Sequence record: MW879344.1
Reading direction: 5' to 3' (one strand)
DNA: 64,000 bases
In this document: positions 1 to 64,000 of the stretch, piece after piece
Numbering within the stretch: the stretch's first letter is position 1
How the letters are laid out: every line of letters begins with the position of its first letter
Position numbers and translations under genes: made by a program
The notes under the pieces: model-generated
Seen by the model: the letters and a program-made list of their open reading frames with translations, nothing else
Database searches by the model: none
Told to the model about the DNA's origin: nothing

Positions 1-37
1 TATTTTTGACTCCATGTTGTTTATATTACATTCTTTT

Positions 38-62
38 AAGGCCACGCAATGTGGCCTTTTTT
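38..62 (+). terminator. Rho-independent terminator
   Basis: aaggccac-gcaat-gtggcctt followed by a T run. Confidence 0.7.
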
Positions 63-76
63 ATTGGAAAAATAAA

Positions 77-802
77 ATGATTAACAAAGAAGAAGTAAGT
101 AAAGCAGCACGAGAAATTGTTCATCACATTATTCTAGATAATATCTATGGATATTTCGAAGAATTAGGTACACCAAATATTGTTGTGTACGGTTCATTCA
201 TCGAAATGACTTCTGGTTTTGATGTGAAGCCAAATGATATTGATGTTACGATTGTACTTGATGGGGAGTTACCTGAACCACGTCATAAATCATTCTATTT
301 AAACTTTGTTGAACTACCAATTAATGTAGAGTATATGAGTCGTGAATCATTTCAAAAAGAATTGCATTCATTTCAACCAAAGTACTTTATGTGCACAGCT
401 ACTCCTGAACTAAGTGAAGAAATTGATTCTGTATGGAAGAATAAAGAAATTCACGAAGTACGTTCTGGTATAAGTTCAGTAACTTCCAAAGCCTTTGATA
501 AAGGTCGTAAAAAACTACTAGTTGAAGATGACTATGATGAAGTACTAGGATTAAAAAATATCTATCATGCGTTTAAGTTTCCAATTTATGCTAAATGGCA
601 TTTCTATCCAGAATTGGCTGAACGTGATTATATTACAGACATTCAGTACTTGAATGAGATTCATAAAGGAATTTATGAGGCTTACAATAATAGTACTGGC
701 ACATTAGAAGAACGTTGTGCGGCGGTTGTACAATTTGCTAAACCACATCATTTATCATTGATGACTGGCTTCCGCATACTATTTCCTAAAAAGGTAGAAT
801 AA
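77..802 (+). CDS. Putative Pol-beta-superfamily nucleotidyltransferase
   Basis: GS...DxD motif (VYGSF...PNDIDVTIV); start moved from ORF-track 14 to ATG at 77, because 14-76 overlaps the terminator. Confidence 0.5.
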   Translation: MINKEEVSKAAREIVHHIILDNIYGYFEELGTPNIVVYGSFIEMTSGFDVKPNDIDVTIVLDGELPEPRHKSFYLNFVELPINVEYMSRESFQKELHSFQPKYFMCTATPELSEEIDSVWKNKEIHEVRSGISSVTSKAFDKGRKKLLVEDDYDEVLGLKNIYHAFKFPIYAKWHFYPELAERDYITDIQYLNEIHKGIYEAYNNSTGTLEERCAAVVQFAKPHHLSLMTGFRILFPKKVE

Positions 803-1014
803 TGATAGTGTTTATAATTATTGGAATGGTTTTATTATTTCTATTTGGCCTCGCTGCTATTATTGGAAGTGTTATTATTCCAATGTATGTATGTGCATGG
901 ACAGGAAAAGTATCAAAGGGTGAGATTGCAATCAGTATTATAATGTTTGTAATTGGTGCATTTTCATGGTACTATGTGTTTTCTCATATGAGTCTCAACA
1001 TAGGTATTAGTTAA
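802..1014 (+). CDS. Small membrane protein
   Basis: 70 aa, two hydrophobic segments; TAATG overlap with upstream stop. Confidence 0.6.
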   Translation: MIVFIIIGMVLLFLFGLAAIIGSVIIPMYVCAWTGKVSKGEIAISIIMFVIGAFSWYYVFSHMSLNIGIS

Positions 1015-1151
1015 TGGGTGAAATTATTTTTGCATTAATTGAATGTTTAGTTGAATTAATGTGTATGGGTGCAGCAGGATTTTGGATTGTTATGTGTATT
1101 TTAGCAATTGCTGCTGTTGCTGGTTTTGGTTATTGGGCATATATTTGTTAA
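1014..1151 (+). CDS. Small membrane protein (45 aa, not in ORF track)
   Basis: MGEIIFALIECLVELMCMGAAGFWIVMCILAIAAVAGFGYWAYIC; TAATG-coupled to the previous gene. Confidence 0.5.
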   Translation: MGEIIFALIECLVELMCMGAAGFWIVMCILAIAAVAGFGYWAYIC

Positions 1152-1228
1152 GGAATTAAAATGATATTACTTATAAAAGGGCGAATGACTTTCCGATTAT
1201 GAATTTTTAATCATAATAAGGAGGACAT

Positions 1229-1771
1229 ATGTTCTTTAAGCAAAAATTTAAAATCTGCTATGATAATGGCAATTTCGTAGAAGTTGATGATTTATTAGGA
1301 TATATTGGTTACACTTACGGTGCAGCCGAAGCATTCTACCAAAGAATGAAATTCACTGTTAAAATTGATAAAAGTAGCTTCTGGTCATATTCACATTCAA
1401 GTATGAATGATTTGGTTCAAACATTTTACTTATTCACTGAAAACAATATCATGATTTCTCCTGAATTGTTTAAAGGTGAGTACTTAAAATATCGTAATCT
1501 AGAAACTCAAATTTGGCACAGAAATCGTTTATATTCAATGAAACAATGGCGTCATTTCAATTATCGTCGCAGTCATACGACTACCTATGATCGTCGTATG
1601 GAAACTATCGCAGAACGCCGAGCTATTGCTGGTGTTGTGAAAGAAGAAGGTGAACCAGAATTTCGTGGTCGCCGCCGTTGTATTCCTAATCCGTGGGATG
1701 ATATAATGGCTCGTCGCAGTCTTTCTTGGAAAGATTGTACAAAAAGAAAACGTCAATATAAAGGAAGCTAA
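1229..1771 (+). CDS. Hypothetical protein with basic C-terminus
   Basis: Strong SD aaggagg; C-terminal RGRRRCIPNPWDD...SWK...RKRQY motif. Confidence 0.7.
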   Translation: MFFKQKFKICYDNGNFVEVDDLLGYIGYTYGAAEAFYQRMKFTVKIDKSSFWSYSHSSMNDLVQTFYLFTENNIMISPELFKGEYLKYRNLETQIWHRNRLYSMKQWRHFNYRRSHTTTYDRRMETIAERRAIAGVVKEEGEPEFRGRRRCIPNPWDDIMARRSLSWKDCTKRKRQYKGS

Positions 1772-1785
1772 ATGCTTCCTTTTTT
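1761..1785 (+). terminator. Rho-independent terminator
   Basis: aaggaagc-taaat-gcttcctt + T run. Confidence 0.7.
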
Positions 1786-1798
1786 CTTAGGAAAAATC

Positions 1799-2620
1799 AT
1801 GAACTCTGATGATCTATTACAAGCACGAACATTACTAAATGAACTTACTGTTGAAGGTCGAAGCTTTGCTGCAACTCGTTATATGTTTAATAACGAACCA
1901 TCATACCAAGATAACAAATATTCATCTGAATTAATTAACTGGATGAATACAAATAATCTAATAGTACTATCCAGTACTTACGATTTAGATTCCTACTATA
2001 CTGTTGAAATTTTTTCAGTTACTGAATTAGGTACATGTATTTCATGGTTCCTTTCATTGACAGAATATTATAATGCAGGTGTAGATGGTGAAGATAATTT
2101 TAGATCTGCGGGTCAAGCATTGTTTACTATTATGAATAAGTACAATGAAACTGAACTTGAACCATTGATTAGTATTATCACAGTTGAAGAACAAGAAGCG
2201 TATCAACATTTTTACCGTACCCAAATTTGGGATGCAATTGGTAATCGCGGAACAACAACTCGTACTCGTGAAGAAGCATTACAAGCAATTGAAGTTTCGA
2301 AAGGTCTTCTACCTATGTTTGAAATGTCAGTACTTCTTGGTGCTCGTGGTACTGATCCTACCCGTACTAACAACTATGTATTCAAAAAATGTATGGAAGA
2401 ATTGGGTGAAATGGCACTAGAAGATCAGATCGAAAATGGCCTTTCATATAAAGATGCTGGTTCTGATGGGGTTGCTGGAGAAGCGGTTGACCTTGCTATT
2501 TGTGCAATGGATATGTTTGCATTACAGCATGGTCATTTAAATCCTGAAGAAATTCAAGAGAGATTTATTGAGTATATGAATAAAAAATTAAACAAATGGA
2601 AAAGTACTTTAGGGAAATAA
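1799..2620 (+). CDS. Protein with C-terminal MazG-like NTP pyrophosphatase domain
   Basis: KCMEELGEM...GEAVDLAICAMD (EExxE...ExxD pattern); start at ATG 1799 after SD agga. Confidence 0.6.
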   Translation: MNSDDLLQARTLLNELTVEGRSFAATRYMFNNEPSYQDNKYSSELINWMNTNNLIVLSSTYDLDSYYTVEIFSVTELGTCISWFLSLTEYYNAGVDGEDNFRSAGQALFTIMNKYNETELEPLISIITVEEQEAYQHFYRTQIWDAIGNRGTTTRTREEALQAIEVSKGLLPMFEMSVLLGARGTDPTRTNNYVFKKCMEELGEMALEDQIENGLSYKDAGSDGVAGEAVDLAICAMDMFALQHGHLNPEEIQERFIEYMNKKLNKWKSTLGK

Positions 2621-2621
2621 T

Positions 2622-3236
2622 ATGACAGATCATGCAAAGACAAAAGCGTTATTGGACGTTCTTGCAGAAATGAATCAACAAGATGAAAAATGGGGTGCTG
2701 ATAGAAATCAACATCCTTTTCTATGGCAAGTTATTTTAGGTGAAGAATTTGGTGAAGTTTGTCAAGCAATTTTGCATGATGAATTTGGTGGTTCTCATGC
2801 AGGTACAGCACGTGAGGAATTAGTACAAGTCGCTGCTGTAGCCTTGCAATTTATTGAACAGTATGATAGACTAAACGCAGTTCAGAACGTAAATCGTGAA
2901 CCAAAATTGGTTATTCTTGAATCTCCATTTGCTGCCACCGATGAACACACTGTACAAGAAAATATTGAATATGCACGGAAATGTGTTCGACATTCTCTTT
3001 CGTTAGGTGAAGCACCAATTGCAAGCCACCTACTTTACACTCAAGATGGAATTTTGGATGATAATATTCCAGAAGAACGTCAATGGGGTATTGATGCTGG
3101 ATTAGCATGGAAAGAAGTTGCACAATGTTCAGTTGTTTATATTGACCGTGGAATTAGTAAAGGTATGGAATATGGTATCAAGGCTGCTGAACAAGCAGGA
3201 CTTACTATTGAATATCGTAAAATTGAGGAAGAATAA
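2622..3236 (+). CDS. MazG-like domain fused to a nucleoside-deoxyribosyltransferase-like (DUF4406-type) domain
   Basis: N-term ILGEEFGEV...EELVQVAAVA; C-term VILESPF...GEAPIASHLLY...GISKGMEYGI. Confidence 0.6.
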   Translation: MTDHAKTKALLDVLAEMNQQDEKWGADRNQHPFLWQVILGEEFGEVCQAILHDEFGGSHAGTAREELVQVAAVALQFIEQYDRLNAVQNVNREPKLVILESPFAATDEHTVQENIEYARKCVRHSLSLGEAPIASHLLYTQDGILDDNIPEERQWGIDAGLAWKEVAQCSVVYIDRGISKGMEYGIKAAEQAGLTIEYRKIEEE

Positions 3237-3514
3237 TGAATATCCGTCCAGTATATAATCATATTATTGCAAAGAAATATGTAAATGAACCAAAAAGTGC
3301 AGGTGGTATTTTACTTACAGCTAGTGGAGAGGATGAATCAACTCATGCTGAAGTAATATCTATTGGTAGTGCTTATAAAGGTGATATTAAAGTTGGTGAT
3401 ATTGTTTCTTACCTTGATGATAAACGTGTTCATATTGAAAAAATTGAAAATGAATATCTATTAATCATGCCAGAAGATTGTGTTCTGGCGGTAATTGAAA
3501 AAGAAGGCGAATAA
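3236..3514 (+). CDS. groES: GroES/Cpn10 co-chaperonin
   Basis: IRPVYNHIIAK...SAGGILL...EVISIG...IKVGDIV...YLLIMPEDCVLAVI. Confidence 0.85.
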   Translation: MNIRPVYNHIIAKKYVNEPKSAGGILLTASGEDESTHAEVISIGSAYKGDIKVGDIVSYLDDKRVHIEKIENEYLLIMPEDCVLAVIEKEGE

Positions 3515-3515
3515 C

Positions 3516-4778
3516 ATGCATAAGGCGTTGGTAGAATTACAAGCTCGTGGTCTAATTAATCAAAGTACTGAACTTTCAGTATTATCTTCTCTACTTGAGA
3601 AGGGTTCTTCAGTGTATTGTGGTTTTGATCCAACGGCTGACTCATTGCATATTGGTAGTCTTCTACCTCTCATGACTCTGAAAGTCCTTAAAGATCACGG
3701 AGTTCATGTTATTGCACTTGTTGGTGGGGCAACTGGTCGTATTGGCGATCCAAGCTTTAAAGCACAAGAACGGCAAATGCTAACTGAAGAAATGGTAGAC
3801 CGAAATATTGCGGGAATTACTTCTGTAATTCGCAAATTTCTTGGTTCAGATACATTAATTGTGAATAATCACGATTGGACAAAAGACATTTCAGTACTTG
3901 ATTTCTTGCGAATATACGGTAAATGCTTTACTGTTAATAACATGATTTCTAAAGAAGCAGTTCGTTCTCGCATTGAACGACCAGATCAAGGAATTTCATT
4001 TACTGAATTTACTTATCCAATTCTTCAAGGAATGGATTTTGAACATCTATTTAATATTGGATGTTCTATTCAAATTGGTGGTTCAGACCAATGGGGTAAT
4101 ATGATTGCTGGAACTGACTTGATCCACAAGATGCACGGTAATGATGCTGAAGTGGGGGTTATTACTTTACCCCTACTATTAAAATCGGATGGTACTAAAT
4201 TCGGTAAATCAGAATCTGGAACTGTATGGTTAAGTCCTAATCATACTTCTGCATATCACATGTATCAATTCTGGTTGAATGTTACGGATGATGAAATGAT
4301 TACCATGTACCAGTACTTTAAACCAATGTCATTTTCGGTCGATGTTGTAAAAACAGAAATGGAACAAAACGTAGTACTAATGAAGAAACAATTTGCTTAT
4401 AGCATGACTGCATTAGTTCATGGTACTGATAAAGCCGATCAAGCATATAAAGTTAGTCAATTCTTGTTCGGTGCAAAAATTGAACTTGATATTGAGTCAA
4501 TTAATATGATGGTGGATTCTGGTATGGAATCGACTACAATTATTGAACCAATAGGATTGATTTCACTATTGGTCGAAACTGGTCTAGCATCGTCTAATAA
4601 AATGGCTCGTGAGTTCATTACTAATGGTGCCGCTAAGATTAATGGTCGCAAAATTAATGAGTTCTACGATCCAGTACAATATGAATTTACTGAAGATGTT
4701 GATATATATGACAACCGTTATTTTGTTCTACAACGTGGTCGTGATAATTTTGTAATTATTCGAAATGGGAGGATTTAA
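3516..4778 (+). CDS. tyrS: Tyrosyl-tRNA synthetase
   Basis: YCGFDPTADSLHIGS (HIGH), ALVGGATGRIGDPS, QIGGSDQWGN, KFGKSE (KMSKS), C-terminal S4-like domain; start at ATG 3516. Confidence 0.95.
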   Translation: MHKALVELQARGLINQSTELSVLSSLLEKGSSVYCGFDPTADSLHIGSLLPLMTLKVLKDHGVHVIALVGGATGRIGDPSFKAQERQMLTEEMVDRNIAGITSVIRKFLGSDTLIVNNHDWTKDISVLDFLRIYGKCFTVNNMISKEAVRSRIERPDQGISFTEFTYPILQGMDFEHLFNIGCSIQIGGSDQWGNMIAGTDLIHKMHGNDAEVGVITLPLLLKSDGTKFGKSESGTVWLSPNHTSAYHMYQFWLNVTDDEMITMYQYFKPMSFSVDVVKTEMEQNVVLMKKQFAYSMTALVHGTDKADQAYKVSQFLFGAKIELDIESINMMVDSGMESTTIIEPIGLISLLVETGLASSNKMAREFITNGAAKINGRKINEFYDPVQYEFTEDVDIYDNRYFVLQRGRDNFVIIRNGRI

Positions 4779-4780
4779 TA

Positions 4781-5245
4781 ATGTCACAAACATACACAGC
4801 GGTACTGTACCGTTACAACCACTCAGATTACTGTCGTGGTTGTTTAATGGGTTCATCTGATTCTGATTTGAAAATTTATACTGGAACTTCACAGCAAGAT
4901 ATTATTGATATGATTTTACCAGTACTTGTTGAATCTAAATTAAATTCTGATAAGCATTATGAATATGCTGAATATGAACCAATTATTTTCTTTAACGGTA
5001 TTACTGATGGTTATAGTGGATACGAAGAAAATTCAGCATTTGTGAATACTTTTGCACAACAATACTTAAATGAAGTACGGGGAATGCTAGATACTCAACT
5101 TACACAGGCAATTACTGAAGCTCGTAAAGAAGTTAAAATACAAGAAGAACGTAAAGCTCGTGAAAATGCAGAATTAAATCGTCAACGTGCTGAAGAAGAA
5201 GAAAGAGCAGAATTTGAACGTTTGAAATCTAAATTTGGTGAATAA
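4781..5245 (+). CDS. Hypothetical protein with C-terminal coiled coil
   Basis: Tightly packed ORF, 154 aa. Confidence 0.65.
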   Translation: MSQTYTAVLYRYNHSDYCRGCLMGSSDSDLKIYTGTSQQDIIDMILPVLVESKLNSDKHYEYAEYEPIIFFNGITDGYSGYEENSAFVNTFAQQYLNEVRGMLDTQLTQAITEARKEVKIQEERKARENAELNRQRAEEEERAEFERLKSKFGE

Positions 5246-5494
5246 ATGAAAATATTTCTTGTAATTGTTGCCATGTTTATGTTATCATCTTGCCGAGTTG
5301 AATCTGATTCAACCAGTTCACCTGTATTTTCAGGAATTGTAAAACAAGATCCTCGCATTGTCACGGCAGATTTTGAAATGGACAATAATAAGTATCATTG
5401 TTTTAGTTTCGACCCCACTAAAGACAATTTAATTTTTATGTGTAAGAAGGTTAAAAATGAAGAAAATTCTTCTAGCTCTACTAGTACTAACTAG
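5246..5494 (+). CDS. Putative lipoprotein
   Basis: MKIFLVIVAMFMLSSC signal peptide/lipobox. Confidence 0.55.
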   Translation: MKIFLVIVAMFMLSSCRVESDSTSSPVFSGIVKQDPRIVTADFEMDNNKYHCFSFDPTKDNLIFMCKKVKNEENSSSSTSTN

Positions 5495-5645
5495 TACTGC
5501 ATGTACCAGTGTAAGTAATGGTTCATACGAAACGTATAGTCCATTTAATACTGATGCTGGTTATAATTGTGCAGTTGAAAGTTCAGACATATATCTCATT
5601 AATGGTGTACCATCTTTGAAATATATTTGTAATAAGGTAAAATAA
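5457..5645 (+). CDS. Putative lipoprotein
   Basis: MKKILLALLVLTSTAC signal peptide/lipobox. Confidence 0.55.
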   Translation: MKKILLALLVLTSTACTSVSNGSYETYSPFNTDAGYNCAVESSDIYLINGVPSLKYICNKVK

Positions 5646-6175
5646 TGGAAATAACACGTTCATGGGCGATGCCGAATAAGAATACTTTTTCGATTAAGCC
5701 TATAAGGGATTTTATTGAACGCGAACTATCGAAAGCAGAGTTGATTGAAGGTGCAGTACTTGTTGATGCGTTTGCTAACAATAGCGTCTTCAATCCTCGC
5801 TTAACATATACAAATGATTTAGATCCTGATATGCCAACAACACATCATATGGATGCGTTGGAGTTTCTTAAATCGTTAGAAACAGGTTCAGTAGATTTTC
5901 TACTATTCGACCCACCATATAGTCCACGACAAGTTTCAGAATGTTATAAAAGTTTAGAAATGACTGTTAACATGCAAACTACACAATCAAGCTTTTGGGG
6001 TAATCTAAAGAAAGAGATTGCAAGAGTTATGAAAAGTGGTGGTGTAGTAATGACATTTGGTTGGAATAGTGGCGGTATTGGGAAAACTGCTGGATTTGAA
6101 ATTGATGAAATCCTTTTAGTTGCACATGGTGGTTGGCATAATGATACCATCATAACTAAAGAAATTAAAAAATAA
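5645..6175 (+). CDS. Small adenine-specific DNA methyltransferase
   Basis: FLLFDPPYS motif IV; LVDAFAN SAM-binding-like motif; HGGWHNDTI tail. Confidence 0.75.
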   Translation: MEITRSWAMPNKNTFSIKPIRDFIERELSKAELIEGAVLVDAFANNSVFNPRLTYTNDLDPDMPTTHHMDALEFLKSLETGSVDFLLFDPPYSPRQVSECYKSLEMTVNMQTTQSSFWGNLKKEIARVMKSGGVVMTFGWNSGGIGKTAGFEIDEILLVAHGGWHNDTIITKEIKK

Positions 6176-6181
6176 GAATTG

Positions 6182-6300
6182 AGAAATACAAAGCCGTGCC
6201 TCTGGCAAAATCCAGTATAAGTCCGTTTACGCTTCATCGCAAGTACTGAGAGAATATTCCTACTCGTTAGCACTACCAACTCTTGGGGCGTTGTATTTCT
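6182..6300 (-). ncRNA. Candidate ~120-nt structured small RNA (family not recognised)
   Basis: Intergenic; ends pair (agaaatacaa 6182-6191 / ttgtatttct 6291-6300, then gcc/ggc); internal hairpins; G-U wobbles fit the minus strand better. Confidence 0.35.
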
Positions 6301-6326
6301 TTTAAGTTAACTATAGAGAGACAAAA

Positions 6327-6962
6327 ATGAATATATGTGAAAAGTACTGGTGGATTTCACATCACCCAAAAATTGTTGATTTCGCTGATTCAGCAATTAT
6401 CGAAGTTACCCCACACATGGTTTGTCCAGAAACAAATCAAATTGAAAATTTATCAATTTTGAATACAAAGTTGCAGTTTTGGGTCGAATTCATGACTCCA
6501 CATTTCGATGAACAATTTGAAATTCACGGTCATGCACATGATTGGGAATTAGATTGTGGTGGTGATACATGGGAAGAAGCAATCGAAGCCTTGTACCAAG
6601 GAGTACTTGCAAAGTACGGTGATTATACACAAGAAGACTTAGACAAGCAACGAGAAGAAGCAATGAAGGATTTTGATGCTGATGAATTCTTTGCTAAAGC
6701 TACCGTATTGAAAACTGAACCAGAAGAACGAAAACCATTAGAAGATTATGAAATCGATGCATTTAAACGTGACATTGAACATATTAAAAAATTACTACCA
6801 GTACTATCAAATAAACTTAAAGATGCTAACTTAACAATGCAAGAATATGCAGATGTTGAATTGGAAATTATCTGTGCTGACCGTGATTTGTACGTTGCAA
6901 CAAAATCATTGGAATGTGGTTACGATGTTGAAGTATATGGTATTACGGATGAAAATAACTAA
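6327..6962 (+). CDS. Hypothetical protein
   Basis: 211-aa ORF with SD-like gagag. Confidence 0.7.
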   Translation: MNICEKYWWISHHPKIVDFADSAIIEVTPHMVCPETNQIENLSILNTKLQFWVEFMTPHFDEQFEIHGHAHDWELDCGGDTWEEAIEALYQGVLAKYGDYTQEDLDKQREEAMKDFDADEFFAKATVLKTEPEERKPLEDYEIDAFKRDIEHIKKLLPVLSNKLKDANLTMQEYADVELEIICADRDLYVATKSLECGYDVEVYGITDENN

Positions 6963-7314
6963 ATTGGTTGGTATATTGAAAGATATGCCACAAAAAAAGA
7001 AATCCAGTTCTACACGTAAACGTTATACAATTATTGCGTGTGCACTAGATAAAAAAGGGCGAGTACTATCTATGAGGACAAATGATTATAATTGTTCTCA
7101 CCCATTACAAAAGTACTTTGCAGAGCAAGTAGGGAAACCAGAAGCAATATTTCTTCATGCTGAAGTCGCAACATTAATAGCAGCCCGAAAAGAAGTTCAT
7201 AAATTGCTTATTGCACGAATAGATGTGAAAGGTAACCCATTACCTGCGAAACCATGTCCAATCTGCGAAAAAGCAATTGCAGCATTTGGGGTAAAGGAAA
7301 TTGAGTACACATAA
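6949..7314 (+). CDS. Zinc-dependent cytidine/dCMP-deaminase-fold protein
   Basis: LHAE...PCPIC motif; start moved to ATG 6949 (MKITK). Confidence 0.75.
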   Translation: MKITKLVGILKDMPQKKKSSSTRKRYTIIACALDKKGRVLSMRTNDYNCSHPLQKYFAEQVGKPEAIFLHAEVATLIAARKEVHKLLIARIDVKGNPLPAKPCPICEKAIAAFGVKEIEYT

Positions 7315-7546
7315 ACATTTAGATGAAATAATTCAACTATTAACGGATGAATCAGATACTTATATTAGTACTGTTAAGTTTTTACATTCGATGATGATTG
7401 AAGCTAAAGAAGCTGGTACATATAACAGAAAGGATTTTAGTGCTGCATTATTAGTGCATAATTGCTTACGTAATAAGTACAAGCAAGATTTTAACGGCGA
7501 ATTACTTTCTTGGTATCGTCGTTTTATAGGACTATACGACAACTAA
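7301..7546 (+). CDS. Hypothetical protein
   Basis: 81 aa; overlaps upstream stop, SD aagga. Confidence 0.6.
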   Translation: MSTHKHLDEIIQLLTDESDTYISTVKFLHSMMIEAKEAGTYNRKDFSAALLVHNCLRNKYKQDFNGELLSWYRRFIGLYDN

Positions 7547-7556
7547 TAGGGAACAT

Positions 7557-8111
7557 ATGAAAAATACAATCATTGTGAACTTAGTTGGTGGACCATGTTG
7601 CGGTAAGAGTACTACCGCAGCAGGACTATTCGCTAAGATGAAATTACATACTAAGCAACAAGTTGAAATCGTAACAGAAGTCATTAAAGATTATGTATAC
7701 GATGAAAATAAAATGGCTATGCAAGATCAAGTACTAATTACTGCAAACCAAAATCACCGCCTATTCCGGTTAAAAGGAAAGGTGGATTTTGTCGTTTCTG
7801 ATGCTTCCCTTTTGAACGGAATTGTATATAATGAGTTTTATCATGACATGGAAAATATCAGTTCAAGAGTAGCGTTTCAATTGTACGAACAGTACGAGAA
7901 TATAGTATTTTTGCTTCCACGTAAACCAGAATACGATCAGTACGGTCGTACACAAACACTTGAAGAAGCAAAAGAACTTGACCGTTTATTTGTTGAAAAT
8001 TTAGAACATTTACGTATTCCATATATTGATATGCGTGAATACACACATGAAGAAATGCCTGATCGTATTATTGATGTTCTAAGCAATCGTTTTGGATTTG
8101 ACGTTCATTAA
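7557..8111 (+). CDS. NadR/AAA_28-type P-loop kinase/ATPase
   Basis: IVNLVGGPCCGKSTT Walker A; VVSDASLL; GRTQT. Confidence 0.7.
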   Translation: MKNTIIVNLVGGPCCGKSTTAAGLFAKMKLHTKQQVEIVTEVIKDYVYDENKMAMQDQVLITANQNHRLFRLKGKVDFVVSDASLLNGIVYNEFYHDMENISSRVAFQLYEQYENIVFLLPRKPEYDQYGRTQTLEEAKELDRLFVENLEHLRIPYIDMREYTHEEMPDRIIDVLSNRFGFDVH

Positions 8112-8169
8112 AAATTATATTTTATCAACTTTTTTATATTGGGTAAACGTTGACCTAAGTATTAAAAAC

Positions 8170-8212
8170 TTGATCTAGATCAAAGATAATACCCCTTCAT
8201 ATGGGGTATTAT
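8170..8212 (+). promoter_or_regulatory. FNR box with class II promoter upstream of nrdD
   Basis: TTGAT-ctag-ATCAA at 8170-8183 (perfect consensus); TATTAT -10 at 8207-8212 puts the box centre near -41.5. Confidence 0.65.
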
Positions 8213-8259
8213 ATATTTTAAGTGCGTAAATAATTCACCTTAACAGACACGGAGCGTCA

Positions 8260-10083
8260 ATGATGAATAATGATAGATTGTATAGTGACATTAACGAATT
8301 TCTAAACCAAAGTAATAAAGATCTTCTAAATGAGAATGCTAACAAAGATGCCAAGATTGTAAACACTCATAGAGACTTGCTTGCTGGCATTCTTTCCAAG
8401 CATTGGGCTGAAGATATTCTTTCTGAAGATTTAATGCAATGGCATAAAAATGGATATGGTCACATACATGATCTGGATTATTTTATTAGTCCTTTAACAA
8501 ATTGTTGTTTAGTAAATTACAGAGATATGTTAGAGAATGGATTTAAAATCGGTAATGCACAAGTTGGGACTCCTAATAGTATTGGAGTTGCTAGTACTAT
8601 ATTGACTCAAATTGTACTCGCCGTATCAGCTAGTCAATATGGAGGTCAAACATTAGCACATATTGACTATGGTCTTGAGCCATACGTTCAGAAGTCCTAT
8701 GAGAAGCTACAGCAGCTTCAAACAGAATTCAACCTACCGGATGAATATGTGGAAAAAGCCTTACAGAAGGAAGTGTATGATGCTATGCAAGCCCTCTTGT
8801 ATCAAGTTAACACCATCACGTCTAGTAATGGACAAACGCCATTTGTGACAATAAGTTTAGGATTAAATAAATCCAAATTTGGTCAAATGATAACTGATTC
8901 ATATTTGAAAGTACATGAAAAAGGTTTAGGTGTTGATGGCAATACTCCAGTATTTCCTAAAGTAGTTTTCTTCCTTGAAGATGGTGTTAATCTTAAACCT
9001 GAAGATCCAAATTACTTTTTAAAAGAACAAGCTATGCGTACTGCATCCAAAAGAATATATCCAGACTTTGTTTCAGTACCATTGAATAGAAAGGTCACTG
9101 GCTCAAAAAGTGTTCCTGTATCACCAATGGGATGCCGTTCATTTTTAAGTAAATGGGAAGATGATAGCGGTACTGAACAGTATGATGGTAGATTCAATCT
9201 TGGTGTAGTTTCTATTAACTTACCACTACTTGCATTAGAATCCGAATCAGATGGTGATTTCTTTGGTAAGATCGATCATCATATGAATATGGCCTATAGA
9301 GCACAGATGAACCGTGTAGAACGTCTTAAAAAGATGAAAGCACGGCAGAATCCAACAATGTTTATGGAAGGTGCAATTGCCCGTTTAGGAGCAGATGATA
9401 CTATTGATAAATTATTTTATGATGGATATGCTAGTATTAGTATTGGGTTCGTTGGATTAGCTGAATGTTCAGAAATCATAAAAGGGCATTTGAACAAAGA
9501 TTATTGTAAGTCTATTTTACATTATATGAAATATAAATGTGAGCAATTCAAAAAGGACAGTACTTTATCATTTAGCTTATATGGAACACCAGCAGAAAGT
9601 TTATGTTATAAATTTGCTAAATGTATTGAATTGAAGTATCCAAATGTTTTAAAACGTGACTTTATTACAAATTCATTCCATCAACCTGTGTGGGTAGAAA
9701 GTACTCCATTTAGTAAGTGGGATTATGAAGAAAGTTTTGCATATCTAAGTAATGGTGGTAATATAAGTTACGTAGAAACACCAAATCTATCTAACAATAT
9801 TAAGGCACTTGAAACCTTAATTGACTATGCGTATGATAGAATTCCATATTTTGGTATTAACCAACCAGTTGATAAATGCTATAAATGTGATTTTGAAGGT
9901 GAATTTGCTGTAGATAAAATTGGTTTCCATTGTCCATCATGTGATAATAGAGAAGAAGGTACTATGTCAGTAATTAGACGAGTATCAGGTTATCTAAGTG
10001 CACCTAATAGTAGAGCGTTCAATACTGGAAAACAACAAGAAGTTATTCAGAGAGTAAAACATGAAAGACAATCGAAAGAATGA
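8260..10083 (+). CDS. nrdD: Anaerobic (class III) ribonucleoside-triphosphate reductase
   Basis: GHIHDLD, TNCCL, QTPF, PMGCRSFL, GRFNLGVVSINL, YGTPAESL, CxxC..CxxC, RRVSGYL glycyl-radical loop; T4-like short form without ATP cone. Confidence 0.95.
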   Translation: MMNNDRLYSDINEFLNQSNKDLLNENANKDAKIVNTHRDLLAGILSKHWAEDILSEDLMQWHKNGYGHIHDLDYFISPLTNCCLVNYRDMLENGFKIGNAQVGTPNSIGVASTILTQIVLAVSASQYGGQTLAHIDYGLEPYVQKSYEKLQQLQTEFNLPDEYVEKALQKEVYDAMQALLYQVNTITSSNGQTPFVTISLGLNKSKFGQMITDSYLKVHEKGLGVDGNTPVFPKVVFFLEDGVNLKPEDPNYFLKEQAMRTASKRIYPDFVSVPLNRKVTGSKSVPVSPMGCRSFLSKWEDDSGTEQYDGRFNLGVVSINLPLLALESESDGDFFGKIDHHMNMAYRAQMNRVERLKKMKARQNPTMFMEGAIARLGADDTIDKLFYDGYASISIGFVGLAECSEIIKGHLNKDYCKSILHYMKYKCEQFKKDSTLSFSLYGTPAESLCYKFAKCIELKYPNVLKRDFITNSFHQPVWVESTPFSKWDYEESFAYLSNGGNISYVETPNLSNNIKALETLIDYAYDRIPYFGINQPVDKCYKCDFEGEFAVDKIGFHCPSCDNREEGTMSVIRRVSGYLSAPNSRAFNTGKQQEVIQRVKHERQSKE

Positions 10084-10477
10084 AACTTGTTATCGTAGAT
10101 GGGTGTTCGATAAGCCTAAAAACGGTAAGAAAAGAGAAAAAACATATTTTCCAAAGGGCAAGAAAATGCCCTTAAAAAAAGCATTTGATATTGTAGTGCA
10201 AGGATTACTTGCAGGAAAAGGTTTACATCCATCTGTTGATTATATCTGGTACGCAGAGAAAATTTCAGCAGAATGTAATGTTCATGTTGATTTAGTTCGT
10301 CAAGTACTACATAAATTAAATCTAGAGGGATGTTGCTCTAAAAGAATACTGTGGGATGCTAGAGGTGGAATGTTCGCCATGCATACACGGTTAGATTGGG
10401 GTGACGCAGTAGTTCCTTGGGAAGCAAAAGAGTATCATGTAAATATGGATAAACTTAAAGAGAAATATGGAAAATGA
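10061..10477 (+). CDS. Hypothetical protein
   Basis: 138-aa ORF overlapping the nrdD stop. Confidence 0.55.
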   Translation: MKDNRKNETCYRRWVFDKPKNGKKREKTYFPKGKKMPLKKAFDIVVQGLLAGKGLHPSVDYIWYAEKISAECNVHVDLVRQVLHKLNLEGCCSKRILWDARGGMFAMHTRLDWGDAVVPWEAKEYHVNMDKLKEKYGK

Positions 10478-10644
10478 TTCAATATGTAATTACTGAAGGA
10501 ATACATACTGGAACTATATTTTCTATTATAATGTCAAGAAGTGTTGTTTTGAAATCTGACACTATTCCAGTTGGTACATTGCTATCAAATATACCAGATG
10601 ATGAACGCATGAAAATGAGATTTAGAGTTTATGATCCCAATTGA
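10474..10644 (+). CDS. Small hypothetical protein (56 aa, not in ORF track)
   Basis: ATGA overlap with previous stop; fills the gap. Confidence 0.45.
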   Translation: MIQYVITEGIHTGTIFSIIMSRSVVLKSDTIPVGTLLSNIPDDERMKMRFRVYDPN

Positions 10645-11140
10645 TTTAAAAGAAAGAGAGAATATGATCTTATATTTCTCTCTTAAAAATAAGAATGGTT
10701 ATTCATTAGATAATTATGATGAAGTACTAGAACAATTAATTTCAGATCTTAAACCAAAAGTACAACAATATTATGCAATTATAATTCCTGAAAGTTCATC
10801 ACCATTTTTAGAAGATGTTGTTAAGCGATGTGGAAAACCATATATTATTGTAAAGAAAAATAATATACAGTACTTTAAAGATTTAGCACCAACATTAGGA
10901 TTACAAAAGGCTGAGCTTAAAAGTCATTTATCTAGAATGGATGACATGGGAGAATCTTTCAAAATTAATATGTTGAAAGCTACTCAGCGTGATAAGTACA
11001 TTGAAAGTTTATTTTGTACTACAATCTCCCCTAACAATTCTATCATTATTGATGATAGTAATTTCTCTGGAAGTACCAAAAAGGCATTACAGTTTAGTAC
11101 TGGATGTTCTGAGTACTTACCAATTTTTACAAAAGGATAA
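10631..11140 (+). CDS. Phosphoribosyltransferase-like protein
   Basis: [13 protein letters not shown] resembles the type I PRTase PRPP-binding loop. Confidence 0.5.
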
Positions 11141-11144
11141 TAAA

Positions 11145-11507
11145 ATGACAATCAAAGCAATTCAAATTCTACGTGGTGAACACGAAGGTACAATTTTGAT
11201 TCATGATGAAACAACTGCACGTGTAATTGTTTCCAAAACATTAGAAGAAGATTCTGAATTACCAATGGCACAATTTTGGGGTGAATCTGTTCGTGAGGTT
11301 AATATCGAATATCCAACCTTAATTGAGGGTGGTCAGCATTTAAATGTTAACGTACTAACACGTGAACAATTGGAAGATGCACAACAAAATCCAGAAAAGT
11401 ATCCACAACTAACTATTCGAGTTTCAGGTTATGCAGTTCGCTTTAACTCTTTAACCAAAGAACAGCAAGATGATGTAATTTCTAGAACTTTTACTACTAA
11501 GGTATAA
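11145..11507 (+). CDS. grcA: Autonomous glycyl radical cofactor
   Basis: [11 protein letters not shown]...[35 protein letters not shown]; start moved to ATG 11145. Confidence 0.92.
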
Positions 11508-11513
11508 TGTAAC

Positions 11514-11562
11514 AAAACTCCCTTTATATGATAAATAAAATCATGGTTGTAAAGGGAGTTTT
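11514..11562 (+). promoter_or_regulatory. SD-sequestering hairpin with late-promoter motif in the loop
   Basis: aaaactcccttta (11514-11526) / taaagggagtttt (11550-11562); TAAATA at 11532-11537. Confidence 0.7.
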
Positions 11563-11565
11563 AAT

Positions 11566-12495
11566 ATGCCAAGAAAATTAACAAATGAAGAATTTTTAAA
11601 TAAAATAAATGAAATACATGGAAACAAATTTTCATTTCGTGATGAATACAAAGGTTCACAACTAAAAATGAATATTCACTGTAATAAATGTAATTCTGAT
11701 TTCATTTCTACGGCAAATATATTGTTAAGTGGTAAAGGATGTAAGAAATGTTCAGATTTAAATGCAACAAAGTCTATTGATGAATTTAAATCTGACATAA
11801 AAAAAATTTATGGAAATAAATTTACTTTAGTTAGTGATTATACCAGATTGATAGATAATGTAACGGTTGAATGTAACTTACATCATAAACAAAAAACATT
11901 AAGAGCTAGAACATTTATGAAAGGTAATACCGGATGTGATGACTGTTTTATGAAAAATGGAAGAAAACATTCTATCACAACTGATGACTTTATTGAAAAA
12001 ATCAAAAAAATTGAAAAATTTATTGCATATGATTTTTCAAATTTTAATTATATTAATTCTAGAACTAAAAGTACTGTTATATGCGACAAAGGTCATTCTT
12101 TTATGATTTCACCATCATCCTTAATATCTGGTAGAGGGTGTAATGTATGTTCCTTACATACAATAACATCAAAAGCAATGAATGATATAATTACAATTTT
12201 AGATAATAATAACATATCTTATGCTAGAGAGAAAACATTCGATCAATGTATGAATAAACAAAAATTACCATTTGATTTGTATCTAATAGATTATAATATT
12301 TGCATTGAATATGATGGAAAGCAGCATTATGAAATATGTGATCATTGGGGTGGTGAAAATGAATTTTTATCAAGAAAAAACAATGATAAAATTAAAACAA
12401 ATTTTTGTGAAGAAAATAATATATTATTATATAGAATTAGATATGATGAAGATCATATAAAAGCTATTACAACAATTTTGAGAAGTTTGATATGA
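11566..12495 (+). mobile_element. Free-standing homing endonuclease gene
   Basis: Three N-terminal EF..K....G..F...C repeats with CxxC pairs; C-terminal LPFDLYLIDYNICIEYDGKQHY PD-(D/E)xK/Vsr-like nuclease; very AT-rich; inserted between grcA and nrdG. Confidence 0.75.
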
Positions 12496-12965
12496 ATTAT
12501 ATGAAAATTATAAAAGATGATCTAATTAATGGCAGCGGAGTAAGATGCACTTTATTTGTTAGTGGTTGTTCACATGGTTGTGCAGGATGCTATTCGCCTC
12601 ATACGTGGGATTATCGTTCAGGAACACCATTTAGTACTGAACAAATCAATGATATTCGAATTGAATTATCAAAATCTTATATTGAAGGATTAACACTTTT
12701 AGGTGGAGATCCTTTAATGCCAAAGAATATTGATACAGTACTAGAACTATGTAGAATCGTTAAAGAAGAATTTCCAGATAAAAACATATGGTGCTGGACT
12801 GGATATACATTAGAGCAAGTACTTTCCAATCACGCACATGATGCATTACAATATATTGATGTATTAGTAGATGGAAAATTTGAGGAAGAATTAAAAAATC
12901 TAAAATTATCATTTAGAGGTTCAGAAAATCAAAGAGTACTTTTTAAAGGAAAGGACTATGACTAA
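12492..12965 (+). CDS. nrdG: Anaerobic RNR activating enzyme (radical SAM)
   Basis: NGSGVRCTLFVSGCSHGCAGC (CxxxCxxC), GLTLLGGDPL, DVLVDGKF, FRGSENQR. Confidence 0.95.
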   Translation: MNYMKIIKDDLINGSGVRCTLFVSGCSHGCAGCYSPHTWDYRSGTPFSTEQINDIRIELSKSYIEGLTLLGGDPLMPKNIDTVLELCRIVKEEFPDKNIWCWTGYTLEQVLSNHAHDALQYIDVLVDGKFEEELKNLKLSFRGSENQRVLFKGKDYD

Positions 12966-13137
12966 AGAAGTTATTGTTTATGATAAGAAATTTCATGAAG
13001 ATGAAATAGAAATGATTGATCCGATGGATTTTTTAACAGATGATGTTGTAACAGATGTATTTGGACTACCACGAGGAACGTTTCATGTAGTGGTTACATT
13101 TACACCAGATCCAAATTATGATCCAGATGAAGAATAG
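12958..13137 (+). CDS. Small acidic hypothetical protein (59 aa, not in ORF track)
   Basis: SD aagga, ATG 12958, TAG 13135-13137. Confidence 0.55.
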   Translation: MTKEVIVYDKKFHEDEIEMIDPMDFLTDDVVTDVFGLPRGTFHVVVTFTPDPNYDPDEE

Positions 13138-13159
13138 GCACCCATAGGGTGCCTTTTTT
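13136..13159 (+). terminator. Rho-independent terminator
   Basis: aggcaccc-ata-gggtgcct + T run. Confidence 0.8.
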
Positions 13160-13214
13160 GTTTATACCCTCAATAAATACAACAATGAATATCTAAATTT
13201 TTTAAGGATATAAA

Positions 13215-15914
13215 ATGAGTAAACAAATAAAAGGAAGCGTACAAGTTGGTAGATACGCTTTATCACAAGGACGAAACTTAGTCCGATCTTTAAATGGGTT
13301 ACCATTTGATGGTACTGGTAATTTAGAAATAAATGCATATACAAAAGATGAATTCGAAAAAATAATTAGCGTTTTACCACTATCCCACTATGGTTCATTT
13401 AGCTTTTTACCTGCTGGTGTATATGGTTCTTTTGAAGGTGCGAGTGATGTTCCTGGTTATAGATACAGAAGAATACACGTAGAAAATGATGGTACATTAA
13501 TTATTTTACGTCCAGGAACTAACGGAGCTAAGCGTGGTTTATATTATTCATATCTAGATAATATATTAACAACAACATCTCTGAATAACGCGATAAACTC
13601 AAATAAAGAATATAAACCTGGTTATTTTGGTAGTTCTTATACTGCTAAAATGGCATATGCTAGTGATTCTAGAGTTGTTGCTGGATTAGCACAAAACAAT
13701 GCAGGTGAAAATTATACCTTTATATCATGGGCTAATAATACATTAAATGATACACAGCATGTGGGTTCAATTGTACCATCATCTATTATACAACCTAATG
13801 CGGGTTCTATGAGATTTGTAATGACGGGAAATACGGAAATATTTTTCTTCGTAGAGGTTAGTACTGGTAATAATTTAATTATGGAAGTACGCTCAGTTCC
13901 TATTTCACAAATACAGGCATCAGCAACAACATTAACAGTTACTGAATATCCAAACTGGACAACAAATTCATTTTATGGAAATGTTTATACGAACCAAAAT
14001 ATTGTACTGAATAATAATAAAATGAGTTCAGTGGCATCAGATCAACCATATGTATTAATACCCGCTGGTGGTACTGGTGAAGCATATATGACTGGTGTTG
14101 ATATATATGCTGCACAAAATACATCTGGAATGATACGTTTGAGAGTTGTAGGTGACTGTTGGTGTACAACACAAACTGCAAACATTCGTCCAAAACACAG
14201 TTATAGTTTCTTATTAAATCCATCTACTAAAGTTGCTACACTAGAAGCTGGTAATACCGCACCATTAACTATTACACAGACTGGTAATAATATGTCTGTC
14301 ACTGGTAATACATATACTACTGACCCAATACTTACTGTTAATGGTGGGCGTGGTAACATAGTTATGTCATATTACTATTTTAATAATGGAACAACAATTG
14401 GTATTGGATCTCAAAATTTAGGTTCAGCACCTACTTATATCATGAGAGCTAATTATCCAAATGCTACTTCAATTTATGATACTTTACAAGTTCGTAATCA
14501 TACTAGTACTAATTGGCTTTTAGGATCAATGAAAACTTCATATGGTTCACCAGTTGGTGCTGAAGTTATGGGATATGAATGGGTTACAGGAAATAGATAT
14601 AAGGTAGCTTCGTGGGATGCAAATTCACAATATCGTTTATCATTAAACCAAACAGCCCCTACACCAACATTCACATTCGGTTCAGTTGGATTAGGTACAA
14701 TTAAAGGATTCCAGCCAACTACAAATAGAAAATTCATCGATAATACCAATAATAACAAATTGTTTATATCGACAATTTCTGGAAGTACTGTTACAACAAA
14801 TGGTGGTGTTTTTGTAGAGTCAATTAAATTAAGTTCCCCATTATCATATGATCAAGATTTAAATACATCTGGTTCAATGAGTATAAGTAATACATTATTA
14901 CAAACATTAAAAAATCAACAATTAGCTAATGCAACAATTCCAGTAGATTTGAATAATAAGTCAACCATAACATTATATGTACCACAACAATCTGATATTC
15001 CAGCATTTGCATTGATTTCTGGAATAACCCCAACATTTTCTAATTATATGAAAATTATAGAAGTGAATGTTAATACTAGAACTGGAGTAATTAGCACTCT
15101 AACTTTTAAAAGACTTGTATATGAAGGTGGAAATACAATTGGTGGTTTTAGTTCAGATGCTACATATGGATTAGCTAGTGGGGCAGTTGGATTAACAATT
15201 TATGATGCTGGTTCATTTTACTTTATTGGTGGAGTAGATCCTTATATGTATAAAACATTAGGAGACACCAATAGTACTACATGGAGAGCCAAAGTTACTA
15301 AGAGCACACAACAAATGGACTCATTCATTATCAGTGGTTCTTACCAACATCATACCCCAGGAAATGGTCAATTACCGTGGGCAGTTCCTGGTGTTGGTTT
15401 TGGATATATTGATTTTACACTAAATGCTGGGGATGATAGAGTACGTACAATATTCCAACCAGTAGGTACTACATTAGCTCAATACAATGCATGGACAGAC
15501 ACTGGTAGTCCTATTTTATTGGCTGGACAGGACGTTGCACAGGGATTTGTAATATATTTTACAGAGAATACTCCAGTACTTTTATCAGGAAAATCATTCA
15601 CTATGCCAATTCAAAATATTGATTTGTCAACAGTTAAAGCTAATCCTGCTAATAGTACTTTTTATATCTACGTAACGATGAAAGAAGGTTTAGCACAATA
15701 TTTGGCTACAGAAACAGTAATAGCAGAAACAGGAACTACAGCATATAATACACTATGGATTGGTACAGTGACTACAAATGCAATTCAGATTGATACGATT
15801 AATATTTTAAAACGTAGTCGATTAGATGTATTTGGTGCATCACTAGAAGCTGCTGGTTCTTCATTCCCTGTTAGCTATGGTCTACCATCAGCAACAGGTA
15901 TTATCAATTGGTAA
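13215..15914 (+). CDS. Large virion structural protein, paralog 1 (tail/fibre-associated)
   Basis: 899 aa, S/T/G/N-rich beta-type sequence; TAAATA at 13174; N- and C-terminal blocks shared with the next two genes. Confidence 0.65.
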   Translation: MSKQIKGSVQVGRYALSQGRNLVRSLNGLPFDGTGNLEINAYTKDEFEKIISVLPLSHYGSFSFLPAGVYGSFEGASDVPGYRYRRIHVENDGTLIILRPGTNGAKRGLYYSYLDNILTTTSLNNAINSNKEYKPGYFGSSYTAKMAYASDSRVVAGLAQNNAGENYTFISWANNTLNDTQHVGSIVPSSIIQPNAGSMRFVMTGNTEIFFFVEVSTGNNLIMEVRSVPISQIQASATTLTVTEYPNWTTNSFYGNVYTNQNIVLNNNKMSSVASDQPYVLIPAGGTGEAYMTGVDIYAAQNTSGMIRLRVVGDCWCTTQTANIRPKHSYSFLLNPSTKVATLEAGNTAPLTITQTGNNMSVTGNTYTTDPILTVNGGRGNIVMSYYYFNNGTTIGIGSQNLGSAPTYIMRANYPNATSIYDTLQVRNHTSTNWLLGSMKTSYGSPVGAEVMGYEWVTGNRYKVASWDANSQYRLSLNQTAPTPTFTFGSVGLGTIKGFQPTTNRKFIDNTNNNKLFISTISGSTVTTNGGVFVESIKLSSPLSYDQDLNTSGSMSISNTLLQTLKNQQLANATIPVDLNNKSTITLYVPQQSDIPAFALISGITPTFSNYMKIIEVNVNTRTGVISTLTFKRLVYEGGNTIGGFSSDATYGLASGAVGLTIYDAGSFYFIGGVDPYMYKTLGDTNSTTWRAKVTKSTQQMDSFIISGSYQHHTPGNGQLPWAVPGVGFGYIDFTLNAGDDRVRTIFQPVGTTLAQYNAWTDTGSPILLAGQDVAQGFVIYFTENTPVLLSGKSFTMPIQNIDLSTVKANPANSTFYIYVTMKEGLAQYLATETVIAETGTTAYNTLWIGTVTTNAIQIDTINILKRSRLDVFGASLEAAGSSFPVSYGLPSATGIINW

Positions 15915-15923
15915 GGAAATCAA

Positions 15924-18665
15924 ATGGCATATATAGTTAAAGGCGATTTAGACGCCAAACAACAAATAACAGTACAGGGAAAAACTGTAGGTGTAAATTT
16001 TACAACCACAGATAATAGTGCTGTATATTCAGCAGATACATCAGGACATGTGGATTTACCAATTACAACATCTTCTGACGTAGATTACATTTTTAAACAA
16101 TTGCCCCTATCCCAATATGGGGCAATTAATAGCGTACCATTGGGCGTAGCTGGTACATTTGATGGTGGTAGTACTATACCATATTATTCATCAATGCCAG
16201 TACTTTTAGAAAATGATGGAACTTTAGCGTTTCTTCGCCCTGGTTCTAATGGTAGTACTATAAATTATTATTACACATATATTAATACACCAGATTCTTC
16301 AACAGTGCCTAATACTACAATAAGAAAGTATTATGAAGGCCCAAGTAAGAAGATTGTATTTTATGATTCATATACCAAAGATACATTAATTTATGAAGAT
16401 ATTGATAATCATATCATTCATTTAGTTCTTACGAACGGAACTTTAGATAAAAATTCCCATCAGGAAGGAACATTTAGTAATACACTAATACCATATAATA
16501 TTTTAACAGCATTAAAAGTGGGTAGTTATGTTTATATTATAGCATTATATAATACTGCATACAACTTGAATAATCCAGTATCGATAAATTATAACATTGC
16601 TGACCCTCTACAATTTGTATTCTATAGAGTTCCAGTATCTGAAATACAAGCTGGAACAATTAATACAGTACAACAGGTTACCGGTATTAATGGTACAACT
16701 ATGTATGGTGATGTAATATCATCATCAAATGCTGTAAAAATTGCTGATGCTTGGGGTAGTACTACAGCAAGTGCAACTAAATCCTTTATGAAATATGATT
16801 CAGGAATTCCTGGTTTATCACCATTTACCTATTCTATTATTGGTACAGGTAAAGCCTATTTTGATGGAACTAATATTATATTTTCATTCTATACAAATGG
16901 TTATTGTGTTAATAACACAAGAAGAACGGACACGATGTATGGCATGACAATTACTTATAATACTACAAATAATACATACACCCATGATTTAACTAGTACC
17001 CCACTTGTATGTACTGGTGGAATTTCTGGTTCATTAACTTGGTCAAATCCATATTCCATTAATTCATCTAAGATTGCTGGTATTGGAGCAGATATTAGTG
17101 ATGGGTGGTCATCAGCATGGTATATTACTGATTCTGGAATTCAATACACGGTTAAAGAAAAATATGTATTACATGACTATTATATAATTACCCGTTGTAC
17201 AATTCCTAATTTTACAAATAAAGCTGATGCATATAAAATACGTTCCAAGCAATTATCAATGACTTCTCGATCTAATGTCATGGGCGATTTTGCTTCTAGG
17301 GTTGGTGATCAATTAGTTGGTGGTTCACCATTAAGTCCAACTCGTATAATGTTTACAGGTACTGGTTCATATCAAGGGACACAGTATACAAAATATAAAA
17401 GAGGTATTGCAGATATAGGTAGTACTAGAACATACACATATAATTCATTTGACCGTGGAACAATTACGGGATATGCACCTCAGAATTTTCGTGTACCATT
17501 AAGTGATACGAATGAAAATTTAACTCGTTCAAAAATATCATTTTGTGATGCGGCGGGAAATATTTCTATGTACGGTTGTGTATTCAGTGAAGATATTATG
17601 TTGACGACTGGATATAAACTAGATGCATCAACATTAACATATGATAAAACTGTTAGTATTGATAATTCAACATTAGTTGCATTAAAAAATTCAATTATAA
17701 GTACTTCAGGAATTGACTCAGCTAATGCCAAAGTTGGTTTGTATTTTTCACCTGATACAAGTTTTTGTAAAAGTATTGCTTGTGTAGTTTCTAAAAATAC
17801 AAGTCCAGATGGTGGTAATGTATTATTTGCTACGGTTGATTGTACTATGGTCAATAATGTAGTTACTGTGGCAAATCTTAACACTATTTTTTATACTGGT
17901 TCATTTCCTACTATGCAATCAGTACTAATTACAAGTGAAATGCTTGCAAAATCTGGTTTAAGTTGTGTGAAATATTCCGATTTTACATATATTTCATTTA
18001 GTGGACTAAACGCATATGGCACACCTGGTGATAGTGCTGAATTATCTGGATGTGGAGTTGTTAATGGTAATACTATTTCTAATGTTACTGTATCTCAAAG
18101 TTACCATGCTTCTGGAATTGCAACAAATGCACGAGAATATAGTTATATACCAAATGTAGGATTTGGATATTATATATACGCTAATAACGACCGTGGAACT
18201 AAATTAATATTCAAAAATTGCGGAAATACTTTAGCACAATTTAATTCGAATATTTCTCCAGGAACGGGAACAGATATAGTTATACTTGCACAAGATGTGG
18301 TACAAGGTTTCTATTTGTATTTCACTGAAGTTACACCTTTATTCATGGGTGGACAATATTTTGATGTACCAATTAGTACTGTAGATTTAAATGCAGTAAC
18401 ATCTAATCCAGGAAATAAAACATTTTACATTTATATTCAGTTGATACTTGGTACACCAACATACGTTGCAAGTTTAACCGAGATTCCTGAAACTGCAATT
18501 AATATGTTCATTGGTACAATACAAACCGATGGAACAAAAGTATCTGCGTTAAATATAAGTAAGGTTTCACGCTTTGATGTGTACAGACCAAGTTTAACAC
18601 AAATAGGTTCTGGTTTCCCTGTAAGTTCTGGAAATCCCCAACAAACAGGAACCATCAACTGGTAA
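15924..18665 (+). CDS. Large virion structural protein, paralog 2
   Basis: 913 aa; LPLSQYG...LENDGTLAFLRPGSNG...QDVVQGF...TGTINW shared motifs. Confidence 0.65.
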   Translation: MAYIVKGDLDAKQQITVQGKTVGVNFTTTDNSAVYSADTSGHVDLPITTSSDVDYIFKQLPLSQYGAINSVPLGVAGTFDGGSTIPYYSSMPVLLENDGTLAFLRPGSNGSTINYYYTYINTPDSSTVPNTTIRKYYEGPSKKIVFYDSYTKDTLIYEDIDNHIIHLVLTNGTLDKNSHQEGTFSNTLIPYNILTALKVGSYVYIIALYNTAYNLNNPVSINYNIADPLQFVFYRVPVSEIQAGTINTVQQVTGINGTTMYGDVISSSNAVKIADAWGSTTASATKSFMKYDSGIPGLSPFTYSIIGTGKAYFDGTNIIFSFYTNGYCVNNTRRTDTMYGMTITYNTTNNTYTHDLTSTPLVCTGGISGSLTWSNPYSINSSKIAGIGADISDGWSSAWYITDSGIQYTVKEKYVLHDYYIITRCTIPNFTNKADAYKIRSKQLSMTSRSNVMGDFASRVGDQLVGGSPLSPTRIMFTGTGSYQGTQYTKYKRGIADIGSTRTYTYNSFDRGTITGYAPQNFRVPLSDTNENLTRSKISFCDAAGNISMYGCVFSEDIMLTTGYKLDASTLTYDKTVSIDNSTLVALKNSIISTSGIDSANAKVGLYFSPDTSFCKSIACVVSKNTSPDGGNVLFATVDCTMVNNVVTVANLNTIFYTGSFPTMQSVLITSEMLAKSGLSCVKYSDFTYISFSGLNAYGTPGDSAELSGCGVVNGNTISNVTVSQSYHASGIATNAREYSYIPNVGFGYYIYANNDRGTKLIFKNCGNTLAQFNSNISPGTGTDIVILAQDVVQGFYLYFTEVTPLFMGGQYFDVPISTVDLNAVTSNPGNKTFYIYIQLILGTPTYVASLTEIPETAINMFIGTIQTDGTKVSALNISKVSRFDVYRPSLTQIGSGFPVSSGNPQQTGTINW

Positions 18666-18676
18666 AAGGAATTACA

Positions 18677-21439
18677 ATGTCTAAAAAAATTATGGGCGAT
18701 TTGAATGTTGCCCGAAATACCTTATCATTTAGTAAAAATACAATCCGTGATGTTAACAACATCACGGCTGATGTTAATGGTGATGTTATATATCCATATT
18801 ATTCTAAAGAAGAAATTGACAAAATTGTTGCAACATTACCAGTTTCTAGGATTGGTACTATGGATTATCTACCAATGAGTATCAATGGTTCATATGAAGG
18901 TGCTACTAACTACGATACGAAACGTATATTTCCAGTAATGCTTGAAGATGATGGTACAATGGTTCTATTACGACCTGGAACAAATGGTAGTACTTTCGGG
19001 TACTACTATTCATATATTCCAAATGCACGTAGTAGTGATTCGTTTATTCCAATACCAACAAATACAAAATATATACCAACTTTCTTTACGACGAATCATT
19101 CATTAATTAATTTCATTGGCTCTAATGCTGGTGAAATTTTGATGATGCGTACAAATAATGGTACTAATGATACATATACACTAGCGTTAACAAATGGTAC
19201 AATGAACTCTGTTTCCCATCAATATGTTGAATTTAACAGAACATTAATACCAAATACAGATCCTCAATATGTTATGATTTGTAATGGTATTGCATATATT
19301 TGGTGTATAGATAGCTATAATAATGCTGACCCATTTTCAATATCATTATATACAATAAGTGTAGATAATATTAGAAATGGAGTTACTACAACATTATCAC
19401 GTATTACTGGATTTTCTGGAAAAACATTATATGGAGATAACGTAACTGGTAGTTCTAATATCCAAATTACTCCAAAATTATCAAGTACTGTTACTTCTGA
19501 TAAACCATTCACATTAGGTGTACCTAACGGATATTTCCTAAGTGTTAATACATGGCAATTGAATACAGATGGTGCAATACAAGCAGTTGGTAATGATAAT
19601 AATACATCTATTAGAGTATCAGTATCACATGCGTATGATAGTAATTCAAGTACTGGAAATCTAAGTCAAAAAGTATGGGGTTTTAGTTTCACTTACAATA
19701 TTAGTACTAAAGCATATGCTTATGATACTACCAGTTTAGCACCAATAGTAGTTACTGCGAATGCAAGTACTGGTGCAGTTACAAGTACTACGCAGTTCGA
19801 TGTTAGAATGGAAAATATAAATGGATTCCCATCAGGATCACAGGGTAATGTTCCAACAATATTTCAAACATTAGATGGACAGGTTTTTAGTGCAGTAGCT
19901 CGATATGTTACTGCTGCGGATTACAAAGTTACTCGTGCCACAATATCAGGTTTTACATCAAAATTTGATTCATTAAATCTAACAACTAGAACATTAACTA
20001 ATCAAAAAGTTACATATGTTCAGCCACAATATGGCTCAGTTATTGGGGAAAATTTAATAAATCCGCAAATTATATCTCCTACTAAAATTGTAATGGCGGG
20101 TAGTGGTACTGAAAATGGGGTTACTTTTGGTTTCAACTCATTGGTAAGTACTGATTTCACTGGTTCTAGAAATTATGTATATCAATCTGTTAATGGTTCT
20201 CCAATAAATGGATATGCACCAAATATAAATCGGGCACATCTAACGAATACAAATTTGATGTATAATGCTATGATTTCTATTGTTGCACAAGATGGAACAA
20301 CAAAAGTATATGGCTCATCATTTATTGAAGGTGCACCAAATAAACCAGCGAATGGATTACTGAATCCAAGTACTATGCAATTTACTGGTTCATACACATT
20401 ACAAAATGCTGCGGTTTTAACAACATTAAAAAATAATATTCTTTCTAGAATAACTTTACCAGATAATATTTTAGATAGTAAAATTGTATTATATTACGTA
20501 CCAGATCAATCATTATGTAAAAGCATTGCAGTGGTTATGGTAAGAACTGATGCAGCGGCTGGGACAAATAATATTAATATTTTAACAGCAGAAGTTGATT
20601 TAACACTTTCCGGTACAGTTGTGACTGGTGGGACTGTATTATCTACTTTCTCAAATCAACGTGGATTATATTCAACAAATATTAACACTAACCTTATAGA
20701 GCGTATGTGTGGATTAACAGTTGCAAAATATTCAGATTTTACATATCTTGGTGTTGGGACGGTTTATAATTCAAGAACAACAGGTAATGACATGTACTGT
20801 TCAATATTGGGTAAAATTGATAACTCAACACAGCGTATATCATCTAGTGCCTTAACATTAGTTGGTACACAATATGTTGCATTAGGTGGAGCTTACCAAG
20901 TTGGTGTAATTCCGAATGTAGGTTTTGGTGTATTTGAAACTGGTCAAGTGGCAGATTTAGGTACTAAATTAGTATTCAAAAATTTCGGGACTACTAGTGC
21001 ACAATTTGATACAATGATAACAGATTTAAGTGCTAATCCTATAGAGAGATTTGTCATCACTTCACAGGAAGTAGCACAAGGATTTAATGTATATTTTACA
21101 CAAATTATACCAATACTACTAAATGGTAAGTACTATGAAATGTTACCAACAACAATAAATCTGAATTCTATTGAGTCAAATCCAGCTAATAAAACATTTT
21201 ACATTTATATCGTTATAAATGAAGGTGTAGCTCAATATCAAATTAGTACTTCTATACTTTCTGATGAATTGTATAGAGTATTCATTGGTACAATCGTAAC
21301 TGGTGCATCAAGCATCACTTCATTAGTTACTGAGAAAGTTACTAGATTCTTAACTTATAGACCAAGTGTTACTAAACGTGGTTCAGCAATACCAGCAAGT
21401 ACTGGTGTACCTTCAGGTACTGGTACACGTTGGCATTAA
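18677..21439 (+). CDS. Large virion structural protein, paralog 3
   Basis: 920 aa; LPVSRIG...LEDDGTMVLLRPGTNG...QEVAQGF...NPANKTFYIY shared motifs. Confidence 0.65.
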   Translation: MSKKIMGDLNVARNTLSFSKNTIRDVNNITADVNGDVIYPYYSKEEIDKIVATLPVSRIGTMDYLPMSINGSYEGATNYDTKRIFPVMLEDDGTMVLLRPGTNGSTFGYYYSYIPNARSSDSFIPIPTNTKYIPTFFTTNHSLINFIGSNAGEILMMRTNNGTNDTYTLALTNGTMNSVSHQYVEFNRTLIPNTDPQYVMICNGIAYIWCIDSYNNADPFSISLYTISVDNIRNGVTTTLSRITGFSGKTLYGDNVTGSSNIQITPKLSSTVTSDKPFTLGVPNGYFLSVNTWQLNTDGAIQAVGNDNNTSIRVSVSHAYDSNSSTGNLSQKVWGFSFTYNISTKAYAYDTTSLAPIVVTANASTGAVTSTTQFDVRMENINGFPSGSQGNVPTIFQTLDGQVFSAVARYVTAADYKVTRATISGFTSKFDSLNLTTRTLTNQKVTYVQPQYGSVIGENLINPQIISPTKIVMAGSGTENGVTFGFNSLVSTDFTGSRNYVYQSVNGSPINGYAPNINRAHLTNTNLMYNAMISIVAQDGTTKVYGSSFIEGAPNKPANGLLNPSTMQFTGSYTLQNAAVLTTLKNNILSRITLPDNILDSKIVLYYVPDQSLCKSIAVVMVRTDAAAGTNNINILTAEVDLTLSGTVVTGGTVLSTFSNQRGLYSTNINTNLIERMCGLTVAKYSDFTYLGVGTVYNSRTTGNDMYCSILGKIDNSTQRISSSALTLVGTQYVALGGAYQVGVIPNVGFGVFETGQVADLGTKLVFKNFGTTSAQFDTMITDLSANPIERFVITSQEVAQGFNVYFTQIIPILLNGKYYEMLPTTINLNSIESNPANKTFYIYIVINEGVAQYQISTSILSDELYRVFIGTIVTGASSITSLVTEKVTRFLTYRPSVTKRGSAIPASTGVPSGTGTRWH

Positions 21440-21441
21440 TC

Positions 21442-21470
21442 AAAAAAGCCCCTTGACAGGGGCTTTTTTT
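21442..21470. terminator. Bidirectional terminator whose loop is a -35 box
   Basis: aaaaaagcccc-ttgaca-ggggcttttttt. Confidence 0.85.
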
Positions 21471-21481
21471 ATGTGTACAAT
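21453..21481 (+). promoter_or_regulatory. Sigma70-type promoter
   Basis: TTGACA (21453-21458)-N17-TACAAT (21476-21481). Confidence 0.7.
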
Positions 21482-21516
21482 TTTCTGCATCTGACGAAAA
21501 TAATGAAAATTATCCC

Positions 21517-21545
21517 TTGACAAGAGATTAAAAAACATGTACACT
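21517..21545 (+). promoter_or_regulatory. Sigma70-type promoter (tandem second)
   Basis: TTGACA (21517-21522)-N17-TACACT (21540-21545). Confidence 0.65.
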
Positions 21546-21561
21546 GTATAGGAAATTTCAT

Positions 21562-22119
21562 ATGGGATACCAACCAATGCCTAGAAATCCACCACCTCCA
21601 ACAAAGAGTGATGAAGGTATAATTAATTTAGCAACAATGTTAGAGATTCATCAACATTTGCATATTCTAGTACTTCGTAAAAGTGCGGGGAAGCTAATTG
21701 AATATATCATGCAGTTCAGGAATAAGAAACAAGCTACAAATGCTATCATTCAAACAAAATATGAATTAAGTAAATGTCGTCCTGAAGTACTTGCAATGAT
21801 GTTGTCAATGGCAAAAGACCCACGTAGGTTCAAATTTGCTGACACAACATGTGATAGCCGAATGGTACTGAACGATACTGTACACGGTACATATTTCCAA
21901 ATTTATAATTTTAGTTCAAATCCAAATCGTTATTTGCCTAAAGTGTACATTAACAGTAAGGAATTTCTAAATGATAATGAAGAAATGGTTTTGTTCAAGA
22001 TTGTAAAATCAATGAATATGATGCGTAATAATGAATATAAACTTCAAGAAGAATTGAAAACGTTAGAGGAACAAGAGAATGTTTTCCAAATATACCAAAA
22101 TGAAAAATTGTTATCCTGA
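21562..22119 (+). CDS. Hypothetical protein, family A paralog
   Basis: LRKS...IIQTKYELSKCRPEV...DPRRF motif shared with 23093, 23891 and 24385. Confidence 0.65.
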   Translation: MGYQPMPRNPPPPTKSDEGIINLATMLEIHQHLHILVLRKSAGKLIEYIMQFRNKKQATNAIIQTKYELSKCRPEVLAMMLSMAKDPRRFKFADTTCDSRMVLNDTVHGTYFQIYNFSSNPNRYLPKVYINSKEFLNDNEEMVLFKIVKSMNMMRNNEYKLQEELKTLEEQENVFQIYQNEKLLS

Positions 22120-22348
22120 TAAATTGTATGAAATTCTGTTAAAACGGTTCTTTTTTGAAAATTACCCATCAGCAATGAATGTGATTTTACATCATGCAAG
22201 TACTTATAGTGATGGGAAAATTGTGGCATCCATTGAATTTTGGTTCCCTAACAAACTTGTATTTGTAAATGCTCATATTTTTATTGATGAAGAATATCAT
22301 TCAATTAATGTTTTTAACACTGATAAACTATTGGAGTTCGTGGAATGA
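22100..22348 (+). CDS. Hypothetical protein
   Basis: Start at ATG 22100; ATGA overlap with the thg1 start. Confidence 0.5.
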   Translation: MKNCYPDKLYEILLKRFFFENYPSAMNVILHHASTYSDGKIVASIEFWFPNKLVFVNAHIFIDEEYHSINVFNTDKLLEFVE

Positions 22349-23115
22349 AACTCGGTGATCGTATTAAACTGTACGAAAAAATGGAAACCTCAAACAAATT
22401 TATGCCAGGGCTTCCGATTTATGCACGTATCGATGGTCGTTCATTTAGTAAATTTACTAATGGTATGATTAAACCATACGACCCTATTCTTAGTCGTATT
22501 ATGCAAGAAGTTACTGCGTATCTTGTTAAAGAAACGAGTGCATGTATTGGTTATACTCAATCTGATGAAATTAGCTTAGTGTTTATGCAAAAATCACCAG
22601 AGAGTGATGTTTTCTTTAGTGGTAAGAAGCAGAAAATGGTTTCAGTACTTGCAGCATTAGCTACTGCTAAGTTCATTGAACTTGCACTGAAATTCTATCC
22701 TGAAGAATGTGCAAAACGTCTTCCAGTGTTTGATTGTCGTGTATTTCAGGTTCCAAATAAATCTGAGGCGGCGAACTGTTTGATTTGGCGGTCACAAGAT
22801 GCAATTCGTAACAGTATTCAAATGGCTGGACGTGCAGTATTCTCGCATAAAGAACTAGATCGTAAAAATCAAAATGATATTCTTGATATGCTTATCAATG
22901 AAAAGGGTATCAACTGGAATGAATATCCTAAGTTCTTTAAAGAAGGTTCATTCTTCCAACGAGTAACTTATATGAAAGAAGTACTTGATGGAGAACCAGT
23001 GATGCGGTCTAAAGTTGATGAAGTTATCGTTGATACAAAATTCGAAGATCTCAATACTGAAGAAAAGGTTAAACTTATTTTTGGAGATGAGGATGTTCAA
23101 AAAACGCAAGAATAA
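22345..23115 (+). CDS. thg1: tRNA-His guanylyltransferase (Thg1-like, 3'-5' polymerase)
   Basis: IYARIDGRSFSKFT, YTQSDEISLV, PVFDCRVF, WRSQDAIRNS. Confidence 0.9.
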   Translation: MKLGDRIKLYEKMETSNKFMPGLPIYARIDGRSFSKFTNGMIKPYDPILSRIMQEVTAYLVKETSACIGYTQSDEISLVFMQKSPESDVFFSGKKQKMVSVLAALATAKFIELALKFYPEECAKRLPVFDCRVFQVPNKSEAANCLIWRSQDAIRNSIQMAGRAVFSHKELDRKNQNDILDMLINEKGINWNEYPKFFKEGSFFQRVTYMKEVLDGEPVMRSKVDEVIVDTKFEDLNTEEKVKLIFGDEDVQKTQE

Positions 23116-23599
23116 AATTTCTCCAGATGAGAAGTACTTGATTGCGTATATATTACGAGGGAGCACTAGCTCCCTTTTGAATTATATGGCAACTCATCCA
23201 TATGGAATGAATGCTGCTCGAAAAGATATAATTAAAATCAAGTACTGGTTTTCTAAATGCCATCCTGTTGTTCAAAATCTTATTCGTAAAATGGTAACTA
23301 AATTTGAGTACTTTAACATTGACACGAATTTACATTATAATTTTCATGATGATGATTACATTGTATATACCACAACGGATATAGATACTGGATATTGGTT
23401 CAGATGTTATGATATTGGTTGTGGTCAATCTGATATTAAAATTGCAGAAGATGGGATTTTAACCAACTCATCACTTGAACACAAAATGTTTGTATATGCG
23501 ATAAAGTCTGTTTCGTACATCAAAGAAAATATTGTTCAAATTCAAAAAGATCAAAAAACGGATCAAATGAAACAACAATATATGGAAGTATATAAATGA
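23093..23599 (+). CDS. Hypothetical protein, family A paralog
   Basis: LRGS...IIKIKYWFSKCHPVV; start moved to ATG 23093. Confidence 0.6.
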   Translation: MFKKRKNKISPDEKYLIAYILRGSTSSLLNYMATHPYGMNAARKDIIKIKYWFSKCHPVVQNLIRKMVTKFEYFNIDTNLHYNFHDDDYIVYTTTDIDTGYWFRCYDIGCGQSDIKIAEDGILTNSSLEHKMFVYAIKSVSYIKENIVQIQKDQKTDQMKQQYMEVYK

Positions 23600-23901
23600 A
23601 TTATATTACTCCTATTTTAATAAATCGTCATAAAGAAAAATTTGACATTTATATTGGTCGTGGTACAATATGGGGAAATCCACACCCTATTGACAAAGGT
23701 GCTGGTATTTCCCGACAAGTTTCTATAGAAATGTACAAAGATCACTTGTATTCTTCGATTGAAGCTGGTACAATCACAATAGATGACTTTTTAAGCCTTT
23801 CAGGTAAACGAATAGGCTGTTCATGTGCACCGTTGCCATGTCACGGTGATGTAATAATTGAAGTATTCAATGAAATTGTTGCAATGCTAAATGAAAATTG
23901 A
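23596..23901 (+). CDS. DUF4326-family protein
   Basis: DIYIGRGTIWGNPH...LSGKRIGCSCAPLPCHGDVI. Confidence 0.8.
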   Translation: MNYITPILINRHKEKFDIYIGRGTIWGNPHPIDKGAGISRQVSIEMYKDHLYSSIEAGTITIDDFLSLSGKRIGCSCAPLPCHGDVIIEVFNEIVAMLNEN

Positions 23902-24388
23902 GGTTCAGATGAAACGTTCAGAAGTTTTATTTGCAATACTAAGAAAGAGTAAAAAAGTACTTGAAGAATTTGCAGTTTCTAATCGTCAGCGTAAATTCAT
24001 TATTGAAATGAAATATAATTATTCTAAACTACAACCAACATTACGCAACATGATGCGTATTATGGCTACTGACATTGAACGTTTTGAACTTTTAAATGAG
24101 AAAAATATGAAAGACGTTCTTGAAAATTTTCATTTAAGTGGTATGGAACGTCCCGAATGTTACATCGAACAACACCCAGCATTGATTGATATTAATACTG
24201 GTAAAAAGTTTATTATCAAGCGTGAAGAAATTATTTCTGGTGATGTTGTTGTATTCAAAGATGCTGAACATAAAGCATTTATTGTAGCATATAATTGTTT
24301 AGTACTGGCTAAAGAAAATCAGGAAATCATGATTCGAACTCGTGATGAAGAAGAAAAACGCCAATCAGTACTTTCAGAATATCAGTGA
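23891..24388 (+). CDS. Hypothetical protein, family A paralog
   Basis: LRKS...IIEMKYNYSKLQPTL...DIERF. Confidence 0.6.
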   Translation: MKIEVQMKRSEVLFAILRKSKKVLEEFAVSNRQRKFIIEMKYNYSKLQPTLRNMMRIMATDIERFELLNEKNMKDVLENFHLSGMERPECYIEQHPALIDINTGKKFIIKREEIISGDVVVFKDAEHKAFIVAYNCLVLAKENQEIMIRTRDEEEKRQSVLSEYQ

Positions 24389-24960
24389 GGATAATGATGA
24401 ATGATATTATGTTGATGATTCTGATGTTCAGGCAGAATTCAAAACTTTTAAAAGAATATACTAATAGCGATTCGGCTACAGTTCGAAAAGAATATCGAAA
24501 AAAATTGATTCAAATAAAGTCGTATCTTTCTACTATCAGTTCTGAGCAATATAACATTATAAAAGCTATCAGTACTGACTTTGATCGTTTTAACGTTTTC
24601 CATATGAAAACAGATTATAATCCTCCAATGAGTATGGTAAGGTTAAGATTTTCCTTCATACATCCTTCAACTGGTGAAATATACCGAACTATAGATCGAG
24701 CAAATTCAAATGGATACTATCATCCATTAGTACTACATGATACTAAAATGGATGTTTTCTTTATATTAGACCGAGATACAACTATAGTAGATAATGTTGA
24801 AGTTTTTGAAAAAAGTGAACATAATCTACTAGTTCAATTTGTTTCAGAATTACAAAAAGCTAAAGAACGTGAAGCACATATTTTACACCAGAAAAAAGTG
24901 CGTGAAGAAGAATTAGCCAAGGAACGTAAAAAAGCAAGCATTCTAGCAAAATATTCATAA
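24385..24960 (+). CDS. Hypothetical protein, family A paralog (divergent)
   Basis: LIQIKSYLST...STDFDRF; C-terminal coiled coil. Confidence 0.55.
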   Translation: MRIMMNDIMLMILMFRQNSKLLKEYTNSDSATVRKEYRKKLIQIKSYLSTISSEQYNIIKAISTDFDRFNVFHMKTDYNPPMSMVRLRFSFIHPSTGEIYRTIDRANSNGYYHPLVLHDTKMDVFFILDRDTTIVDNVEVFEKSEHNLLVQFVSELQKAKEREAHILHQKKVREEELAKERKKASILAKYS

Positions 24961-24968
24961 GGAAAGTA

Positions 24969-25829
24969 ATGGAATATAACGGACAATTCCCGCACCAAAC
25001 AATTGAATTTAACTCAAGTACAGTCATTGTGATAAACGGTGACTGTACTGAAGTACTTAAAGAATTGAATGAATTAGGATTTAAGTTTAACACAACTATA
25101 ACATCCCCGCCATATGCTGAACAACGCAAAGATGTATACGACAGTATTAGTCCTGCTGATTTTCCATCATGGTATACCGGAATAAGTACTGACATTATGA
25201 ATGTTCTTCATGATGATGGTTCTTATTTCTTTAATATTAAAGAACATGTTGACAAAGGTAAGCGTGATGTATATGTATACAAAACAATTATTGATATGGC
25301 TAATGTTTATAATTGGAGTGATGAATATATTTGGAATAAAACAAATCCATTCCCAACTGGTGCAAAAACTAGATTAAAAGATGGGTTTGAAAGAATATAT
25401 CAATTTAATCATACTACGAAATATAAATTCTTTCCAGATGAAGTTAAAGTTCAGAGTACTTCAAAATATCTAGAAAGTGAGAAGAAAAGAAAAAACAAAG
25501 GTGAACATAACGTTAACAATGGTTCCTCTATGAACATGACTAAGCGTGTTGCTGAAGACATGGTTAGACCAAGTAACGTTCTAACTTGCAGTACCAGTAA
25601 TTTAAATATTGGTCATCCAGCAGTATTCCCTATTGATATTCCCAACTTCTATATAAAATTAACTACTGAGCCTAATGATTGGGTACTAGACCCATTTGGT
25701 GGTTCAGGAACTACCGCACTTAGTTCAATACAACTTGGACGAAATTGTGTTCTAATAGAAAAATCTGAACAGTACTATAATCTAATTATAGAACGATTAC
25801 TACAATATGGTAGGGAGAATTATCAATGA
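24969..25829 (+). CDS. Beta-class N4-cytosine/N6-adenine DNA methyltransferase
   Basis: INGDCTEVL, TSPPY motif IV before HPAVFP and VLDPFGGSGTT motif I. Confidence 0.9.
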   Translation: MEYNGQFPHQTIEFNSSTVIVINGDCTEVLKELNELGFKFNTTITSPPYAEQRKDVYDSISPADFPSWYTGISTDIMNVLHDDGSYFFNIKEHVDKGKRDVYVYKTIIDMANVYNWSDEYIWNKTNPFPTGAKTRLKDGFERIYQFNHTTKYKFFPDEVKVQSTSKYLESEKKRKNKGEHNVNNGSSMNMTKRVAEDMVRPSNVLTCSTSNLNIGHPAVFPIDIPNFYIKLTTEPNDWVLDPFGGSGTTALSSIQLGRNCVLIEKSEQYYNLIIERLLQYGRENYQ

Positions 25830-26116
25830 GTGATGATAGATTAAATCAACGAATGAATGAAGAAGCAAAAAGTGTTGAAGTTTTTAACTTAACTAAATCT
25901 AGTGATGTTTTTAGATTATTGTCTGAAACAGTTGAAACGCCAAAAGAGTTAGAACCAGTACTTGCTAAAATTGCTGTAATTGGAGAACTTGGTAAATCTT
26001 CATGGTATGAAGTAGTATATCATAACGGAGATGAATGGTGCTGTTATGCTGGATCAAAAACATTCCAAGATGGTGAACGAGTTTTGGATTGGAAATATTG
26101 TACTGATGTTTTATAA
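25826..26116 (+). CDS. Hypothetical protein
   Basis: ATGA overlap; 96 aa. Confidence 0.6.
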   Translation: MSDDRLNQRMNEEAKSVEVFNLTKSSDVFRLLSETVETPKELEPVLAKIAVIGELGKSSWYEVVYHNGDEWCCYAGSKTFQDGERVLDWKYCTDVL

Positions 26117-26125
26117 GGAAAAAAA

Positions 26126-27370
26126 ATGAAAAATAATCACCTAGACAATTTAATTGTTAGACACCTTGCAGGTTCACAAGCTTATGGCACAAGTACACCT
26201 ACATCAGATACTGACTATAGAGGTATTTTTGTTGCTGATAAAGAATTCATCATTACTCCATTCTTTAAAGTTAATGAAGTTAATGATGCATCCGAAGAAG
26301 ATACTAAGTATTATGAACTTAACAACTATATGCAACTTTATTTGACTGCTAATCCAAATATTCTTGAATCTCTTTGGGTAGATGAGTCTGATATTGTTTT
26401 TAAAAATGAAATGTATGATCATCTTCGTTCTGCTCGTACTGAACTTCTATCCACAAAAATTGCATTTACATACACTGGCTATGCTCATAACCAAGCGAAA
26501 CGTATGAAAAATCACCACACATGGATGGAAAAAGAGCGTACTGGTGTTCGTATTTTACAAGAACTAATTGACCAATATCCATGCGAACAAATGGTTCAAT
26601 GGATTGGCGATTCCTTCCCATCTTATATTATGAATCTAGTTAATCTAGAAAAAGCTCGTGGTGTTTGGATTAAAGGTATTATTGATTTTGAAAAATTTAT
26701 GCGTAATGCTTCATTGCAAATGCTAAGTACTAATCCATTAAAACAATACCACTTTGTAAAATTAGTACATAACTATTTTGACCACCAAGTACTTGATCGT
26801 GATTTTAATATTCTAAATTATAATCATGGATACCAACTTGTTCCTTATGGAGATAACATTTTTGGTCTTGTTGAGCGGGAAGGTTCTAAAACTATTAATG
26901 ATGATGGTAGTATTCATCGTATTGATACTTCAAATCTTACACTACAAGAGGTGAAAGAAACACCTAAATTGATCGTTAAATTCAACAAGGATGAATATGA
27001 GAAAAGTTCTGACAATCGTCACAACTATCATCATTGGAAGGAAAATCGTAATGAAGCTCGTTCTGAACTAGAACAGTTAAATGGTTATGATACCAAACAT
27101 GCAATGCACGTTGTTCGTCTACTACGTACTGCTGAAGAAGCCTTAGAAACTGGTGAAATTCATGTTAAACGACCTGATGCAGCAGAACTTTTAGCTATCC
27201 GAAATGGTGCGTGGAGTTATGACGAAATGATGCAGTACTGGAATGAAAAAGACCAGTATATTCGTGAAGTACTATATAAACAATCAGATTTACCAAAAAA
27301 TCCCGATATTCATAAAGCAGCACAGCTACTTATTGAACTTCGTGAAATTCAATGGTATGGGAAAAAATAA
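26126..27370 (+). CDS. RlaP/NrdC.11-like nucleotidyltransferase
   Basis: LAGSQAYGTSTPTSDTDYRGIF, NPNILESLW, YDTKHAMHVVRLL...L..IRNG. Confidence 0.75.
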   Translation: MKNNHLDNLIVRHLAGSQAYGTSTPTSDTDYRGIFVADKEFIITPFFKVNEVNDASEEDTKYYELNNYMQLYLTANPNILESLWVDESDIVFKNEMYDHLRSARTELLSTKIAFTYTGYAHNQAKRMKNHHTWMEKERTGVRILQELIDQYPCEQMVQWIGDSFPSYIMNLVNLEKARGVWIKGIIDFEKFMRNASLQMLSTNPLKQYHFVKLVHNYFDHQVLDRDFNILNYNHGYQLVPYGDNIFGLVEREGSKTINDDGSIHRIDTSNLTLQEVKETPKLIVKFNKDEYEKSSDNRHNYHHWKENRNEARSELEQLNGYDTKHAMHVVRLLRTAEEALETGEIHVKRPDAAELLAIRNGAWSYDEMMQYWNEKDQYIREVLYKQSDLPKNPDIHKAAQLLIELREIQWYGKK

Positions 27371-27798
27371 TGAACTTACTAGAACAATTTAAAACTGCAC
27401 AAGCAGTTTATCTAGGTCTTATCAATGAACACGGCTCTGATATTATCGTGGAGCTACTTAACGACATTCAATCTCGTCATCCAAAATTTAATGCAACTAC
27501 AATTGTAGGTTATACTCCAGAATGGAATGATGGCGAAGCATGTGAACATAGTTCTGATATTTGTGTATCATATCTATCAGATGATATTCTTGATAAACTT
27601 ACTGATATGACCGAATCATTAGGTGAAGACTTTGAACTTAATGATATGTCTCGTGAAGAAGCTCGTGATATTGAAAAACAACTCAATCTCGCAGATGTAA
27701 TTTTACAAGAAATCTATGGTACTAATTACCAACTTGGTGCAATCTTTGTAGATGGTACTTTTAAACTTTTCCACTCTGAATATGAATGCGGGTACTAA
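27370..27798 (+). CDS. Hypothetical protein, family B paralog 1
   Basis: GYTPEWNDGEACEH...YECGY. Confidence 0.7.
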   Translation: MNLLEQFKTAQAVYLGLINEHGSDIIVELLNDIQSRHPKFNATTIVGYTPEWNDGEACEHSSDICVSYLSDDILDKLTDMTESLGEDFELNDMSREEARDIEKQLNLADVILQEIYGTNYQLGAIFVDGTFKLFHSEYECGY

Positions 27799-27800
27799 TT

Positions 27801-28286
27801 ATGTCAATTTATAATGATTATAAAACAAAGAAAAACGAATATTTTACTTTTCTAAATTCTAATAAAAACGATATTTTCAATTCAGCAATTGAAGAATTGA
27901 AATTACTAATACCTGATGTAAAAGCTATTGGTATTATTGGATATACACCAGGATTTAATGATGGTGAACCATGTACCCATAGTTCGTATTCATTTTTTGA
28001 TGATTTCGGGGAATTAATAGAATTATCCGATTACAATTCTGAAGTACTCTCATGTTTCAACATTCCTGAAGATGTACTAGATGAAGATGAAAGTGATATT
28101 TATGATTGGATTAGTGACAATACTTCACTAAAATTAACATCAGCAGATCGTCAATTGGGTAATGCAATTATGAGTGATTTGGAAGCATTGGCTGAAGATA
28201 TTTGGTACACAGACTTCATTATCATGATTGACCTATCTGAAAATACTCCAGTCGTTAAACACATTGAATATCAGTGCGGGTACTAA
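27801..28286 (+). CDS. Hypothetical protein, family B paralog 2
   Basis: GYTPGFNDGEPCTH...YQCGY. Confidence 0.7.
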   Translation: MSIYNDYKTKKNEYFTFLNSNKNDIFNSAIEELKLLIPDVKAIGIIGYTPGFNDGEPCTHSSYSFFDDFGELIELSDYNSEVLSCFNIPEDVLDEDESDIYDWISDNTSLKLTSADRQLGNAIMSDLEALAEDIWYTDFIIMIDLSENTPVVKHIEYQCGY

Positions 28287-28288
28287 TT

Positions 28289-28762
28289 ATGTTTGATAAA
28301 ATTACTATTGCTTCAAAGGAATACAAAGCTGCGATAAAGCAGCTTAAAACAACTTTACGAAATGAATTCAATGATAAATTGAAATCTGACTGCACAGAAC
28401 TCAAATCCGCGTACCCTAATTTGGATCGTATTTTTATTCTTGGTAGTACTCCAGAATGGAATGATGGTGAAGAATGTACTCATGACTCATCTGTGTATAT
28501 TGAAAATACTTCTAATTACAGCGACTGTAAAGAATATTTTGAGTGTGTATTTGGATGGGATGAACCTGAAATTCCTGAGCATTTAGTAGATTCTAACAAG
28601 AATCTATCTGATAATGATGTTACAGAAATTAAAAATATTATTCGTCAAAGTGGTTTAGAAAATATTCTAGAAGTAATTTATGAAACTAACTTCAACGTTG
28701 TGATTGATTTTACTGGCGACGAAGTAAAAGTGACGGTAGAAGACTATGAATGTGGACACTAA
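28289..28762 (+). CDS. Hypothetical protein, family B paralog 3
   Basis: GSTPEWNDGEECTH...YECGH. Confidence 0.7.
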   Translation: MFDKITIASKEYKAAIKQLKTTLRNEFNDKLKSDCTELKSAYPNLDRIFILGSTPEWNDGEECTHDSSVYIENTSNYSDCKEYFECVFGWDEPEIPEHLVDSNKNLSDNDVTEIKNIIRQSGLENILEVIYETNFNVVIDFTGDEVKVTVEDYECGH

Positions 28763-29321
28763 TACATTAAATCCATCAGGAAGTATCGAATTGAACCTAT
28801 TTTCATGGGAGATTCCAGAGAATCTTCCAGAACAAGAATTCAAATATGAAAAACCAAAAAAAGTACTTGAAAATATTCCATCTGAAATGGCTGAATTAGT
28901 CCAGAAAATGATTGATGAAGTTCAAAAGTACGATTCTCGTAGTGTTGTTGTTGATTATAAAGTTAGGAACCTTAAAGCTGGAGATACTGGTTCTAAAATC
29001 TATGGGTATCACTTGGACTGTTGTAATGACATTCATGATGATTTTGAACCTGAAACCCATATTTTATTTGGTACAGTACAAGGTACTAGTTTTATTATGA
29101 ATCCAATCAATGTTTCAATATACGACACTGTTGATGATGTAATTAAAAACGAAGTACTTTTGGAATCAATATGTGCAACAAATACTGCACATAAGTACAC
29201 TAGTAAAGTACTTCATAATTGTCCAATTATTGAACACGATTGTCAACGAGTTTTGATTCGTGTAACTGCTGGATTCAAAGAAAGGATCAAAAATGCAAAA
29301 GCTAAACAACATCAAGTCTGA
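28746..29321 (+). CDS. Putative 2OG-Fe(II) dioxygenase
   Basis: GYHLD (HxD)...VLHN (distal H)...QRVLIR (2OG-binding R). Confidence 0.55.
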   Translation: MNVDTNTLNPSGSIELNLFSWEIPENLPEQEFKYEKPKKVLENIPSEMAELVQKMIDEVQKYDSRSVVVDYKVRNLKAGDTGSKIYGYHLDCCNDIHDDFEPETHILFGTVQGTSFIMNPINVSIYDTVDDVIKNEVLLESICATNTAHKYTSKVLHNCPIIEHDCQRVLIRVTAGFKERIKNAKAKQHQV

Positions 29322-29697
29322 GTTATCATCGGTTTATTTGAATGCAAAAGATTCAATTGAACGTTATAATATCCTAAATGAGATGGAAAAATACATGAAT
29401 GAACTACGTACTAACTTTGTTGAAAAATTAAACAAAGCTGAAGAACAAGGTCACGGTGTATTAGAACGACTACAAAATATCGTCGCAGAACATTGTATTC
29501 CAGAATATGATGTATCTGAGGTTATGCATGATGAAACTGTATCGTTACGTCATGTAATTAATGAATTAGGTCTAGATTCTCTCGATGAAATTGAAATTAT
29601 AATGTCTATTGAAGAATGTTTTGAGGTCGAATTGCCTGATTATGATCTAGAACTTTGTCAAACCATTAATGATGTAATTAAACTTATACAAAAATAA
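29293..29697 (+). CDS. acpP: Acyl carrier protein with N-terminal helical extension
   Basis: LGLDSLDEIEIIMSIEECFEVELPD...QTINDVIKLI; DSL phosphopantetheine site. Confidence 0.75.
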   Translation: MQKLNNIKSELSSVYLNAKDSIERYNILNEMEKYMNELRTNFVEKLNKAEEQGHGVLERLQNIVAEHCIPEYDVSEVMHDETVSLRHVINELGLDSLDEIEIIMSIEECFEVELPDYDLELCQTINDVIKLIQK

Positions 29698-29703
29698 GTA
29701 CAT

Positions 29704-29731
29704 AAAACCCGCTACCAAAGGCGGGTTTTTT
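29704..29731 (+). terminator. Rho-independent terminator
   Basis: aaaacccgc...gcgggtttttt; TAAATA follows at 29734. Confidence 0.8.
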
Positions 29732-29772
29732 CGTAAATATGGTATATACCTAAGCATTATTGAGGTGCAACC

Positions 29773-30138
29773 ATGTTAGAATTTATTAAGTTATACAAAT
29801 GGCCTATCGGGTTAGCAGCATTCTTACTATACACAGTACTAATGCTATTTTCTGGCTGGCAAGTACATACCTATTATGTTGGTTATCAACAAAATATTGA
29901 ACAAAAAATAGAAAAGATAGTAGATAATGGAATTAGAAATTATCAACAAAATCAAGCTAAGGGTCTTGAAGATACAAAATCATTATTAGATAATGCTAGA
30001 GTTAATACAATTATTAAAGAACCAACAATAATAAACCGACCAATATATATGCAACAATGTATGGATCAAGCTGGTGTAGATTTGTTGAAACAATATAAAT
30101 TGGACTCTAAAGCAGCAATAGAAGGAACTAAAAAATGA
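29773..30138 (+). CDS. Putative inner-membrane spanin (Rz-like)
   Basis: N-terminal TM helix plus helical periplasmic domain; overlaps a lipoprotein gene; follows a TAAATA motif. Confidence 0.6.
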   Translation: MLEFIKLYKWPIGLAAFLLYTVLMLFSGWQVHTYYVGYQQNIEQKIEKIVDNGIRNYQQNQAKGLEDTKSLLDNARVNTIIKEPTIINRPIYMQQCMDQAGVDLLKQYKLDSKAAIEGTKK

Positions 30139-30446
30139 GAAAAATAAAATTATTCTTAATGGTTCTTGTTCTACTAATGACTGTACTTTTAAGTGCATGT
30201 AGTACGATTCCGGTTCAAACTAAACCTATTATAGATCAGCAATCATTACTTAAAAAATGTACTACTGATACACCATTACCTACCCAATTTGTCCTTGACG
30301 AAAAAGGTCAACCAGTGTATACTGGACAGGAATTATACAAAACGCTTCGTGACTGGCAGACAGTTTACAATGACTGTGCGAGTACACATAATAAGCTAGT
30401 TGATACAATCAACGGGCTACAAGAGATGAAAGAAGTTAAGAAATAA
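30135..30446 (+). CDS. Putative outer-membrane spanin (Rz1-like lipoprotein)
   Basis: LLSAC lipobox; LLKKC..PLP...W..VYNDCASTHNKLV. Confidence 0.65.
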   Translation: MRKIKLFLMVLVLLMTVLLSACSTIPVQTKPIIDQQSLLKKCTTDTPLPTQFVLDEKGQPVYTGQELYKTLRDWQTVYNDCASTHNKLVDTINGLQEMKEVKK

Positions 30447-30447
30447 C

Positions 30448-30475
30448 TTGACATTATTGAAAAATGTGCTAAAAT
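30448..30475 (+). promoter_or_regulatory. Sigma70-type promoter with extended -10
   Basis: TTGACA-N16-TAAAAT, preceded by TGn. Confidence 0.6.
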
Positions 30476-30502
30476 AAAGGAAATCGTGAGGTTTCCTTTT
30501 TT
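30476..30502 (+). terminator. Rho-independent terminator abutting the promoter
   Basis: aaaggaaatc-gtga-ggtttccttt + T run. Confidence 0.7.
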
Positions 30503-30520
30503 CGTTTGTGGAGTTAGATC

Positions 30521-30910
30521 ATGTTGAAAGATTTAGAATTTTCTGGTTTAGAAGTTATTAGTGCTACAAAAAACATCAATGACTACGATACAGAAAAAGA
30601 TTTTATTATTGCTATTACTATGGTACACAATGAAGATTCTTATTCACATTTGACTGGAATTGAAAAATTAATACATGAAACTAACCTACAAAATGATAAC
30701 AAATATATTAAGTTAAGTTGTACATATCGTACAAATGATAAGGGACAAATAGTTCTTCCTATCAAAATTGCATACAATGGTAGTACTGAGAAGTACTCTA
30801 AACGTGCATACTATGATCGTGATTTAACCCCCGATTTGTTTGAAGATATTGCATTTATTGATGAGTTCTTTGAACGCACACCAACTGAAATTAAACGTTT
30901 ATATATGTGA
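30521..30910 (+). CDS. Hypothetical protein
   Basis: SD ggag; 129 aa. Confidence 0.65.
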   Translation: MLKDLEFSGLEVISATKNINDYDTEKDFIIAITMVHNEDSYSHLTGIEKLIHETNLQNDNKYIKLSCTYRTNDKGQIVLPIKIAYNGSTEKYSKRAYYDRDLTPDLFEDIAFIDEFFERTPTEIKRLYM

Positions 30911-30917
30911 GGAAATA

Positions 30918-31175
30918 ATGAACGATGTATATTATCGTATTATCCGTTCATACGAGGATGATGAACTACTTCGAGTAGTAACTATGCAAGATTTTGATGA
31001 ATATGATTATGACCATAGTCGTTTTCTATGTGCTAAAGGAACAAATGAACGTTTACAATTTAGTACTGAAGAAAAAGCAATCAAATTCTTAAATGATAAT
31101 ATCAATCTAGAAAATATTGATCCAGAGTTTCGGGTAAAGACTCAGAATTATAATGACAAATTCTATAAAGATTGA
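30918..31175 (+). CDS. Hypothetical protein
   Basis: SD gagg; start moved to ATG 30918. Confidence 0.65.
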   Translation: MNDVYYRIIRSYEDDELLRVVTMQDFDEYDYDHSRFLCAKGTNERLQFSTEEKAIKFLNDNINLENIDPEFRVKTQNYNDKFYKD

Positions 31176-31180
31176 AATAA

Positions 31181-31210
31181 GTGAAACGCATTAAAAAAAT
31201 GTGGTATAAT
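31181..31210 (+). promoter_or_regulatory. Promoter of the candidate large ncRNA
   Basis: GTGAAAC...TGGTATAAT, 18-bp spacer; same class as 39006, 45372 and 61094. Confidence 0.65.
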
Positions 31211-31216
31211 ATGTAT

Positions 31217-31681
31217 GAAGACCTGAAAAGGTACTTCATACAACTCTGATTGATCCGTTTTACGGAATAGTTTAAGCCTGATCTCGTTGAAAATGTAAAC
31301 AGCAGATGAGTAGTTCAATCAGTACGAGTGCAAAAGAAACCCGTTAGGAGATGGCATAGTTTGTACCACCCACGGCAATGCGGCACTATAAATACGTCCT
31401 TGATATGAACGTACTAGATAGACATATGAGATGCATACTCACCTATTAAAAGGGAGATATTCTACGGAATATCAATAGTATTTGTTGCTGAATTAGCGAG
31501 TACTATATGCGAAGGAATGAGAAATCTTCGACCGTTGTATGCGACTGTAGTAACTGGAAACCGGACAACCCGCCAGTGTAGCTACAAATATTAGACAATA
31601 TAGATCCGTCTAAAATTTGAGTTAATCTACAAATTCAGAGGTAAGACTACCACCGTCAGATATTATTCTGACTTTTTTTTT
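31217..31681 (+). ncRNA. Candidate large structured ncRNA (~465 nt), family not recognised
   Basis: No ORF of 60 aa or more; own promoter and terminator; many helices with GAAA, GCAA and cUACGg tetraloops; long-range pairing ctgattga/tcaatcag; G-U pairs on + strand. Confidence 0.65.
31655..31681 (+). terminator. Rho-independent terminator
   Basis: gtcaga-tattat-tctgac + 9 T. Confidence 0.75.
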
Positions 31682-31833
31682 CGTTCCCCTTTTGTGGGGG
31701 GATGCAAATGGATCAACAAACCCCGTCAGTATAATAGTATTGAACGTACTTAAATACATTGATAATGAATGGAAATTATTCGAGTTCGTCAGAACGAGAA
31801 GAATTGAACATTCTTGACTAACGGAGTTAGGCA

Positions 31834-32208
31834 ATGACCCTTTCAGAAAACAAGTACTTCGAACAGATTATGACAAAGTACTTTTTAATATTAATTGAGA
31901 AAGACCTGTATCAATACAGGGGAAATACATTATTCATAGATAAATCATCTCAGGATGATAGAACTCTTGGCATTTATAATGCTATGTGTGATATGGCATA
32001 TATTGGTGAAAATATTGTATGTGTTAATTTTGATAAAGCATTTCCAATTAAACACTTGGATAAACTGCACTTTTTTATTGGAAATAATGCATATTACTTA
32101 AATCCAGTGCCATGTGATTTTTTGTTTATTTTTGACGCAGTAAAAAATCGTGAAGAATTAAATAAAATCATTAATTTTTACAATCCTAAATTTATTTTTT
32201 ACTGCTAG
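31834..32208 (+). CDS. Hypothetical protein
   Basis: SD ggag; 124 aa; TAAATA at 31751. Confidence 0.55.
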   Translation: MTLSENKYFEQIMTKYFLILIEKDLYQYRGNTLFIDKSSQDDRTLGIYNAMCDMAYIGENIVCVNFDKAFPIKHLDKLHFFIGNNAYYLNPVPCDFLFIFDAVKNREELNKIINFYNPKFIFYC

Positions 32209-32235
32209 TAAATACAGTATCAATAATTAAAAAGG

Positions 32236-32688
32236 ATGATGATTATGAGTGAACCTTTTGATCCTAATGACATACGTAGTATGATTGATTATGTAGAAAC
32301 AACCGAAGACAATGCTCACGAAGATGTACTAATCAAATTCGTAGAGAACAGTCTATTCCTAGAAGCCCAAGCACACCATTGGCACTTACAATGTAAGTAC
32401 TATTCAAAACATATGGAACTCGATGAATTTTACAAAGAGCTTCCTGAATTTGTTGATTCCTTTATAGAAGGAATGATGGCAGAACGTGGACCAATATTCA
32501 GTACTGGAACATCTTATGTATTTCAACCATTAGAGGCAGCAATTCCTATATTGGAAGAATATGTACAGCATTGTAACAAGATTCATGAAATATTGGATTC
32601 ACTTGATGAATTTGGGTCTGTTAACACGCTAGAAGATATTATTAGTTTTGTTAACAGCATATTATATAAACTTAAAGTACTACAATAA
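32236..32688 (+). CDS. Dps/ferritin-like protein
   Basis: QAHHWHLQCKYYSKHMELDEFY...VDSFIE...LYKLKVL four-helix pattern. Confidence 0.65.
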   Translation: MMIMSEPFDPNDIRSMIDYVETTEDNAHEDVLIKFVENSLFLEAQAHHWHLQCKYYSKHMELDEFYKELPEFVDSFIEGMMAERGPIFSTGTSYVFQPLEAAIPILEEYVQHCNKIHEILDSLDEFGSVNTLEDIISFVNSILYKLKVLQ

Positions 32689-32693
32689 TCAAT

Positions 32694-32721
32694 AAGGACA
32701 CAAAATGTGTCCTTTCTTTTT
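32694..32721 (+). terminator. Terminator (copy 1 of GGACAC/GTGTCC stem)
   Basis: aaggacaca-aaa-tgtgtcctt + T-rich. Confidence 0.7.
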
Positions 32722-32732
32722 AGGAGAAATTT

Positions 32733-33260
32733 ATGTTCAATGTAATAATCAATACCCACGATTCATATTGGGATTGCGACGATTGTGGTTGTTCAGGTTC
32801 AGAAATCATTAGTTTCAATTCTGAAGAATTGGGAGAATTCTATGATGGGGATGCTGCATATTGCTATGGTTCTAATAGTGGATCTATGATAACAGTACTT
32901 CGTGAATTAAACAGACGTTTAGCAGATAAGGGAATAATTGTGACGCTTAAAGAACATGGTGACGAATATGATAAAGCAGAAGATGCTTTCTATAGTATTC
33001 TACGAGATTTAGATTGGGCAAATCGTGATATTTGGACTGATGAACAAAAACGTATTCATGAAGAATATTGTACATTAGACGAAGAATATGAAGCGTTTTA
33101 TCGGGAAGAAAATCTATCCAAGTACTATGAGCAATTCGGAGTATCACTTTCTTTTACATCATCGTATGATGAATTTGATGAACAAGACCAGTACTATGAA
33201 GATTCGTTTGACAGTGGGTATAGTACTGAAGAATCTTATGATTCAGATGAAGACAAATAA
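32733..33260 (+). CDS. Acidic hypothetical protein with N-terminal CxxC
   Basis: WDCDDCGCSG; SD aggag. Confidence 0.65.
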   Translation: MFNVIINTHDSYWDCDDCGCSGSEIISFNSEELGEFYDGDAAYCYGSNSGSMITVLRELNRRLADKGIIVTLKEHGDEYDKAEDAFYSILRDLDWANRDIWTDEQKRIHEEYCTLDEEYEAFYREENLSKYYEQFGVSLSFTSSYDEFDEQDQYYEDSFDSGYSTEESYDSDEDK

Positions 33261-33282
33261 GGACACTATGTGTCCTTTTTTT
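33259..33282 (+). terminator. Terminator (copy 2 of GGACAC/GTGTCC stem)
   Basis: aaggacac-tat-gtgtcctt + T run. Confidence 0.7.
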
Positions 33283-33295
33283 ATTGGAGAAAGAT

Positions 33296-33775
33296 ATGCG
33301 ACCATTAATTGCAATATGTATAGAAGATGATCAAGGGGGAACTTTTTATCATAATCCAACCATTATTAACTCATATCAAGATGCAGTTAAATTTCAATTA
33401 GAAAATGATGTTAAATTGGATGGATATATTGAGTTTCTATTATATCCTGAGAATTTAGATTTAAATGAAGTAATTGAAAATATTGAATATTGTTATAGTG
33501 ATTATGATGACTATTTTGATCTAGAAGAATTAACTCGATATTTTAATCTTACAGCACCTTTGTATAAAGATGGTACTGTAGCTAAAATTGGTGATAGTGT
33601 GATTATATACTCTGAAGATTTATTATGGGGATATATGACAAAAAATGTACCATTGTATGGTACGGTAACTAATATTGATAACTTGTACAGAATTCAATTC
33701 AGAATTGAACCGTATGAAAAGGAAATGTGTTTAGACCATTTTCGTGTGAATAAATTGGGAGAAAATAATGAATAA
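33296..33775 (+). CDS. Hypothetical protein
   Basis: SD ggag; start moved to ATG 33296. Confidence 0.6.
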   Translation: MRPLIAICIEDDQGGTFYHNPTIINSYQDAVKFQLENDVKLDGYIEFLLYPENLDLNEVIENIEYCYSDYDDYFDLEELTRYFNLTAPLYKDGTVAKIGDSVIIYSEDLLWGYMTKNVPLYGTVTNIDNLYRIQFRIEPYEKEMCLDHFRVNKLGENNE

Positions 33776-34163
33776 ATTATATGAATTTTATCTAGACTGT
33801 GGTAAAATTGGTGACTTATCCGGTCTATTTATAGCAACTGAAGATGAACTAAGAGCACTTCAAGGCTCTACTATTTGGTTCGGTGAAGCCCTTGGTAAGC
33901 ATTCAGAAGTGTGGATTGATGAATTCAAATTCGAAGATTATTGTGAAGTTAAATGTGATGATCAAGAAAAAGTTGAATGGTTGGCTGGTCTATTGGGATA
34001 TACATTATCTGGTTATAATCCATTGGATTATTTCTATATTGAAGAACAAAGTGAATATCAAGAAGGTAAAGATTCAGAAGACGGTGAAGAAAATCCGTAT
34101 GATGCAACTGAAGAACCAGGAGCACATATTCGTTGGAAATTAGGTTCAAAAGATAAAAAATAA
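33768..34163 (+). CDS. Hypothetical protein
   Basis: LYEFYLDCGKIGDLSGLFIAT...FGEALGKHSEV pattern, typical of a conserved phage protein. Confidence 0.65.
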   Translation: MNKLYEFYLDCGKIGDLSGLFIATEDELRALQGSTIWFGEALGKHSEVWIDEFKFEDYCEVKCDDQEKVEWLAGLLGYTLSGYNPLDYFYIEEQSEYQEGKDSEDGEENPYDATEEPGAHIRWKLGSKDKK

Positions 34164-34176
34164 GGAAGTTTGTTGT

Positions 34177-34683
34177 ATGAAGATTAAAGATGGATATTTC
34201 TTTTTTTGGGGAAATGAAGATTACATGTCAAATTGGCACAAAGCGTCATTTGAATTGCATGGAATTACATTCAATTGCTCAGAACAATACATGATGTATG
34301 CAAAAGCAATGGTATTCAATGACACTATTATTGCTAATAAAGTACTTGAGACTAGTTCTCAATCTAAACAAAAAGCATTAGGTCGGCAAGTAAGTAATTA
34401 TGATGATGAAATTTGGAATGAAGTACGTTTTGAAATTGTATATGATGCTTGCCTAGCTAAATTTTCGCAGAATGAAAAACTCAAAGAACAACTTCTAAGT
34501 ACTGGTAATCTACATCTAGTAGAAGCATCACCATATGATAAGATTTGGGGTATTGGTATGAAAGATGACCATCCAGATGCAACTAATCCTGAAAAATGGG
34601 ATGGTTTAAATCTATTAGGTGAAGTACTAATGAAAGTTCGTGATACTCTAAAGGTAACCACATATGAGCAAAAACTTTACTAA
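34177..34683 (+). CDS. NADAR (YbiA-like) hydrolase
   Basis: MSNWH, FNCSEQYMMYAKA, KALGRQV, AKFSQNEKLK..LL.TG, VEASPYDKIWGIG, GLNLLGEVLM. Confidence 0.92.
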   Translation: MKIKDGYFFFWGNEDYMSNWHKASFELHGITFNCSEQYMMYAKAMVFNDTIIANKVLETSSQSKQKALGRQVSNYDDEIWNEVRFEIVYDACLAKFSQNEKLKEQLLSTGNLHLVEASPYDKIWGIGMKDDHPDATNPEKWDGLNLLGEVLMKVRDTLKVTTYEQKLY

Positions 34684-34900
34684 ACAAGAAACTTTTTATA
34701 TTAACAATCGTTTTCTTAAAACATTAGCAATAAAGTTATTACGTCAAAAACCAGAAACAAGGTCTGAACAAGATCGTGAAGATTTTTGGTACGTATTTCA
34801 TAAGTTAAATCCAGGTTATCTCGGACGTGATTTAACATTACGTGCACGAGTAGAATCATTTGTACTTTATAGTTCAGTACGTGTGGAAGTGAACGATTAA
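34664..34900 (+). CDS. Hypothetical protein
   Basis: 78 aa; overlaps the NADAR stop. Confidence 0.55.
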   Translation: MSKNFTKQETFYINNRFLKTLAIKLLRQKPETRSEQDREDFWYVFHKLNPGYLGRDLTLRARVESFVLYSSVRVEVND

Positions 34901-34925
34901 CATAAACAAATAACAAGGATGTTAT

Positions 34926-35507
34926 ATGGCAAAATTATATTTTAGATATAGTACAATGAATGCAGGGAAAAGTGCTAGTCTATTACAAACAGCATTCAAT
35001 TACAAAGAACTAGGTTATAAAGTTTTGATTTTTACATCAGCTTTAGATGATCGTTATGGGTATGGTAAAGTAACTTCTAGGATAGGGATTGATGCAGATG
35101 CCATTATTATTCCTAAAGATAACAATGACGTATTAAATGATGCTAAGATTACTATCAGGGCATTGGGAATAAAAGCAGTATTTGTGGATGAATGTCAGTT
35201 TCTTAGTACTGAACAAGTGGATATATTAGGTCAAATGGTTGATGAATTGAACGTAACTGTATTTTGTTATGGTATACGTACTAATTTTGAATCTAATTTG
35301 TTTAGTGGGTCAAAACGTTTGTTTGAAGTTGCTGACTGTATCGAAGAATTACGAAATCTTTGTCAATGTGGTAAGAAGTCCACTATGAATGCCAGATTAG
35401 TTAACAGTACTGAACAAGTACTTATTGGTGGTAATGATATGTACAAGAGTATGTGCAGAAAATGTTACTTAGAATTTACAAAGAAAAAGCTTGACAGCGG
35501 AGAATAA
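34926..35507 (+). CDS. tdk: Thymidine kinase
   Basis: LYFRYSTMNAGKS, SRIG, VFVDECQF, YGIRTNF, CQCG...CRKC. Confidence 0.95.
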   Translation: MAKLYFRYSTMNAGKSASLLQTAFNYKELGYKVLIFTSALDDRYGYGKVTSRIGIDADAIIIPKDNNDVLNDAKITIRALGIKAVFVDECQFLSTEQVDILGQMVDELNVTVFCYGIRTNFESNLFSGSKRLFEVADCIEELRNLCQCGKKSTMNARLVNSTEQVLIGGNDMYKSMCRKCYLEFTKKKLDSGE

Positions 35508-35519
35508 AATCGGTAAAAT
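35491..35519 (+). promoter_or_regulatory. Sigma70-type promoter
   Basis: TTGACA-N17-TAAAAT. Confidence 0.6.
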
Positions 35520-35548
35520 GTGGACATGAACTAACAGAGGTGATTTAA

Positions 35549-36049
35549 ATGACAATCGCATTAATTATAGCAGTAATCATATCTGCTATTTGGTTTTGGT
35601 GTTTTTCCGCTCGTGCTGGTTGGTATGGTGTCCACATTGAACGTAAGTATAAGCTTAAATTTGATGAAGATGCTTCATCCCAATTACTACGAATAATTGC
35701 ACGTTATCGGGCAGGTGAATTTTTAGTAGAGAAAAGTATGTATGGTGAAAATTTATTATTCACTAAACCTGTAAAATCTTCTAATACAATCACTGAGTAT
35801 AGTGAAAGTAAGTACTTTATTAATATTGAAAAACCTTTTTCACGTTCATTTGGATGGGTTTCTGATGAATCACATTTAAGTGCATGGATTTCTGAAAGAA
35901 GCGATGAATATAAAGGTGCTATTAATAATGACGCATTTGATGCTTTAATAGAAGTACTTGTAGAAATTTCTCCTGAAACAATTGGTGTTGATATTTCTGG
36001 AAACCGCCGATTCCGTAAATCTAAAAACGAGGAAGTACAATTATCATGA
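35549..36049 (+). CDS. Membrane-anchored hypothetical protein
   Basis: N-terminal TM; SD gaggtg. Confidence 0.65.
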   Translation: MTIALIIAVIISAIWFWCFSARAGWYGVHIERKYKLKFDEDASSQLLRIIARYRAGEFLVEKSMYGENLLFTKPVKSSNTITEYSESKYFINIEKPFSRSFGWVSDESHLSAWISERSDEYKGAINNDAFDALIEVLVEISPETIGVDISGNRRFRKSKNEEVQLS

Positions 36050-36645
36050 TTATTGATGCAAGTCTCGTAATTGGGTTGATAGCAACTCATATTATTGCTG
36101 CCGTAGCACCTATGGTTATACGTGAACAATACCGAATGGCTAAAAATGGTCTTCAGTTAAAGAAACTTGCTGCACAGCAAGCTGCATTAGCTGAACTTCG
36201 GAAACCATCTAATCCATTACAGGCAGGTTTAGTTACAGAAGATATTGAATCTGTTGTAATGACTGAAGATGAACATTTTGATCATTTAAAACGTTTATAT
36301 CCTAATGCATGGAAAGAATATAGTGAACGAAATAGTAAACCAATCTTTAGTCGTGGTGACCGTTATATTATGCGATTAATACTTGCATATGAGCGAGGTG
36401 ATCTTACTGCAACTGTTGATGAATATAATATCAATTTTTCAAATGGTGATAAAGTTTGGATAGCAAACAAATATCATGGGTATGGACGGTTGTATAAATC
36501 GGATCATAATCCGCATTGTGTGTTTGATAATAATTTTATTGTAAGTCCATATACATTTATGCGAATTGTAGATATTGAAGAAAAAATTGCAGAACCTATT
36601 TTACATTTAACTCCAATTAAGGTACTTAATAATGTCGGTATCTAA
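36046..36645 (+). CDS. Membrane-anchored hypothetical protein
   Basis: N-terminal TM; shares LI.RY..GE/D...V and IxKPF/YHGYGxL-like patterns with the previous gene (weak). Confidence 0.6.
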   Translation: MIIDASLVIGLIATHIIAAVAPMVIREQYRMAKNGLQLKKLAAQQAALAELRKPSNPLQAGLVTEDIESVVMTEDEHFDHLKRLYPNAWKEYSERNSKPIFSRGDRYIMRLILAYERGDLTATVDEYNINFSNGDKVWIANKYHGYGRLYKSDHNPHCVFDNNFIVSPYTFMRIVDIEEKIAEPILHLTPIKVLNNVGI

Positions 36646-37165
36646 ATCAGATTTTGAACGAATTTATCAAGATTGTGAAACTATTGAAGAATGGAATACC
36701 CGTAGCACACCACTCATCAATGAAATTAAAATGACTTCAACTGAACTTGAGCTTGATGAATTATCATCGTGGTTACGAGTTATGTATCAACGTTTGTCAT
36801 TGAAACAACCAGTACAACATGAATTTTATAAAGAAGTAAATTCTGTAAAAACTTCTTATTGTACTATTCATATGGCTGGTGATTATGATACAGCAGTTTC
36901 ACATGCACGTGAATATACGTTCAATCATGGGGCATGTTTCCAAATCACTAAATGCGATTATGTATATACTGGTGGTAAAGAATCTGGAATTACTGCTCGT
37001 GTATTATGTTATCCTCGCTTCCCAAAAACTGACCGTCAGTTACTTGATGAAGCTAAAGAGTTTGCATTTGGTTTAGCTGAAAAACTTTGTCAAAAGAGCT
37101 TTACAATTGAAACCAGTACTGATACAATATATTTCCAAAGCAATAAGAATTTACATGGGAAATAA
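36632..37165 (+). CDS. Hypothetical protein
   Basis: 177 aa; coupled overlap. Confidence 0.65.
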   Translation: MSVSKSDFERIYQDCETIEEWNTRSTPLINEIKMTSTELELDELSSWLRVMYQRLSLKQPVQHEFYKEVNSVKTSYCTIHMAGDYDTAVSHAREYTFNHGACFQITKCDYVYTGGKESGITARVLCYPRFPKTDRQLLDEAKEFAFGLAEKLCQKSFTIETSTDTIYFQSNKNLHGK

Positions 37166-37166
37166 T

Positions 37167-37301
37167 ATGAAATCAATAGCGATAGTACTTACTGGTGCAG
37201 CCCTATGTGGTGTTGGTGCATATGGTTTTGTGCACAATCTTGATTTATGGGGTGCATGGGTAATTGTTGGTGGTTTAATAGTTTATTCACAGGTTGATTA
37301 A
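37167..37301 (+). CDS. Small membrane protein
   Basis: MKSIAIVLTGAALCGVGAYGF...; start moved to 37167. Confidence 0.5.
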   Translation: MKSIAIVLTGAALCGVGAYGFVHNLDLWGAWVIVGGLIVYSQVD

Positions 37302-37302
37302 T

Positions 37303-37635
37303 ATGAAACGTAAAATTGTAAAACGAAATAAAGCAAAAATGACTTTTTGGATTAATAATCCATTTTGGTATAAAGTAGTTCATCAAAACCGTGAACATTT
37401 TGAACAAACACGGAACCGAAAAAAATATGTTGAAGTTTTTGATCATGTAAATGCGTATCGTATTACTGAACGTAGTGAACGAATTATGGTTCCAATTTTG
37501 ATAACTTCAAAAGTAAAACGTTCACGTATCAAGAATCGTCTTCATGCGTATCGTAGTTTCAAAAATCTTGAAGAAATGAATAACGAATGCGGAACAGCGT
37601 ACACGATTGATGAAATTTATGTCGGATGGCGTTAA
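37303..37635 (+). CDS. Basic hypothetical protein
   Basis: K/R-rich, 110 aa. Confidence 0.55.
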   Translation: MKRKIVKRNKAKMTFWINNPFWYKVVHQNREHFEQTRNRKKYVEVFDHVNAYRITERSERIMVPILITSKVKRSRIKNRLHAYRSFKNLEEMNNECGTAYTIDEIYVGWR

Positions 37636-37642
37636 AAATCAC

Positions 37643-37678
37643 TTGACATAGCTGAATGGGTACGATATTATGTACCCA
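37643..37678 (+). promoter_or_regulatory. Sigma70-type promoter with an inverted repeat around -10
   Basis: TTGACA-N17-TATTAT; tgggtac (37657-37663) / gtaccca (37672-37678). Confidence 0.6.
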
Positions 37679-37700
37679 CATTAAATGAACTGAGAGAAAA

Positions 37701-38960
37701 ATGAAAATGGCAGAACTGATTAAAGAAGGTCGTAAACTGGTTACCATTCGCCGCATTAATGCGATTAACCCGATTCCAAATGCTGATGCAATTGAAGTTG
37801 CAACAGTTGATGGCTGGAATGTTGTCACTAAAAAAGGTGAATTCTCTGAAACCAATTTTTGCGTATTCTTTGAAATTGATTCATTCCTACCAGCAGATAA
37901 CCCAATTTTTGGTTTCCTTCTGCGTAATGGAACCAAAACTGATGAAGCGGGTGTAGAGCGTATTCGCCTCCGTACTGTAAAACTTCGTCAGCAAATTTCT
38001 CAAGGGCTGGCACTTCCTATTGATATTATCAATAAAGATATGATCAATGCATTTGCTGAAGCTATTTGTATTAAAAGTACTGATGATTTTGAACGTTTTT
38101 CTGAAGTACTCCGTACTCTTGAAGAAAGTCGTGATGGTATTGAACAGTTCTTCAATGTAACTAAGTACGAGCGTCCAGATGAGCGACAGGGTGGTGGTGC
38201 GAACCGTGCAAAAACAGCAGGTAACTTCCCTCTGGTAATTCCAAAAACTGATGAAGACCGTGTTCAGAATATTTTTGGAAAATTCAGTCAAACTATGAAG
38301 GGTATTCCATTCCGCAAATCTTTAAAACTTGATGGCTCTAGTCAGACTATTGCATATTTCAATAATCCAGATTTCTTTGTGGATAAAGTTGATGAAGAAG
38401 TTGTAGAATGGAATGAAGAAACCCAAGAACTGACAGTTGTTGAAGTTAAACCATATCCGTTCCAGTGGGAAAGTGCACAGATTGTTGTTTGCTCTCGCAA
38501 CCTTGCATTGAAGTTTGATGAATCTGCGGCATTCTGGAAAGCAGCATTGAAAGATGATATTCCAGCACGTCTTAAAAAGTACTGTGAAGATCATGATCGT
38601 CAGCTTGCATTGCAGGGTGAATGTATGGGACCTGGTATTCAAGGAAACCGTGAAGGTTTATCTGAACATGAGTTCTTCTGCTTCCGTATTTGGGATGTAG
38701 ATGCACAGAATTTCCTTGATGATGCAGAGTTCTTTGAAGTAACTGCTATTCTTGGCATCAATGTTGTTCCACAGGGTGATATTGTATATTTCTTTGATGT
38801 ATACAGTACTATTCAGGAAGCACTTAATAGTGCAGAACATGCAAGTATTGTTCATCCTATTGCAGAAGGTGACGTATACAAAAGTACTGAAAAGGTGAAT
38901 GGACAAACTATCCACTTTAAAGTAATTAACAATAAGTTCCTAATGAAATGTGAAGACTAA
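37701..38960 (+). CDS. RNA ligase, DRB0094/Rnl5-type
   Basis: N-terminal OB-like RKLVTIRRI...IPNADAIEVATVDGWNVV; LKLDGSS (motif I KxDG); LALQGECMG; AEGDVYK; FKVINNKFL. Confidence 0.88.
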   Translation: MKMAELIKEGRKLVTIRRINAINPIPNADAIEVATVDGWNVVTKKGEFSETNFCVFFEIDSFLPADNPIFGFLLRNGTKTDEAGVERIRLRTVKLRQQISQGLALPIDIINKDMINAFAEAICIKSTDDFERFSEVLRTLEESRDGIEQFFNVTKYERPDERQGGGANRAKTAGNFPLVIPKTDEDRVQNIFGKFSQTMKGIPFRKSLKLDGSSQTIAYFNNPDFFVDKVDEEVVEWNEETQELTVVEVKPYPFQWESAQIVVCSRNLALKFDESAAFWKAALKDDIPARLKKYCEDHDRQLALQGECMGPGIQGNREGLSEHEFFCFRIWDVDAQNFLDDAEFFEVTAILGINVVPQGDIVYFFDVYSTIQEALNSAEHASIVHPIAEGDVYKSTEKVNGQTIHFKVINNKFLMKCED

Positions 38961-38969
38961 AATTTGTAC

Positions 38970-38993
38970 AGCAGCTTGAAAAAGCTGCTTTTT
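38970..38993 (+). terminator. Rho-independent terminator
   Basis: agcagctt-gaaa-aagctgct + T run. Confidence 0.8.
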
Positions 38994-39005
38994 AAGTAAA
39001 AAAAA

Positions 39006-39035
39006 TTGAAACGCCACAAAATATTGTGGTATAAT
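39006..39035 (+). promoter_or_regulatory. Promoter, 18-bp-spacer class
   Basis: TTGAAAC...TGGTATAAT. Confidence 0.65.
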
Positions 39036-39042
39036 ATACGAC

Positions 39043-39330
39043 ATGGAGAAGGTGCTTATGACTAAGCAAGAATATCTAGCCAATCTACAGGTTGGTGATG
39101 TAGTGAAACGTGGTATGCATGGTGCGGGTTTTATCACCGATGGTGAAGATGCCGAGATTGTTCATATCAATGAATCTACCATTTGGGTTGATGAATCTAT
39201 GGAAGAAGCCAGTGATTATAAGCGTGACAGTGTATATGCATATGATCGCCGGACAGGAAAACAAACAGAGTCAACGTTTGGGTTCTTTAAAACCATTGAA
39301 TTGCCTGATTGGGAAGCACCTGATCAATAA
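39043..39330 (+). CDS. Hypothetical protein
   Basis: 95 aa; the start may be the downstream ATG (MTKQE). Confidence 0.55.
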   Translation: MEKVLMTKQEYLANLQVGDVVKRGMHGAGFITDGEDAEIVHINESTIWVDESMEEASDYKRDSVYAYDRRTGKQTESTFGFFKTIELPDWEAPDQ

Positions 39331-39382
39331 GAGTTAAGAAGTGAGTCAACAAAAATTTAATCCATTTCTGAGGAAAACAAAT

Positions 39383-40909
39383 ATGTCAGCATTTAAAAAC
39401 GCAGTAAACAACATGAATACACCAGCATCAAGCAACCGTTCTACAACTGCCAACGGTGGTGCTTCATTGAAAAGTTCATTAAATCCACTTGTGGATATGT
39501 TCTTCATGATCGGTTCTCTACGTAACAAAGACCTTGGTCAGTACAAAGCACAGTTCGACGCTGCGTATACAGCTAACCCAACGTTAGCTCTACAAATGAT
39601 TCTTTGGGCACGTGATGTTCGTGGTGGTGCAGGTGAACGTAATACACCACGTGAACTTTTGAAGTATTTGGAAGTTAAACATCCAGAAGATGTTCTACGT
39701 GTAATTCCAGTACTTGCAGAATTCGGTCGTTGGGATGATCTGTTGATCTTTAAAACTAAAGCTGCGAAAGCAGTTGCTTATGAAAAGATTGCAGAAGCTT
39801 TAAAAACTGGCAACGGTCTTTGTGCAAAATGGATGCCACGCATCTATAAATTCAAGAAGAATGCACAAGGTGTGGTTAATATGTCTAGTACTGCTAACCA
39901 AAACCGTGCTGCGAACAACAAAATTGCACGTGAACTAATGTCTGTAATGGGTATTAATGAACGTCAGTACCGTAAACTTCTATCATCTATGAGCAACACT
40001 GTTGAACAGAAGATGTGTGCGAATGAATGGGAAGCAATTGACTATAACAAACTACCATCGGTAGCAAGTTCTCGTTATTTGCCAGCTTTCATGAAACACG
40101 ACGAAGGTCGTTACCGTGATTACTTAGCTTCTCTTGAAAAAGGCGAAGGTAAGGTTAACGCAGCCACGTTGTTCCCATACGATGTATTGAAGAATTTGGT
40201 AACTCGTTATGGTACTACCACAGCAGAACAGACTCGTCTAGGTATTGCACAGTGGGATGCATTGAACAATCTAATGGGTGATAACCGTATTCTACCAATG
40301 GTAGATACATCTGGCTCAATGGGTGTGGGTATCGCTGGTACTTCACTAACTGTTCAAGATGTAGCAGTATCACTTGGCTTGTATGTAAGTACAAAACAAA
40401 CTGGTGCTTTCAAGGATATGTGGTTGAACTTTAGTACCCGTCCAAAATTGAAAGTACTTCCACGTGGAGATATTAGTGTAAAAGCTAATGACTTGTACCG
40501 CAATCACGGTTCCGATTGGGATGGTAGTACAAACGTTGAAGCAGCATTTGATCTAGTATTGAGTACTGCGGTGAAGCAAAACGTTCCACAGGATGAAATG
40601 CCAAAAGTTCTAATGATCTTCAGTGACATGGAATTTAATGGTAGTGGTGGTCGTAACTGGAACAAAACAGCGTTCCAAACGGCTAAACAGAAGTTTGAAC
40701 GTGCTGGTTATGAGCTACCAATGGTAGTGTTCTGGAACCTAAACGCACGTGCTAACAACAATCCAGTTCGTTTCGATGAAGCTGGAACGGCGTTGGTAAG
40801 CGGTTTCAGTCCTAATGTAATTCCTGCGATTCTAAGCGGCAACGCAGTTGATCCAGTGAGTATTATGTTAGCTGCAATCGACACTCCACGCTACCGCGTG
40901 TTGGGTTAA
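39383..40909 (+). CDS. DUF2828-family protein (TROVE/Ro60-like helical domain + C-terminal vWA)
   Basis: WARDVRGGAGER, FGRWDDLL, AKWMPR, VEQKMCANEW..IDY..LPSVA, MVDTSGSM (MIDAS DxSxS), GSTN, IFSDMEF, FWNL, VSGFS; start moved to ATG 39383. Confidence 0.8.
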   Translation: MSAFKNAVNNMNTPASSNRSTTANGGASLKSSLNPLVDMFFMIGSLRNKDLGQYKAQFDAAYTANPTLALQMILWARDVRGGAGERNTPRELLKYLEVKHPEDVLRVIPVLAEFGRWDDLLIFKTKAAKAVAYEKIAEALKTGNGLCAKWMPRIYKFKKNAQGVVNMSSTANQNRAANNKIARELMSVMGINERQYRKLLSSMSNTVEQKMCANEWEAIDYNKLPSVASSRYLPAFMKHDEGRYRDYLASLEKGEGKVNAATLFPYDVLKNLVTRYGTTTAEQTRLGIAQWDALNNLMGDNRILPMVDTSGSMGVGIAGTSLTVQDVAVSLGLYVSTKQTGAFKDMWLNFSTRPKLKVLPRGDISVKANDLYRNHGSDWDGSTNVEAAFDLVLSTAVKQNVPQDEMPKVLMIFSDMEFNGSGGRNWNKTAFQTAKQKFERAGYELPMVVFWNLNARANNNPVRFDEAGTALVSGFSPNVIPAILSGNAVDPVSIMLAAIDTPRYRVLG

Positions 40910-40915
40910 TACCCC

Positions 40916-40945
40916 AAAAGCCTCACCTTCGGGTGGGGCTTTTTT
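40916..40945 (+). terminator. Rho-independent terminator
   Basis: aaaagcctcacc-ttcg-ggtggggctttt, cUUCGg loop. Confidence 0.9.
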
Positions 40946-40962
40946 ATTATAAGGATATAATT

Positions 40963-41178
40963 ATGAAAACGTTTGAAGAATGGAAAATGCATTTTGCATA
41001 TCATTTTACTAACTTCCTAGTTAGTATTGATACACCAGAAGAACATTGGTTCAGTACTATTCAGGGTGAAATATCACCGTGGGAAGATGAAAAAGATTCA
41101 GAAAATCCTATGTTGGATTGGAAGAATACTCCCCCTAAAGAAGCAGTAAAAGAAGCAATTAGCTATTGGGAAGAATGA
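40963..41178 (+). CDS. Hypothetical protein
   Basis: SD aagga; start moved to 40963. Confidence 0.6.
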   Translation: MKTFEEWKMHFAYHFTNFLVSIDTPEEHWFSTIQGEISPWEDEKDSENPMLDWKNTPPKEAVKEAISYWEE

Positions 41179-41179
41179 T

Positions 41180-41320
41180 ATGAAATCAATTAGAAATAAC
41201 CTATTTGGTGCAGTACTCATGTACAAAGCATCCTTCACAGTAAATCCTATTTTAACAACAATCGGTACTGGTATTGTAGTATCTTTTGTTTATTCTGTTT
41301 CTAAAATCTTCGGCCTATAA
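41180..41320 (+). CDS. Small membrane protein (46 aa, not in ORF track)
   Basis: Hydrophobic ORF directly after the previous stop. Confidence 0.4.
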   Translation: MKSIRNNLFGAVLMYKASFTVNPILTTIGTGIVVSFVYSVSKIFGL

Positions 41321-41324
41321 AAAT

Positions 41325-41353
41325 TTGACAACAGTGTAGTATTGTGCTATACT
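41325..41353 (+). promoter_or_regulatory. Sigma70-type promoter
   Basis: TTGACA-N17-TATACT with TGn; spacer and -10 form an inverted repeat aacagtgtagt/gctatactgtt. Confidence 0.7.
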
Positions 41354-41381
41354 GTTTTCTATTATTGAAATGAGGTGCATC

Positions 41382-41807
41382 ATGACTACTGAATATATTG
41401 AAATTCAGGGGTATCTAGAATACGACCCTGACCGACAAGATATGAAAAGTCGCACTCAGTATTGGTGTGTCCTCCAACTACCGAATGATCTGGTTCGATA
41501 CTATCAGTACTTTGTGCGTAAAGAAAAACACGTTGAAATGCAAATGCCAGCGTGGGGTGCTCACGTAAGTATTATTCGTGGTGAAAAACCCGATGATGAG
41601 CACATACACTTGTGGAAGAAATATCACAAGCAAAAATTCACTATACGATTCAATCCGTATATTGATCAAATAAAAGATAAAAAACAACCAGGTTCTTTCT
41701 ATGTAATTAACTTTGAATCACCAGAGTTGATGCAAATCCGTGCAGAATTGGGATTGCCAGTACATAGAGATTTCCACTTAACCATAGGTCGTACTTACTA
41801 TGACTAA
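41382..41807 (+). CDS. 2H phosphoesterase
   Basis: Two HxS/T motifs: AHVSI and FHLTI; SD gaggtg. Confidence 0.75.
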   Translation: MTTEYIEIQGYLEYDPDRQDMKSRTQYWCVLQLPNDLVRYYQYFVRKEKHVEMQMPAWGAHVSIIRGEKPDDEHIHLWKKYHKQKFTIRFNPYIDQIKDKKQPGSFYVINFESPELMQIRAELGLPVHRDFHLTIGRTYYD

Positions 41808-42372
41808 TATGAAGTACAAGATTAGAAATAAAAAAACATTTCTATACATAGATGATATATATTCAGATGGGGATAGATCATCTATGTATGGAAGGATTTT
41901 TGATAGTCATTCAACTGCTCAACAATTTTTATATGAAAGGCAACATGAGTTATTTGAAATGAATCAATATCTTGATATTTCAAATTATACAATAGATGAA
42001 TATCACTTATCACTTTCTAGATCTATTGCAATTTATAATACAGTTGAAGAACATATTATGAATTCTCCTGATAACGAAGGAAATGTTAAAAAAGTTAAAG
42101 CAATGTTACATCAATGTATATTGCATGGTTTTTCTTGTATTAGCACACCGTTTTTTGATTTTCTCTTGACTTCAGATAAATATGAGCCTATACTGTTAGA
42201 ACTTGTCCCGCCCCATATACTTCACAGTGTGAATGACTTTATGGATGTTGGGATAATGGAATGTGACCTTGATGAATTAGGTGCAATTTCCTTGACAGCA
42301 ACGACTGAACAGATTAAAATGAATCAAATAGTTGAGATTTTAAGAGCTAGGTCAGAAAAAGTTTCTAAGTAG
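41800..42372 (+). CDS. Hypothetical protein
   Basis: 190 aa; coupled overlap. Confidence 0.6.
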   Translation: MTNMKYKIRNKKTFLYIDDIYSDGDRSSMYGRIFDSHSTAQQFLYERQHELFEMNQYLDISNYTIDEYHLSLSRSIAIYNTVEEHIMNSPDNEGNVKKVKAMLHQCILHGFSCISTPFFDFLLTSDKYEPILLELVPPHILHSVNDFMDVGIMECDLDELGAISLTATTEQIKMNQIVEILRARSEKVSK

Positions 42373-42480
42373 TATTCGTACTATTGTAGAAAGTCCAAAG
42401 CGACTTTGTGCATAAGGCTTTGGGCAATCCAAATGTTTCCTTATTGCATGAGTCTAACAAAATGTATATAAGGAGGAATT

Positions 42481-43416
42481 TTGTATAAAGCGATACAAGA
42501 ACTCAAGACTCGTGCTGGACGTATGAAATACGTTTTAGTAGGTTTTCTGTTGCTTGCCGCTGCATTTGGATTTATTGGTTATAACTCACATGATCGTACT
42601 ACATCATTAGTTTCTCAGGAAGCAGTAGTGCAACAATATGAACCACAAGTTACAATTCAAAAGCAACCGCCAGTTATTATTCAAATTGAAGAACCAACTG
42701 CAAGCAGAGAACAATACAAAGTACTTAACGGTGATAGTCTATGGACAATATCATCAAAAATTAAACCACAAAATGTCGAACTTAATGACTATGTGAAAAC
42801 ATTAAAAGTGATTAATGCGGGTGTAACATTACATCCTGGTACAATGTTTGAAATCCCATCAGCAGAAGATTTAAAGGATGTAGCACTTCCTGAAATCGAA
42901 ATTAAAATCGATACAAGGGATGAATTAATTATAGCACACCTTAAAAATTCTGAAGGTACAAGTGAATCGCAAGCTGTATTAAAACGGCGTTTACTTGGCG
43001 GTAAAGTTGGACCATCTTTCAAAAATGGTAAATTCTATCCATACCGTGACAGTACTGGTCATTTTACGATTGGTTATGGTCATTATCTTGGAAAGAGTGA
43101 TAGTGCTGCAATGAAGTACAAAAATGGCATCACTAAGCGTCAAGCTCACGATATGTTAATAATGGATATGGAAAGAACTATGGGTGATTTCGTCCTGTTA
43201 TTACAACGTAAACGTGCAGTAGATTTAACTGTTGAGCAACAACGTATACTTTATGAAATGGCATATACTATGGGATGCGATAAATTAGCACGTTTTAATA
43301 AAATGTGGAAAAGTGTAGAACATAGTAATCCTCATAAATTCAAAAAAGAAATTAAAAGCTCACTATGGTATAGTCAGGTCGGAAATCGGGCTGAAATATT
43401 ATTGAGTAGCATTTAA
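42481..43416 (+). CDS. Membrane-anchored LysM + T4-lysozyme-like muramidase
   Basis: TM helix; LysM YKVLNGDSLWTIS...LHPGTMFEIP; catalytic E..(FYPY.D.TG..TIGYGH); SWYSQVGNRA; TTG start after SD aggagg. Confidence 0.75.
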   Translation: MYKAIQELKTRAGRMKYVLVGFLLLAAAFGFIGYNSHDRTTSLVSQEAVVQQYEPQVTIQKQPPVIIQIEEPTASREQYKVLNGDSLWTISSKIKPQNVELNDYVKTLKVINAGVTLHPGTMFEIPSAEDLKDVALPEIEIKIDTRDELIIAHLKNSEGTSESQAVLKRRLLGGKVGPSFKNGKFYPYRDSTGHFTIGYGHYLGKSDSAAMKYKNGITKRQAHDMLIMDMERTMGDFVLLLQRKRAVDLTVEQQRILYEMAYTMGCDKLARFNKMWKSVEHSNPHKFKKEIKSSLWYSQVGNRAEILLSSI

Positions 43417-43435
43417 TATAAAAAGGAGTACTTTT

Positions 43436-43783
43436 ATGATTAATCATACAATAGCATATAATGATCGTATTGGAGTATCTGAAGAACTTGAATTCCATAC
43501 TTTTGATGAATTTGAAAAATTGGAAAAATTTATTGGGGAAACACCAGTAGATTTTCGTACATCGTTCTCAAAAGATGGTGATAAGTTTAAAGCACATTCT
43601 CATGGTCATTTTGAAGGTGTAGACTATATTGCTACTGCATCTACTGATGATATGTATAAAAGTATTGATCTTCTTGTTGAAAAACTTGAAGCACAACTAC
43701 GGAAAGAAAAGGGCAAACGTACTAGTATTGTTCGTGATACTTTGATTGCCGAATCTGATGAAGATGAAGAAATCGAAGATTAA
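43436..43783 (+). CDS. Ribosome hibernation promoting factor-like (HPF/RaiA)
   Basis: ATASTDDMYKSIDLLVEKLEAQLRKEKGK. Confidence 0.75.
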   Translation: MINHTIAYNDRIGVSEELEFHTFDEFEKLEKFIGETPVDFRTSFSKDGDKFKAHSHGHFEGVDYIATASTDDMYKSIDLLVEKLEAQLRKEKGKRTSIVRDTLIAESDEDEEIED

Positions 43784-43787
43784 TCCC

Positions 43788-43816
43788 TTGACAGCACTAA
43801 CTTAATGTGCTAAATT
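43788..43816 (+). promoter_or_regulatory. Sigma70-type promoter
   Basis: TTGACA-N17-TAAATT with TGn. Confidence 0.55.
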
Positions 43817-43820
43817 ATAT

Positions 43821-43848
43821 GGACAGGCAGAGATGCTTGTCCTTTTTT
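43821..43848 (+). terminator. Rho-independent terminator
   Basis: ggacaggca-gaga-tgcttgtcc + T run. Confidence 0.8.
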
Positions 43849-43867
43849 CGTTTTAATTGAGGTTTTT

Positions 43868-44251
43868 ATGTGGAATATTGAAGATATAAACATATTCACC
43901 AACAACTCATTAGATAAATTCTATGCAGAATGTAATGGGTATCGTGCAGAATTAGCTAAAGGTAAAATAAAACAATTACTTCTTGCAAAAACTGAATATG
44001 ATTTGTATACTAGTTTAAAAGATGCTGTGTTTCGTCATGGCGTTTGTGTAAAAGAGGTTAATATGTCAATGATGCTGGATGAATATATGGGATGGGACGA
44101 TAATACAACTTTCTCATCCATTAAAATTTCTGAATACAGCACACAACGTGCAGAAGAAATAAAACGTAATTTTAAGTTGGGACAGAACCGAAAAGAATTA
44201 AATTCTAATTTTTGGGGTTCTCTAATCGTTGAAGATATATTGGAAGGTTAA
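43868..44251 (+). CDS. Hypothetical protein
   Basis: SD gagg; 127 aa. Confidence 0.65.
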   Translation: MWNIEDINIFTNNSLDKFYAECNGYRAELAKGKIKQLLLAKTEYDLYTSLKDAVFRHGVCVKEVNMSMMLDEYMGWDDNTTFSSIKISEYSTQRAEEIKRNFKLGQNRKELNSNFWGSLIVEDILEG

Positions 44252-44253
44252 AA

Positions 44254-45366
44254 ATGAAAAAATACATTGTAGGTGGTTTTGTACGCGATAAACTTCTTGG
44301 TCTTCAACCTAAAGATAAAGACTATGTACTTGTCGGAGCTAAACCGAAAGATATTGAATACCTAACTGGTATTGGTTATAAACAAGTTGGTGCCGATTTC
44401 CCTGTGTTCTTGTCTCCAGATGGTGATGAATATGCACTAGCTCGTATTGAACGAAAAACTGGTACTGGTTATGATGGATTTACTGTTCAAACTCAAGGTG
44501 TTACTCTTGAGCAAGATTTGTATCGTCGTGACCTTACCATTAATGCTATTGCATGGGACCCAATTACTAAGACTCATGTTGATCCATATAATGGTAAAGT
44601 AGATTTGCAGAACAAAGTACTAAAGCATGTATCTGAAGCATTTAAAGAAGATCCACTTCGTGTACTACGTCTTGCACGTTTTGCCGCACGTTATAGTACT
44701 TTCACTATACACGCAGATACTAATGTTATGGTAAAAGAAATGGTTAAGAATGGTGAAATAAATCATTTGACCAAAGAGCGTGTATATATTGAATTTGAAA
44801 AAGCACTATCTGAAGAAAAGCCTAGTATCTTTTTCAAGTACTTGAAAGATATTGGTGCGTTAAAAGTATTACTTCCAACATTCGAAGCTACGAATAAGGA
44901 ATTGGAACTTATTGATCATATTGCAATGAACAGTACTGAACAGTACCGTGAAGAATTCATTTGGTCTGTAATTTTGTCAAAAGCTACTCCTACAAAAGAT
45001 TATGTTGTTGGTGGGATAAAACTACCTGCACGTTTTGTTAAGTTCAGCAACTTTGTCAAATTGCATTCAGATGGTTTGATTAAATTCAGGAAGAAAAAAC
45101 CTGAAGGTATGGTTGAACTATTCACTGCAATGAATGTCAAAAACAACGGTGGTGAGGAATTCTTGTATAAAGTGGTAGAGTACTTTATCATTCGCCGTGA
45201 AATTGATATTGAGTTGGAAGATTTGATCATGAAAGTATATGATAAGTTCTATGATGCACCTGTTGGTAACATTGAAGAAATGGTAAAAACTGGTGCATTG
45301 GAGGCAGCCAATATCCGTACTCACATCAAGACAATTCAGGTTGATGAAATTAAGAAAATGTTCTGA
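44254..45366 (+). CDS. cca: tRNA nucleotidyltransferase (CCA-adding enzyme, class II)
   Basis: YIVGGFVRDKLLG...DKDYV, VGADFPVFL, EYALARIERK, DLYRRDLTINA, EDPLRVLRLARFAAR; no HD domain evident. Confidence 0.92.
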   Translation: MKKYIVGGFVRDKLLGLQPKDKDYVLVGAKPKDIEYLTGIGYKQVGADFPVFLSPDGDEYALARIERKTGTGYDGFTVQTQGVTLEQDLYRRDLTINAIAWDPITKTHVDPYNGKVDLQNKVLKHVSEAFKEDPLRVLRLARFAARYSTFTIHADTNVMVKEMVKNGEINHLTKERVYIEFEKALSEEKPSIFFKYLKDIGALKVLLPTFEATNKELELIDHIAMNSTEQYREEFIWSVILSKATPTKDYVVGGIKLPARFVKFSNFVKLHSDGLIKFRKKKPEGMVELFTAMNVKNNGGEEFLYKVVEYFIIRREIDIELEDLIMKVYDKFYDAPVGNIEEMVKTGALEAANIRTHIKTIQVDEIKKMF

Positions 45367-45371
45367 TAAAT

Positions 45372-45401
45372 TTGGAACAACTTTAAAAAATATGGTATAC
45401 T
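45372..45401 (+). promoter_or_regulatory. Promoter, 18-bp-spacer class
   Basis: TTGGAAC...TGGTATACT. Confidence 0.55.
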
Positions 45402-45435
45402 ATAAGTATCTGATAATTTTAGTGAGAAAGTTATT

Positions 45436-45861
45436 ATGCGTCATACGTGTGGGATAATTTTTTATCGTGATGGTCAGATACTTATAGGACATACAACAGG
45501 TCAGGAACATTGGGATTTACCTAAAGGTAAAACTGAAGAAGGTGAAAGCTATAAAGAAGCTGCTGTTCGGGAATGTTATGAAGAAACTGGTTATGAAATC
45601 TCCGAGGATGATTTATTATTAATTGGAGAAGTCGCTTACCGTAAAGGAAAGCGTTTAGTACTATTCTTTTATACTGCACGAGATAAACCAGATTCTGAAA
45701 AGTTGGAATGTATTAGTACATATACGAATCGTTATGGTCAAGAAAAACCAGAACTAGATAAGTTCATGTATATTGACGTAGAAGATTGTCAAATGTACTT
45801 AACAGAACGTATGTGTAACAGTATAATAAAGGCTGTCACGCAATTTGTAGAAAGTAATTAA
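45436..45861 (+). CDS. Nudix hydrolase
   Basis: PKGKTEEGESYKEAAVRECYEETG Nudix box. Confidence 0.9.
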   Translation: MRHTCGIIFYRDGQILIGHTTGQEHWDLPKGKTEEGESYKEAAVRECYEETGYEISEDDLLLIGEVAYRKGKRLVLFFYTARDKPDSEKLECISTYTNRYGQEKPELDKFMYIDVEDCQMYLTERMCNSIIKAVTQFVESN

Positions 45862-45885
45862 AAAAAAACATAATAAGGGAATATT

Positions 45886-46122
45886 ATGAATGTAAAAATG
45901 TATGGTCGAAGTCAAGGATGTAAGTTTTGTGATCGTGCTAAACTCATTTGTGAAATGAATGGGTTTGTGTTGGAATTTATTGATATTGAAGCACAAGGTC
46001 TAAGTGCTGCTGATTTAGCAGAAATCGTAGGTACTCCAGTTCGGACAGTACCGCAAATTTTCGTAGATGAACAGTATGTTGGAGGATGTGATAAGTTTGA
46101 AGCTTTCTTAAAAGGAGAATAA
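45886..46122 (+). CDS. Glutaredoxin
   Basis: CKFC; TVPQIFVD..YVGG. Confidence 0.9.
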   Translation: MNVKMYGRSQGCKFCDRAKLICEMNGFVLEFIDIEAQGLSAADLAEIVGTPVRTVPQIFVDEQYVGGCDKFEAFLKGE

Positions 46123-46123
46123 C

Positions 46124-46531
46124 ATGAGTCTATTAACGACCATTCAAACGGAACGTCAAGCTGCTCTTGGCAAAGACAAAGTAAAATACAGTCTATTTGG
46201 TGTAATTATTGCAGAAGTGCAACGTAAAACAACTGCAAGTGATGTTGATGATAGTGTTGTACTACAATCTGTAAAAAAACTACTTGAAAGTGTTAATGAT
46301 ACTTTGAAGTACGGTTCTACGGAAGTACTTGAAGCTGAAAAAGTCCTTCTAGAAAATCTCCTACCAAAGCAACTTTCTAATGATGAACTACTTGCAATTA
46401 TGCAAGAAGCCATTTCTAAAGATTCTAGTATGAAAGAAAAGAAAAATATGTTCCCTTATCTAAAAGCTAACTATGATGGTCAGTATAATGGTAAAGATGC
46501 AAATATTCTATTCGGTCAATTAGGAGCTTAA
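46124..46531 (+). CDS. GatB/YqeY-domain protein
   Basis: E..LLENLLPKQLSNDEL...; helical YqeY pattern. Confidence 0.75.
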   Translation: MSLLTTIQTERQAALGKDKVKYSLFGVIIAEVQRKTTASDVDDSVVLQSVKKLLESVNDTLKYGSTEVLEAEKVLLENLLPKQLSNDELLAIMQEAISKDSSMKEKKNMFPYLKANYDGQYNGKDANILFGQLGA

Positions 46532-46532
46532 T

Positions 46533-46877
46533 ATGATCAGAAAGGATTCGACTGAAATAAATCCGTATATCTTAGATGAAGATACTCGGTATAAAGTAAA
46601 CATGACTCATTTCACATTAGGTGAAGGTGGTCTTCGCAATATGCAGCAACGTCATCATGACCGTTTAGCAAAGGTTAAAGAACTGGCTGAAAGTTTAGGT
46701 GTTGAATACACTCCATGCTTACCTTCACCAGAAGATATAATTAAAAAGACGGAAATGATTAAAGTCTACCATGAAAATAAAGAACTATATGATTCAGTAC
46801 TAGAACAAGTATTATCTGTTTGTACTGCTGAAGAAGTTCTTGATTTTTTGGAGAAGCAAATAAACAGCCCTAAATAA
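46533..46877 (+). CDS. Hypothetical protein
   Basis: SD ggag; 114 aa. Confidence 0.6.
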   Translation: MIRKDSTEINPYILDEDTRYKVNMTHFTLGEGGLRNMQQRHHDRLAKVKELAESLGVEYTPCLPSPEDIIKKTEMIKVYHENKELYDSVLEQVLSVCTAEEVLDFLEKQINSPK

Positions 46878-46879
46878 AA

Positions 46880-47164
46880 GTGAAGGAACAATCCTTCACA
46901 TTACAATTTGGGAGAAAATTTATGCTTAGTTTTCGTGATCAATTAGCAAAAGGTATTTTTGAAAGTACAAAATCAAATGTTAATATTCCAAAGAAATCAG
47001 CATTCTTAGGAAAGATTACTGAAGATGGATTCTGTGACTATGATGTTCCAGAAGACACTTGGTATCTAACGCGAGATTTAAAACGAGGCTCTAGACTTCA
47101 CCAAAGTAATATAGCGAGACAGCATCGCAAAGAGACAAAGCGAATCCGTTCAGGATTAAATTAA
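46880..47164 (+). CDS. Basic hypothetical protein
   Basis: GTG start; 94 aa. Confidence 0.5.
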   Translation: MKEQSFTLQFGRKFMLSFRDQLAKGIFESTKSNVNIPKKSAFLGKITEDGFCDYDVPEDTWYLTRDLKRGSRLHQSNIARQHRKETKRIRSGLN

Positions 47165-47167
47165 TAC

Positions 47168-47196
47168 AAAAGGACTTCTTCGGAAGTCCTTTTTTT
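47168..47196 (+). terminator. Rho-independent terminator
   Basis: aaaaggacttc-ttcg-gaagtcctttt. Confidence 0.9.
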
Positions 47197-47209
47197 CACT
47201 TGAGGTTTT

Positions 47210-47710
47210 ATGATAAACTATTATTATGGTGATTTGTTCGAACATGTGGATGAATTACTTACAGGCGGTGACTGTGTAACCCATTTTATTATTCATGGGT
47301 GTAATGCTCAGGGACGTATGGGAACTGGATTTGCAAAAACACTTCGTGCAAAATATCCAGGAGCATACGAAGAATATAGAAAAGAATATAGTGCAAATAA
47401 TAATAGACTTCAAGTAGGAAGTGTAATAAATTATGCACATAGTACTGATTTGATTATCAGTAACGCCATAACCCAAGATTTCTATGGTTATGATGGTGGT
47501 AAATATGTTAGTTATGATGCAATCGATACTGCTTTTGCAGAACTTGATAGTATCGCTAAAGTACTAAAAACTCTTAGTGGAGTTGAAGAAGTTCATTTTC
47601 ATTTCCCTAAAATCGGTTCTGACTTAGGTGGTGGTCATTGGGATGTTATTGAATCTATCATCGATCACCGTGTACAGAACGCAACCAAGAATCTATATGA
47701 ACTAAGATAA
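47210..47710 (+). CDS. Macrodomain (ADP-ribose hydrolase-like)
   Basis: GDLF, IHGCNAQGRMGTGFA, NAITQ..YG, FPKIGSDLGGGHW. Confidence 0.88.
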   Translation: MINYYYGDLFEHVDELLTGGDCVTHFIIHGCNAQGRMGTGFAKTLRAKYPGAYEEYRKEYSANNNRLQVGSVINYAHSTDLIISNAITQDFYGYDGGKYVSYDAIDTAFAELDSIAKVLKTLSGVEEVHFHFPKIGSDLGGGHWDVIESIIDHRVQNATKNLYELR

Positions 47711-47738
47711 GTTCAAACTAATTAACAAGGAATGTTAT

Positions 47739-48062
47739 ATGTCTAAAGTAAATGCAAGTGTAAAACTAATTTTTATTAACGGTGTTGGTCCTCTTATTGG
47801 TACTGTGCAATCAGAAGCAACTGATGCAATCGTTATGAGAAATCCATGTCAATTTGGACTAGATGAAGATGGTAATTTTATCATTCGTGATTATCTAGAA
47901 GGTATTACCAATCCAAATGAGCCTGTGATTTTCATGAAGTACGCAATTGTTTCTATGAATGTTCCTGAAGAATCTATTGCATTGGCGTATGTTGAAGCAA
48001 TCGATGCACTTGAAGCACAGAAATCAAAAGTATTTGTACCGGACAATAAAATCATTATCTAA
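47739..48062 (+). CDS. Hypothetical protein, possible Sm-like fold
   Basis: VKLIFING...LIGTV...IVMRNP beta pattern; ends KIII. Confidence 0.5.
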   Translation: MSKVNASVKLIFINGVGPLIGTVQSEATDAIVMRNPCQFGLDEDGNFIIRDYLEGITNPNEPVIFMKYAIVSMNVPEESIALAYVEAIDALEAQKSKVFVPDNKIII

Positions 48063-48075
48063 TGGTAACTAAACA

Positions 48076-48438
48076 ATGAGTGTACATCAAGTAATTATCG
48101 TAGTAAAAGATTTAGAACCAATGCAATTAGTTCGTATGAGTGTAAGGGCTGGTATGGAAATAATGAATCAATTCGACCCAACACGTACTGCATATGCAGG
48201 TTCACATGAACATAAGAACTTTAATGCATGGTTTGATGAATGGATTGAAGCGGGTTCACCTCAAAATATATATGTAGCTGATGAGTCAGCAGGATTAGAT
48301 GAAGTTGAATTTCATGCTAATCTAGAAGGTGCACCAACAAACTTTATTCAAGACGGATCAAATTCAACTATTCTAGTAGTTGGACCATTTGATTCTGCAC
48401 GATTGAATTACTATACTCAGAACTGTAAACCAATCTAA
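48076..48438 (+). CDS. Divergent peptidyl-tRNA hydrolase 2 (Pth2)-like protein
   Basis: QVIIVVKDL...W...G..Q.I.V...ILVVGP fold pattern; usual K.AAQ..HA residues are replaced. Confidence 0.45.
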   Translation: MSVHQVIIVVKDLEPMQLVRMSVRAGMEIMNQFDPTRTAYAGSHEHKNFNAWFDEWIEAGSPQNIYVADESAGLDEVEFHANLEGAPTNFIQDGSNSTILVVGPFDSARLNYYTQNCKPI

Positions 48439-48444
48439 AACATT

Positions 48445-48490
48445 TACCCCTAAATATGTTATACACAAACATGTTTAGGGGTATTTTTTT
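48445..48490 (+). promoter_or_regulatory. Terminator-like hairpin covering the SD, with TAAATA in the 5' arm
   Basis: tacccctaaatatgtt / aacatgtttaggggta + T7, then ATG. Confidence 0.6.
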
Positions 48491-49273
48491 ATGTATAATT
48501 ATGCTGGTAATCCAGATTCTCCACAGTACGATCACCGTGAAGAATTAAAACGTGTTATTACTGTAATGCTAGGTGCAGGTGCAGTGAATGTTGAAATCAC
48601 TGATGAACAACTCGAAGTTTGTATAGATAATTCTGTAGCTAACTATCGTGCTTGGTCAGCAGCTTCTAAAGAAGAAGCATTCTTGCATATGAAATTCTAT
48701 GAATCAGACTCAGTTTATGTACTACCAACTGAAGTAGAAATAGTTCGCAGAATTTATCGCCGTGGTAATGGTGTAGTATCTGGTTCAGGTGCTACTGTAG
48801 ATCCATTTTCACTTGCTTATAGTAATACATATCTATTAAGTGCAGTCCGTGGAAGTACTGGTGGTGGTCTATTAACTTATGATCTATATCACCAGTTTGA
48901 TAGTACTGTTGGTCGTTTGTTTGGTCGTGAGATCATGTTCTTATGGAATCCGGTCACAAAGAAACTAACATTAGAGCGTGATATTCGTGGTGAGGAAGAA
49001 GTACTTTTACACGTATATCATAATAAACCTGAAGCCATGCTTTTCAGAACACAAATGTCTTATCCGTGGTTACGTGATTGGGCATTGTCTGAAGCAATGA
49101 TGATTTTAGGTAGAAACCGTGTTAAATTTGCAACACTTCCTGGACCACAAGGTACATTCTCTATGGATGGTGCTGATTTGGTTCAGAATGCAATTCGTAT
49201 GCAAGAAGACTTAAAACAACGCTTACACAATCATGAAGATGGTAGTGACCCATTATCATTCATTATTGGCTAA
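48491..49273 (+). CDS. Neck/head-completion protein (T4 gp13-like)
   Basis: LGAGAVNVEITDEQLEVCI...WLRDWALSEAMMILGRNRVKF..LPG..G...DG. Confidence 0.75.
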   Translation: MYNYAGNPDSPQYDHREELKRVITVMLGAGAVNVEITDEQLEVCIDNSVANYRAWSAASKEEAFLHMKFYESDSVYVLPTEVEIVRRIYRRGNGVVSGSGATVDPFSLAYSNTYLLSAVRGSTGGGLLTYDLYHQFDSTVGRLFGREIMFLWNPVTKKLTLERDIRGEEEVLLHVYHNKPEAMLFRTQMSYPWLRDWALSEAMMILGRNRVKFATLPGPQGTFSMDGADLVQNAIRMQEDLKQRLHNHEDGSDPLSFIIG

Positions 49274-49314
49274 CATAAATACACCATAATTGGAAACAGT
49301 ATGGTGGGTATTAT

Positions 49315-49572
49315 ATGCGTTACAAAGCGTTTTTAGGTTCAGATGAATTCACATACAGTGATGAATGCACTGAATTATATAACAAAGTGAGTTCATTTAT
49401 GACTAACATTGCTGAGTCCGATGGTAGTACAGGCACGTTTGAAATTGTTCAGGAACCTCTTTGTGAGATTCCATTATTTTATGCTTTAGTTGATTTTCCA
49501 ACATGGGCTGAAGCATTATTTTTAATACAATTTCGTGAATATAGTTGGGATATTTTGGAAGAATCTGAATAA
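49315..49572 (+). CDS. Hypothetical protein
   Basis: TAAATA at 49276; 85 aa. Confidence 0.55.
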   Translation: MRYKAFLGSDEFTYSDECTELYNKVSSFMTNIAESDGSTGTFEIVQEPLCEIPLFYALVDFPTWAEALFLIQFREYSWDILEESE

Positions 49573-49607
49573 GGTTCTTCCTTTTTTCGTTTAAAGGAAA
49601 TATAAAC

Positions 49608-50294
49608 ATGGAACGTACAATAGTAGCAATTAATGGGACAATTGGATCTGGTAAAGATACTTTTGCACAAATATTCGTTGAAAATGGTTTTCATAGAGTA
49701 TCATATGCAGAATCATTAAAAGATGCAGTAAGTTATATTTTTGGTTGGGACAGAGAAATGTTAGAAGGGTCAACACCAGAATCAAGAATAATTAGAGAGC
49801 AACCGGATGAGTATTGGAGCAGAGTACTTGAACGAGAAGTAACTCCACGTTGGGTATTACAAAATTTCGGTACTGACGTATGTAGACGATTTTTTCATGA
49901 TAACATTTGGGTGTTCAGTTTAGAACATAAAATTAGAAATATGGATTATGATAAAATAATTATTTCTGATTGTCGTTTTCCAAATGAATTAAAAATGATT
50001 CGTGAAAATAATGGAATTATTATTGAAGTACAAAGGACATTACCAGATTGGTATTTTGATGCAGTTGATTATAATATTGAGTGTGAAAGAAAACTAGCAG
50101 GATATATTTTGGATTCTAAATTAGACAAGGAACTTGGAATTACTGCCAGTAAACCTAGCTCACTAGCTAATGTTCATTCATCTGAATATGGTTGGGTTGG
50201 TATAAACCGTCCTGATTTTATTGTAGAAAATACCTCCACTATTGAGCATTTACACAATCAAGCTTACCAAATTTTATCACAAATTAGTATATAA
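49608..50294 (+). CDS. Deoxynucleoside monophosphate kinase (T4 gp1-like)
   Basis: AINGTIGSGKDT, YAESLKD, TPRWVLQNFGTD, IISDCRFPNE, HSSE. Confidence 0.88.
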   Translation: MERTIVAINGTIGSGKDTFAQIFVENGFHRVSYAESLKDAVSYIFGWDREMLEGSTPESRIIREQPDEYWSRVLEREVTPRWVLQNFGTDVCRRFFHDNIWVFSLEHKIRNMDYDKIIISDCRFPNELKMIRENNGIIIEVQRTLPDWYFDAVDYNIECERKLAGYILDSKLDKELGITASKPSSLANVHSSEYGWVGINRPDFIVENTSTIEHLHNQAYQILSQISI

Positions 50295-50317
50295 ATTAGT
50301 TTTCATACATAACTTTA

Positions 50318-50377
50318 AATCCTCCAATAAATAACAGTATACGAATATTCGAATAAACCCAAAATTTTTGGAGGATT
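50318..50377 (+). promoter_or_regulatory. SD-sequestering hairpin with late-promoter motif
   Basis: aatcctccaa (50318-50327) / ttggaggatt (50368-50377); TAAATA at 50328-50333. Confidence 0.65.
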
Positions 50378-50379
50378 AA

Positions 50380-53031
50380 ATGGCTGATTTACTATCACCT
50401 GGTGTAAGTGTAACAGTTACCGATGAAACTATTAGTTCAACTAGCGGTGCAGGTACTGTACCATTGTTTGTCATTGCGACGGCACAAGACAAGCTAGTTA
50501 CAGGAAGTACTTCTGTAGCTGCTGGAACAACTAAAGCTAATGCAGGAAAACTACAACTTATTACATCACAACGAAATGCTCTTGAAATGTACGGATCACC
50601 AATATTTCAAAAAAGTAATGGATCTGTCGTTCAAGGCGACGAACTTAATGAATATGGCCTACACGCCGTATATAGCTACATGGGTATTGCAAACCGTGCA
50701 TATGTAGTTCGTGCTGATGTTGATATGGCACAACTAGCACCAACAGGAACTGAACCTACCGGTCCAGTAACTAACGGTACACTATGGCTAGATACTTCTG
50801 CAACGCAAATTGAAGCGTATGTAGCACGTATTGCTAACCCAACCAGTTTTTATGACTGGCAACTAAAACCTGTAACAATTGTCAGTTATGAAGATATTGA
50901 TGATGTTCCTACTAATACTCTCAATGTAGATGATTTAGTACTACGTCATATCCCAAGTACTGGACAAATGCTAATGTATAAATTCGAAGCTATTGGCTTA
51001 GTACAGGTTGAAACTTATCTATCACCAATTAACAAAGTGCCAACAGGTACTGGTATCCTTAAAGGGAATATTTGGATTCGTGATGGTTATACAAAAAATG
51101 GATCAAACTACTTCGGTACTCGTTTCGTACTAAAACGTTATGCTTCTCTAACTGCCGTTTGGAATGAAGTAAACGTATGGACTGGTAACAGTTTCTATGA
51201 AATTGAATCTAAAGCTGGTACGTTTGATAATACATATTTCGGTTCACTATTTGATGAAGACAGTAAGAGTTTTTCTCTATATACTAAGTCTGGAAGCATT
51301 GCTGCAATTTCTGCACCTGCAACACCAATTGGTCAATCTTCTAGCCAAGTTGCTACAAGTATTGGTTATTTGACAATCAAGTATTTGAACAAGTCAGTAC
51401 AAGTTCCTGCTATTTTACAATCTCAGGCAATCACTACTGCAAATCTAATTGCAAATCTAAATCAAAGTGCTGTATTAATCAATGCCGGATTTACATTTAC
51501 AGGTACAAATGCTCTTGTTGTAACAAACAAAAATGGATATAGCTTCCAAGTGTCTGCATCTGGACAACAAATTTTCAACACGGCTGAATTGGCTAAATTA
51601 ACAGTTGATAGTAATAACTATTCACTAATTAATGTAAACAATCTACGTGTTAGTTCAACAACTCCAACTGCAAAAGCAGCTAATGGTACTTACTGGTATG
51701 ATTTCAGTAATTCTGATTCATTGAAAGTAACTATGTATGTTGCAAATGTTAGTACTGAAGATTGGGATCTAATTGTTGATTCTGACCAATATGTACAACT
51801 AGATGAACCAGCAGCAGATCGTGATTTTTGGGTTAAACCATTATCACAAGGTGTTGAAGGATATGAATTCTATCGTAATGTTAGCGGTTCATGGGTAAAA
51901 CTAGATTCAACCGACCAAAGTACTCTAAACGGTATGGTATTTGAAGACTTTACTTCTGGTAATGTTCCAAGTGCTGCATTATACCAAAATGGTATGTTAG
52001 CAATCGACTTAGGTAATACTGAAGGTGTTGTAAAAGTCATGACTAACGGAGTTTGGACTATTGCTAGTGGTGTAGCGTTAGATGGAGCTGGTCTATTTGG
52101 TCGTGCTGCACAACGTCAAATCATTGTTGAAGCTTTAGCTGCTGTTGTTATTGGTAATGAAGAAATTCGTGCTGAAAGTATTGACTATAACTTAGTGTGT
52201 GTTCCTGGTTATGTTGAACTATTGGATGAACTAGTAACTCTAAACACTGACCGTAAAGAAACTGCATTCATCGTAACTGATGTTCCTGCACGTTTAGCAC
52301 CATCAAGTACTGATGTTCAAGCTTGGGCGACCAATGCTAATAACGCAGCAAGTAATGGTGATGTTGGTCGTACAACTGGATATGCATATGCTGCACAGTA
52401 TATGGGATGGTGTCTAAGTACTAACGTTGATGGTTCAGAAATTGCTGTTCCAGGAAGTACGGTTGCAATGCGTACATATGCTTATAGCGATAGCGTAAGT
52501 TATGTATGGTATCCACCTGCTGGTACACAACGTGGTGTTGTAACAAATGCTGCATCCGTAGGTTTCATTAATAGTGAAGGTGAATATGCTCCTGTAGTAT
52601 ATAACCAAGGCCAACGTGATACAATGTATGTTAACAAAATTAACCCAATTGCAATGCGTCCTAATCGTGGATTGCTAGTATACGGTGATAAAACTCTAGC
52701 ACCAGATGATGGTTCTGCACTAAGTCGTGTGAACGTAGCTCGTCTAGTAGTTTATATTCGTCGTCAATTGGAAATTATGGCAGAACCATTCTTATTCCGT
52801 TTGAATACTCCAAGTACTCGTCAAGAGTTTACATCTGTAGTTAACAACTTCTTAGCTGAAATTGTTCAATTAAATGGTTTGTATGACTTCTTAGTAGTAT
52901 GTGATGAATCAAATAACACTACAACTCGTATCGATAGAAATGAATTGTGGATGGATATTGCACTTGTACCAACTCGTTCAATTAACTTCATCTATATACC
53001 AATTCGTCTAGAAAACAGTTTAACACAATAA
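50380..53031 (+). CDS. Contractile tail sheath protein (gp18-like)
   Basis: LLSPGVSVTVTD, YVWYPPAGTQRG, RDTMYVNKINPI, VYGDKT, LSRVNVARLV, VVCDESNNT...IDRNEL..DI...P. Confidence 0.93.
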   Translation: MADLLSPGVSVTVTDETISSTSGAGTVPLFVIATAQDKLVTGSTSVAAGTTKANAGKLQLITSQRNALEMYGSPIFQKSNGSVVQGDELNEYGLHAVYSYMGIANRAYVVRADVDMAQLAPTGTEPTGPVTNGTLWLDTSATQIEAYVARIANPTSFYDWQLKPVTIVSYEDIDDVPTNTLNVDDLVLRHIPSTGQMLMYKFEAIGLVQVETYLSPINKVPTGTGILKGNIWIRDGYTKNGSNYFGTRFVLKRYASLTAVWNEVNVWTGNSFYEIESKAGTFDNTYFGSLFDEDSKSFSLYTKSGSIAAISAPATPIGQSSSQVATSIGYLTIKYLNKSVQVPAILQSQAITTANLIANLNQSAVLINAGFTFTGTNALVVTNKNGYSFQVSASGQQIFNTAELAKLTVDSNNYSLINVNNLRVSSTTPTAKAANGTYWYDFSNSDSLKVTMYVANVSTEDWDLIVDSDQYVQLDEPAADRDFWVKPLSQGVEGYEFYRNVSGSWVKLDSTDQSTLNGMVFEDFTSGNVPSAALYQNGMLAIDLGNTEGVVKVMTNGVWTIASGVALDGAGLFGRAAQRQIIVEALAAVVIGNEEIRAESIDYNLVCVPGYVELLDELVTLNTDRKETAFIVTDVPARLAPSSTDVQAWATNANNAASNGDVGRTTGYAYAAQYMGWCLSTNVDGSEIAVPGSTVAMRTYAYSDSVSYVWYPPAGTQRGVVTNAASVGFINSEGEYAPVVYNQGQRDTMYVNKINPIAMRPNRGLLVYGDKTLAPDDGSALSRVNVARLVVYIRRQLEIMAEPFLFRLNTPSTRQEFTSVVNNFLAEIVQLNGLYDFLVVCDESNNTTTRIDRNELWMDIALVPTRSINFIYIPIRLENSLTQ

Positions 53032-53035
53032 ACTT

Positions 53036-53062
53036 AAAGGGAGCCATAAGGCTCCCTTTTTT
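53036..53062 (+). terminator. Rho-independent terminator
   Basis: aaagggagcc-ataa-ggctcccttt. Confidence 0.85.
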
Positions 53063-53094
53063 ATTACTGAAATCCACATCTATGCTAAAAACTT

Positions 53095-53102
53095 TATAAA
53101 TA
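53095..53102 (+). promoter_or_regulatory. T4-type late promoter
   Basis: TATAAATA upstream of the tube gene. Confidence 0.6.
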
Positions 53103-53141
53103 CATTAAAGATTATTCCTTAAATTATTAGGAGAGATAATA

Positions 53142-53831
53142 ATGGCAAATTTACTGGATAAATATGGTGTTCCAATTCCAGGTGGCAGTCGTGCTCCAAT
53201 GAAGCAACCTAAGCCAAAGTACCGTTTCAGAATTTTATTCTTTGGATTCGGTAATGCGGAAGATGGTAACTACATTGCACTAGACACGAATACTGTAGGC
53301 ACACCTCATGTTGAACATGAAAACGTAACTGTTCACAGTTACAACAGTAGTGCTCACTACAAAGGGAAGTACACATGGAGTACTATTGAAGTCGCATTTC
53401 GTGACTCAGTAGGTAACATGTCATTGAAAGCCCTTTATAACCAAATGCGTAAAGAATTCAACTACTACTCACAAGAATCTCGTATGACGGGTTCTCAGTA
53501 TAAGTTTGAAATGTGGATTCAAGCTCTTGACGGTTCTAATAGTGAAAATACTACAAACCTATATCAAGGTACGCTTCATACTTGGATCTGTCAAGGTTGT
53601 TTCATTACTGAAAGTAATTTCGGTGATTGGGATTACTCAAGCTCAGAAGCTCAAGTTATTACTGCAACAATTCAACCAGATGGTTGTGTACTAGTTGGTC
53701 CAGAAGGACAAGCTCTTGGTGATGAAGTTACTGGTAACGGTACTCCTGAAAATGCGGTGGCTATTACGTCTAGCCCAACAGCAGTTAATTCAGATACATT
53801 ACCTGATTCAAACTTCTACGAAGGACAATAA
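53142..53831 (+). CDS. Tail tube protein (gp19-like)
   Basis: Follows sheath; PKPKYRFRI...GKYTWSTIEV.FRD...W..QGCFI...FGDWDY. Confidence 0.8.
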   Translation: MANLLDKYGVPIPGGSRAPMKQPKPKYRFRILFFGFGNAEDGNYIALDTNTVGTPHVEHENVTVHSYNSSAHYKGKYTWSTIEVAFRDSVGNMSLKALYNQMRKEFNYYSQESRMTGSQYKFEMWIQALDGSNSENTTNLYQGTLHTWICQGCFITESNFGDWDYSSSEAQVITATIQPDGCVLVGPEGQALGDEVTGNGTPENAVAITSSPTAVNSDTLPDSNFYEGQ

Positions 53832-53840
53832 TAATATCCT

Positions 53841-53868
53841 AAAAGCCCTGACTAGTCAGGGCTTTTTT
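53841..53868. terminator. Palindromic terminator
   Basis: aaaagccctgactagtcagggctttt. Confidence 0.8.
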
Positions 53869-53917
53869 ATTGCTAAATAATAATATAAATTCCAAATCTA
53901 AATAGGGGAAAGTATAA

Positions 53918-54691
53918 ATGGCAAATATGATGGATAAGTATGGTGTTCCTCTACCAAGTGGACGAAATAAAACCATGAGCCAGCCCAAAATTAAACATAA
54001 ATTTAGAGTTGTTGTATCAAATTTCGGTACTGATATTGATGAGAAAGATCATGTTGCATTAGAGGCATCAGAAGTTGATCGTCCTAGTGTTAGTTTTGAA
54101 ACTCACCAATTATATCAGTTCGCAACAAACACTTCTTATGTTGGGCGTTGGGATTGGAAACCAATAACACTTACAATTCGTGATTCAGTTGATAATAAAG
54201 TAGCTAAATCTATTATTCGTCAACTACAAAAACAACTAGATTTCCAAAGACGTATCTCTGCGAAATCTGAACAAGAATATGCTGGATATAAATTCCGCAT
54301 GATGATTGAAACTACTGGTGGTGCAAATCCTGATGATTCATTGACTAATCTTGGTCGTGATACAGCAGTTGATGTAGGTACTGCAATTACTAATAATGCA
54401 GGATTGGTTAATGCTATCGATGATTTTGTTGGTGGAAATGGCTATAATGCAGTTAGTACTATAGATCGTTGGGTATGCTATGGTTGTATCATTACTGATA
54501 TATCATGGGATTCATTAGATTATGGTTCATCACAATTCTTGACTATTAAGTTAACTATTAAACCAGATAATTGTGTACAGTACGATATGATTGAAGAAAT
54601 GTATTCTGATCGTATTAGTTCATTACTACCAGATAGTGTAGATAATGCATTAGATATTGTAGATAAAATATTTGGATCAGCGGGAATTTAA
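53918..54691 (+). CDS. Tail tube paralog
   Basis: MANMMDKYGVP...QPKIKHKFRV...GRWDWKPITLTIRD...W.CYGC.I...DSLDY, parallels 53142. Confidence 0.75.
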   Translation: MANMMDKYGVPLPSGRNKTMSQPKIKHKFRVVVSNFGTDIDEKDHVALEASEVDRPSVSFETHQLYQFATNTSYVGRWDWKPITLTIRDSVDNKVAKSIIRQLQKQLDFQRRISAKSEQEYAGYKFRMMIETTGGANPDDSLTNLGRDTAVDVGTAITNNAGLVNAIDDFVGGNGYNAVSTIDRWVCYGCIITDISWDSLDYGSSQFLTIKLTIKPDNCVQYDMIEEMYSDRISSLLPDSVDNALDIVDKIFGSAGI

Positions 54692-54703
54692 GAGGGATAA
54701 TAT

Positions 54704-56256
<1,553 letters not shown>

Positions 56257-56257
56257 T

Positions 56258-56815
56258 ATGAAAGCAAAACGTAGTGTAGAAGAAGCTTTAGGTCTTCCAT
56301 CAACTGACGAATTGAAAAAAATTCTTGGAGATAATTATGACGAGAATGATTTATATTCAGATGAAGATGACGAAGATAGTACTGAAATTACTGGCGTGGA
56401 CGTAGATGAAGCAAGACGTTCAATGCAACAATTAAAAGAATATCGTGAACAATTAAAAGATATTCCAGATATAACAAACCGAAAATCACATCTAGACAGA
56501 TTGGCAAAATTAGCCGAAGATAAGTTCGAAGATATTTTTGATAGAGGATTTAATTGCGAAGATAGATTTATGGCTGAGATTATCAATGCTGCAAATGCTA
56601 TGTTAAAGATTGCACTTGATGCACATTCTAAGGTTATTGATTCTGATATTAAATTAATTGATATGCAAATCAAGAAAGATAAAATGGAAATTGAGTTAAA
56701 TCTTAAACCAAAAACTGCTTTAGCCAATAATTCTGATCCAAATTCAATCGAAGGTGAGAAGGTAGTAGTTAAATCTCGGAATGAGCTACTTGCTTCGATG
56801 AATCGGAATAAATAA
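56258..56815 (+). CDS. Helical hypothetical protein, possibly small-terminase-like
   Basis: Central amphipathic helices and C-terminal VVKSRNELL resemble T4 gp16-type architecture; weak. Confidence 0.35.
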   Translation: MKAKRSVEEALGLPSTDELKKILGDNYDENDLYSDEDDEDSTEITGVDVDEARRSMQQLKEYREQLKDIPDITNRKSHLDRLAKLAEDKFEDIFDRGFNCEDRFMAEIINAANAMLKIALDAHSKVIDSDIKLIDMQIKKDKMEIELNLKPKTALANNSDPNSIEGEKVVVKSRNELLASMNRNK

Positions 56816-56842
56816 ATTAAAATACTGTGACTCGGAGTTAAC

Positions 56843-57388
56843 ATGAATAAATTACAGAAATTTTTAATAGATCTCACTCCAGAATATTCATATCGCGTAA
56901 AATTTGCATGTGAGCCAAGCTCAGAAGAATTGCATAAAGTTGTTTCTAGACTTACTGATAGATATGATGCTTTTGAAGTTGGTCCATTAAAGAAAACAAT
57001 CTTCCAAGATCGTCCACTAGATTTTTTCAATCTAGATTGTGGTGAAATTTGGATGTTCGATTTTAAATGCAATCGTGGTGTGCAGCCTCAAGTACTTCTA
57101 TTTGAAATTGGAAGTTTACTAAAATGGCCTGAAACGTTGATTCATATTCGTAATAATATGGAACCTGCTCAAGAAGAAATGGCTAATTCAGAAGATGATA
57201 TTGATTTTGATGAATATGAACCACGTCTTTTAGATCCTGATTATACTGAAGTTCCAGAGGTTAATGCCGAAGAATTAGGTGGTCAAGGTCGTGCAGATAC
57301 TGCCGTGAAAGATGCAATTGAAAATTATAAAAAAGATAGAACACCATATGCAGAATACATGTCTGCTGGATTCGGTAAAAAGGAGTAA
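56843..57388 (+). CDS. Hypothetical protein (morphogenesis cluster)
   Basis: SD ggag; 181 aa. Confidence 0.65.
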   Translation: MNKLQKFLIDLTPEYSYRVKFACEPSSEELHKVVSRLTDRYDAFEVGPLKKTIFQDRPLDFFNLDCGEIWMFDFKCNRGVQPQVLLFEIGSLLKWPETLIHIRNNMEPAQEEMANSEDDIDFDEYEPRLLDPDYTEVPEVNAEELGGQGRADTAVKDAIENYKKDRTPYAEYMSAGFGKKE

Positions 57389-57391
57389 TCA

Positions 57392-57949
57392 ATGAGTCTT
57401 TTAGAAGAAATGTTCGATGGTTCTCAAGAACAATTGAATGAACGTCCTTATAGTCGTACCCAATCAGCGATTGATTCGGTAAAAGGTAAAGCAAAAGGAA
57501 TGTTCGGATCTGGTCAAGTTGAGCAAGGTGCACAGCAAACTGGACAACAAGCTAACCAACTATGGAACGATTTTAAACGTTATGTTGGTAGAAAATACGG
57601 TTCACATCCACAAGCAGTATCATATGCAGATGTAGCAGCATTTTTTAAAGGTAATAATTTAGACACTAAGTTTTTAGGTAATAATGAACGCCGTTCATTT
57701 ACTCCTAAAGATGTTGGTAATGCAATTCTTTCAGCAGCACGTGAACTTGGTGATGACTATACCAATCAAGATGATGAACAAGAAGATCAAGGCCAACCAC
57801 CAGCAGGTGATAATAGTCAAGGCCAACCACAAGGTGGTAGCCAAGGTGGACAGCCACCAGCCGGAGGATCTGGCTCATCTGATTTAAGTGGAAAATTATC
57901 TTCACTATCTGCATCAGACAGAGCAAAACTATTGAGACTAATTTCGTAA
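57392..57949 (+). CDS. Putative virion/internal head protein with GQPP low-complexity tail
   Basis: LNE near N-terminus; QGQPPAG repeats. Confidence 0.55.
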   Translation: MSLLEEMFDGSQEQLNERPYSRTQSAIDSVKGKAKGMFGSGQVEQGAQQTGQQANQLWNDFKRYVGRKYGSHPQAVSYADVAAFFKGNNLDTKFLGNNERRSFTPKDVGNAILSAARELGDDYTNQDDEQEDQGQPPAGDNSQGQPQGGSQGGQPPAGGSGSSDLSGKLSSLSASDRAKLLRLIS

Positions 57950-57963
57950 CAGGAGAAGAAAAA

Positions 57964-59346
57964 ATGATAAAATATCTCGGCAATGATAATAAAGTTCCGA
58001 ATAATTACGTTTATACTTCTCACACTGGTTCAGAATATATATTTCTAGAAGGATTGTGGTATAATTGTAAAAATATGACAATTATAGATCCTTCTAAGAA
58101 TTATAAAATGAACAAGGCCGCAGCACAACAAATCTCTGAACAAAATATTTCTAGTACTTTGAAAATTGGTCAAAAGTATATTGTAAATGAATCAGAATAT
58201 GTTTATGTTGGACGTAATAAAGTAACAAAAAATGATTCACTATTACATGAAAGTATTAACAACAATATTATTTCATTGATGGAAGCAGATAATGCTAGTG
58301 AATTCAGTAATTTCGTTCGTGGTGACACGACTAATGTAGAAATTCCTAATAAATTTAGACTAGATGGTGATTACTATTACATCAAAAGTAAAAATGCATG
58401 GTGGAAAGATAAGTTAATTGATGATACCCAATTTAATAAAGAATTGAATAGGGATGCTATCAAAGAAATTCAAAAATATAATGCACAAGATGAATATCCA
58501 GTTAATAGTACTTTCGATTGGAAAGGTCAAACAATGACATGGACTGGTAGTAATTGGGTTTATCCTGATGGTAAAATTGCAGGTCATAAATTCACTTCTA
58601 AAGTAGATGATTATATTGATGAAAATCCTGATATAATTAAACCAACTGATTCATCAGGAAGTTCTAATCCAGAACCAACTGATAATGCAGGTGGACAACC
58701 ACCAACTAATCCAGCAGCAGGTAGTTCTGCACCAGATGGATATGTATATACTTCTAATAAAGGAAAATCATACGTAAAACGTGGTGGAAAATGGTATGAT
58801 ACTAGTACTAAAAAACCAATTAATAGTTCAGCAGTTCCTAGTTTAGAACGAGCAGCCGCAAATAAAATTGCACAACATGATGCTAGTTCTCCTGTTAAAA
58901 TTGGTCAAGAATTTAAAGCTAAAAGTGGGAAGACCTATCGTTATGTTGGTGGTAATCGATTCATGTCAGATGACGGAAAATTACTTCCAGATAGTACAGC
59001 AAGACAAGTACTTGCTAATTTGAATAATAATGCTAATAACGGTCAAGGTAGTTCTAGTTCACAAGGGCAACCACCAGCAAGTAATTCCGGTGGACAACCA
59101 CCAGTTCCACCAAGTAATCCACCATCAAGTGGAAGTGGTGCTGGAAACACAGGAGGCAATCCACCAAGGGGTGGAGGTAATGATCCTTTACAATCACTAG
59201 CTGATGAAATTAAATCTAGTCCAGATGCACCTAGAATTGTAGTACTATTGAGCCGTGGTGATGCATTATCACTATTAGCTGCTGATATACTATTATCTGG
59301 ACAGAAAAAAGAAGCAGCACAGATTCTAAATTCATTAAATAATTAA
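57964..59346 (+). CDS. Putative virion protein with three ~85-aa internal repeats and G/S/P linkers
   Basis: VPNNYVYTS..G..Y....G.WY...; IPNKF...; APDGYVYTSNKG.SY...G.WY... repeats. Confidence 0.6.
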   Translation: MIKYLGNDNKVPNNYVYTSHTGSEYIFLEGLWYNCKNMTIIDPSKNYKMNKAAAQQISEQNISSTLKIGQKYIVNESEYVYVGRNKVTKNDSLLHESINNNIISLMEADNASEFSNFVRGDTTNVEIPNKFRLDGDYYYIKSKNAWWKDKLIDDTQFNKELNRDAIKEIQKYNAQDEYPVNSTFDWKGQTMTWTGSNWVYPDGKIAGHKFTSKVDDYIDENPDIIKPTDSSGSSNPEPTDNAGGQPPTNPAAGSSAPDGYVYTSNKGKSYVKRGGKWYDTSTKKPINSSAVPSLERAAANKIAQHDASSPVKIGQEFKAKSGKTYRYVGGNRFMSDDGKLLPDSTARQVLANLNNNANNGQGSSSSQGQPPASNSGGQPPVPPSNPPSSGSGAGNTGGNPPRGGGNDPLQSLADEIKSSPDAPRIVVLLSRGDALSLLAADILLSGQKKEAAQILNSLNN

Positions 59347-59373
59347 GATTAATTAGAAAAGGAATTGATTAAA

Positions 59374-60342
59374 ATGAAAAAACAAATTAATGAAGCATCA
59401 GTACGTATCGATGTTCAAGGTTTAGAATCTAATGATCTTGAAACTCTATCACGTATGCTTGCTTTAGCTGGACAAGCAGAAAATAAAGGACCACAATTAG
59501 GTGGTATGGCTTCTATCCCAGCAATTCGACCATTAGATATGGATAGTATTGGTGGAGATGAAACACAAGCCATTATGAGTCCTGAAACGTCACCAAGTGC
59601 CGATGATATGTCAGGTGTAGGTGGTTCCGAGCTAGGGGCTGCTGTAGGTGATTTGGCAGGTTCAATCACTGATTTCGGTGATGAAGGGCTTGACAACGGT
59701 ATGGGTTCTGATGTAGAATCTATGGAAGTTCAAGACGAATCCAGCCCTGATTTTGGTTCAGACGACATTAGTTCTGAACTGGACTCTGAATATACTGGTG
59801 ATGATGATTTCGATATGGGTCGTATGTCATCACTTGCAGGTATTCACGAAAGTCAAGATGTGGATGATTCAGATGATGTGTCTGATGATTCAGATGATGA
59901 AGTTAATCCCGATGACCAATCAGCCGATGAAGAAACAATTGGTGAAAGCCTACTACCTGATCTATCATTGGATGAAGATGCAATTTCTCCTGAAGAACAA
60001 CCGAATCAAGAATTCGGACCATTCAGAACTGAATTTGAATGTGTTAATGATGGTCAAGAAAAAACAAATGGTGTCGAAGGTGATAACTTCATCGTAGTAC
60101 CAAAAGGTAATGCGTTCTATTGGAAACGTACAGTGCAAGAAGATGCTGACAATCGTCCAGAACCAGATTTTTATGATGATGAAGGGATTCGTAACTCACG
60201 TCATGAATACCGCCATAAACGTACTGCTCTAGGTGACAATCCAATTCTTTCAGTTGATGAATCTGAAGAAGATGATGAATCAGTAGATTCAATCTTCGAA
60301 TCAATCAACGACAAATATAAGAAATTTATGGAGGGTCTATAA
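59374..60342 (+). CDS. Highly acidic putative prohead core/scaffold-like protein
   Basis: D/E-rich; INE, IHE, IGE, IFE motifs; start moved to ATG 59374. Confidence 0.5.
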   Translation: MKKQINEASVRIDVQGLESNDLETLSRMLALAGQAENKGPQLGGMASIPAIRPLDMDSIGGDETQAIMSPETSPSADDMSGVGGSELGAAVGDLAGSITDFGDEGLDNGMGSDVESMEVQDESSPDFGSDDISSELDSEYTGDDDFDMGRMSSLAGIHESQDVDDSDDVSDDSDDEVNPDDQSADEETIGESLLPDLSLDEDAISPEEQPNQEFGPFRTEFECVNDGQEKTNGVEGDNFIVVPKGNAFYWKRTVQEDADNRPEPDFYDDEGIRNSRHEYRHKRTALGDNPILSVDESEEDDESVDSIFESINDKYKKFMEGL

Positions 60343-60343
60343 T

Positions 60344-60721
60344 ATGAGTATGATACGTAATTTAATGGAATCTATTGATGACATTTACGAAGCTGATGAT
60401 GAATCAATGGAACAGGCACCAGAAGCCTCTCCAGCAGAAGTACTAAAAGATATAATTGGTTCGTTAAAAGAACTGTCAACAATGATTGCTGATGGTTCTA
60501 TTGAAGAACAAGGTAATTTACTATCTGATTTGCAAAACATTTCATCTTCATTGAAAGAACTAATTGGTTCAGATGATGATTTTTCAGATGAAGCATTAGA
60601 AGAAGAATATGGTACAGAAGATTTTGGACCATATATTGATAAAGATGGTGTTCAAAACTATGAAGTAGCGGCAAAAGAAGCTGATTCATATCCTGAACAT
60701 AAAGGTTTTGTGGGAATGTAA
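60344..60721 (+). CDS. Acidic hypothetical protein
   Basis: MSMIRNLMESIDD; SD ggagg. Confidence 0.6.
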   Translation: MSMIRNLMESIDDIYEADDESMEQAPEASPAEVLKDIIGSLKELSTMIADGSIEEQGNLLSDLQNISSSLKELIGSDDDFSDEALEEEYGTEDFGPYIDKDGVQNYEVAAKEADSYPEHKGFVGM

Positions 60722-60722
60722 T

Positions 60723-61097
60723 ATGATACCAAAAACCAACAGTACTGAAATCCAATTTGATGTATTAGTAAAAATCAGAGAAGTTTATGAATTTGATTCA
60801 GAACTCTCTGATAGAATGTTACTTATATCTATTTTTGATAATTACAGAACTGGTGGTGGTCTTAGGTTGAGTAAGCTGGGGTACACTATCTGTGCAGAAA
60901 ATAATTTGTATGATTTCACCCCCATTCCTATTAAAAGTCAGGATCGCAACTCAATGGTTTATACCTCACTAGACCGTATTTGCACTAGCCCCTATTATAT
61001 AAAAGGGGATGTTTTGTACTTATCTGACGAATTAGTTTTGGCACAACTCACGTTCTGCCGTGACGATTTTATGAAATTATTTGCTGCATTTATGTGA
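60723..61097 (+). CDS. Hypothetical protein
   Basis: Start moved to ATG 60723; GGLRLSKLG motif. Confidence 0.6.
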   Translation: MIPKTNSTEIQFDVLVKIREVYEFDSELSDRMLLISIFDNYRTGGGLRLSKLGYTICAENNLYDFTPIPIKSQDRNSMVYTSLDRICTSPYYIKGDVLYLSDELVLAQLTFCRDDFMKLFAAFM

Positions 61098-61123
61098 AAC
61101 ACAAAATAAAAATCTGGTATAAT
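61094..61123 (+). promoter_or_regulatory. Promoter, 18-bp-spacer class
   Basis: GTGAAAC...TGGTATAAT. Confidence 0.65.
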
Positions 61124-61154
61124 AAGCTCATTAAGACAGTTTATGGATTAATTA

Positions 61155-61185
61155 AAGGCACTGAGAAATCAGTGCCTTCTCTTTT
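61155..61185 (+). terminator. Leader hairpin/terminator upstream of the MoxR gene
   Basis: aaggcactga-gaaa-tcagtgcctt + ctctttt. Confidence 0.6.
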
Positions 61186-61241
61186 GGCAAATGGATTTGT
61201 GAATTTCAATACAGTAACCACAACACATAGGTATAAGAAGT

Positions 61242-62573
61242 ATGAGCGAAAAAACTAACGTAGATATTCTAAAGTATGATTTGAAACCATCCCAAATTTT
61301 TGAAGCAATGCAAGTTGCAGATTATGTTGGTGATAGTATGATGATTTGGGGTTCTCCTGGTATTGGTAAATCCGCAATTGCACGTCAATATGCAAATGAA
61401 CAGTATCCCCTTCGTAAAGATAACCAAGGAAAATTAGCATATCTACTTCAACGTGCCGAAGATCCTGAAGATAACCTAGTTTCAATGGCTGATTATACAG
61501 AGTTTGCTAACTCATTACTAGATCAAGAAACTAACTTTATCGACTTCCGACTATCACAGATTGAACCATCGGATCTCCGAGGTATTCCAATTCCAGTAAA
61601 AATGTACTACAATCTTGAAGGTGAACAGATTTTAGAATCTGAACTACCAAATTACCCAATGTATCGTACTGAAACATCCGTTGTTTGGGCTGCACCAGAT
61701 GTTCTAAAACTACATCCTAATTGGAAAGGTGTAATTCTATTTGACGAAATCAACTCAGCAATGCCAATTGTTCAAGCTGCATCATATCAGCTAATTCTTG
61801 ATCGTTGTGTTGGTGATATGGTACTACCAAAAACTGCATTAATTCTTGCAGCAGGTAACCGTGAAACGGATGGTGGTGTAACTTTCAGTCTTGCAACTCC
61901 ATTACGTGACCGTATGACACACGTTGAAATGATTCCAGATTATAATGATTGGATTGAACATTATGCAATTCCTAACCGAATCAATGCAGGTACTGTTGCG
62001 TATATCAAGAATACTGGTACAAAACATTTTAACACACTAAGTCCAAAAGATACCAGTCATGCAGGTGGTGCAAGTCCTCGTTCATGGACTCGTGTTTCTG
62101 AAATTGAAACGGCTCGTAAACGTCTAGGCACTTCTTCACCAGTATATAAAGCTCTTGTAGCAGGTCGTGTTGGGAACGCAGCAGCAATTGACTATATCAC
62201 GTATATTGAAAACATGGCTGATCTACCGGATGCAATGGATATTATGGACGGTACATTTACTGACTTCAGTAACTATGTAACTGACGTATCTAAGAACTAC
62301 TTTATTGTACTAAATCTAGTGTATAAAATCATTGAATTCAATACTGCTAAAATTGAAGGTACTATTACTAAAGAACAATGGTGCACGTACTGTACTAACT
62401 TCTTAACGTTTATTGATGATAATTTCTCTAAAACACAAGCAGAACTAATTGTACACGCAGTACGTACTTTCACAGATGCAAACGTTAATATCGCTTACTC
62501 TGAAGTTCCAGTATTCAAAACCTTTGTTCAGAAATATGGTCCACTTCTTCGTAAAGTACGTACAATGAAATAA
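61242..62573 (+). CDS. MoxR-type AAA+ ATPase
   Basis: WGSPGIGKS Walker A, DFRLSQIEPSDLRGIP, ILFDEIN Walker B, AAGNR, LRDR, ASPRSW. Confidence 0.88.
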   Translation: MSEKTNVDILKYDLKPSQIFEAMQVADYVGDSMMIWGSPGIGKSAIARQYANEQYPLRKDNQGKLAYLLQRAEDPEDNLVSMADYTEFANSLLDQETNFIDFRLSQIEPSDLRGIPIPVKMYYNLEGEQILESELPNYPMYRTETSVVWAAPDVLKLHPNWKGVILFDEINSAMPIVQAASYQLILDRCVGDMVLPKTALILAAGNRETDGGVTFSLATPLRDRMTHVEMIPDYNDWIEHYAIPNRINAGTVAYIKNTGTKHFNTLSPKDTSHAGGASPRSWTRVSEIETARKRLGTSSPVYKALVAGRVGNAAAIDYITYIENMADLPDAMDIMDGTFTDFSNYVTDVSKNYFIVLNLVYKIIEFNTAKIEGTITKEQWCTYCTNFLTFIDDNFSKTQAELIVHAVRTFTDANVNIAYSEVPVFKTFVQKYGPLLRKVRTMK

Positions 62574-62579
62574 TACTTT

Positions 62580-62603
62580 AGGGGCATATATTGCCCCTTT
62601 TTC
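62580..62603 (+). terminator. Terminator between MoxR and vWA genes
   Basis: aggggca-tatat-tgcccct + T run. Confidence 0.65.
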
Positions 62604-62615
62604 TATGAGGTTTAT

Positions 62616-63965
62616 ATGAAAAAAGAAAAACATGTAGTATCTGATGCATATGCAGCAGAATGCTACGAACGAATTATTATTGCACGTACTGCGATGATTA
62701 TGTCTTGTCCATTCTTTGGAATTTTAGCTGCAAGACTACAATTAGTACCTAATAATACATGGTGCCGTACTTTAGCAGTAGATGGTAAACACTTGTACTA
62801 TAATGTTGAATTCATTATGGGAGTTGAAGACCCTGCTCGTCGTCAAGAGTATGAAGACAAACTTAAAGAATCTATTGATGGGATTACTGCTGAACAAATC
62901 AACGATGCATTAAATGGATTAACACATCAAAATCTATTGGCTGCAATTTGTCATGAGATTCTACACTGTGCATATAACCACTTTTTAAGACGTGGTGCAC
63001 GTAATCCTAAAAAATGGAACCAAGCAGCAGACTACGCCATTAACCAAATCATAAATCGTGATAAAAAAATGGGTGAAATTAAGAAGTCGTGGTTATTCAA
63101 AGCTGAATACGATGGAATGACTGCTGAAGAAATCTATAATATCTTAGAAGAACAAGATGGAAACGGTGGTGGGGGTTCTGGTTCTGGTGGTGGGACTTTA
63201 GATCAACATGACATTCCACAACAAGGCGATGATCAATCAGATGATGGGGACAGTTCTGGTGATTCTGGAATACCAGGATATAGTACTGAAGAATTAGAAT
63301 CATTCATGGAAGAATTTAAAGATGCTATGCTAAGTGCGGCAATGGCTGAAGGTGCACCACAAGAAATTCGTGCAATGATCGATGAGTATAAAACTCCTAC
63401 TATTGATTGGCGTTCTAAACTAAATCGTACTATTCGTTCATTGATTAAAAATGATGTATCTTATATGATGCCATCTCGCCGTTCATGGAGTACGGGTTTT
63501 GGAAGTACTGGTTCATATTATGGTTCTCCAATTTATCCAGGTTTAAAACCAGATTTGGATATTGATATTTGTGTTGCATTAGATGCATCAGGTAGTATTA
63601 GTACTGAAATGCTAAAAGATTTCTTGTCTGAAGTAATGGGTATGACTAAACAGTTTAGTCAGTTCAAGATTCGAATATTGACATTTGATACTAATGTTTA
63701 TACAGTACGAGATTACGTTACTGGTGAAGAACGTAAGATTCTTGAATATCCAGTAACTGGTGGCGGTGGTACGTTATTCACTGCTGTTTGGGATCATATG
63801 AAGGAAGATGACTATTGTCCAAAACAATTAGTTATGTTCACTGATGGAGAACCTTGGGGTTCTTGGGGAGATCCTACATATTGTGATACTTTATTTATTA
63901 TTCACTCGAATCCAAAGATTGAAGCACCATTTGGTACTACAGTGCATTATGAATTAGAGAAGTAA
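62616..63965 (+). CDS. DUF2201-type protein: HExxH metallopeptidase-like domain + vWA
   Basis: TLAVDG, CHEILH, WNQAADYAIN, ALDASGSI (MIDAS), GGGGT, FTDG. Confidence 0.85.
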   Translation: MKKEKHVVSDAYAAECYERIIIARTAMIMSCPFFGILAARLQLVPNNTWCRTLAVDGKHLYYNVEFIMGVEDPARRQEYEDKLKESIDGITAEQINDALNGLTHQNLLAAICHEILHCAYNHFLRRGARNPKKWNQAADYAINQIINRDKKMGEIKKSWLFKAEYDGMTAEEIYNILEEQDGNGGGGSGSGGGTLDQHDIPQQGDDQSDDGDSSGDSGIPGYSTEELESFMEEFKDAMLSAAMAEGAPQEIRAMIDEYKTPTIDWRSKLNRTIRSLIKNDVSYMMPSRRSWSTGFGSTGSYYGSPIYPGLKPDLDIDICVALDASGSISTEMLKDFLSEVMGMTKQFSQFKIRILTFDTNVYTVRDYVTGEERKILEYPVTGGGGTLFTAVWDHMKEDDYCPKQLVMFTDGEPWGSWGDPTYCDTLFIIHSNPKIEAPFGTTVHYELEK

Positions 63966-63979
63966 CAATACTAAATAAA

Positions 63980-64000
63980 AGGTCGCTAGGATGGCGACCT
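63980..64000 (+). terminator. Hairpin at window edge (probable terminator)
   Basis: aggtcgc...gcgacct; the T tail would lie outside the window. Confidence 0.5.

Follow-up and report, generated by a model that had tools for sequence, protein, structure and literature searches.

Dense maintenance of the palindrome AGTACT in Rak2-like jumbo phages of Enterobacterales, a candidate duplex-DNA recognition site

The window, the whole stretch of 64,000 nucleotides that was analysed, corresponds to bases 62001-126000 of the genome of Erwinia phage pEa_SNUABM_49 (Eneladusvirus), a Rak2-like jumbo myovirus, and carries AGTACT about once per 376 bp. Some DNA-level process keeps this palindrome in the genomes of the phage clade. 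The reading preferred here, at a probability of roughly one in three, is that AGTACT is a duplex-DNA recognition site for a putative symmetric factor of the phage clade, with its density held by selection. No earlier description of the excess in these phages was found in the literature.

1 to 64000, no strand: AGTACT palindrome, 170 copies, with 168 within genes (all three frames) and 3 wholly intergenic.

Excess over null models, reading frames and spacing

Dinucleotide-preserving shuffles of the window (n=100) gave 15.7±4.0 copies (maximum 27) against the 170 observed, base composition gave 21.5, and third- and fourth-order Markov models gave 68 and 143, the last of these already including the inflated pentamers AGTAC and GTACT. 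The 168 genic copies compare with 40.3±5.9 when synonymous codons were shuffled per gene (z=21.8), 22.8±4.7 when codon order was shuffled, and 99.5±5.8 in a third-position shuffle that keeps protein, codon usage, and dinucleotides together (z=11.9). A sequence-only reading of the window had claimed strong over-representation and had set beforehand, as the result that would overturn it, a ratio close to 1 under a null that preserves codons and dinucleotides; given these z values, the ratio is not near 1 and the excess stands. Sixteen of the 17 positions it had listed for bases 1-6000 are exact, and 3563 should be 3564. Its expectation of about 2 copies per 6 kb agrees with base composition (2.0), and its GC estimate of 31% was wrong, the actual value being 33.9%. 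It had also named GTAC as the over-represented core. Under the codon null, however, only AGTACT is enriched among the 16 NGTACN words in the window (O/E 4.3, z=23.5), with the other 15 at 0.7-1.55; the hexamer accounts for all of the GTAC excess, and GTAC alone is therefore not enriched. ACTAGT showed no enrichment under the codon null. No extended flank consensus was found around AGTACT, and a strict six-base palindrome of this kind is typical of recognition by Type II-like or dimeric proteins. All other G+C-containing palindromes are avoided in the phage genome, and short palindromes other than AGTACT, which lies about nine-fold above expectation, are almost entirely purged from it.

Within the window genes the site falls in the frames AGT-ACT (80), xxA-GTA-CTx (61), and xAG-TAC-Txx (27), each 3.4- to 9-fold over the codon null, which upholds the earlier claim that no one dipeptide explains it. 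Ser-Thr dipeptides are encoded AGT-ACT in 80 of 141 cases in the window, with 20 expected, and AAG encodes 29 of the 35 Lys preceding TAC, as against 20% of Lys overall. Ser-Thr itself occurs at 1.52x and Val-Leu at 1.44x, whereas the reversed Thr-Ser and Leu-Val lie at 0.95x and 0.94x, so that the protein sequence is bent too. In phage BF, the AGT-ACT share of Ser-Thr dipeptides is 0.48-0.69 in every genome region and AGTACT density is the same for genes on the plus and minus strands. The force works at the DNA level, whatever the frame or gene strand, consumes about half of the synonymous opportunities for AGTACT genome-wide, and pushes proteins toward Ser-Thr and Val-Leu where these are tolerated. 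The view that codon usage, dipeptide content, or base composition generates the excess, for which the common codons AGT, ACT, and GTA and the fourth-order Markov expectation could be cited, is refuted by the two codon-aware nulls and retains practically no probability; the enrichment in all three frames, the unenriched Thr-Ser, Leu-Val, ACTAGT, and other NGTACN words, and the depletion of AGTACT in phages T4 and PA5oct, which are of similar GC content, also speak against it.

Spacing between sites is near-Poisson in the window (CV 0.92) and the sites are distributed uniformly within genes, a poor fit to the discrete packaging signal that had been suggested as a role. Intergenic DNA totals 3.3 kb of the window. 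Two local features are as follows.

1963 to 1978, no strand: AGTACT pair, 10 bp apart, an example of a close pair.
60747 to 63281, no strand: longest AGTACT-free stretch, 2.5 kb, including an AAA ATPase gene.

Further close pairs lie at 5483/5493, 30782/30792, and 35406/35417, and such pairs show no excess over a Poisson process in the window. The AAA ATPase gene (61242-62573) has no AGTACT in 1332 bp. The gene at 62616-63965, previously called a homing endonuclease, is actually that of a DUF2201 metallopeptidase/VWA protein.

Clade range, conservation and methyltransferases

The whole genome of phage BF contains 1072 copies with 121 expected, and the excess is even across all 357 kb, including far from the ends. 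Enrichment is 6- to 7.5-fold in Yen9-04, CBB, GAP32, SP27, and RaK2; the relatives with an excess include phages of Yersinia, Pectobacterium, Cronobacter, E. coli, and Klebsiella. Asteriusvirus and Alcyoneusvirus gave 86 copies against 14.7 expected and 117 against 16.9, respectively. There was no excess in T4 (7, 17 expected), in the Pseudomonas relative PA5oct (3, 16.6 expected), both thus depleted, or in Cellulophaga phage phi18:3 (18, 17 expected). Across related genomes, AGTACT is conserved in position at 59/42/39% compared with 37/26/25% for any hexamer, and synonymous positions are conserved in 74 of 86 cases inside the site (86%) versus 414 of 610 outside (68%; p=4e-4). Existing sites are preserved above background; individual sites turn over, yet density is constant across four genera. 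The earlier proposal of a phage-specific, maintained process holds up on this clade restriction, synonymous conservation, and constant density. All of the conservation tests run on AGTACT would give the same outcome under a repair or conversion bias as under selection.

Every AGTACT-rich genus infects Enterobacterales, and PA5oct is without excess; this would also suit a factor common to these hosts that reads AGTACT, for example the nucleoid-occlusion protein SlmA, whose binding site GTGAGTACTCAC has AGTACT at its centre. Since the phage clade and its host range go together, the PA5oct result cannot tell host from clade. T4, although a phage of E. coli, is depleted, and the SlmA flanks are the rarest here: the SlmA-like context GAGTACTC surrounds 5 of the 1072 sites, and the full 12-bp site occurs 0 times. 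A host reader is accordingly regarded as highly improbable, and by this context the sites do not qualify as SlmA-binding sites.

A link to methyltransferases had also been inferred, and the window encodes two such proteins.

24969 to 25829, plus strand: N6_N4 DNA methyltransferase (PF01555), 286 aa, whose SPPY catalytic motif is that of N4-cytosine enzymes.
5645 to 6175, plus strand: small DPPY methyltransferase-like protein (phrog_11619), 176 aa, found among AGTACT-rich genera in Eneladusvirus only.

The closest solved relative of the SPPY enzyme is M.PvuII (E=4e-19), and its bacterial relatives pair with EcoO109I-type endonucleases. The enzyme may well modify some palindrome, but its distribution does not match the AGTACT excess. 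Among AGTACT-rich genera it is confined to Eneladus- and Mimasvirus, with no homologue in Asterius- and Alcyoneusvirus at E<=1e-20, and the DPPY protein is likewise absent from these two equally rich genera, so the link fails for the window's own enzymes. Phage phi18:3, too, carries a 52%-identical methyltransferase and shows no excess. A Dam-type methyltransferase (PF05869) is common to all four AGTACT-rich genera, and its family is widespread in unrelated phages. In the RaK2 paper, methylation is stated as unspecified only (PMC3622015).

These data bear on a drive of the kind considered for HIP1, in which AGTACT would be marked by a methyltransferase and near-sites would be converted to the methylatable site by mismatch or very-short-patch type repair that depends on the methyl group; the palindrome would then accumulate with no function of its own required. 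The comparison with HIP1 made in the sequence-only reading is apt as to statistics, namely occurrence in all frames and both in and between genes, and conservation above background (PMC5861425, PMC4390886). Consistent with such a drive, the genome holds three methyltransferase-like genes, one of the SPPY N4-cytosine type whose relative M.PvuII recognises a 6-bp palindrome; A>G at position 2 and T>C at position 5 make up most of the differences between lineage-private sites and their counterparts; and lineage-private mobile endonuclease genes have 0 AGTACT in 1.2 kb. Against it, the position 2/5 bias is about as predicted from abundant AT-rich neighbour words, the T:G donor words expected to be consumed are without clear depletion under the codon null (AGTATT O/E 0.94, AATACT 0.79; combined 75 observed, 86 expected), no Vsr- or MutH-like gene was found in the BF annotation, and the SPPY, DPPY, and phi18:3 distributions do not follow the excess. 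We regard this drive as unlikely.

Terminal repeats, early promoters and the proposed recognition site

AGTACT density peaks in the direct terminal repeats: three genera have 6.4-6.6 copies per kb there, compared with 2.2-3.5 per kb in adjoining DNA, and the non-coding DNA of the repeats reaches about 10 per kb. At 93 sigma70-like promoter matches in the repeats, Asteriusvirus included, AGTACT adjoins the -35 element in 38 and the -10 element in 38. The early promoters are laid out as AGTAC running directly into TTGCAA, then AGTACT beside TATAAT or TGTATAAT, the two lying 20-22 bp apart. Occupancy at the two promoter positions is 41%, compared with about 3% of T positions in the intergenic DNA of the repeats, a difference that a uniform methylation-repair drive leaves unexplained. 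Because the promoters form a repeated family, part of this uniformity may reflect common descent. The promoter sites lie upstream of the transcription start, and this, together with the density in non-coding repeat DNA, is difficult to reconcile with an RNA-level signal, in which AGUACU would serve in mRNA as a cleavage, binding, or pairing motif. That 168 of the 170 copies are in transcribed coding sequence and that the clade has many genes for RNA repair and modification would suit such a signal; the top-enriched hexamer, however, is a perfect palindrome (64 of 4096 hexamers are palindromic), as recognition of duplex DNA predicts, and an RNA-level role is hardly credible.

Canonical Chi (GCTGGTGG) is also clustered in the terminal repeats in one orientation (10 vs 2 in fEgEco12, 7 vs 2 in CBB), where fewer than 0.1 copies per repeat are expected; in BF, 6 of 18 copies lie at 6.7-18 kb, a segment without any copy in the reverse orientation. 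Nuclease and recombination pressure on the ends is evident from this. AGTACT could be a Chi-like end signal that attenuates a helicase-nuclease or stimulates recombination independently of orientation; as a palindrome it would work from either genome end, both of which bear the same direct repeat, and the genome encodes gp46/47-type recombination nuclease subunits and UvsX- and DprA-like proteins. To our knowledge, however, no known Chi sequence is palindromic, no cognate nuclease for AGTACT was found, and neither the even excess over all 357 kb far from the ends nor the placement at promoters is accounted for. An orientation bias like that of canonical Chi in the same repeats is ruled out for AGTACT, since a palindrome has no possible orientation. 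A Chi-like role is considered distinctly doubtful.

For the preferred reading, recognition of AGTACT by a symmetric factor, the reader would be a protein or enzyme with twofold symmetry that the enterobacterial Rak2-like jumbo phages share, either phage-encoded or brought in with the virion, and selection would maintain a high genome-wide density as a kind of self-mark. AGTACT occurs about once per 330 bp in phage DNA compared with about once per 4 kb expected in host DNA. One factor would presumably read both promoter and genome-wide sites: at promoters, it or a methyl mark that it places may gate early transcription, and elsewhere the benefit would depend on density. Among those compared, no binding protein, nuclease, or methyltransferase had a distribution uniquely matching the excess. 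A regulator normally needs tens of sites, as against about 1000 placed evenly through coding DNA, which is an observation against the recognition-site view. In a more specific and speculative form, which we think improbable, AGTACT would mark as self, in either orientation, the DNA of a phage lineage whose direct terminal repeats are long, and a putative phage factor (nuclease attenuator, methyl mark, or DNA coat) would use this palindromic signal to tell phage from host DNA and to switch immediate-early promoters; if true, phages would thereby encode their own counterpart to genome tagging of the Chi or DUS type.

HIP1-type iterated palindromes have gone unexplained for thirty years, partly since cyanobacteria are slow to manipulate, and AGTACT places a signal of this kind in lytic phages of laboratory-tractable Enterobacterales. 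The 357 kb genome, the clear phylogenetic boundary (trait present in four genera and absent from PA5oct and T4), the contrast with palindrome avoidance elsewhere in the genome, and the two AGTACT per terminal-repeat early promoter make it a sharp test case. Its reader, once found, could reveal a new form of phage self-marking or protection of DNA, or a new repair bias. AGTACT-rich phages are biocontrol candidates against Erwinia and Pectobacterium, and some 1000 ScaI/Eco255I-type sites would, if unmodified, make them extremely sensitive to any host whose restriction enzyme has this specificity.

Comparison with known systems

HIP1 (GCGATCGC) and the alternate highly iterated palindromes of cyanobacteria are of unknown function (PMC5861425, PMC4390886). 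Like HIP1, AGTACT is a short perfect palindrome, many-fold in excess, far above codon-aware nulls as well, and present about once per few hundred bp, in all frames and outside genes, with sites conserved above background. Unlike HIP1, which occurs in cellular genomes at 15- to 300-fold, it is a 6-mer with two G+C in an AT-rich phage genome at about 9-fold, coexists with a near-total purge of other palindromes, and belongs to an early-promoter consensus. HIP variants are accompanied by a methyltransferase that recognises the palindrome or its core (Elhai 2015); the AGTACT excess is tracked by neither the SPPY nor the DPPY enzyme, and PF05869 is clade-wide but widespread elsewhere. HIP-type palindromes are distributed periodically at 10-90 kb (Xu et al. 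2018). Local spacing of AGTACT is Poisson-like, and the genome spans only 357 kb.

Like Chi and KOPS, AGTACT is a short word dense in coding DNA, as through selection on a DNA-enzyme interaction, and it shares its enrichment in the terminal repeats with canonical Chi; neither Chi nor KOPS is symmetric, both are biased in orientation, and only they have a known cognate translocase or nuclease. The USS and DUS of Pasteurellaceae and Neisseria are genome-wide self tags, at about one per kb or denser, that shape codons and peptides and are read by a specific protein. AGTACT, as a candidate genome-wide tag, similarly bends codon choice and peptide content. USS/DUS, however, are 9-12 nt, non-palindromic, and serve DNA uptake by competent cells, and we know of no analogous uptake step for a phage.

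AGTACT is identical to the target of the Type II enzymes ScaI and Eco255I, and M.ScaI belongs to the same N4-cytosine methyltransferase class as the phage SPPY enzyme. Restriction-modification targets are normally avoided by phages, and methylation would explain tolerance of AGTACT but not a nine-fold excess. A protected Type II site does not fit, as the SPPY enzyme is missing from half of the AGTACT-rich clade. In Dam-sensitive promoters (IS10 pIN, Mu mom), a methylatable palindrome overlaps the promoter hexamers; by analogy, AGTACT at promoter hexamers could, if methylated, tie promoter activity to replication state, although in IS10 and Mu just one site or a few are concerned rather than about 1000.

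Abundance of AGTACT in the window and its unit

The window corresponds, at 100% identity, to bases 62001-126000 of Erwinia phage pEa_SNUABM_49 (MW879344.1), a 358-kb Rak2-like jumbo myovirus of the species Eneladusvirus BF, and all 95 of its annotated genes are carried on the plus strand. The following phages were used for comparison.

Relatives used for comparison
Serratia phage BF: ~99% identity
Yersinia phage fHe-Yen9-04 (Yen9-04): 86% identity
Pectobacterium phage CBB and Cronobacter phage GAP32: Mimasvirus, 82% identity
E. coli phages SP27 and fEgEco12: Asteriusvirus
Klebsiella phage RaK2: Alcyoneusvirus

The over-representation of the palindrome AGTACT claimed by the sequence-only reading was confirmed, with 170 occurrences in 64 kb; 16 of the 17 coordinates listed in that reading were exact and one was off by one base. 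For the whole window, dinucleotide shuffles predicted 15.7±4 copies, base composition 21.5, and a third-order Markov model 68, while the fourth-order expectation of 143 comes from a model into which the inflated pentamers are already built. Among all 4096 hexamers, AGTACT ranked first in over-representation. Within genes, 168 copies were found against 40.3±5.9 (z=21.8) under a synonymous-codon shuffle that held per-gene codon usage and each protein constant, and against 99.5±5.8 (z=11.9) under a stricter shuffle that also preserved all dinucleotides and left little freedom; the excess thus survives the codon- and dinucleotide-preserving null that the sequence-only reading had itself named as its refutation test. 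An artefact of codon or dipeptide usage, which ranks low as an explanation, was ruled out by three codon-aware nulls and is also contradicted by Thr-Ser, Leu-Val, ACTAGT, and the 15 other NGTACN words, which served as controls.

Under the codon null, AGTACT alone was enriched among the 16 NGTACN words (TGTACA stood at 0.83, and GGTACC and CGTACG had no occurrences), and therefore the unit of the signal is the whole hexamer, which accounts for the entire GTAC excess, and not the GTAC core that had been proposed. No extended flank consensus was found around the sites in the window. Spacing was approximately Poisson (CV 0.92), with neither regularity nor clustering and with 10-bp pairs no commoner than expected in the window. 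Sites were evenly distributed along genes except for a single drop around the start codon and its ribosome-binding site, and in BF their density was equal for genes of the plus and minus strands.

Enrichment extended to all three frames, in each of which the sequence-only reading had noticed the motif (80, 27, and 61 observed; 23.6, 3.0, and 13.6 expected). In the window, AGT-ACT encodes 80 of the 141 Ser-Thr dipeptides (20 expected), AAG makes up 29 of the 35 Lys codons that precede TAC compared with 20% of Lys codons overall, and CTN makes up 81 of the 101 Leu codons that follow GTA; this context-dependent codon choice is exactly as a DNA-level target would predict. Protein sequence itself is bent by the pressure, Ser-Thr and Val-Leu being present at 1.52 and 1.44 times expectation and the reversed dipeptides at 0.95 and 0.94. 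Across the BF genome, the AGT-ACT share of Ser-Thr dipeptides was 0.48-0.69 in every region (early, replication, and structural), and the Ser-Thr/Val-Leu excess fell from 1.7-1.95 in early genes to ~1.15 in structural genes, which we read as a uniform pressure with a yield capped by protein constraint.

Taxonomic range, palindrome avoidance, and site turnover

The AGTACT excess is a trait common to the enterobacterial Rak2-like genera (Eneladusvirus, Mimasvirus, Asteriusvirus, and Alcyoneusvirus).

AGTACT in the comparison genomes, observed and expected
BF, whole genome: 1072 observed, 121 expected
Yen9-04, 44-50 kb: 110 observed, 16.6 expected
CBB, 44-50 kb: 115 observed, 16.4 expected
GAP32, 44-50 kb: 113 observed, 16.0 expected
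SP27, 44-50 kb: 86 observed, 14.7 expected
RaK2, 50 kb: 117 observed, 16.9 expected
T4: 7 observed, 17 expected
Pseudomonas phage PA5oct, a distant Rak2-like relative: 3 observed, 16.6 expected
Cellulophaga phage phi18:3: 18 observed, 17 expected

Six-base palindromes are missing from the window in 23 of 64 cases, and about 28 of the 64 occur zero to two times in the 357 kb of BF, where observed (expected) counts include GCGC 0 (308), RGGNCCY 2 (77), CCSGG 2 (106), GATATC 1 (121), and CTTAAG 0 (121). Avoidance of palindromes follows a common pattern throughout the enterobacterial Rak2-like genera and differs slightly among them (GGTACC, GATATC, and CCSGG are tolerated in RaK2), and no comparable avoidance was found in PA5oct or T4. 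GATC is depleted in the coding sequence of the window relative to its synonymous-codon expectation (144 vs 202, z=-6.2), despite a Dam-type methyltransferase in the genome.

Site conservation was assessed from codon alignments of 29-45 orthologous genes, using arbitrary hexamers in the same frame as the control. Retention of AGTACT was 59% vs 37% for arbitrary hexamers in Yen9-04, 42% vs 26% in CBB, and 39% vs 25% in GAP32, and was about equal to that of the control in SP27. Where the amino acid was unchanged, the codons AGT, ACT, GTA, and TAC were kept exactly in 74 of 86 cases within sites vs 414 of 610 outside them (p=4e-4). Turnover among four genomes was large, with 19 sites common to all and 23, 13, 19, and 13 private to single lineages; density was nevertheless the same in each genome, and roughly two in three private sites coincided with amino-acid differences. 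Polarising recent gains and losses between pEa_SNUABM_49 and BF yielded 10 events only, which is too few. Mobile endonuclease genes carried 1.8 AGTACT/kb vs 3.0 genome-wide, and those private to one phage carried none in 1.2 kb; the low density is weakly consistent with slow gain of sites after gene arrival. The gene at window 62616-63965, which the sequence-only reading had taken for a homing endonuclease and which is annotated in relatives as an HNH endonuclease, actually encodes a DUF2201 metallopeptidase and VWA-like protein (PF13203, PF09967); it adjoins an AAA-type ATPase gene (61242-62573), and the RaK2 record likens the pair to gp24/gp25 of phage N4.

The pressure on DNA is strand-symmetric, hexamer-specific, and genome-wide, and it is both clade-specific and long-lived; a signal acting at the level of RNA ranks low.

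Methyltransferases of the window

Two genes of the window bear on the methyltransferase (METHYLTRANSFERASE) lead.

Methyltransferase genes in the window
24969-25829, plus strand: 286-aa N6_N4 methyltransferase (PF01555) with an SPPY motif typical of N4-cytosine enzymes; best solved relative M.PvuII
5645-6175, plus strand: 176-aa methyltransferase-like protein (phrog_11619) with a DPPY motif and a degenerate AdoMet-binding motif; annotated as a DNA methyltransferase

A PF05869 Dam-type enzyme, gp063, is also encoded in BF, outside the window. A review has suggested that RNA, rather than DNA, may be the substrate of the unusually small Dam-like enzymes found in some jumbo phages (PMC7824862). 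The SPPY enzyme is restricted to Eneladusvirus and Mimasvirus and the DPPY enzyme to Eneladusvirus; the PF05869 enzyme is present in all four genera (42-100% identity) and belongs to a family common in unrelated phages. The link to methyltransferases suggested by the sequence-only reading did not hold for those of the window, since their distributions differ from that of the excess and phi18:3 encodes an SPPY enzyme of 52% identity while lacking the excess; the window methyltransferases are therefore not necessary and, on present evidence, not sufficient for it. The phages may have acquired them as protection once the genome had grown vulnerable at AGTACT. Isoschizomers of ScaI, such as Eco255I, occur in E. 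coli.

The nearer homologues of the SPPY enzyme, at 48-59% identity, occur as orphan or prophage genes, and no endonuclease adjoins them. In each of the 46 cases scanned (loci L030-L102, on MAG contigs), a more distant bacterial homologue at 35-41% identity lies directly upstream of an EcoO109I-family endonuclease gene (PF14511, ~250 aa), which is on the same strand and begins ~20-100 bp after the methyltransferase gene. The pair forms a widespread m4C-type restriction-modification module of Patescibacteria, Chloroflexota, and others. The EcoO109I-type specificity (RGGNCCY) that these neighbours would suggest for the SPPY enzyme is not one that the phage relies on, because BF avoids RGGNCCY (2 vs 77 expected), and no palindrome was found that is avoided in the genera lacking the methyltransferase but tolerated in those bearing it, which would have been a clue to its target.

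The SPPY gene is flanked by paralogue triplets, three copies of phrog_7868 upstream and three of phrog_10375 downstream (23093-24960 and 27370-28762), and a 96-aa ORF (25826-26116) overlaps its stop codon by 4 nt. RNA repair genes and tRNA-related genes are also densely represented in the window (22345-23115, 26126-27370, 37701-38960, 39383-40909, and 44254-45366), their products comprising a Thg1-like tRNA-His guanylyltransferase, an RlaP-type nucleotidyltransferase, an RNA ligase, a DUF2828 (TROVE-like) RNA-binding protein, and a CCA-adding enzyme.

Terminal repeats, early promoters, and candidate mechanisms

AGTACT density along BF is V-shaped, with 6.5/kb in the first 20 kb (its direct terminal repeat, by correspondence), ~2/kb in the core of structural and replication genes, and ~4/kb at the right end. 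The annotated 22.5-kb repeat of CBB carries 6.4/kb vs 3.5 just outside, and the experimentally confirmed 21-kb repeat of fEgEco12 carries 6.6/kb vs 2.2 in the next 24 kb. Many sites in the terminal repeats are paired, 20-22 bp apart. A search of the BF, CBB, and fEgEco12 repeats for sigma70-like promoters, in which AGTACT was not required, returned 93 matches; the hexamer directly adjoins the -35 element in 38 of these and the -10 element likewise in 38. The resulting early-promoter consensus, AAAAAGTACTTGCAA-N10-AGTACTGTATAAT, defines a conserved, sigma70-like class in which AGTACT is used at fixed positions, an arrangement also present in Asteriusvirus.

Location of the AGTACT early promoters and Chi clusters
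BF (locus L008): promoters 3351-16740; Chi 6669-17957
CBB (locus L110): promoters 20884-29100; Chi 25234-36943
fEgEco12 (locus L111): promoters 2100-20150; Chi 590-19625

In CBB, these promoters have been described as RpoD-like and early, in a paper that leaves the hexamer unmentioned (PMC5259590). One BF example lies at 7750-7790. Other promoter classes elsewhere in BF are without AGTACT. No AGTACT pairs of this promoter type, spaced 20-22 bp apart, were found in the window, and its excess is therefore wholly of the diffuse, coding-sequence kind.

A twofold-symmetric factor would read AGTACT, and the contiguous six-base palindrome without flank information is more characteristic of Type II-like enzymes than of ordinary transcription factors. 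The reading that we favour, at a probability of about 0.35, is that AGTACT is read by a factor of the phage clade and selected for its density, and that the same factor acts at the promoters. Host SlmA ranks low as the reader, and the flanks of the phage sites do not fit the SlmA site. Maintenance by a repair drive of the HIP1 type, acting on T:G precursors, is unlikely: no methyltransferase correlates with the excess, no clear depletion of the donor words AGTATT and AATACT was seen, and in the intergenic DNA of the repeats AGTACT occupies the two promoter positions more than tenfold over other T positions.

Copies of canonical Chi (GCTGGTGG), nearly all in one orientation (fEgEco12, 10 vs 2 opposite; CBB, 7 vs 2 opposite), are concentrated in the direct terminal repeats, where fewer than 0.1 would be expected per repeat. 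In BF, 6 of 18 copies of GCTGGTGG lie at 6.7-18 kb with none there in the opposite orientation, and the whole genome has 30 Chi vs 2 expected. This oriented clustering prompts the idea that AGTACT is a palindromic, Chi-like end signal, which we consider improbable and behind even the repair drive. The probability left over beside these and the clade-specific reader was assigned to mechanisms beyond those named.

No published mention of the AGTACT excess was found in the literature on AGTACT and phage palindromes, CBB, RaK2, and fEgEco12 or in jumbo-phage reviews, although mention elsewhere is possible. The nearest known phenomenon is HIP1, the highly iterated palindrome of cyanobacteria, the statistics of which are alike (PMC4390886, PMC5861425). 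The AGTACT excess differs from HIP1 in being hosted by a virus, in having no cognate methyltransferase that co-occurs with the trait, in standing alongside a near-total avoidance of palindromes, and in forming part of a promoter consensus.

Follow-up and report, generated by a model that had tools for sequence, protein, structure and literature searches.

In the class II FNR promoters of Escherichia coli and its relatives, such as those of narG, dmsA and pflB-P6 with their FNR sites at about -41.5, a site of the form TTGAT-N4-ATCAA lies over the -35 position in place of a -35 hexamer, a recognisable -10 follows 21-23 nt downstream, and the target gene has a role in anaerobic metabolism. The same arrangement occurs in the 148-nt gap upstream of nrdD, the gene for a class III ribonucleotide reductase, in the genome of a jumbo phage, and the box found there is probably a working FNR activation site for the transcription unit that nrdD heads. 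It differs from the known promoters in that they are chromosomal, whereas this one would belong to a lytic jumbo phage; in that its spacer is filled by a probable terminator hairpin overlapping the -10; and in that a late-type promoter is predicted 20 bp further downstream. The phage box also matches the FNR consensus perfectly, which is rare among natural sites.

Two E. coli loci are particularly relevant, namely nrdDG, for which FNR sites have been reported at -64.5 and -33.5, and yfiD (grcA), which has FNR sites at -40.5 and -93.5. Before E. coli nrdD there are two imperfect sites, TTGAGCTACATCAA and TTGATGCAAAGCAC, 31 bp apart, with an NrdR-like box next to them and a leader some 200 nt long, whereas phage nrdD has one perfect site predicted to lie at about -42.5, no NrdR box (a search near nrdD allowing up to three mismatches gave none) and a leader of about 40 nt; since the layouts differ in this way, the phage promoter would seem to be an independent design and not one copied from the host gene. 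The enzyme pair and the regulator are nevertheless the same as those proposed for the phage, host nrdDG being described as FNR-regulated and switched on by FNR in anoxia (PMC4009431). Similarly, yfiD is tied to FNR-regulated anaerobic functions, and nrdD, nrdG and yfiD all belong to the response to oxygen limitation that is conserved among Dickeya, Pectobacterium and E. coli (PMC3349551). The phage has a GrcA homologue as well, for which co-regulation is predicted; unlike yfiD, it has no FNR site of its own, lying as it does within the nrdD unit, 2.9 kb in.

Control of phage auxiliary genes by host regulators is familiar from cyanophages, where PhoB pho boxes precede pstS and phoA, and where NtcA sites are also found. 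The likeness to the present case is that a lytic phage places the site of a host environmental sensor before an auxiliary gene, so that expression is matched to the state of the host; the regulator is a different one, however, the signal would be oxygen rather than phosphate or nitrogen, and the host group is another. The class II FNR promoter is thus a known kind, as is the control of a phage's auxiliary genes by a host regulator, and what would be new is the FNR case: in the full-text literature, as far as its incomplete coverage goes, nothing was found that describes a phage nrdD controlled by FNR, or FNR promoters in RaK2-like phages.

The locus and its transcription unit

The window, by which is meant the whole stretch of 64,000 nucleotides analysed, is 100% identical to Erwinia phage pEa_SNUABM_49, window position 7000 being record position 69000. 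The nearest relatives of this phage belong to the genus Eneladusvirus (among them Serratia phage BF, at 99.7%), which is among the RaK2-like jumbo myoviruses, of about 358 kb; DNA methyltransferase genes are found nearby in this phage family. Whole-genome figures given below refer to a composite of 359 kb, made up of pieces of Serratia phage BF together with the window. The features of the region are as follows.

7557-8111, + strand: upstream gene, AAA_28 / thymidylate-kinase-like (Pfam AAA_28, 2.3e-19; annotated in BF as thymidylate kinase)
8145-8155, + strand: conserved block AAACGTTGACC (AAACGTTRAYC in relatives; alignment of 10 relatives)
8170-8183, no strand: predicted FNR box TTGATCTAGATCAA, perfect 14-bp palindrome, centre 8176.5 (10/10 consensus bases)
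8186-8212, + strand: RNA hairpin with a 10-bp stem and 7-nt loop, then a T run; probable intrinsic terminator (terminator scan, covariation)
8207-8212, + strand: predicted sigma-70 -10 hexamer TATTAT, 23 nt after the box and within the 3' arm of the hairpin (sequence)
8213-8219, + strand: T-rich terminator tail and predicted start of the FNR-dependent transcript, +1 near 8219 (from the position of the -10)
8227-8233, + strand: TAAATAA, putative late-type (T4 gp55-like) promoter core, predicted late +1 near 8238 (conservation, motif match)
8251-8254, + strand: Shine-Dalgarno sequence GGAG (invariant in the alignment)
8260-10083, + strand: nrdD, class III ribonucleotide reductase (Pfam NRDD, 1e-159; Gly_radical, 5e-22)
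10061-11140, + strand: three small ORFs of 138, 56 and 169 aa (no family match)
11145-11507, + strand: GrcA/YfiD homologue, autonomous glycyl radical cofactor (Pfam Gly_radical, 1.3e-17)
11566-12495, + strand: 309-aa zinc-finger ORF (DUF4379/DUF723), an insertion (profile match)
12492-12965, + strand: nrdG, radical-SAM activase (Pfam Fer4_12, 6.8e-52)
12958-13137, + strand: 59-aa ORF, last gene of the unit (no family match)
13136-13160, + strand: predicted strong intrinsic terminator closing the unit (terminator scan)

A preliminary description of this DNA had drawn attention to most of the promoter elements, and every one that it named is where it said. It gave an exact FNR consensus at 8170-8183, which is what is found; it placed a start near 8218-8219, and hence a box centre at about -41.5/-42.5, from the TATTAT hexamer at 8207-8212, and if this -10 is set at -12 to -7 then +1 is predicted at 8219 and the centre at -42.5; it saw no good -35 at the normal spacing, and the relevant position (8184-8189) reads AGATAA, a 1/6 match to TTGACA; and its late-type TAAATA at 8227 occupies 8227-8232. 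Its 10-bp inverted repeat at 8186-8212 likewise exists and overlaps the promoter, but the suggestion that this may add a second control gives way to an intrinsic terminator, rather than an operator, as the better reading of the fold and covariation described below. As for the proposed nrdD-grcA-nrdG operon, all three genes do fall within the unit; they are not adjacent, however, three small ORFs and the inserted ORF coming between them.

The evidence for a single unit is that, beyond the hairpin, no other terminator-like site was found between 8213 and 13135, so that nrdD to the 59-aa ORF is plausibly one transcription unit, in the order nrdD, three small ORFs, grcA-like gene, inserted ORF, nrdG, small ORF, terminator. 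From the public sequencing runs in which this sequence turns up, the yield was short assembled contigs that show neither transcript direction nor transcript ends. The homologous start of nrdD may be its second ATG, at 8263. Directly after nrdD, the 138-aa ORF gave no Pfam match. The GrcA homologue has as its best PDB match 6owr (GrcA), at 6.7e-30, and its likeness to the phage NrdD itself is confined to the glycyl-radical motif. Among the closest relatives the 309-aa insertion is present only in pEa_SNUABM_49; the alignment of the near-identical relatives ends at window position 11508, and BF has a different ORF, of 447 nt, at that point.

Occurrence and conservation of the FNR box

Considered simply as a motif count, the box is not significant. 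It is the sole exact TTGAT-N4-ATCAA in the 64-kb window, ending 76 nt before nrdD, and its half-sites are TTGA and not GTGA, which sets it apart from a CRP site; the palindrome includes two GATC sites and TCTAGA. Sites with at most one mismatch number 13 in the window, against an expected 9.9 +/- 3.3 (i.e. there is no enrichment), while in the composite genome there are three exact boxes where 1.4 (from base composition) to 2.1 (from a Markov-1 model) would be expected. The other two of these lie within coding sequence and have no -10 at the right distance, making the nrdD box the only exact one that is intergenic. Matches of 9/10 number 75 in the composite genome, or about 2e-4 per position, and when promoter context was sought around the two other exact boxes and all 72 of the nine-of-ten sites listed, none was found. 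Genome-wide enrichment therefore gives no support. The chance of a box falling in the 148-nt gap before nrdD is roughly 1e-3 by position, and it is this placement, together with conservation in relatives, that constitutes the excess over chance.

Conservation of the box in related phages, when checked, proved extensive. The pattern TTGA-N6-TCAA recurs in all 15 distinct sequences collected from upstream of nrdD (Eneladusvirus, Mimasvirus, Asteriusvirus, Phapecoctavirus and uncultured relatives), and the half-sites are thereby preserved across five phage groups while the 4-bp spacer and the flanks on either side diverge; four of the 15 differ at inner half-site bases. The majority base has a frequency of 0.97 across half-site columns, as against 0.87 across those of the spacer and 0.62/0.69 in the flanking ones, figures that are partly circular, as the box was located by motif search in three non-alignable lineages. 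An identical box precedes nrdD in BF, Yersinia phages fHe-Yen9-03/04, Pectobacterium phage CBB, Cronobacter phage GAP32, phage XbC2, Erwinia phage Kaldavass and two uncultured genomes, and in UViG_3300042923 both half-sites are intact with only the spacer altered, to TTAT. Three further jumbo-phage contigs (L015, L029/L031 and L030) have no hairpin; in them a canonical terminator comes first and the box next, and exactly 23 nt separate the box from a TATAAT that has TGA in front of it. Here the spacer of the box is CTAG or CCAG, and one contig has GTCAA. The three lineages in which the upstream DNA is non-alignable with the window are these.

Asteriusvirus 121Q/PBECO4: box TTGATATAGGTCAA (9/10), gap to the -10 of 22 nt, -10 TATAAT
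Phapecoctavirus phiWec179: box TTGATCCTGAACAA (9/10), gap of 21 nt, -10 TAAAAT, TG-extended (TGG-TAAAAT)
L033/L048: box TTGACTAAGATCAA (9/10), gap of 22 nt, -10 TAAAAT

Half-sites kept against a changing spacer and flanks across the 15 sequences, albeit with the box motif-located in three lineages, suggest that the site is under purifying selection. In this sense the central claim of the preliminary description, that a host FNR site is so placed as to activate the phage anaerobic ribonucleotide reductase operon in class II fashion, is strongly supported by phylogenetic footprinting. Within the window the conserved promoter module has its 5' edge at the block AAACGTTGACC, upstream of which the relatives in the 10-relative alignment are unrelated. 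A second FNR half-site, or ArcA repeats, within the AAACGTTRAYC block were considered and rejected, there being no convincing match.

Not all phage nrdD genes have the box. It was sought and found to be absent before nrdD in T4-like, Slopekvirus, T5-like, Felix O1-like, GAP52 and rV5-like phages, even though homologous NrdD and NrdG are encoded by all of these groups with which the locus was compared (T4-like, T5-like, Felix O1-like, GAP52 and rV5-like). In T4-like phages nrdD abuts gene 49, leaving no gap; in the T5-like phage it has a full sigma-70 promoter (TTGACA, 17 nt, TATAAT); and in rV5-like phages there is again no gap before nrdD, and NrdD carries an N-terminal extension that is putatively ATP-cone-like, judging by its start sequence. 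Given this absence, the module appears to be lineage-specific and not general to phage nrdD: on the sequences compared, it is specific to the nrdD cassette of the RaK2-like jumbo phages, Phapecoctavirus and a few relatives, a cassette in which NrdD is at least 60% identical to that of pEa_SNUABM_49.

Promoter geometry, the hairpin and the proposed mechanism

Across the relatives the box lies 21-23 nt upstream of a -10, which puts its predicted centre at -40.5 to -42.5, and does so without a -35; a fixed distance to the -10, where no -35 exists, is what marks out an activator site. On this basis the stretch 8170-8219 is probably a class II-type, FNR-dependent sigma-70 promoter of the unit nrdD ... 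grcA ... nrdG. A predicted centre of -42.5 rather than the canonical -41.5 would count against the class II reading; a natural FNR site at -42.5 is documented at fdnG (PMC3349551). In the relatives that have no hairpin the -10 is a consensus hexamer (TATAAT or TAAAAT), in many cases TG-extended, and such an extended consensus -10 could fire without an activator, while in two relatives it is degenerate (TTGAAT in Yen9, TTTTTT in UViG_3300042923). Alternative -10s 6-8 nt further downstream in the window (TATATT, TATTTT) were also considered. With these the box would sit at about -48 to -50, positions not used for activation, and they were rejected because the hairpin-free relatives point to the hexamer at +23 from the box.

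It is to be expected that the host sigma-70 polymerase would read this region, since good sigma-70 promoters (TTGACA with a TG-extended -10) precede other genes in the window and RpoD-like promoters were predicted in the CBB genome paper for the same phage family (PMC5259590). The family also encodes sigma factors of its own (BF gp243 and gp413), and the properties of the polymerase may change during infection.

The hairpin occupies the space between box and start. Its arms are ATAATACCCC at 8186-8195 and GGGGTATTAT at 8203-8212, and the terminator scan matches it with 10 pairs, of which four are G-C, and a tail of ATATTTT; folding gives a dG of -14.5 kcal/mol with a z of -3.5. Among the nine hairpin-bearing sequences compensatory change is seen in four of the 10 stem pairs and 94% of cells are paired; the observed score was reached by none of 500 shuffles, and when the register was slid only 39-58% remained paired. 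One U-G in the stem pairs on the + strand only. Nothing else between the upstream gene and nrdD resembles a terminator, and relatives without the hairpin have a terminator just upstream of the box instead. A transcript of the AAA_28 / thymidylate-kinase-like gene would run into the hairpin, whereas one begun near the predicted start at 8219 would not contain it. The most likely interpretation is that it ends the transcript of the upstream gene inside the promoter spacer, insulating nrdD, and the arrangement may be read as an upstream terminator relocated into the spacer, with the 3' arm doubling as the -10. An Rfam search of 7900-8500 returned nothing credible. The arms also contain NarL-like heptamers (TACCCCT and TGGGGTA, in a 7-5-7 arrangement); these were discounted, because they are absent from Yen9 and from the hairpin-free relatives, and were taken as a by-product of the stem.

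Put together, these elements suggest the following mechanism, in which we infer FNR binding, the start site, the oxygen dependence and the terminator activity alike from sequence and comparison. In an anoxic cell a dimer of host [4Fe-4S]-FNR would bind the perfect box, whose centre lies some 42 bp before the start, and, standing in for the missing -35, would recruit host RNA polymerase to the weak -10 TATTAT, so that transcription would start near 8219; in air FNR would be inactive and the promoter silent. The hairpin and T run would meanwhile stop read-through from the upstream nucleotide-metabolism genes, and early expression of nrdD is proposed to depend on FNR for that reason. The late-type promoter, 20 bp further downstream, may add expression late in infection.

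The FNR in question would be that of the host. A tblastn search of the composite phage genome with E. coli FNR detected no homologue (best E 1.7), and a very remote FNR/CRP-like homologue may yet be encoded there. FNR is 96-100% identical in the 80 best matches out of at least 580 enterobacterial genomes, and E. amylovora Ea1189 has fnr, for which a deletion mutant has been made (PMC6895013).

Probably, then, the phage turns the genes of the nrdD unit on only in oxygen-starved cells. That would mean that a strictly lytic jumbo phage reads the oxygen status of its host through the host's own sensor, making the oxygen-labile class III reductase, its activase and the GrcA spare part only where these are workable, with its class Ia enzyme serving in air. 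Oxygen and FNR would thereby join the short list of host regulators acting on phage auxiliary genes, which consists mainly of cyanophage phosphate and nitrogen cases. The module could furthermore be a simple means of recognising phages that are adapted to anoxic niches (gut, sludge, waterlogged plant tissue and the like); it is found in phages of E. coli, Klebsiella-type hosts, Cronobacter, Pectobacterium, Yersinia, Serratia and Erwinia that are considered for biocontrol, and the replication of module-bearing phages at low oxygen may depend on host fnr. A terminator folded into a promoter spacer would in addition be an example of regulatory compaction.

The late-type motif and other explanations

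The motif TAAATAA at 8227 is probably a real late-type promoter, to judge from its conservation and distribution. The 10 aligned relatives all have it unchanged, and among the 15 distinct upstream sequences TAAATA is found at the same offset in 14. In the window TAAATA is enriched about 10-fold in intergenic DNA (2.53 per kb, against 0.24 per kb in coding sequence), where it lies mostly 27-52 nt before a start codon, and the form here agrees with nTAAATA, the late motif that has been predicted in CBB and GAP32. A gp55-like protein is reported in CBB, where gp33 and gp45 were not found (PMC5259590), and BF gp243 is, by annotation only, a 'sigma factor for late transcription'. It follows that FNR need not be the only route to nrdD expression, as the downstream promoter could express the gene regardless of oxygen.

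Taken further, the same evidence leads to the explanation that comes closest to displacing the FNR promoter, namely that the box plays no part in any sigma-70 promoter and that nrdD is driven only from TAAATAA by the phage gp55-like sigma factor, the box either being conserved by descent in a slowly evolving module or working at the class I position relative to the late start. For an FNR site, that canonical class I position is -61.5. Besides its conservation, its enrichment and its match to the predicted motif, the spacing of TAAATA argues for this: it lies 43 nt from the box in all 13 distinct upstream sequences of RaK2-like phages, including Asteriusvirus, even though the offset of the -10 there shifts from 23 to 22 (in phiWec179, of Phapecoctavirus, the distance is 42 nt). 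The T4 late box, TATAAATA, spans -13 to -6 (PMC2988020), and the window sequence CGTAAATA matches it at 6/8; with the late motif positioned in the same way, the late start falls near 8238 and the FNR box is centred at -61.5 from it.

There are nevertheless several points against late transcription alone. The motif before nrdD is CGTAAATA or TTTAAATA, unlike the ATAAATA/CTAAATA of the late promoters predicted in the CBB paper, where three promoter classes are given and none is listed for nrdD (CBB_141) (PMC5259590). L033/L048 has the box and the -10 but no TAAATA; genes of nucleotide metabolism are needed earlier than late times; descent alone leaves unexplained the retention of the half-sites in non-alignable lineages; and we know of no activator-dependent gp55-type promoter. 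On balance we consider it unlikely that the late-type motif accounts for nrdD expression unaided.

Because the distance from box to TAAATA is constant, one might also envisage a single FNR dimer serving two stacked promoters, acting in class II mode (-41.5/-42.5) with host sigma-70 early in infection and in class I mode (-61.5) with the gp55-type factor later on. Were this so, a host oxygen sensor would be activating transcription directed by a phage sigma factor; we regard it as distinctly unlikely, and the constant distance may be coincidental or simply inherited.

It is less probable again, and indeed quite improbable, that the palindrome is no FNR site at all but a chance or structural feature, or the target of some phage DNA-binding protein or methylation-sensitive factor. 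In keeping with such an origin, the number of exact boxes genome-wide fits chance, the CTAG spacer is retained in 10 of the 15 upstream sequences, which is more than FNR needs, and the two GATC sites and TCTAGA within the palindrome occur in a phage family with DNA methyltransferase genes nearby. Against it, however, the lineages in which the spacer has changed (to TTAT, CCAG, ATAG, CCTG or TAAG) have lost one or both GATC sites and TCTAGA and yet keep TTGA-N6-TCAA; the distance to the -10 is fixed in the absence of a -35; and an FNR/CRP-like protein of the phage's own is undetectable by tblastn.

Finally, FNR is most improbably a repressor here, blocking in anoxia a sigma-70-like promoter (TTAAAA at 8162-8167, 17 nt, GATAAT at 8185-8190) in whose spacer the box would lie, for although a consensus scan lists this pair with 9/12 matches, such pairs occur at the chance rate (37 found, 32.8 expected), repression of an anaerobic enzyme in anoxia would be physiologically senseless, the transcript would start inside a hairpin arm, so that most of the stem would be made by its first 20-odd nt, which would continue into the T tract, and neither hexamer has been retained in Yen9, CBB, GAP32 or the relatives that lack the hairpin, whereas the offset of the downstream -10 has.

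Spacing of the predicted promoter elements

A consistent feature of the RaK2-like upstream sequences is the distance from the FNR box (window 8170-8183) to the start of the late-type TAAATA motif, which is exactly 43 nt in all 13 of the distinct sequences and remains constant even where the distance from the box to the predicted -10 hexamer is altered; in phiWec179 it is 42 nt. The comparison covered window 8184-8232 together with the homologous regions in the relatives' sequences L003-L007, L010, L013-L015, L017-L019, L029 and L030. The box would therefore be centred on -61.5 relative to a predicted T4-type late start and near -42 relative to the predicted sigma-70 start.

The 5' edge of the shared promoter module is marked by a further conserved element, 15-25 nt upstream of the box and kept in most Eneladus/Mimas-type genomes, for which no fit was found when a match to known sites was sought:

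window 8145-8155: conserved block AAACGTTGACC, AAACGTTRAYC in relatives

The box itself holds two GATC (Dam-type) sites as well as TCTAGA. The GATC sites arise from the C...G at the outer positions of the spacer, which is conserved in 12 of 15 sequences. Since DNA methyltransferase genes lie nearby in this phage family, methylation might affect the predicted binding of FNR.

Occurrence of the box in related phages

The full FNR-box module and nrdD are present in phage XbC2 (OP292654.1, 72225-72403), the deposited host of which is Xanthomonas vesicatoria. Xanthomonas is an obligate aerobe and is not known to have an enterobacterial-type FNR regulon; either XbC2 has some other natural host, or else the module is idle there.

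In PBECO4 (NC_027364.1, locus 2929) the annotated nrdD ATG falls inside the predicted -10 hexamer (TATAATG), while the annotated start in 121Q is 88 nt further downstream, beyond a ribosome-binding site. The start given for PBECO4 is probably too far upstream.

No FNR box was found ahead of nrdD in the four rV5-like contigs (L034, L035, L037 and L045). There NrdD is 60-64% identical to that of the window and carries an N-terminal extension, putatively ATP-cone-like judging from its start sequence, and the gene begins with GTG or TTG immediately 3' of the preceding gene. Gain or loss of the box tracks both this extension and whether an intergenic gap is present.

The two remaining exact TTGAT-N4-ATCAA boxes of the phage genome are found in the BF record, each within a small hypothetical gene of the tRNA-rich region:

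BF 296175-296188: exact box
BF 299096-299109: exact box

Both lack a -10 at class II spacing and so are probably chance occurrences.

Insertions and a second promoter class

The interval between grcA and nrdG (window 11508-12551) is an insertion hot spot. It holds a 309-aa zinc-finger ORF (DUF4379/DUF723) in pEa_SNUABM_49, with a GATAAATAA motif of its own ahead of it at window 11530, an unrelated 447-nt ORF in BF, an extra methyltransferase-like ORF in the Yen9 phages and GAP32, and an added ORF, 'structural protein', in CBB.

Elsewhere in the window there is a match to the second, divergent promoter class of CBB and GAP32:

window 38995-39035: TGAAACG-16 nt-TATAAT

Its spacer contains the palindrome CCACAAAATATTGTGG, by score a weak NrdR-box-like match.

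Follow-up and report, generated by a model that had tools for sequence, protein, structure and literature searches.

The locus studied here raised the question of what is encoded by a gap without long open reading frames (ORFs) in a jumbo-phage genome. The window, that is, the whole 64,000-nt stretch of DNA analyzed (from sequence record MW879344.1), is derived from Erwinia phage pEa_SNUABM_49 (Eneladusvirus BF, 358 kb), and window position 31150 corresponds to record position 93150. An earlier note, made from the letters alone, had proposed a structured non-coding RNA at 31217-31681 with its own promoter and terminator, lying in an ORF-free gap. The gap was confirmed: all ORFs over 31176-31621 were 51 aa or shorter, and the GenBank record of pEa_SNUABM_49 contained no annotated CDS between 31175 and 31834. 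Homologous ORF-free gaps of 600-700 nt were observed in jumbo phages of Yersinia, Cronobacter, Pectobacterium, Xanthomonas, Salmonella, Klebsiella, and Escherichia. In distant phages, the match to the query was limited to the RNA part and the flanking genes were unmatched; thus, the RNA is more conserved than its flanks. The results described below confirmed that 31181-31735 is a real structured RNA locus, with a conserved promoter, no conserved ORF, and a fold backed by covariation. Judged by comparison of its relatives, the segment from 31217 to approximately 31735 is the predicted gene for a large structured RNA, namely type B of a family found in RaK2-like phages.

We considered whether the locus might not be an RNA gene at all. 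It would then encode a small protein or act purely at the DNA level, for example, as a set of protein-binding sites, and we regard this as highly improbable. The coding reading draws on a short ORF of 23-46 aa (MRRNEKSSTVVCDCSNWKPDNPP...) that overlies the 3' core in many type-B copies, and on small hypothetical CDSs annotated here in several GenBank records. However, the start codon of this ORF was missing in 7t3, EJP2, and Hallingskeid, type A carried an in-frame TAG inside the same conserved bases, and all three codon positions of the region were invariant between phages that are about 72% identical overall, with no variation at synonymous third positions. The annotated CDS calls also differed from record to record. 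In addition, indels of a single base disrupted the GGGGGGAUG... mini-frame both in type C and in the 7t3 group; because the 7t3-group indel shifts the frame of the 3' block, this block is not a peptide. A conserved small ORF and a peptide from GGGGGGAUG... were both rejected on these observations, and the check named in the earlier note, for a conserved short ORF that would account for the region, yielded none. Against the coding and the DNA-only readings alike stand the covarying base pairs, which include G-U pairs and are specific to the + strand. Where several GenBank records call small "hypothetical protein" CDSs at these loci, the annotation is probably mistaken.

The promoter that had been read at 31181-31210 on the + strand was borne out. 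It comprises a GTGAAAC box at -35, a spacer of 17-18 nt, and an extended -10 element, TGgTATAAT (GTGAAA-18-TATAAT with the extended TG), and it scored 10/12 matches with the TG present. The motif ATGAAAC-N17-TGnTATAAT was found upstream of the RNA in every family member examined (41/41), and it recurred within the window at 39000, 45382, and 61091. The promoter belongs to the phage "TGAAACG" class of RaK2-like phages (CBB, GAP32), as defined by TGAAAC(G) at -35 and a spacing of about 17 nt to a TATAAT -10 element. The CBB genome paper described this divergent RpoD-like class, with TGAAACG at -35, and reported it mainly in front of DNA-synthesis genes (PMC5259590). A 5' terminal hairpin (31217-31237, + strand) lies at the predicted +1 and was present in the minimum free energy (MFE) fold. 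Orthologs carried a hairpin of other sequence in the same place, and covariation upheld this part of the earlier proposal as well; in type A, the 5' hairpin was followed by a U-tract.

The fold was evaluated by energy and by covariation. The + strand of 31217-31681 gave an MFE of -119 kcal/mol, compared with -96.7 +/- 5.1 kcal/mol for shuffled sequences (z = -4.45), and the - strand gave z = -2.29; the + strand therefore beat the shuffled controls against which the earlier note had proposed to check it. In a curated 97-pair model of 19 type-B orthologs, 96.2% of the cells were paired, versus 89.3% after shuffling and 35-45% when the partners were slid, and 28 pairs had changes on both sides. 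Across 36 paralogs, the 5' domain was paired in 89.7% of cells (72.4% shuffled, 27-45% slid), with 27 of 41 pairs doubly changed, and the 3' region of 39 paralogs showed 91.3% paired cells and 12 doubly changed pairs. The slid-partner controls ranged from 27% to 48% over all three alignments. Numerous G-U pairs were found among the covarying helices; since these would be A-C mismatches on the other strand, the RNA is encoded by the + strand, as the wobble pairs had originally been read. These comparisons describe an RNA of about 0.5 kb with two covariation-supported pseudoknots, P1/S2 in the 5' domain and Hf crossing Hd/He in the 3' core. About 100 bases were invariant, and most of them were located in junctions and loops.

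The helices described here are all on the + strand. In the 5' domain (31246-31413), P1 (31246-53/31315-22) contains P1a (31254-57/31263-66), and P2 (31278-88/31298-305) is closed by the loop GAAAAUGUA. The hairpin loop of S2 (31310-12/31323-25) is the 3' strand of P1, and the two helices therefore form an H-type pseudoknot. S2 was paired in 100% of the 36 paralogs (UA 26, AU 8, CG 2), and minimal variants without the 5' strand of P1 kept the S2 hairpin with a short loop. The domain is completed by P3 (31328-31/31383-86), P4 (31341-48/31370-75), and P5 (31393-97/31409-13). The middle domain (31427-31530) is variable between paralogs and showed compensatory changes among type-B orthologs; its hairpins are 31427-30/31438-41, 31456-62/31467-73 with a UACG loop, 31475-87/31494-506, and 31510-14/31526-30. 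In the 3' core pseudoknot (31534-31631), Hf (31534-38/31565-69) crosses both Hd (31546-50/31627-31) and He (31553-57/31573-77). Each of these helices was 100% paired in 39 paralogs, with 11 of the 15 pairs doubly changed. Only types B and C have an insert at 31582-31626; it contains AUAUAGAUCCGUCUAAAAUUUGAG, a motif located in the middle domain of other paralog types. In the window copy, this insert is bounded by an 8-nt direct repeat, CTACAAAT (31582-89, 31627-34), and its hairpin (31591-96/31608-13) was paired in 67-78% of cases.

Most of the helices listed in the earlier note were found to covary, including ctgattga/tcaatcag with tccg/cgga inside it, tgag/ctca, gatattc-UACG-gaatatc, tagtat..ttgct/agcga..gtacta, cgaag/cttcg, and actgg/ccagt. 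Three had to be replaced. The bases of cg-GCAA-tg are instead part of P4 with 31341-44, in which ACGG pairs with the CCGU of ACCCGUUAG. The TGTAG of tgtagt/gctaca has as its partner the second CTACA, at 31627-31, the first copy being degenerate in the 7t3 group. The helix cgg/ccg was superseded by the Hf pseudoknot at 31534-38/31565-69. Finally, the pairings ttagac/gtctaa and aatttg/caaatt were weak or unvarying.

The 3' end of the unit required revision. An intrinsic-terminator-like hairpin lies at 31655-31681 (+ strand), where a 6-bp GUCAGA/UCUGAC stem (31655-72) is followed by U9. By sequence it is an intrinsic terminator, with a GC-containing hairpin and a direct U-tract, and termination at this site in vivo is a prediction. 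Its stem showed one compensatory change, from A-U to G-C, and nine terminator-like sites were present in the region versus 1.5 expected. The hairpin was thus retained as a covarying, predicted terminator, but not as the end of the unit that the earlier note had taken it for: the RNA proposed at 31217-31681 stands, whereas its end at 31681 does not, as the conserved unit extends about 55 nt beyond the U9 site, to approximately 31735. A hairpin with a U-tract between box R1 and the C-run was present in types B, C, and E and absent in types A and D. In types A and D, transcription would meet no terminator ahead of the next + strand gene; therefore, a discrete RNA from these copies would need processed 3' ends.

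The conserved 3' block (31686-31735, + strand) follows U9 and is nearly invariant in all paralogs. It begins with a C-run/G6 hairpin (31686-89/31696-99), and in every member it reads C-run, short loop, GGGGGGAUG.AAAUG..UCAACAAAyCnyGUCAr. Box R2 (31718-29, + strand), which is followed by UAUAAU, has a twin in box R1 (GACUACCACCGUCAG, 31645-31659, + strand), present in all members. R1 and R2 covary by identity: position 31650 equaled 31721 in 57/57 sequences (UU 31, CC 26), 31654 equaled 31724 in 57/57, and 31653 equaled 31723 in 48/57. In RaK2, both boxes read CUUCAAG. A search for a third strand or internal guide complementary to R1 or R2 found no consistent site, and an internal guide was rejected on this basis. 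The 3' block was never found apart from the RNA body in a pattern scan with hits checked by the family HMM, and its interpretation as an independent element was likewise rejected.

The distribution of the family was determined by scanning IMG/VR with the invariant motifs, a metagenome set, and 185,579 cellular genomes, and the matches were checked with the family HMM. These searches brought the family to at least 64 distinct full-length sequences, of which 40 were less than 93% identical. All of the members were located on RaK2-like jumbo-phage contigs, including Eneladus-, Mimas-, and Asteriusvirus, the 7t3/EJP2/Hallingskeid group, and RaK2/K64-1. In the 185,579 cellular genomes there were five pattern matches, which lacked HMM support and were ascribed to chance; presence in cellular genomes was accordingly rejected. 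Each phage genome carries 4-6 paralogs of 490-570 nt. Within pEa_SNUABM_49, the best match to the 121Q homolog was located at record 29.9 kb rather than 93 kb, and this locus proved to be a second ORF-free gap with the same architecture as the window copy. pEa_SNUABM_49 has five copies, all on the + strand, at record positions 29,884-30,405 (copy A), 93,235-93,735 (copy B, window 31235-31735), 175,068-175,637 (copy E), 259,383-259,918 (copy C), and 336,336-336,815 (copy D). The search among related jumbo phages that the earlier note had called for thus returned homologs and identified the window RNA as type B among five paralogs in its genome. The window copy matched the family HMM with 401 bits (E = 9e-121), HMM positions 22-518 corresponding to 31235-31735. 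It has every defining feature of the family, that is, the TGAAAC-class promoter, the P1/S2 pseudoknot, the P2 GAAAA(U)GUA loop, ACCCGUyAG and CACGGCAAUGCGGC in P4, CGACCGUUG...AACCCGC forming the Hf/Hd/He pseudoknot, and the twin boxes R1 and R2 around the C-run/G6 hairpin.

Each paralog type is syntenic across genera, which indicates that the duplications are old. The paralogs appear to have been maintained separately from a time that predates the divergence of the Eneladus-, Mimas-, Asteriusvirus, and RaK2 lineages, and for this reason the copies are probably specialized and do more than increase dosage. RNA identity among type-B orthologs was at least 72%. Modules have been swapped between paralogs, as the short or long P4 inserts occur independently of paralog type and one motif has changed domain. 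The two RaK2 copies have identical 3' halves, indicating gene conversion.

We compared the element with known RNA families. Rfam 15 gave no match in the whole window at the gathering score and none at E<=10 in 31100-31900, and over 12 paralog loci it gave only scattered chance matches outside the element. The models covered included GOLLD, ROOL, RNase P, tmRNA, group I/II introns, Y RNA/YrlA, 6S, HEARO, and small ribozymes, and ARAGORN detected no tRNA or tmRNA genes in the window. Membership in a known RNA family was therefore rejected, consistent with the earlier note, in which the RNA could not be assigned to any. Searches of the literature on jumbo-phage ncRNAs, phAPEC6, Asteriusvirus transcriptomes, and GAP32 origins turned up no account of the element. 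This large RNA family is new, being absent from Rfam 15 and from the literature found. A group I intron was rejected on several grounds: the element has its own promoter at the 5' end, the flanking ORFs are complete and unrelated between paralogs, the pseudoknot order f, d, e, f', e', d' is unlike P3/P7/P3'/P8/P7', and Rfam showed no match. Similarly, no self-cleaving ribozyme or intron family was matched in the window region or the 12 paralog loci. Certain strings, which we took to resemble RNase P CR-IV/V, the group I "AGACUA", and the hammerhead "GAUGAG", failed either the Rfam test or the comparison of helix order.

The family resembles GOLLD and ROOL in its length of several hundred nucleotides, its many covarying helices and pseudoknots, its occurrence in phages, and its lack of a fixed neighbor gene. 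It differs from them in that it matches no Rfam 15 model, has 4-6 diverged paralogs per genome, each with a promoter, carries the 3' twin-box module, and is confined to RaK2-like jumbo myoviruses of Enterobacterales and relatives. Another comparison is provided by ncRNA002 of PA5oct, a distant jumbo-phage relative of the RaK2 group; this "putative lncRNA" of 451 nt was annotated by RNA-seq in an ORF-free gap and accounts for 1-5% of phage reads (PMC7318152). Both are non-coding RNAs of about 450 nt, but blastn and nhmmer detected no similarity, and PA5oct ncRNA002 has none of the family's invariant motifs. Homology was thus rejected, and PA5oct ncRNA002 is considered an analogue.

The genes near the window copy were also examined for possible partners. 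The window encodes RlaP (26126-27370), an RNA ligase (37701-38960), a DUF2828/DUF7788 protein that the earlier note had called Ro60-like (39341-40909), and an enzyme of the CCA-adding/poly(A) polymerase family (44254-45366). This set of a DUF2828/DUF7788 protein and RNA repair enzymes is reminiscent of the YrlA/YrlB-Ro60/Rsr system, and jumbo phages with ROT/TROVE proteins have been noted (PMC7824862). A PDB sequence search revealed no match that would relate the DUF2828 protein to Ro60. Bacterial Y RNAs are about 100-200 nt long, lie beside rsr, and contain a tRNA-like module. The window RNA was rejected as a bacterial Y RNA: it lies 8 kb from the DUF2828/DUF7788 gene, ARAGORN detected no tRNA-like domain, no Rfam Y RNA model matched, and no covarying pairing of the 5' and 3' ends was present. 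The other four copies are elsewhere, tens of kilobases away from this gene. Partnership with the Ro60-like, RNA ligase, and end-modifying genes, as proposed earlier, has co-residence alone in its favor. A candidate second ncRNA before the DUF2828 gene (38960-39341) was also rejected, as it appeared by eye to hold a small ORF, gave z = -1.6, and had no Rfam match.

The covariation, the promoter in 41/41 members, and the lack of a conserved ORF supported the core of the original proposal, a structured, non-coding + strand RNA with its own promoter. As to its function, the best reading, to which we give about an even chance, is a stand-alone structured RNA acting in trans, either as the scaffold of a ribonucleoprotein (RNP) or as a ribozyme. 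The phage-specific promoter, with its TGAAAC box and extended -10, would drive a + strand transcript, which would fold into a 5' domain (P1-P5 with the P1/S2 pseudoknot), a variable middle domain, and a pseudoknotted 3' core. Transcription would mostly stop at U9 and leave an RNA of about 465 nt, and alternative 3' ends may result from read-through or from processing at R1 and R2. The stable product would then act in trans and would not serve as the leader of the next gene. In favor of this reading, copy E lies between minus-strand genes and has its own terminator, and the downstream neighbors differ between types and among type-B orthologs, while the RNA remains at least 72% identical. On the other side, types A and D, having no terminator, would be 5' leaders unless processed, and the most conserved part, the 3' block, follows the type-B terminator, which is odd for a terminated RNA. 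The analysis also brought out no partner protein, ligand, or catalytic motif for such an RNA. The stand-alone model leaves the R1/R2 identity covariation and the even spacing of the copies without explanation.

These two features would be best explained, together with the G6 block, by a model in which each element is a replication origin, a reading that we nevertheless consider unlikely overall. The promoter would make a structured pre-primer RNA, in the way of ColE1 RNA II or of the middle-promoter R-loops at T4 oriF/oriG. This RNA would stay hybridized to the DNA at the C-run/G6-R2 block and, after processing, would serve as the primer for DNA synthesis; since R1 and R2 are identical in sequence, its R1 portion could anneal to the template strand of R2. 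ColE1 RNA II is a folded pre-primer, and T4 has several origins per genome that are fired from non-early promoters. As in ColE1 RNA II and T4 oriF/oriG, the promoter of this family precedes a G/C-run site by about 0.5 kb, but the family has no sequence relation to them, and its conserved fold is far more elaborate than that of the T4 origins. The five copies, all in the + orientation, are evenly spread, with gaps of 63, 82, 84, 77, and 52 kb (over-dispersed, minimum-gap P = 0.006), and the four copies in 121Q are evenly spaced as well (P = 0.05); however, because the positions are syntenic between genera, this spacing amounts to one observation in effect. The origin model is also consistent with a promoter class found mainly before DNA-synthesis genes in CBB (PMC5259590), with the invariant G6 run beside the C-run after an RNA body of about 450 nt, with R1 equaling R2 by covariation even in RaK2, where both have changed, and with a unit that tolerates the presence or absence of a terminator and of a downstream + strand gene. 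Against it, the GC skew kept its sign at the element, although a skew that is uniformly positive, as here, carries no information on an origin. Moreover, we know of no T4-type origin transcript that requires a conserved 450-nt pseudoknotted fold. A related possible reading is a new self-processing ribozyme that would cut at the two identical boxes R1 and R2.

Similarly doubtful is a cis-acting leader, in which the RNA would be the 5' part of the downstream operon transcript and would control that operon by conditional termination, by processive antitermination as in HK022 put or EAR, or by control of processing or translation. R1, the terminator, the C-run/G-run pair, and R2 would then constitute an expression platform. 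This arrangement would suit types A and D, which read into the next + strand gene, and types B, C, and E, in which the terminator lies inside the unit and is followed by conserved sequence with alternative pairings: the G6 run could pair with the C-run that precedes it or, instead, with CCCC in R2. In addition, the P4 strand CCGUUAG finds its complement in CUAACGG (31818-24), located at the ribosome-binding site of the following gene. The genomic context of copy E argues otherwise, as this copy has minus-strand genes on both sides and its own terminator, followed by a predicted bidirectional terminator; flanked only by opposite-strand genes, it indicates that the family cannot be only a leader. 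The genes downstream are unrelated between types (a DNA methylase, an ADP-ribosylglycohydrolase, and unknowns) and vary even among type-B orthologs, and riboswitch-like control of a common pathway was rejected for this reason. Neither R1 nor R2 yielded a consistent partner for alternative pairing. The HK022 put and EAR RNAs are also promoter-proximal structured RNAs upstream of terminators, but such antiterminator RNAs are 70-120 nt long with two stem-loops, whereas the window RNA is about 450-520 nt long with two pseudoknots, and one paralog has no same-strand genes downstream. Less probable still is a selfish or formerly mobile RNA element, which could process itself as a ribozyme or could guide or scaffold a nuclease, as the omega-RNA/reRNA of IscB/TnpB do; R1 and R2 would be its cleavage or recombination boxes. 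Multiple dispersed copies with a promoter each, the exchange of P4 inserts and of a motif between domains, the gene conversion in RaK2, and the 8-nt direct repeat CTACAAAT flanking the type-B insert would fit such an origin. Yet the element has no regular neighbor among nuclease, reverse transcriptase, or transposase genes, Rfam matched no self-cleaving ribozyme or intron family, and the search for an internal guide complementary to either box was negative. The paralogs are syntenic and conserved across genera, which argues against recent mobility.

Large, intricately folded RNAs are rare in bacteria and phages, and most of them have proved to be ribozymes, RNP cores, or self-assembling particles. 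The present family is unusual among them in its 4-6 old, diverged paralogs, their even spacing, and boxes that co-evolve to stay identical. If the origin model were true, the 358-kb genome would carry five RNA-primed origins, resembling ColE1 RNA II but multiplied and evenly spaced around it, and the R1 box and G6 run of a pre-primer of about 450 nt would anchor an R-loop at R2 just downstream. The family also occurs in coliphages that grow on laboratory E. coli, such as 121Q, PBECO4, phAPEC6, G17, and Sharanji (the last on K-12 MG1655); thus, direct tests can be made of how it is expressed, what it binds, how it folds, and what part it may play in replication or RNA metabolism.

Five paralogs of the structured RNA were located on the 358-kb map of Erwinia phage pEa_SNUABM_49, all on the plus strand, with starts at record positions 29884 (type A), 93235 (type B, window 31235), 175068 (type E), 259383 (type C) and 336336 (type D). 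Neighbouring paralogs lay 52-84 kb apart, and the five copies were more regularly spaced than expected by chance (minimum-gap P = 0.006). In the related phage 121Q, the four copies at 90.3, 192.8, 247.5 and 326.6 kb gave P = 0.05 for even spacing. At the homologous loci of LT960552, PQ464595, MK773491 and PQ464590 (L002, L005, L007 and L009), GenBank records carry CDSs annotated as 'hypothetical protein'; these are 29-97 aa long, lie on either strand and are inconsistent between records. These small CDSs were probably mis-called.

The genes around the RNA were assigned by Pfam matches within the window. These identified a tyrosyl-tRNA synthetase (3495-4778), an RlaP nucleotidyltransferase (26126-27370), an RNA ligase (37701-38960), a DUF2828/DUF7788 protein (39341-40909) and a CCA-adding/poly(A) polymerase-family enzyme (44254-45366), which together make up a loose RNA-repair neighbourhood. 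The DUF2828/DUF7788 gene is the one that the earlier note had called 'Ro60-like', and a PDB sequence search with its product returned no match.

Near the 3' end of the RNA, the direct-repeat boxes R1 (31645-31659) and R2 (31718-31729) co-varied across paralogs and genera while staying identical to each other; in RaK2, for example, both were jointly changed to CUUCAAG. A complementary partner for the two boxes was looked for, and none was found. R2, AAACCCCGUCAG, was similar to the strand AAACCCGUUAG (31337-47) of the 5'-domain helix P4. The gene downstream of the RNA (31834-32208) has its GGAG ribosome-binding site in a hairpin, and this hairpin contains, at 31818-31824, the sequence CUAACGG, which is perfectly complementary to CCGUUAG (31341-47) in P4. 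The motif CCGTYAG occurred nine times in the window, three of them on the plus strand inside the RNA.

The Hallingskeid-like contig carried six RNA copies, and its minimal variants (L118, L124 and L129) lacked both the 5' strand of helix P1 and helix P1a, the pseudoknot being replaced by an S2 hairpin with a short loop. The start of pEa_SNUABM_49 copy D (336336-336815) was overlapped by an annotated CDS running into it, and no TGnTATAAT promoter was recognisable directly upstream. Compared with Serratia phage BF 335300-335799, this copy showed only 87% identity, over positions 51-500; replacement of its 5' end is possible.

The two copies in Klebsiella phage RaK2, at about 191.3 kb and 279.6 kb, were identical over the last ~330 nt and the downstream flank despite differing 5' halves. 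This pattern suggests that gene conversion or duplication between these paralogs took place recently. The type-B insert (31582-31634) was flanked by the 8-nt direct repeat CTACAAAT and included the motif AUAUAGAUCCGUCUAAAAUUUGAG, which types A, D and E have in the middle domain; one module has moved within the RNA. In the paralog alignment, the P4 extension (31347-31371) was the site of two interchangeable modules: one is a short hairpin whose loop reads CAUAGUUUGUA, the other an insert of ~40 nt. Since the module type followed neither paralog type nor genus, its distribution suggests that P4-extension modules have been exchanged between copies.
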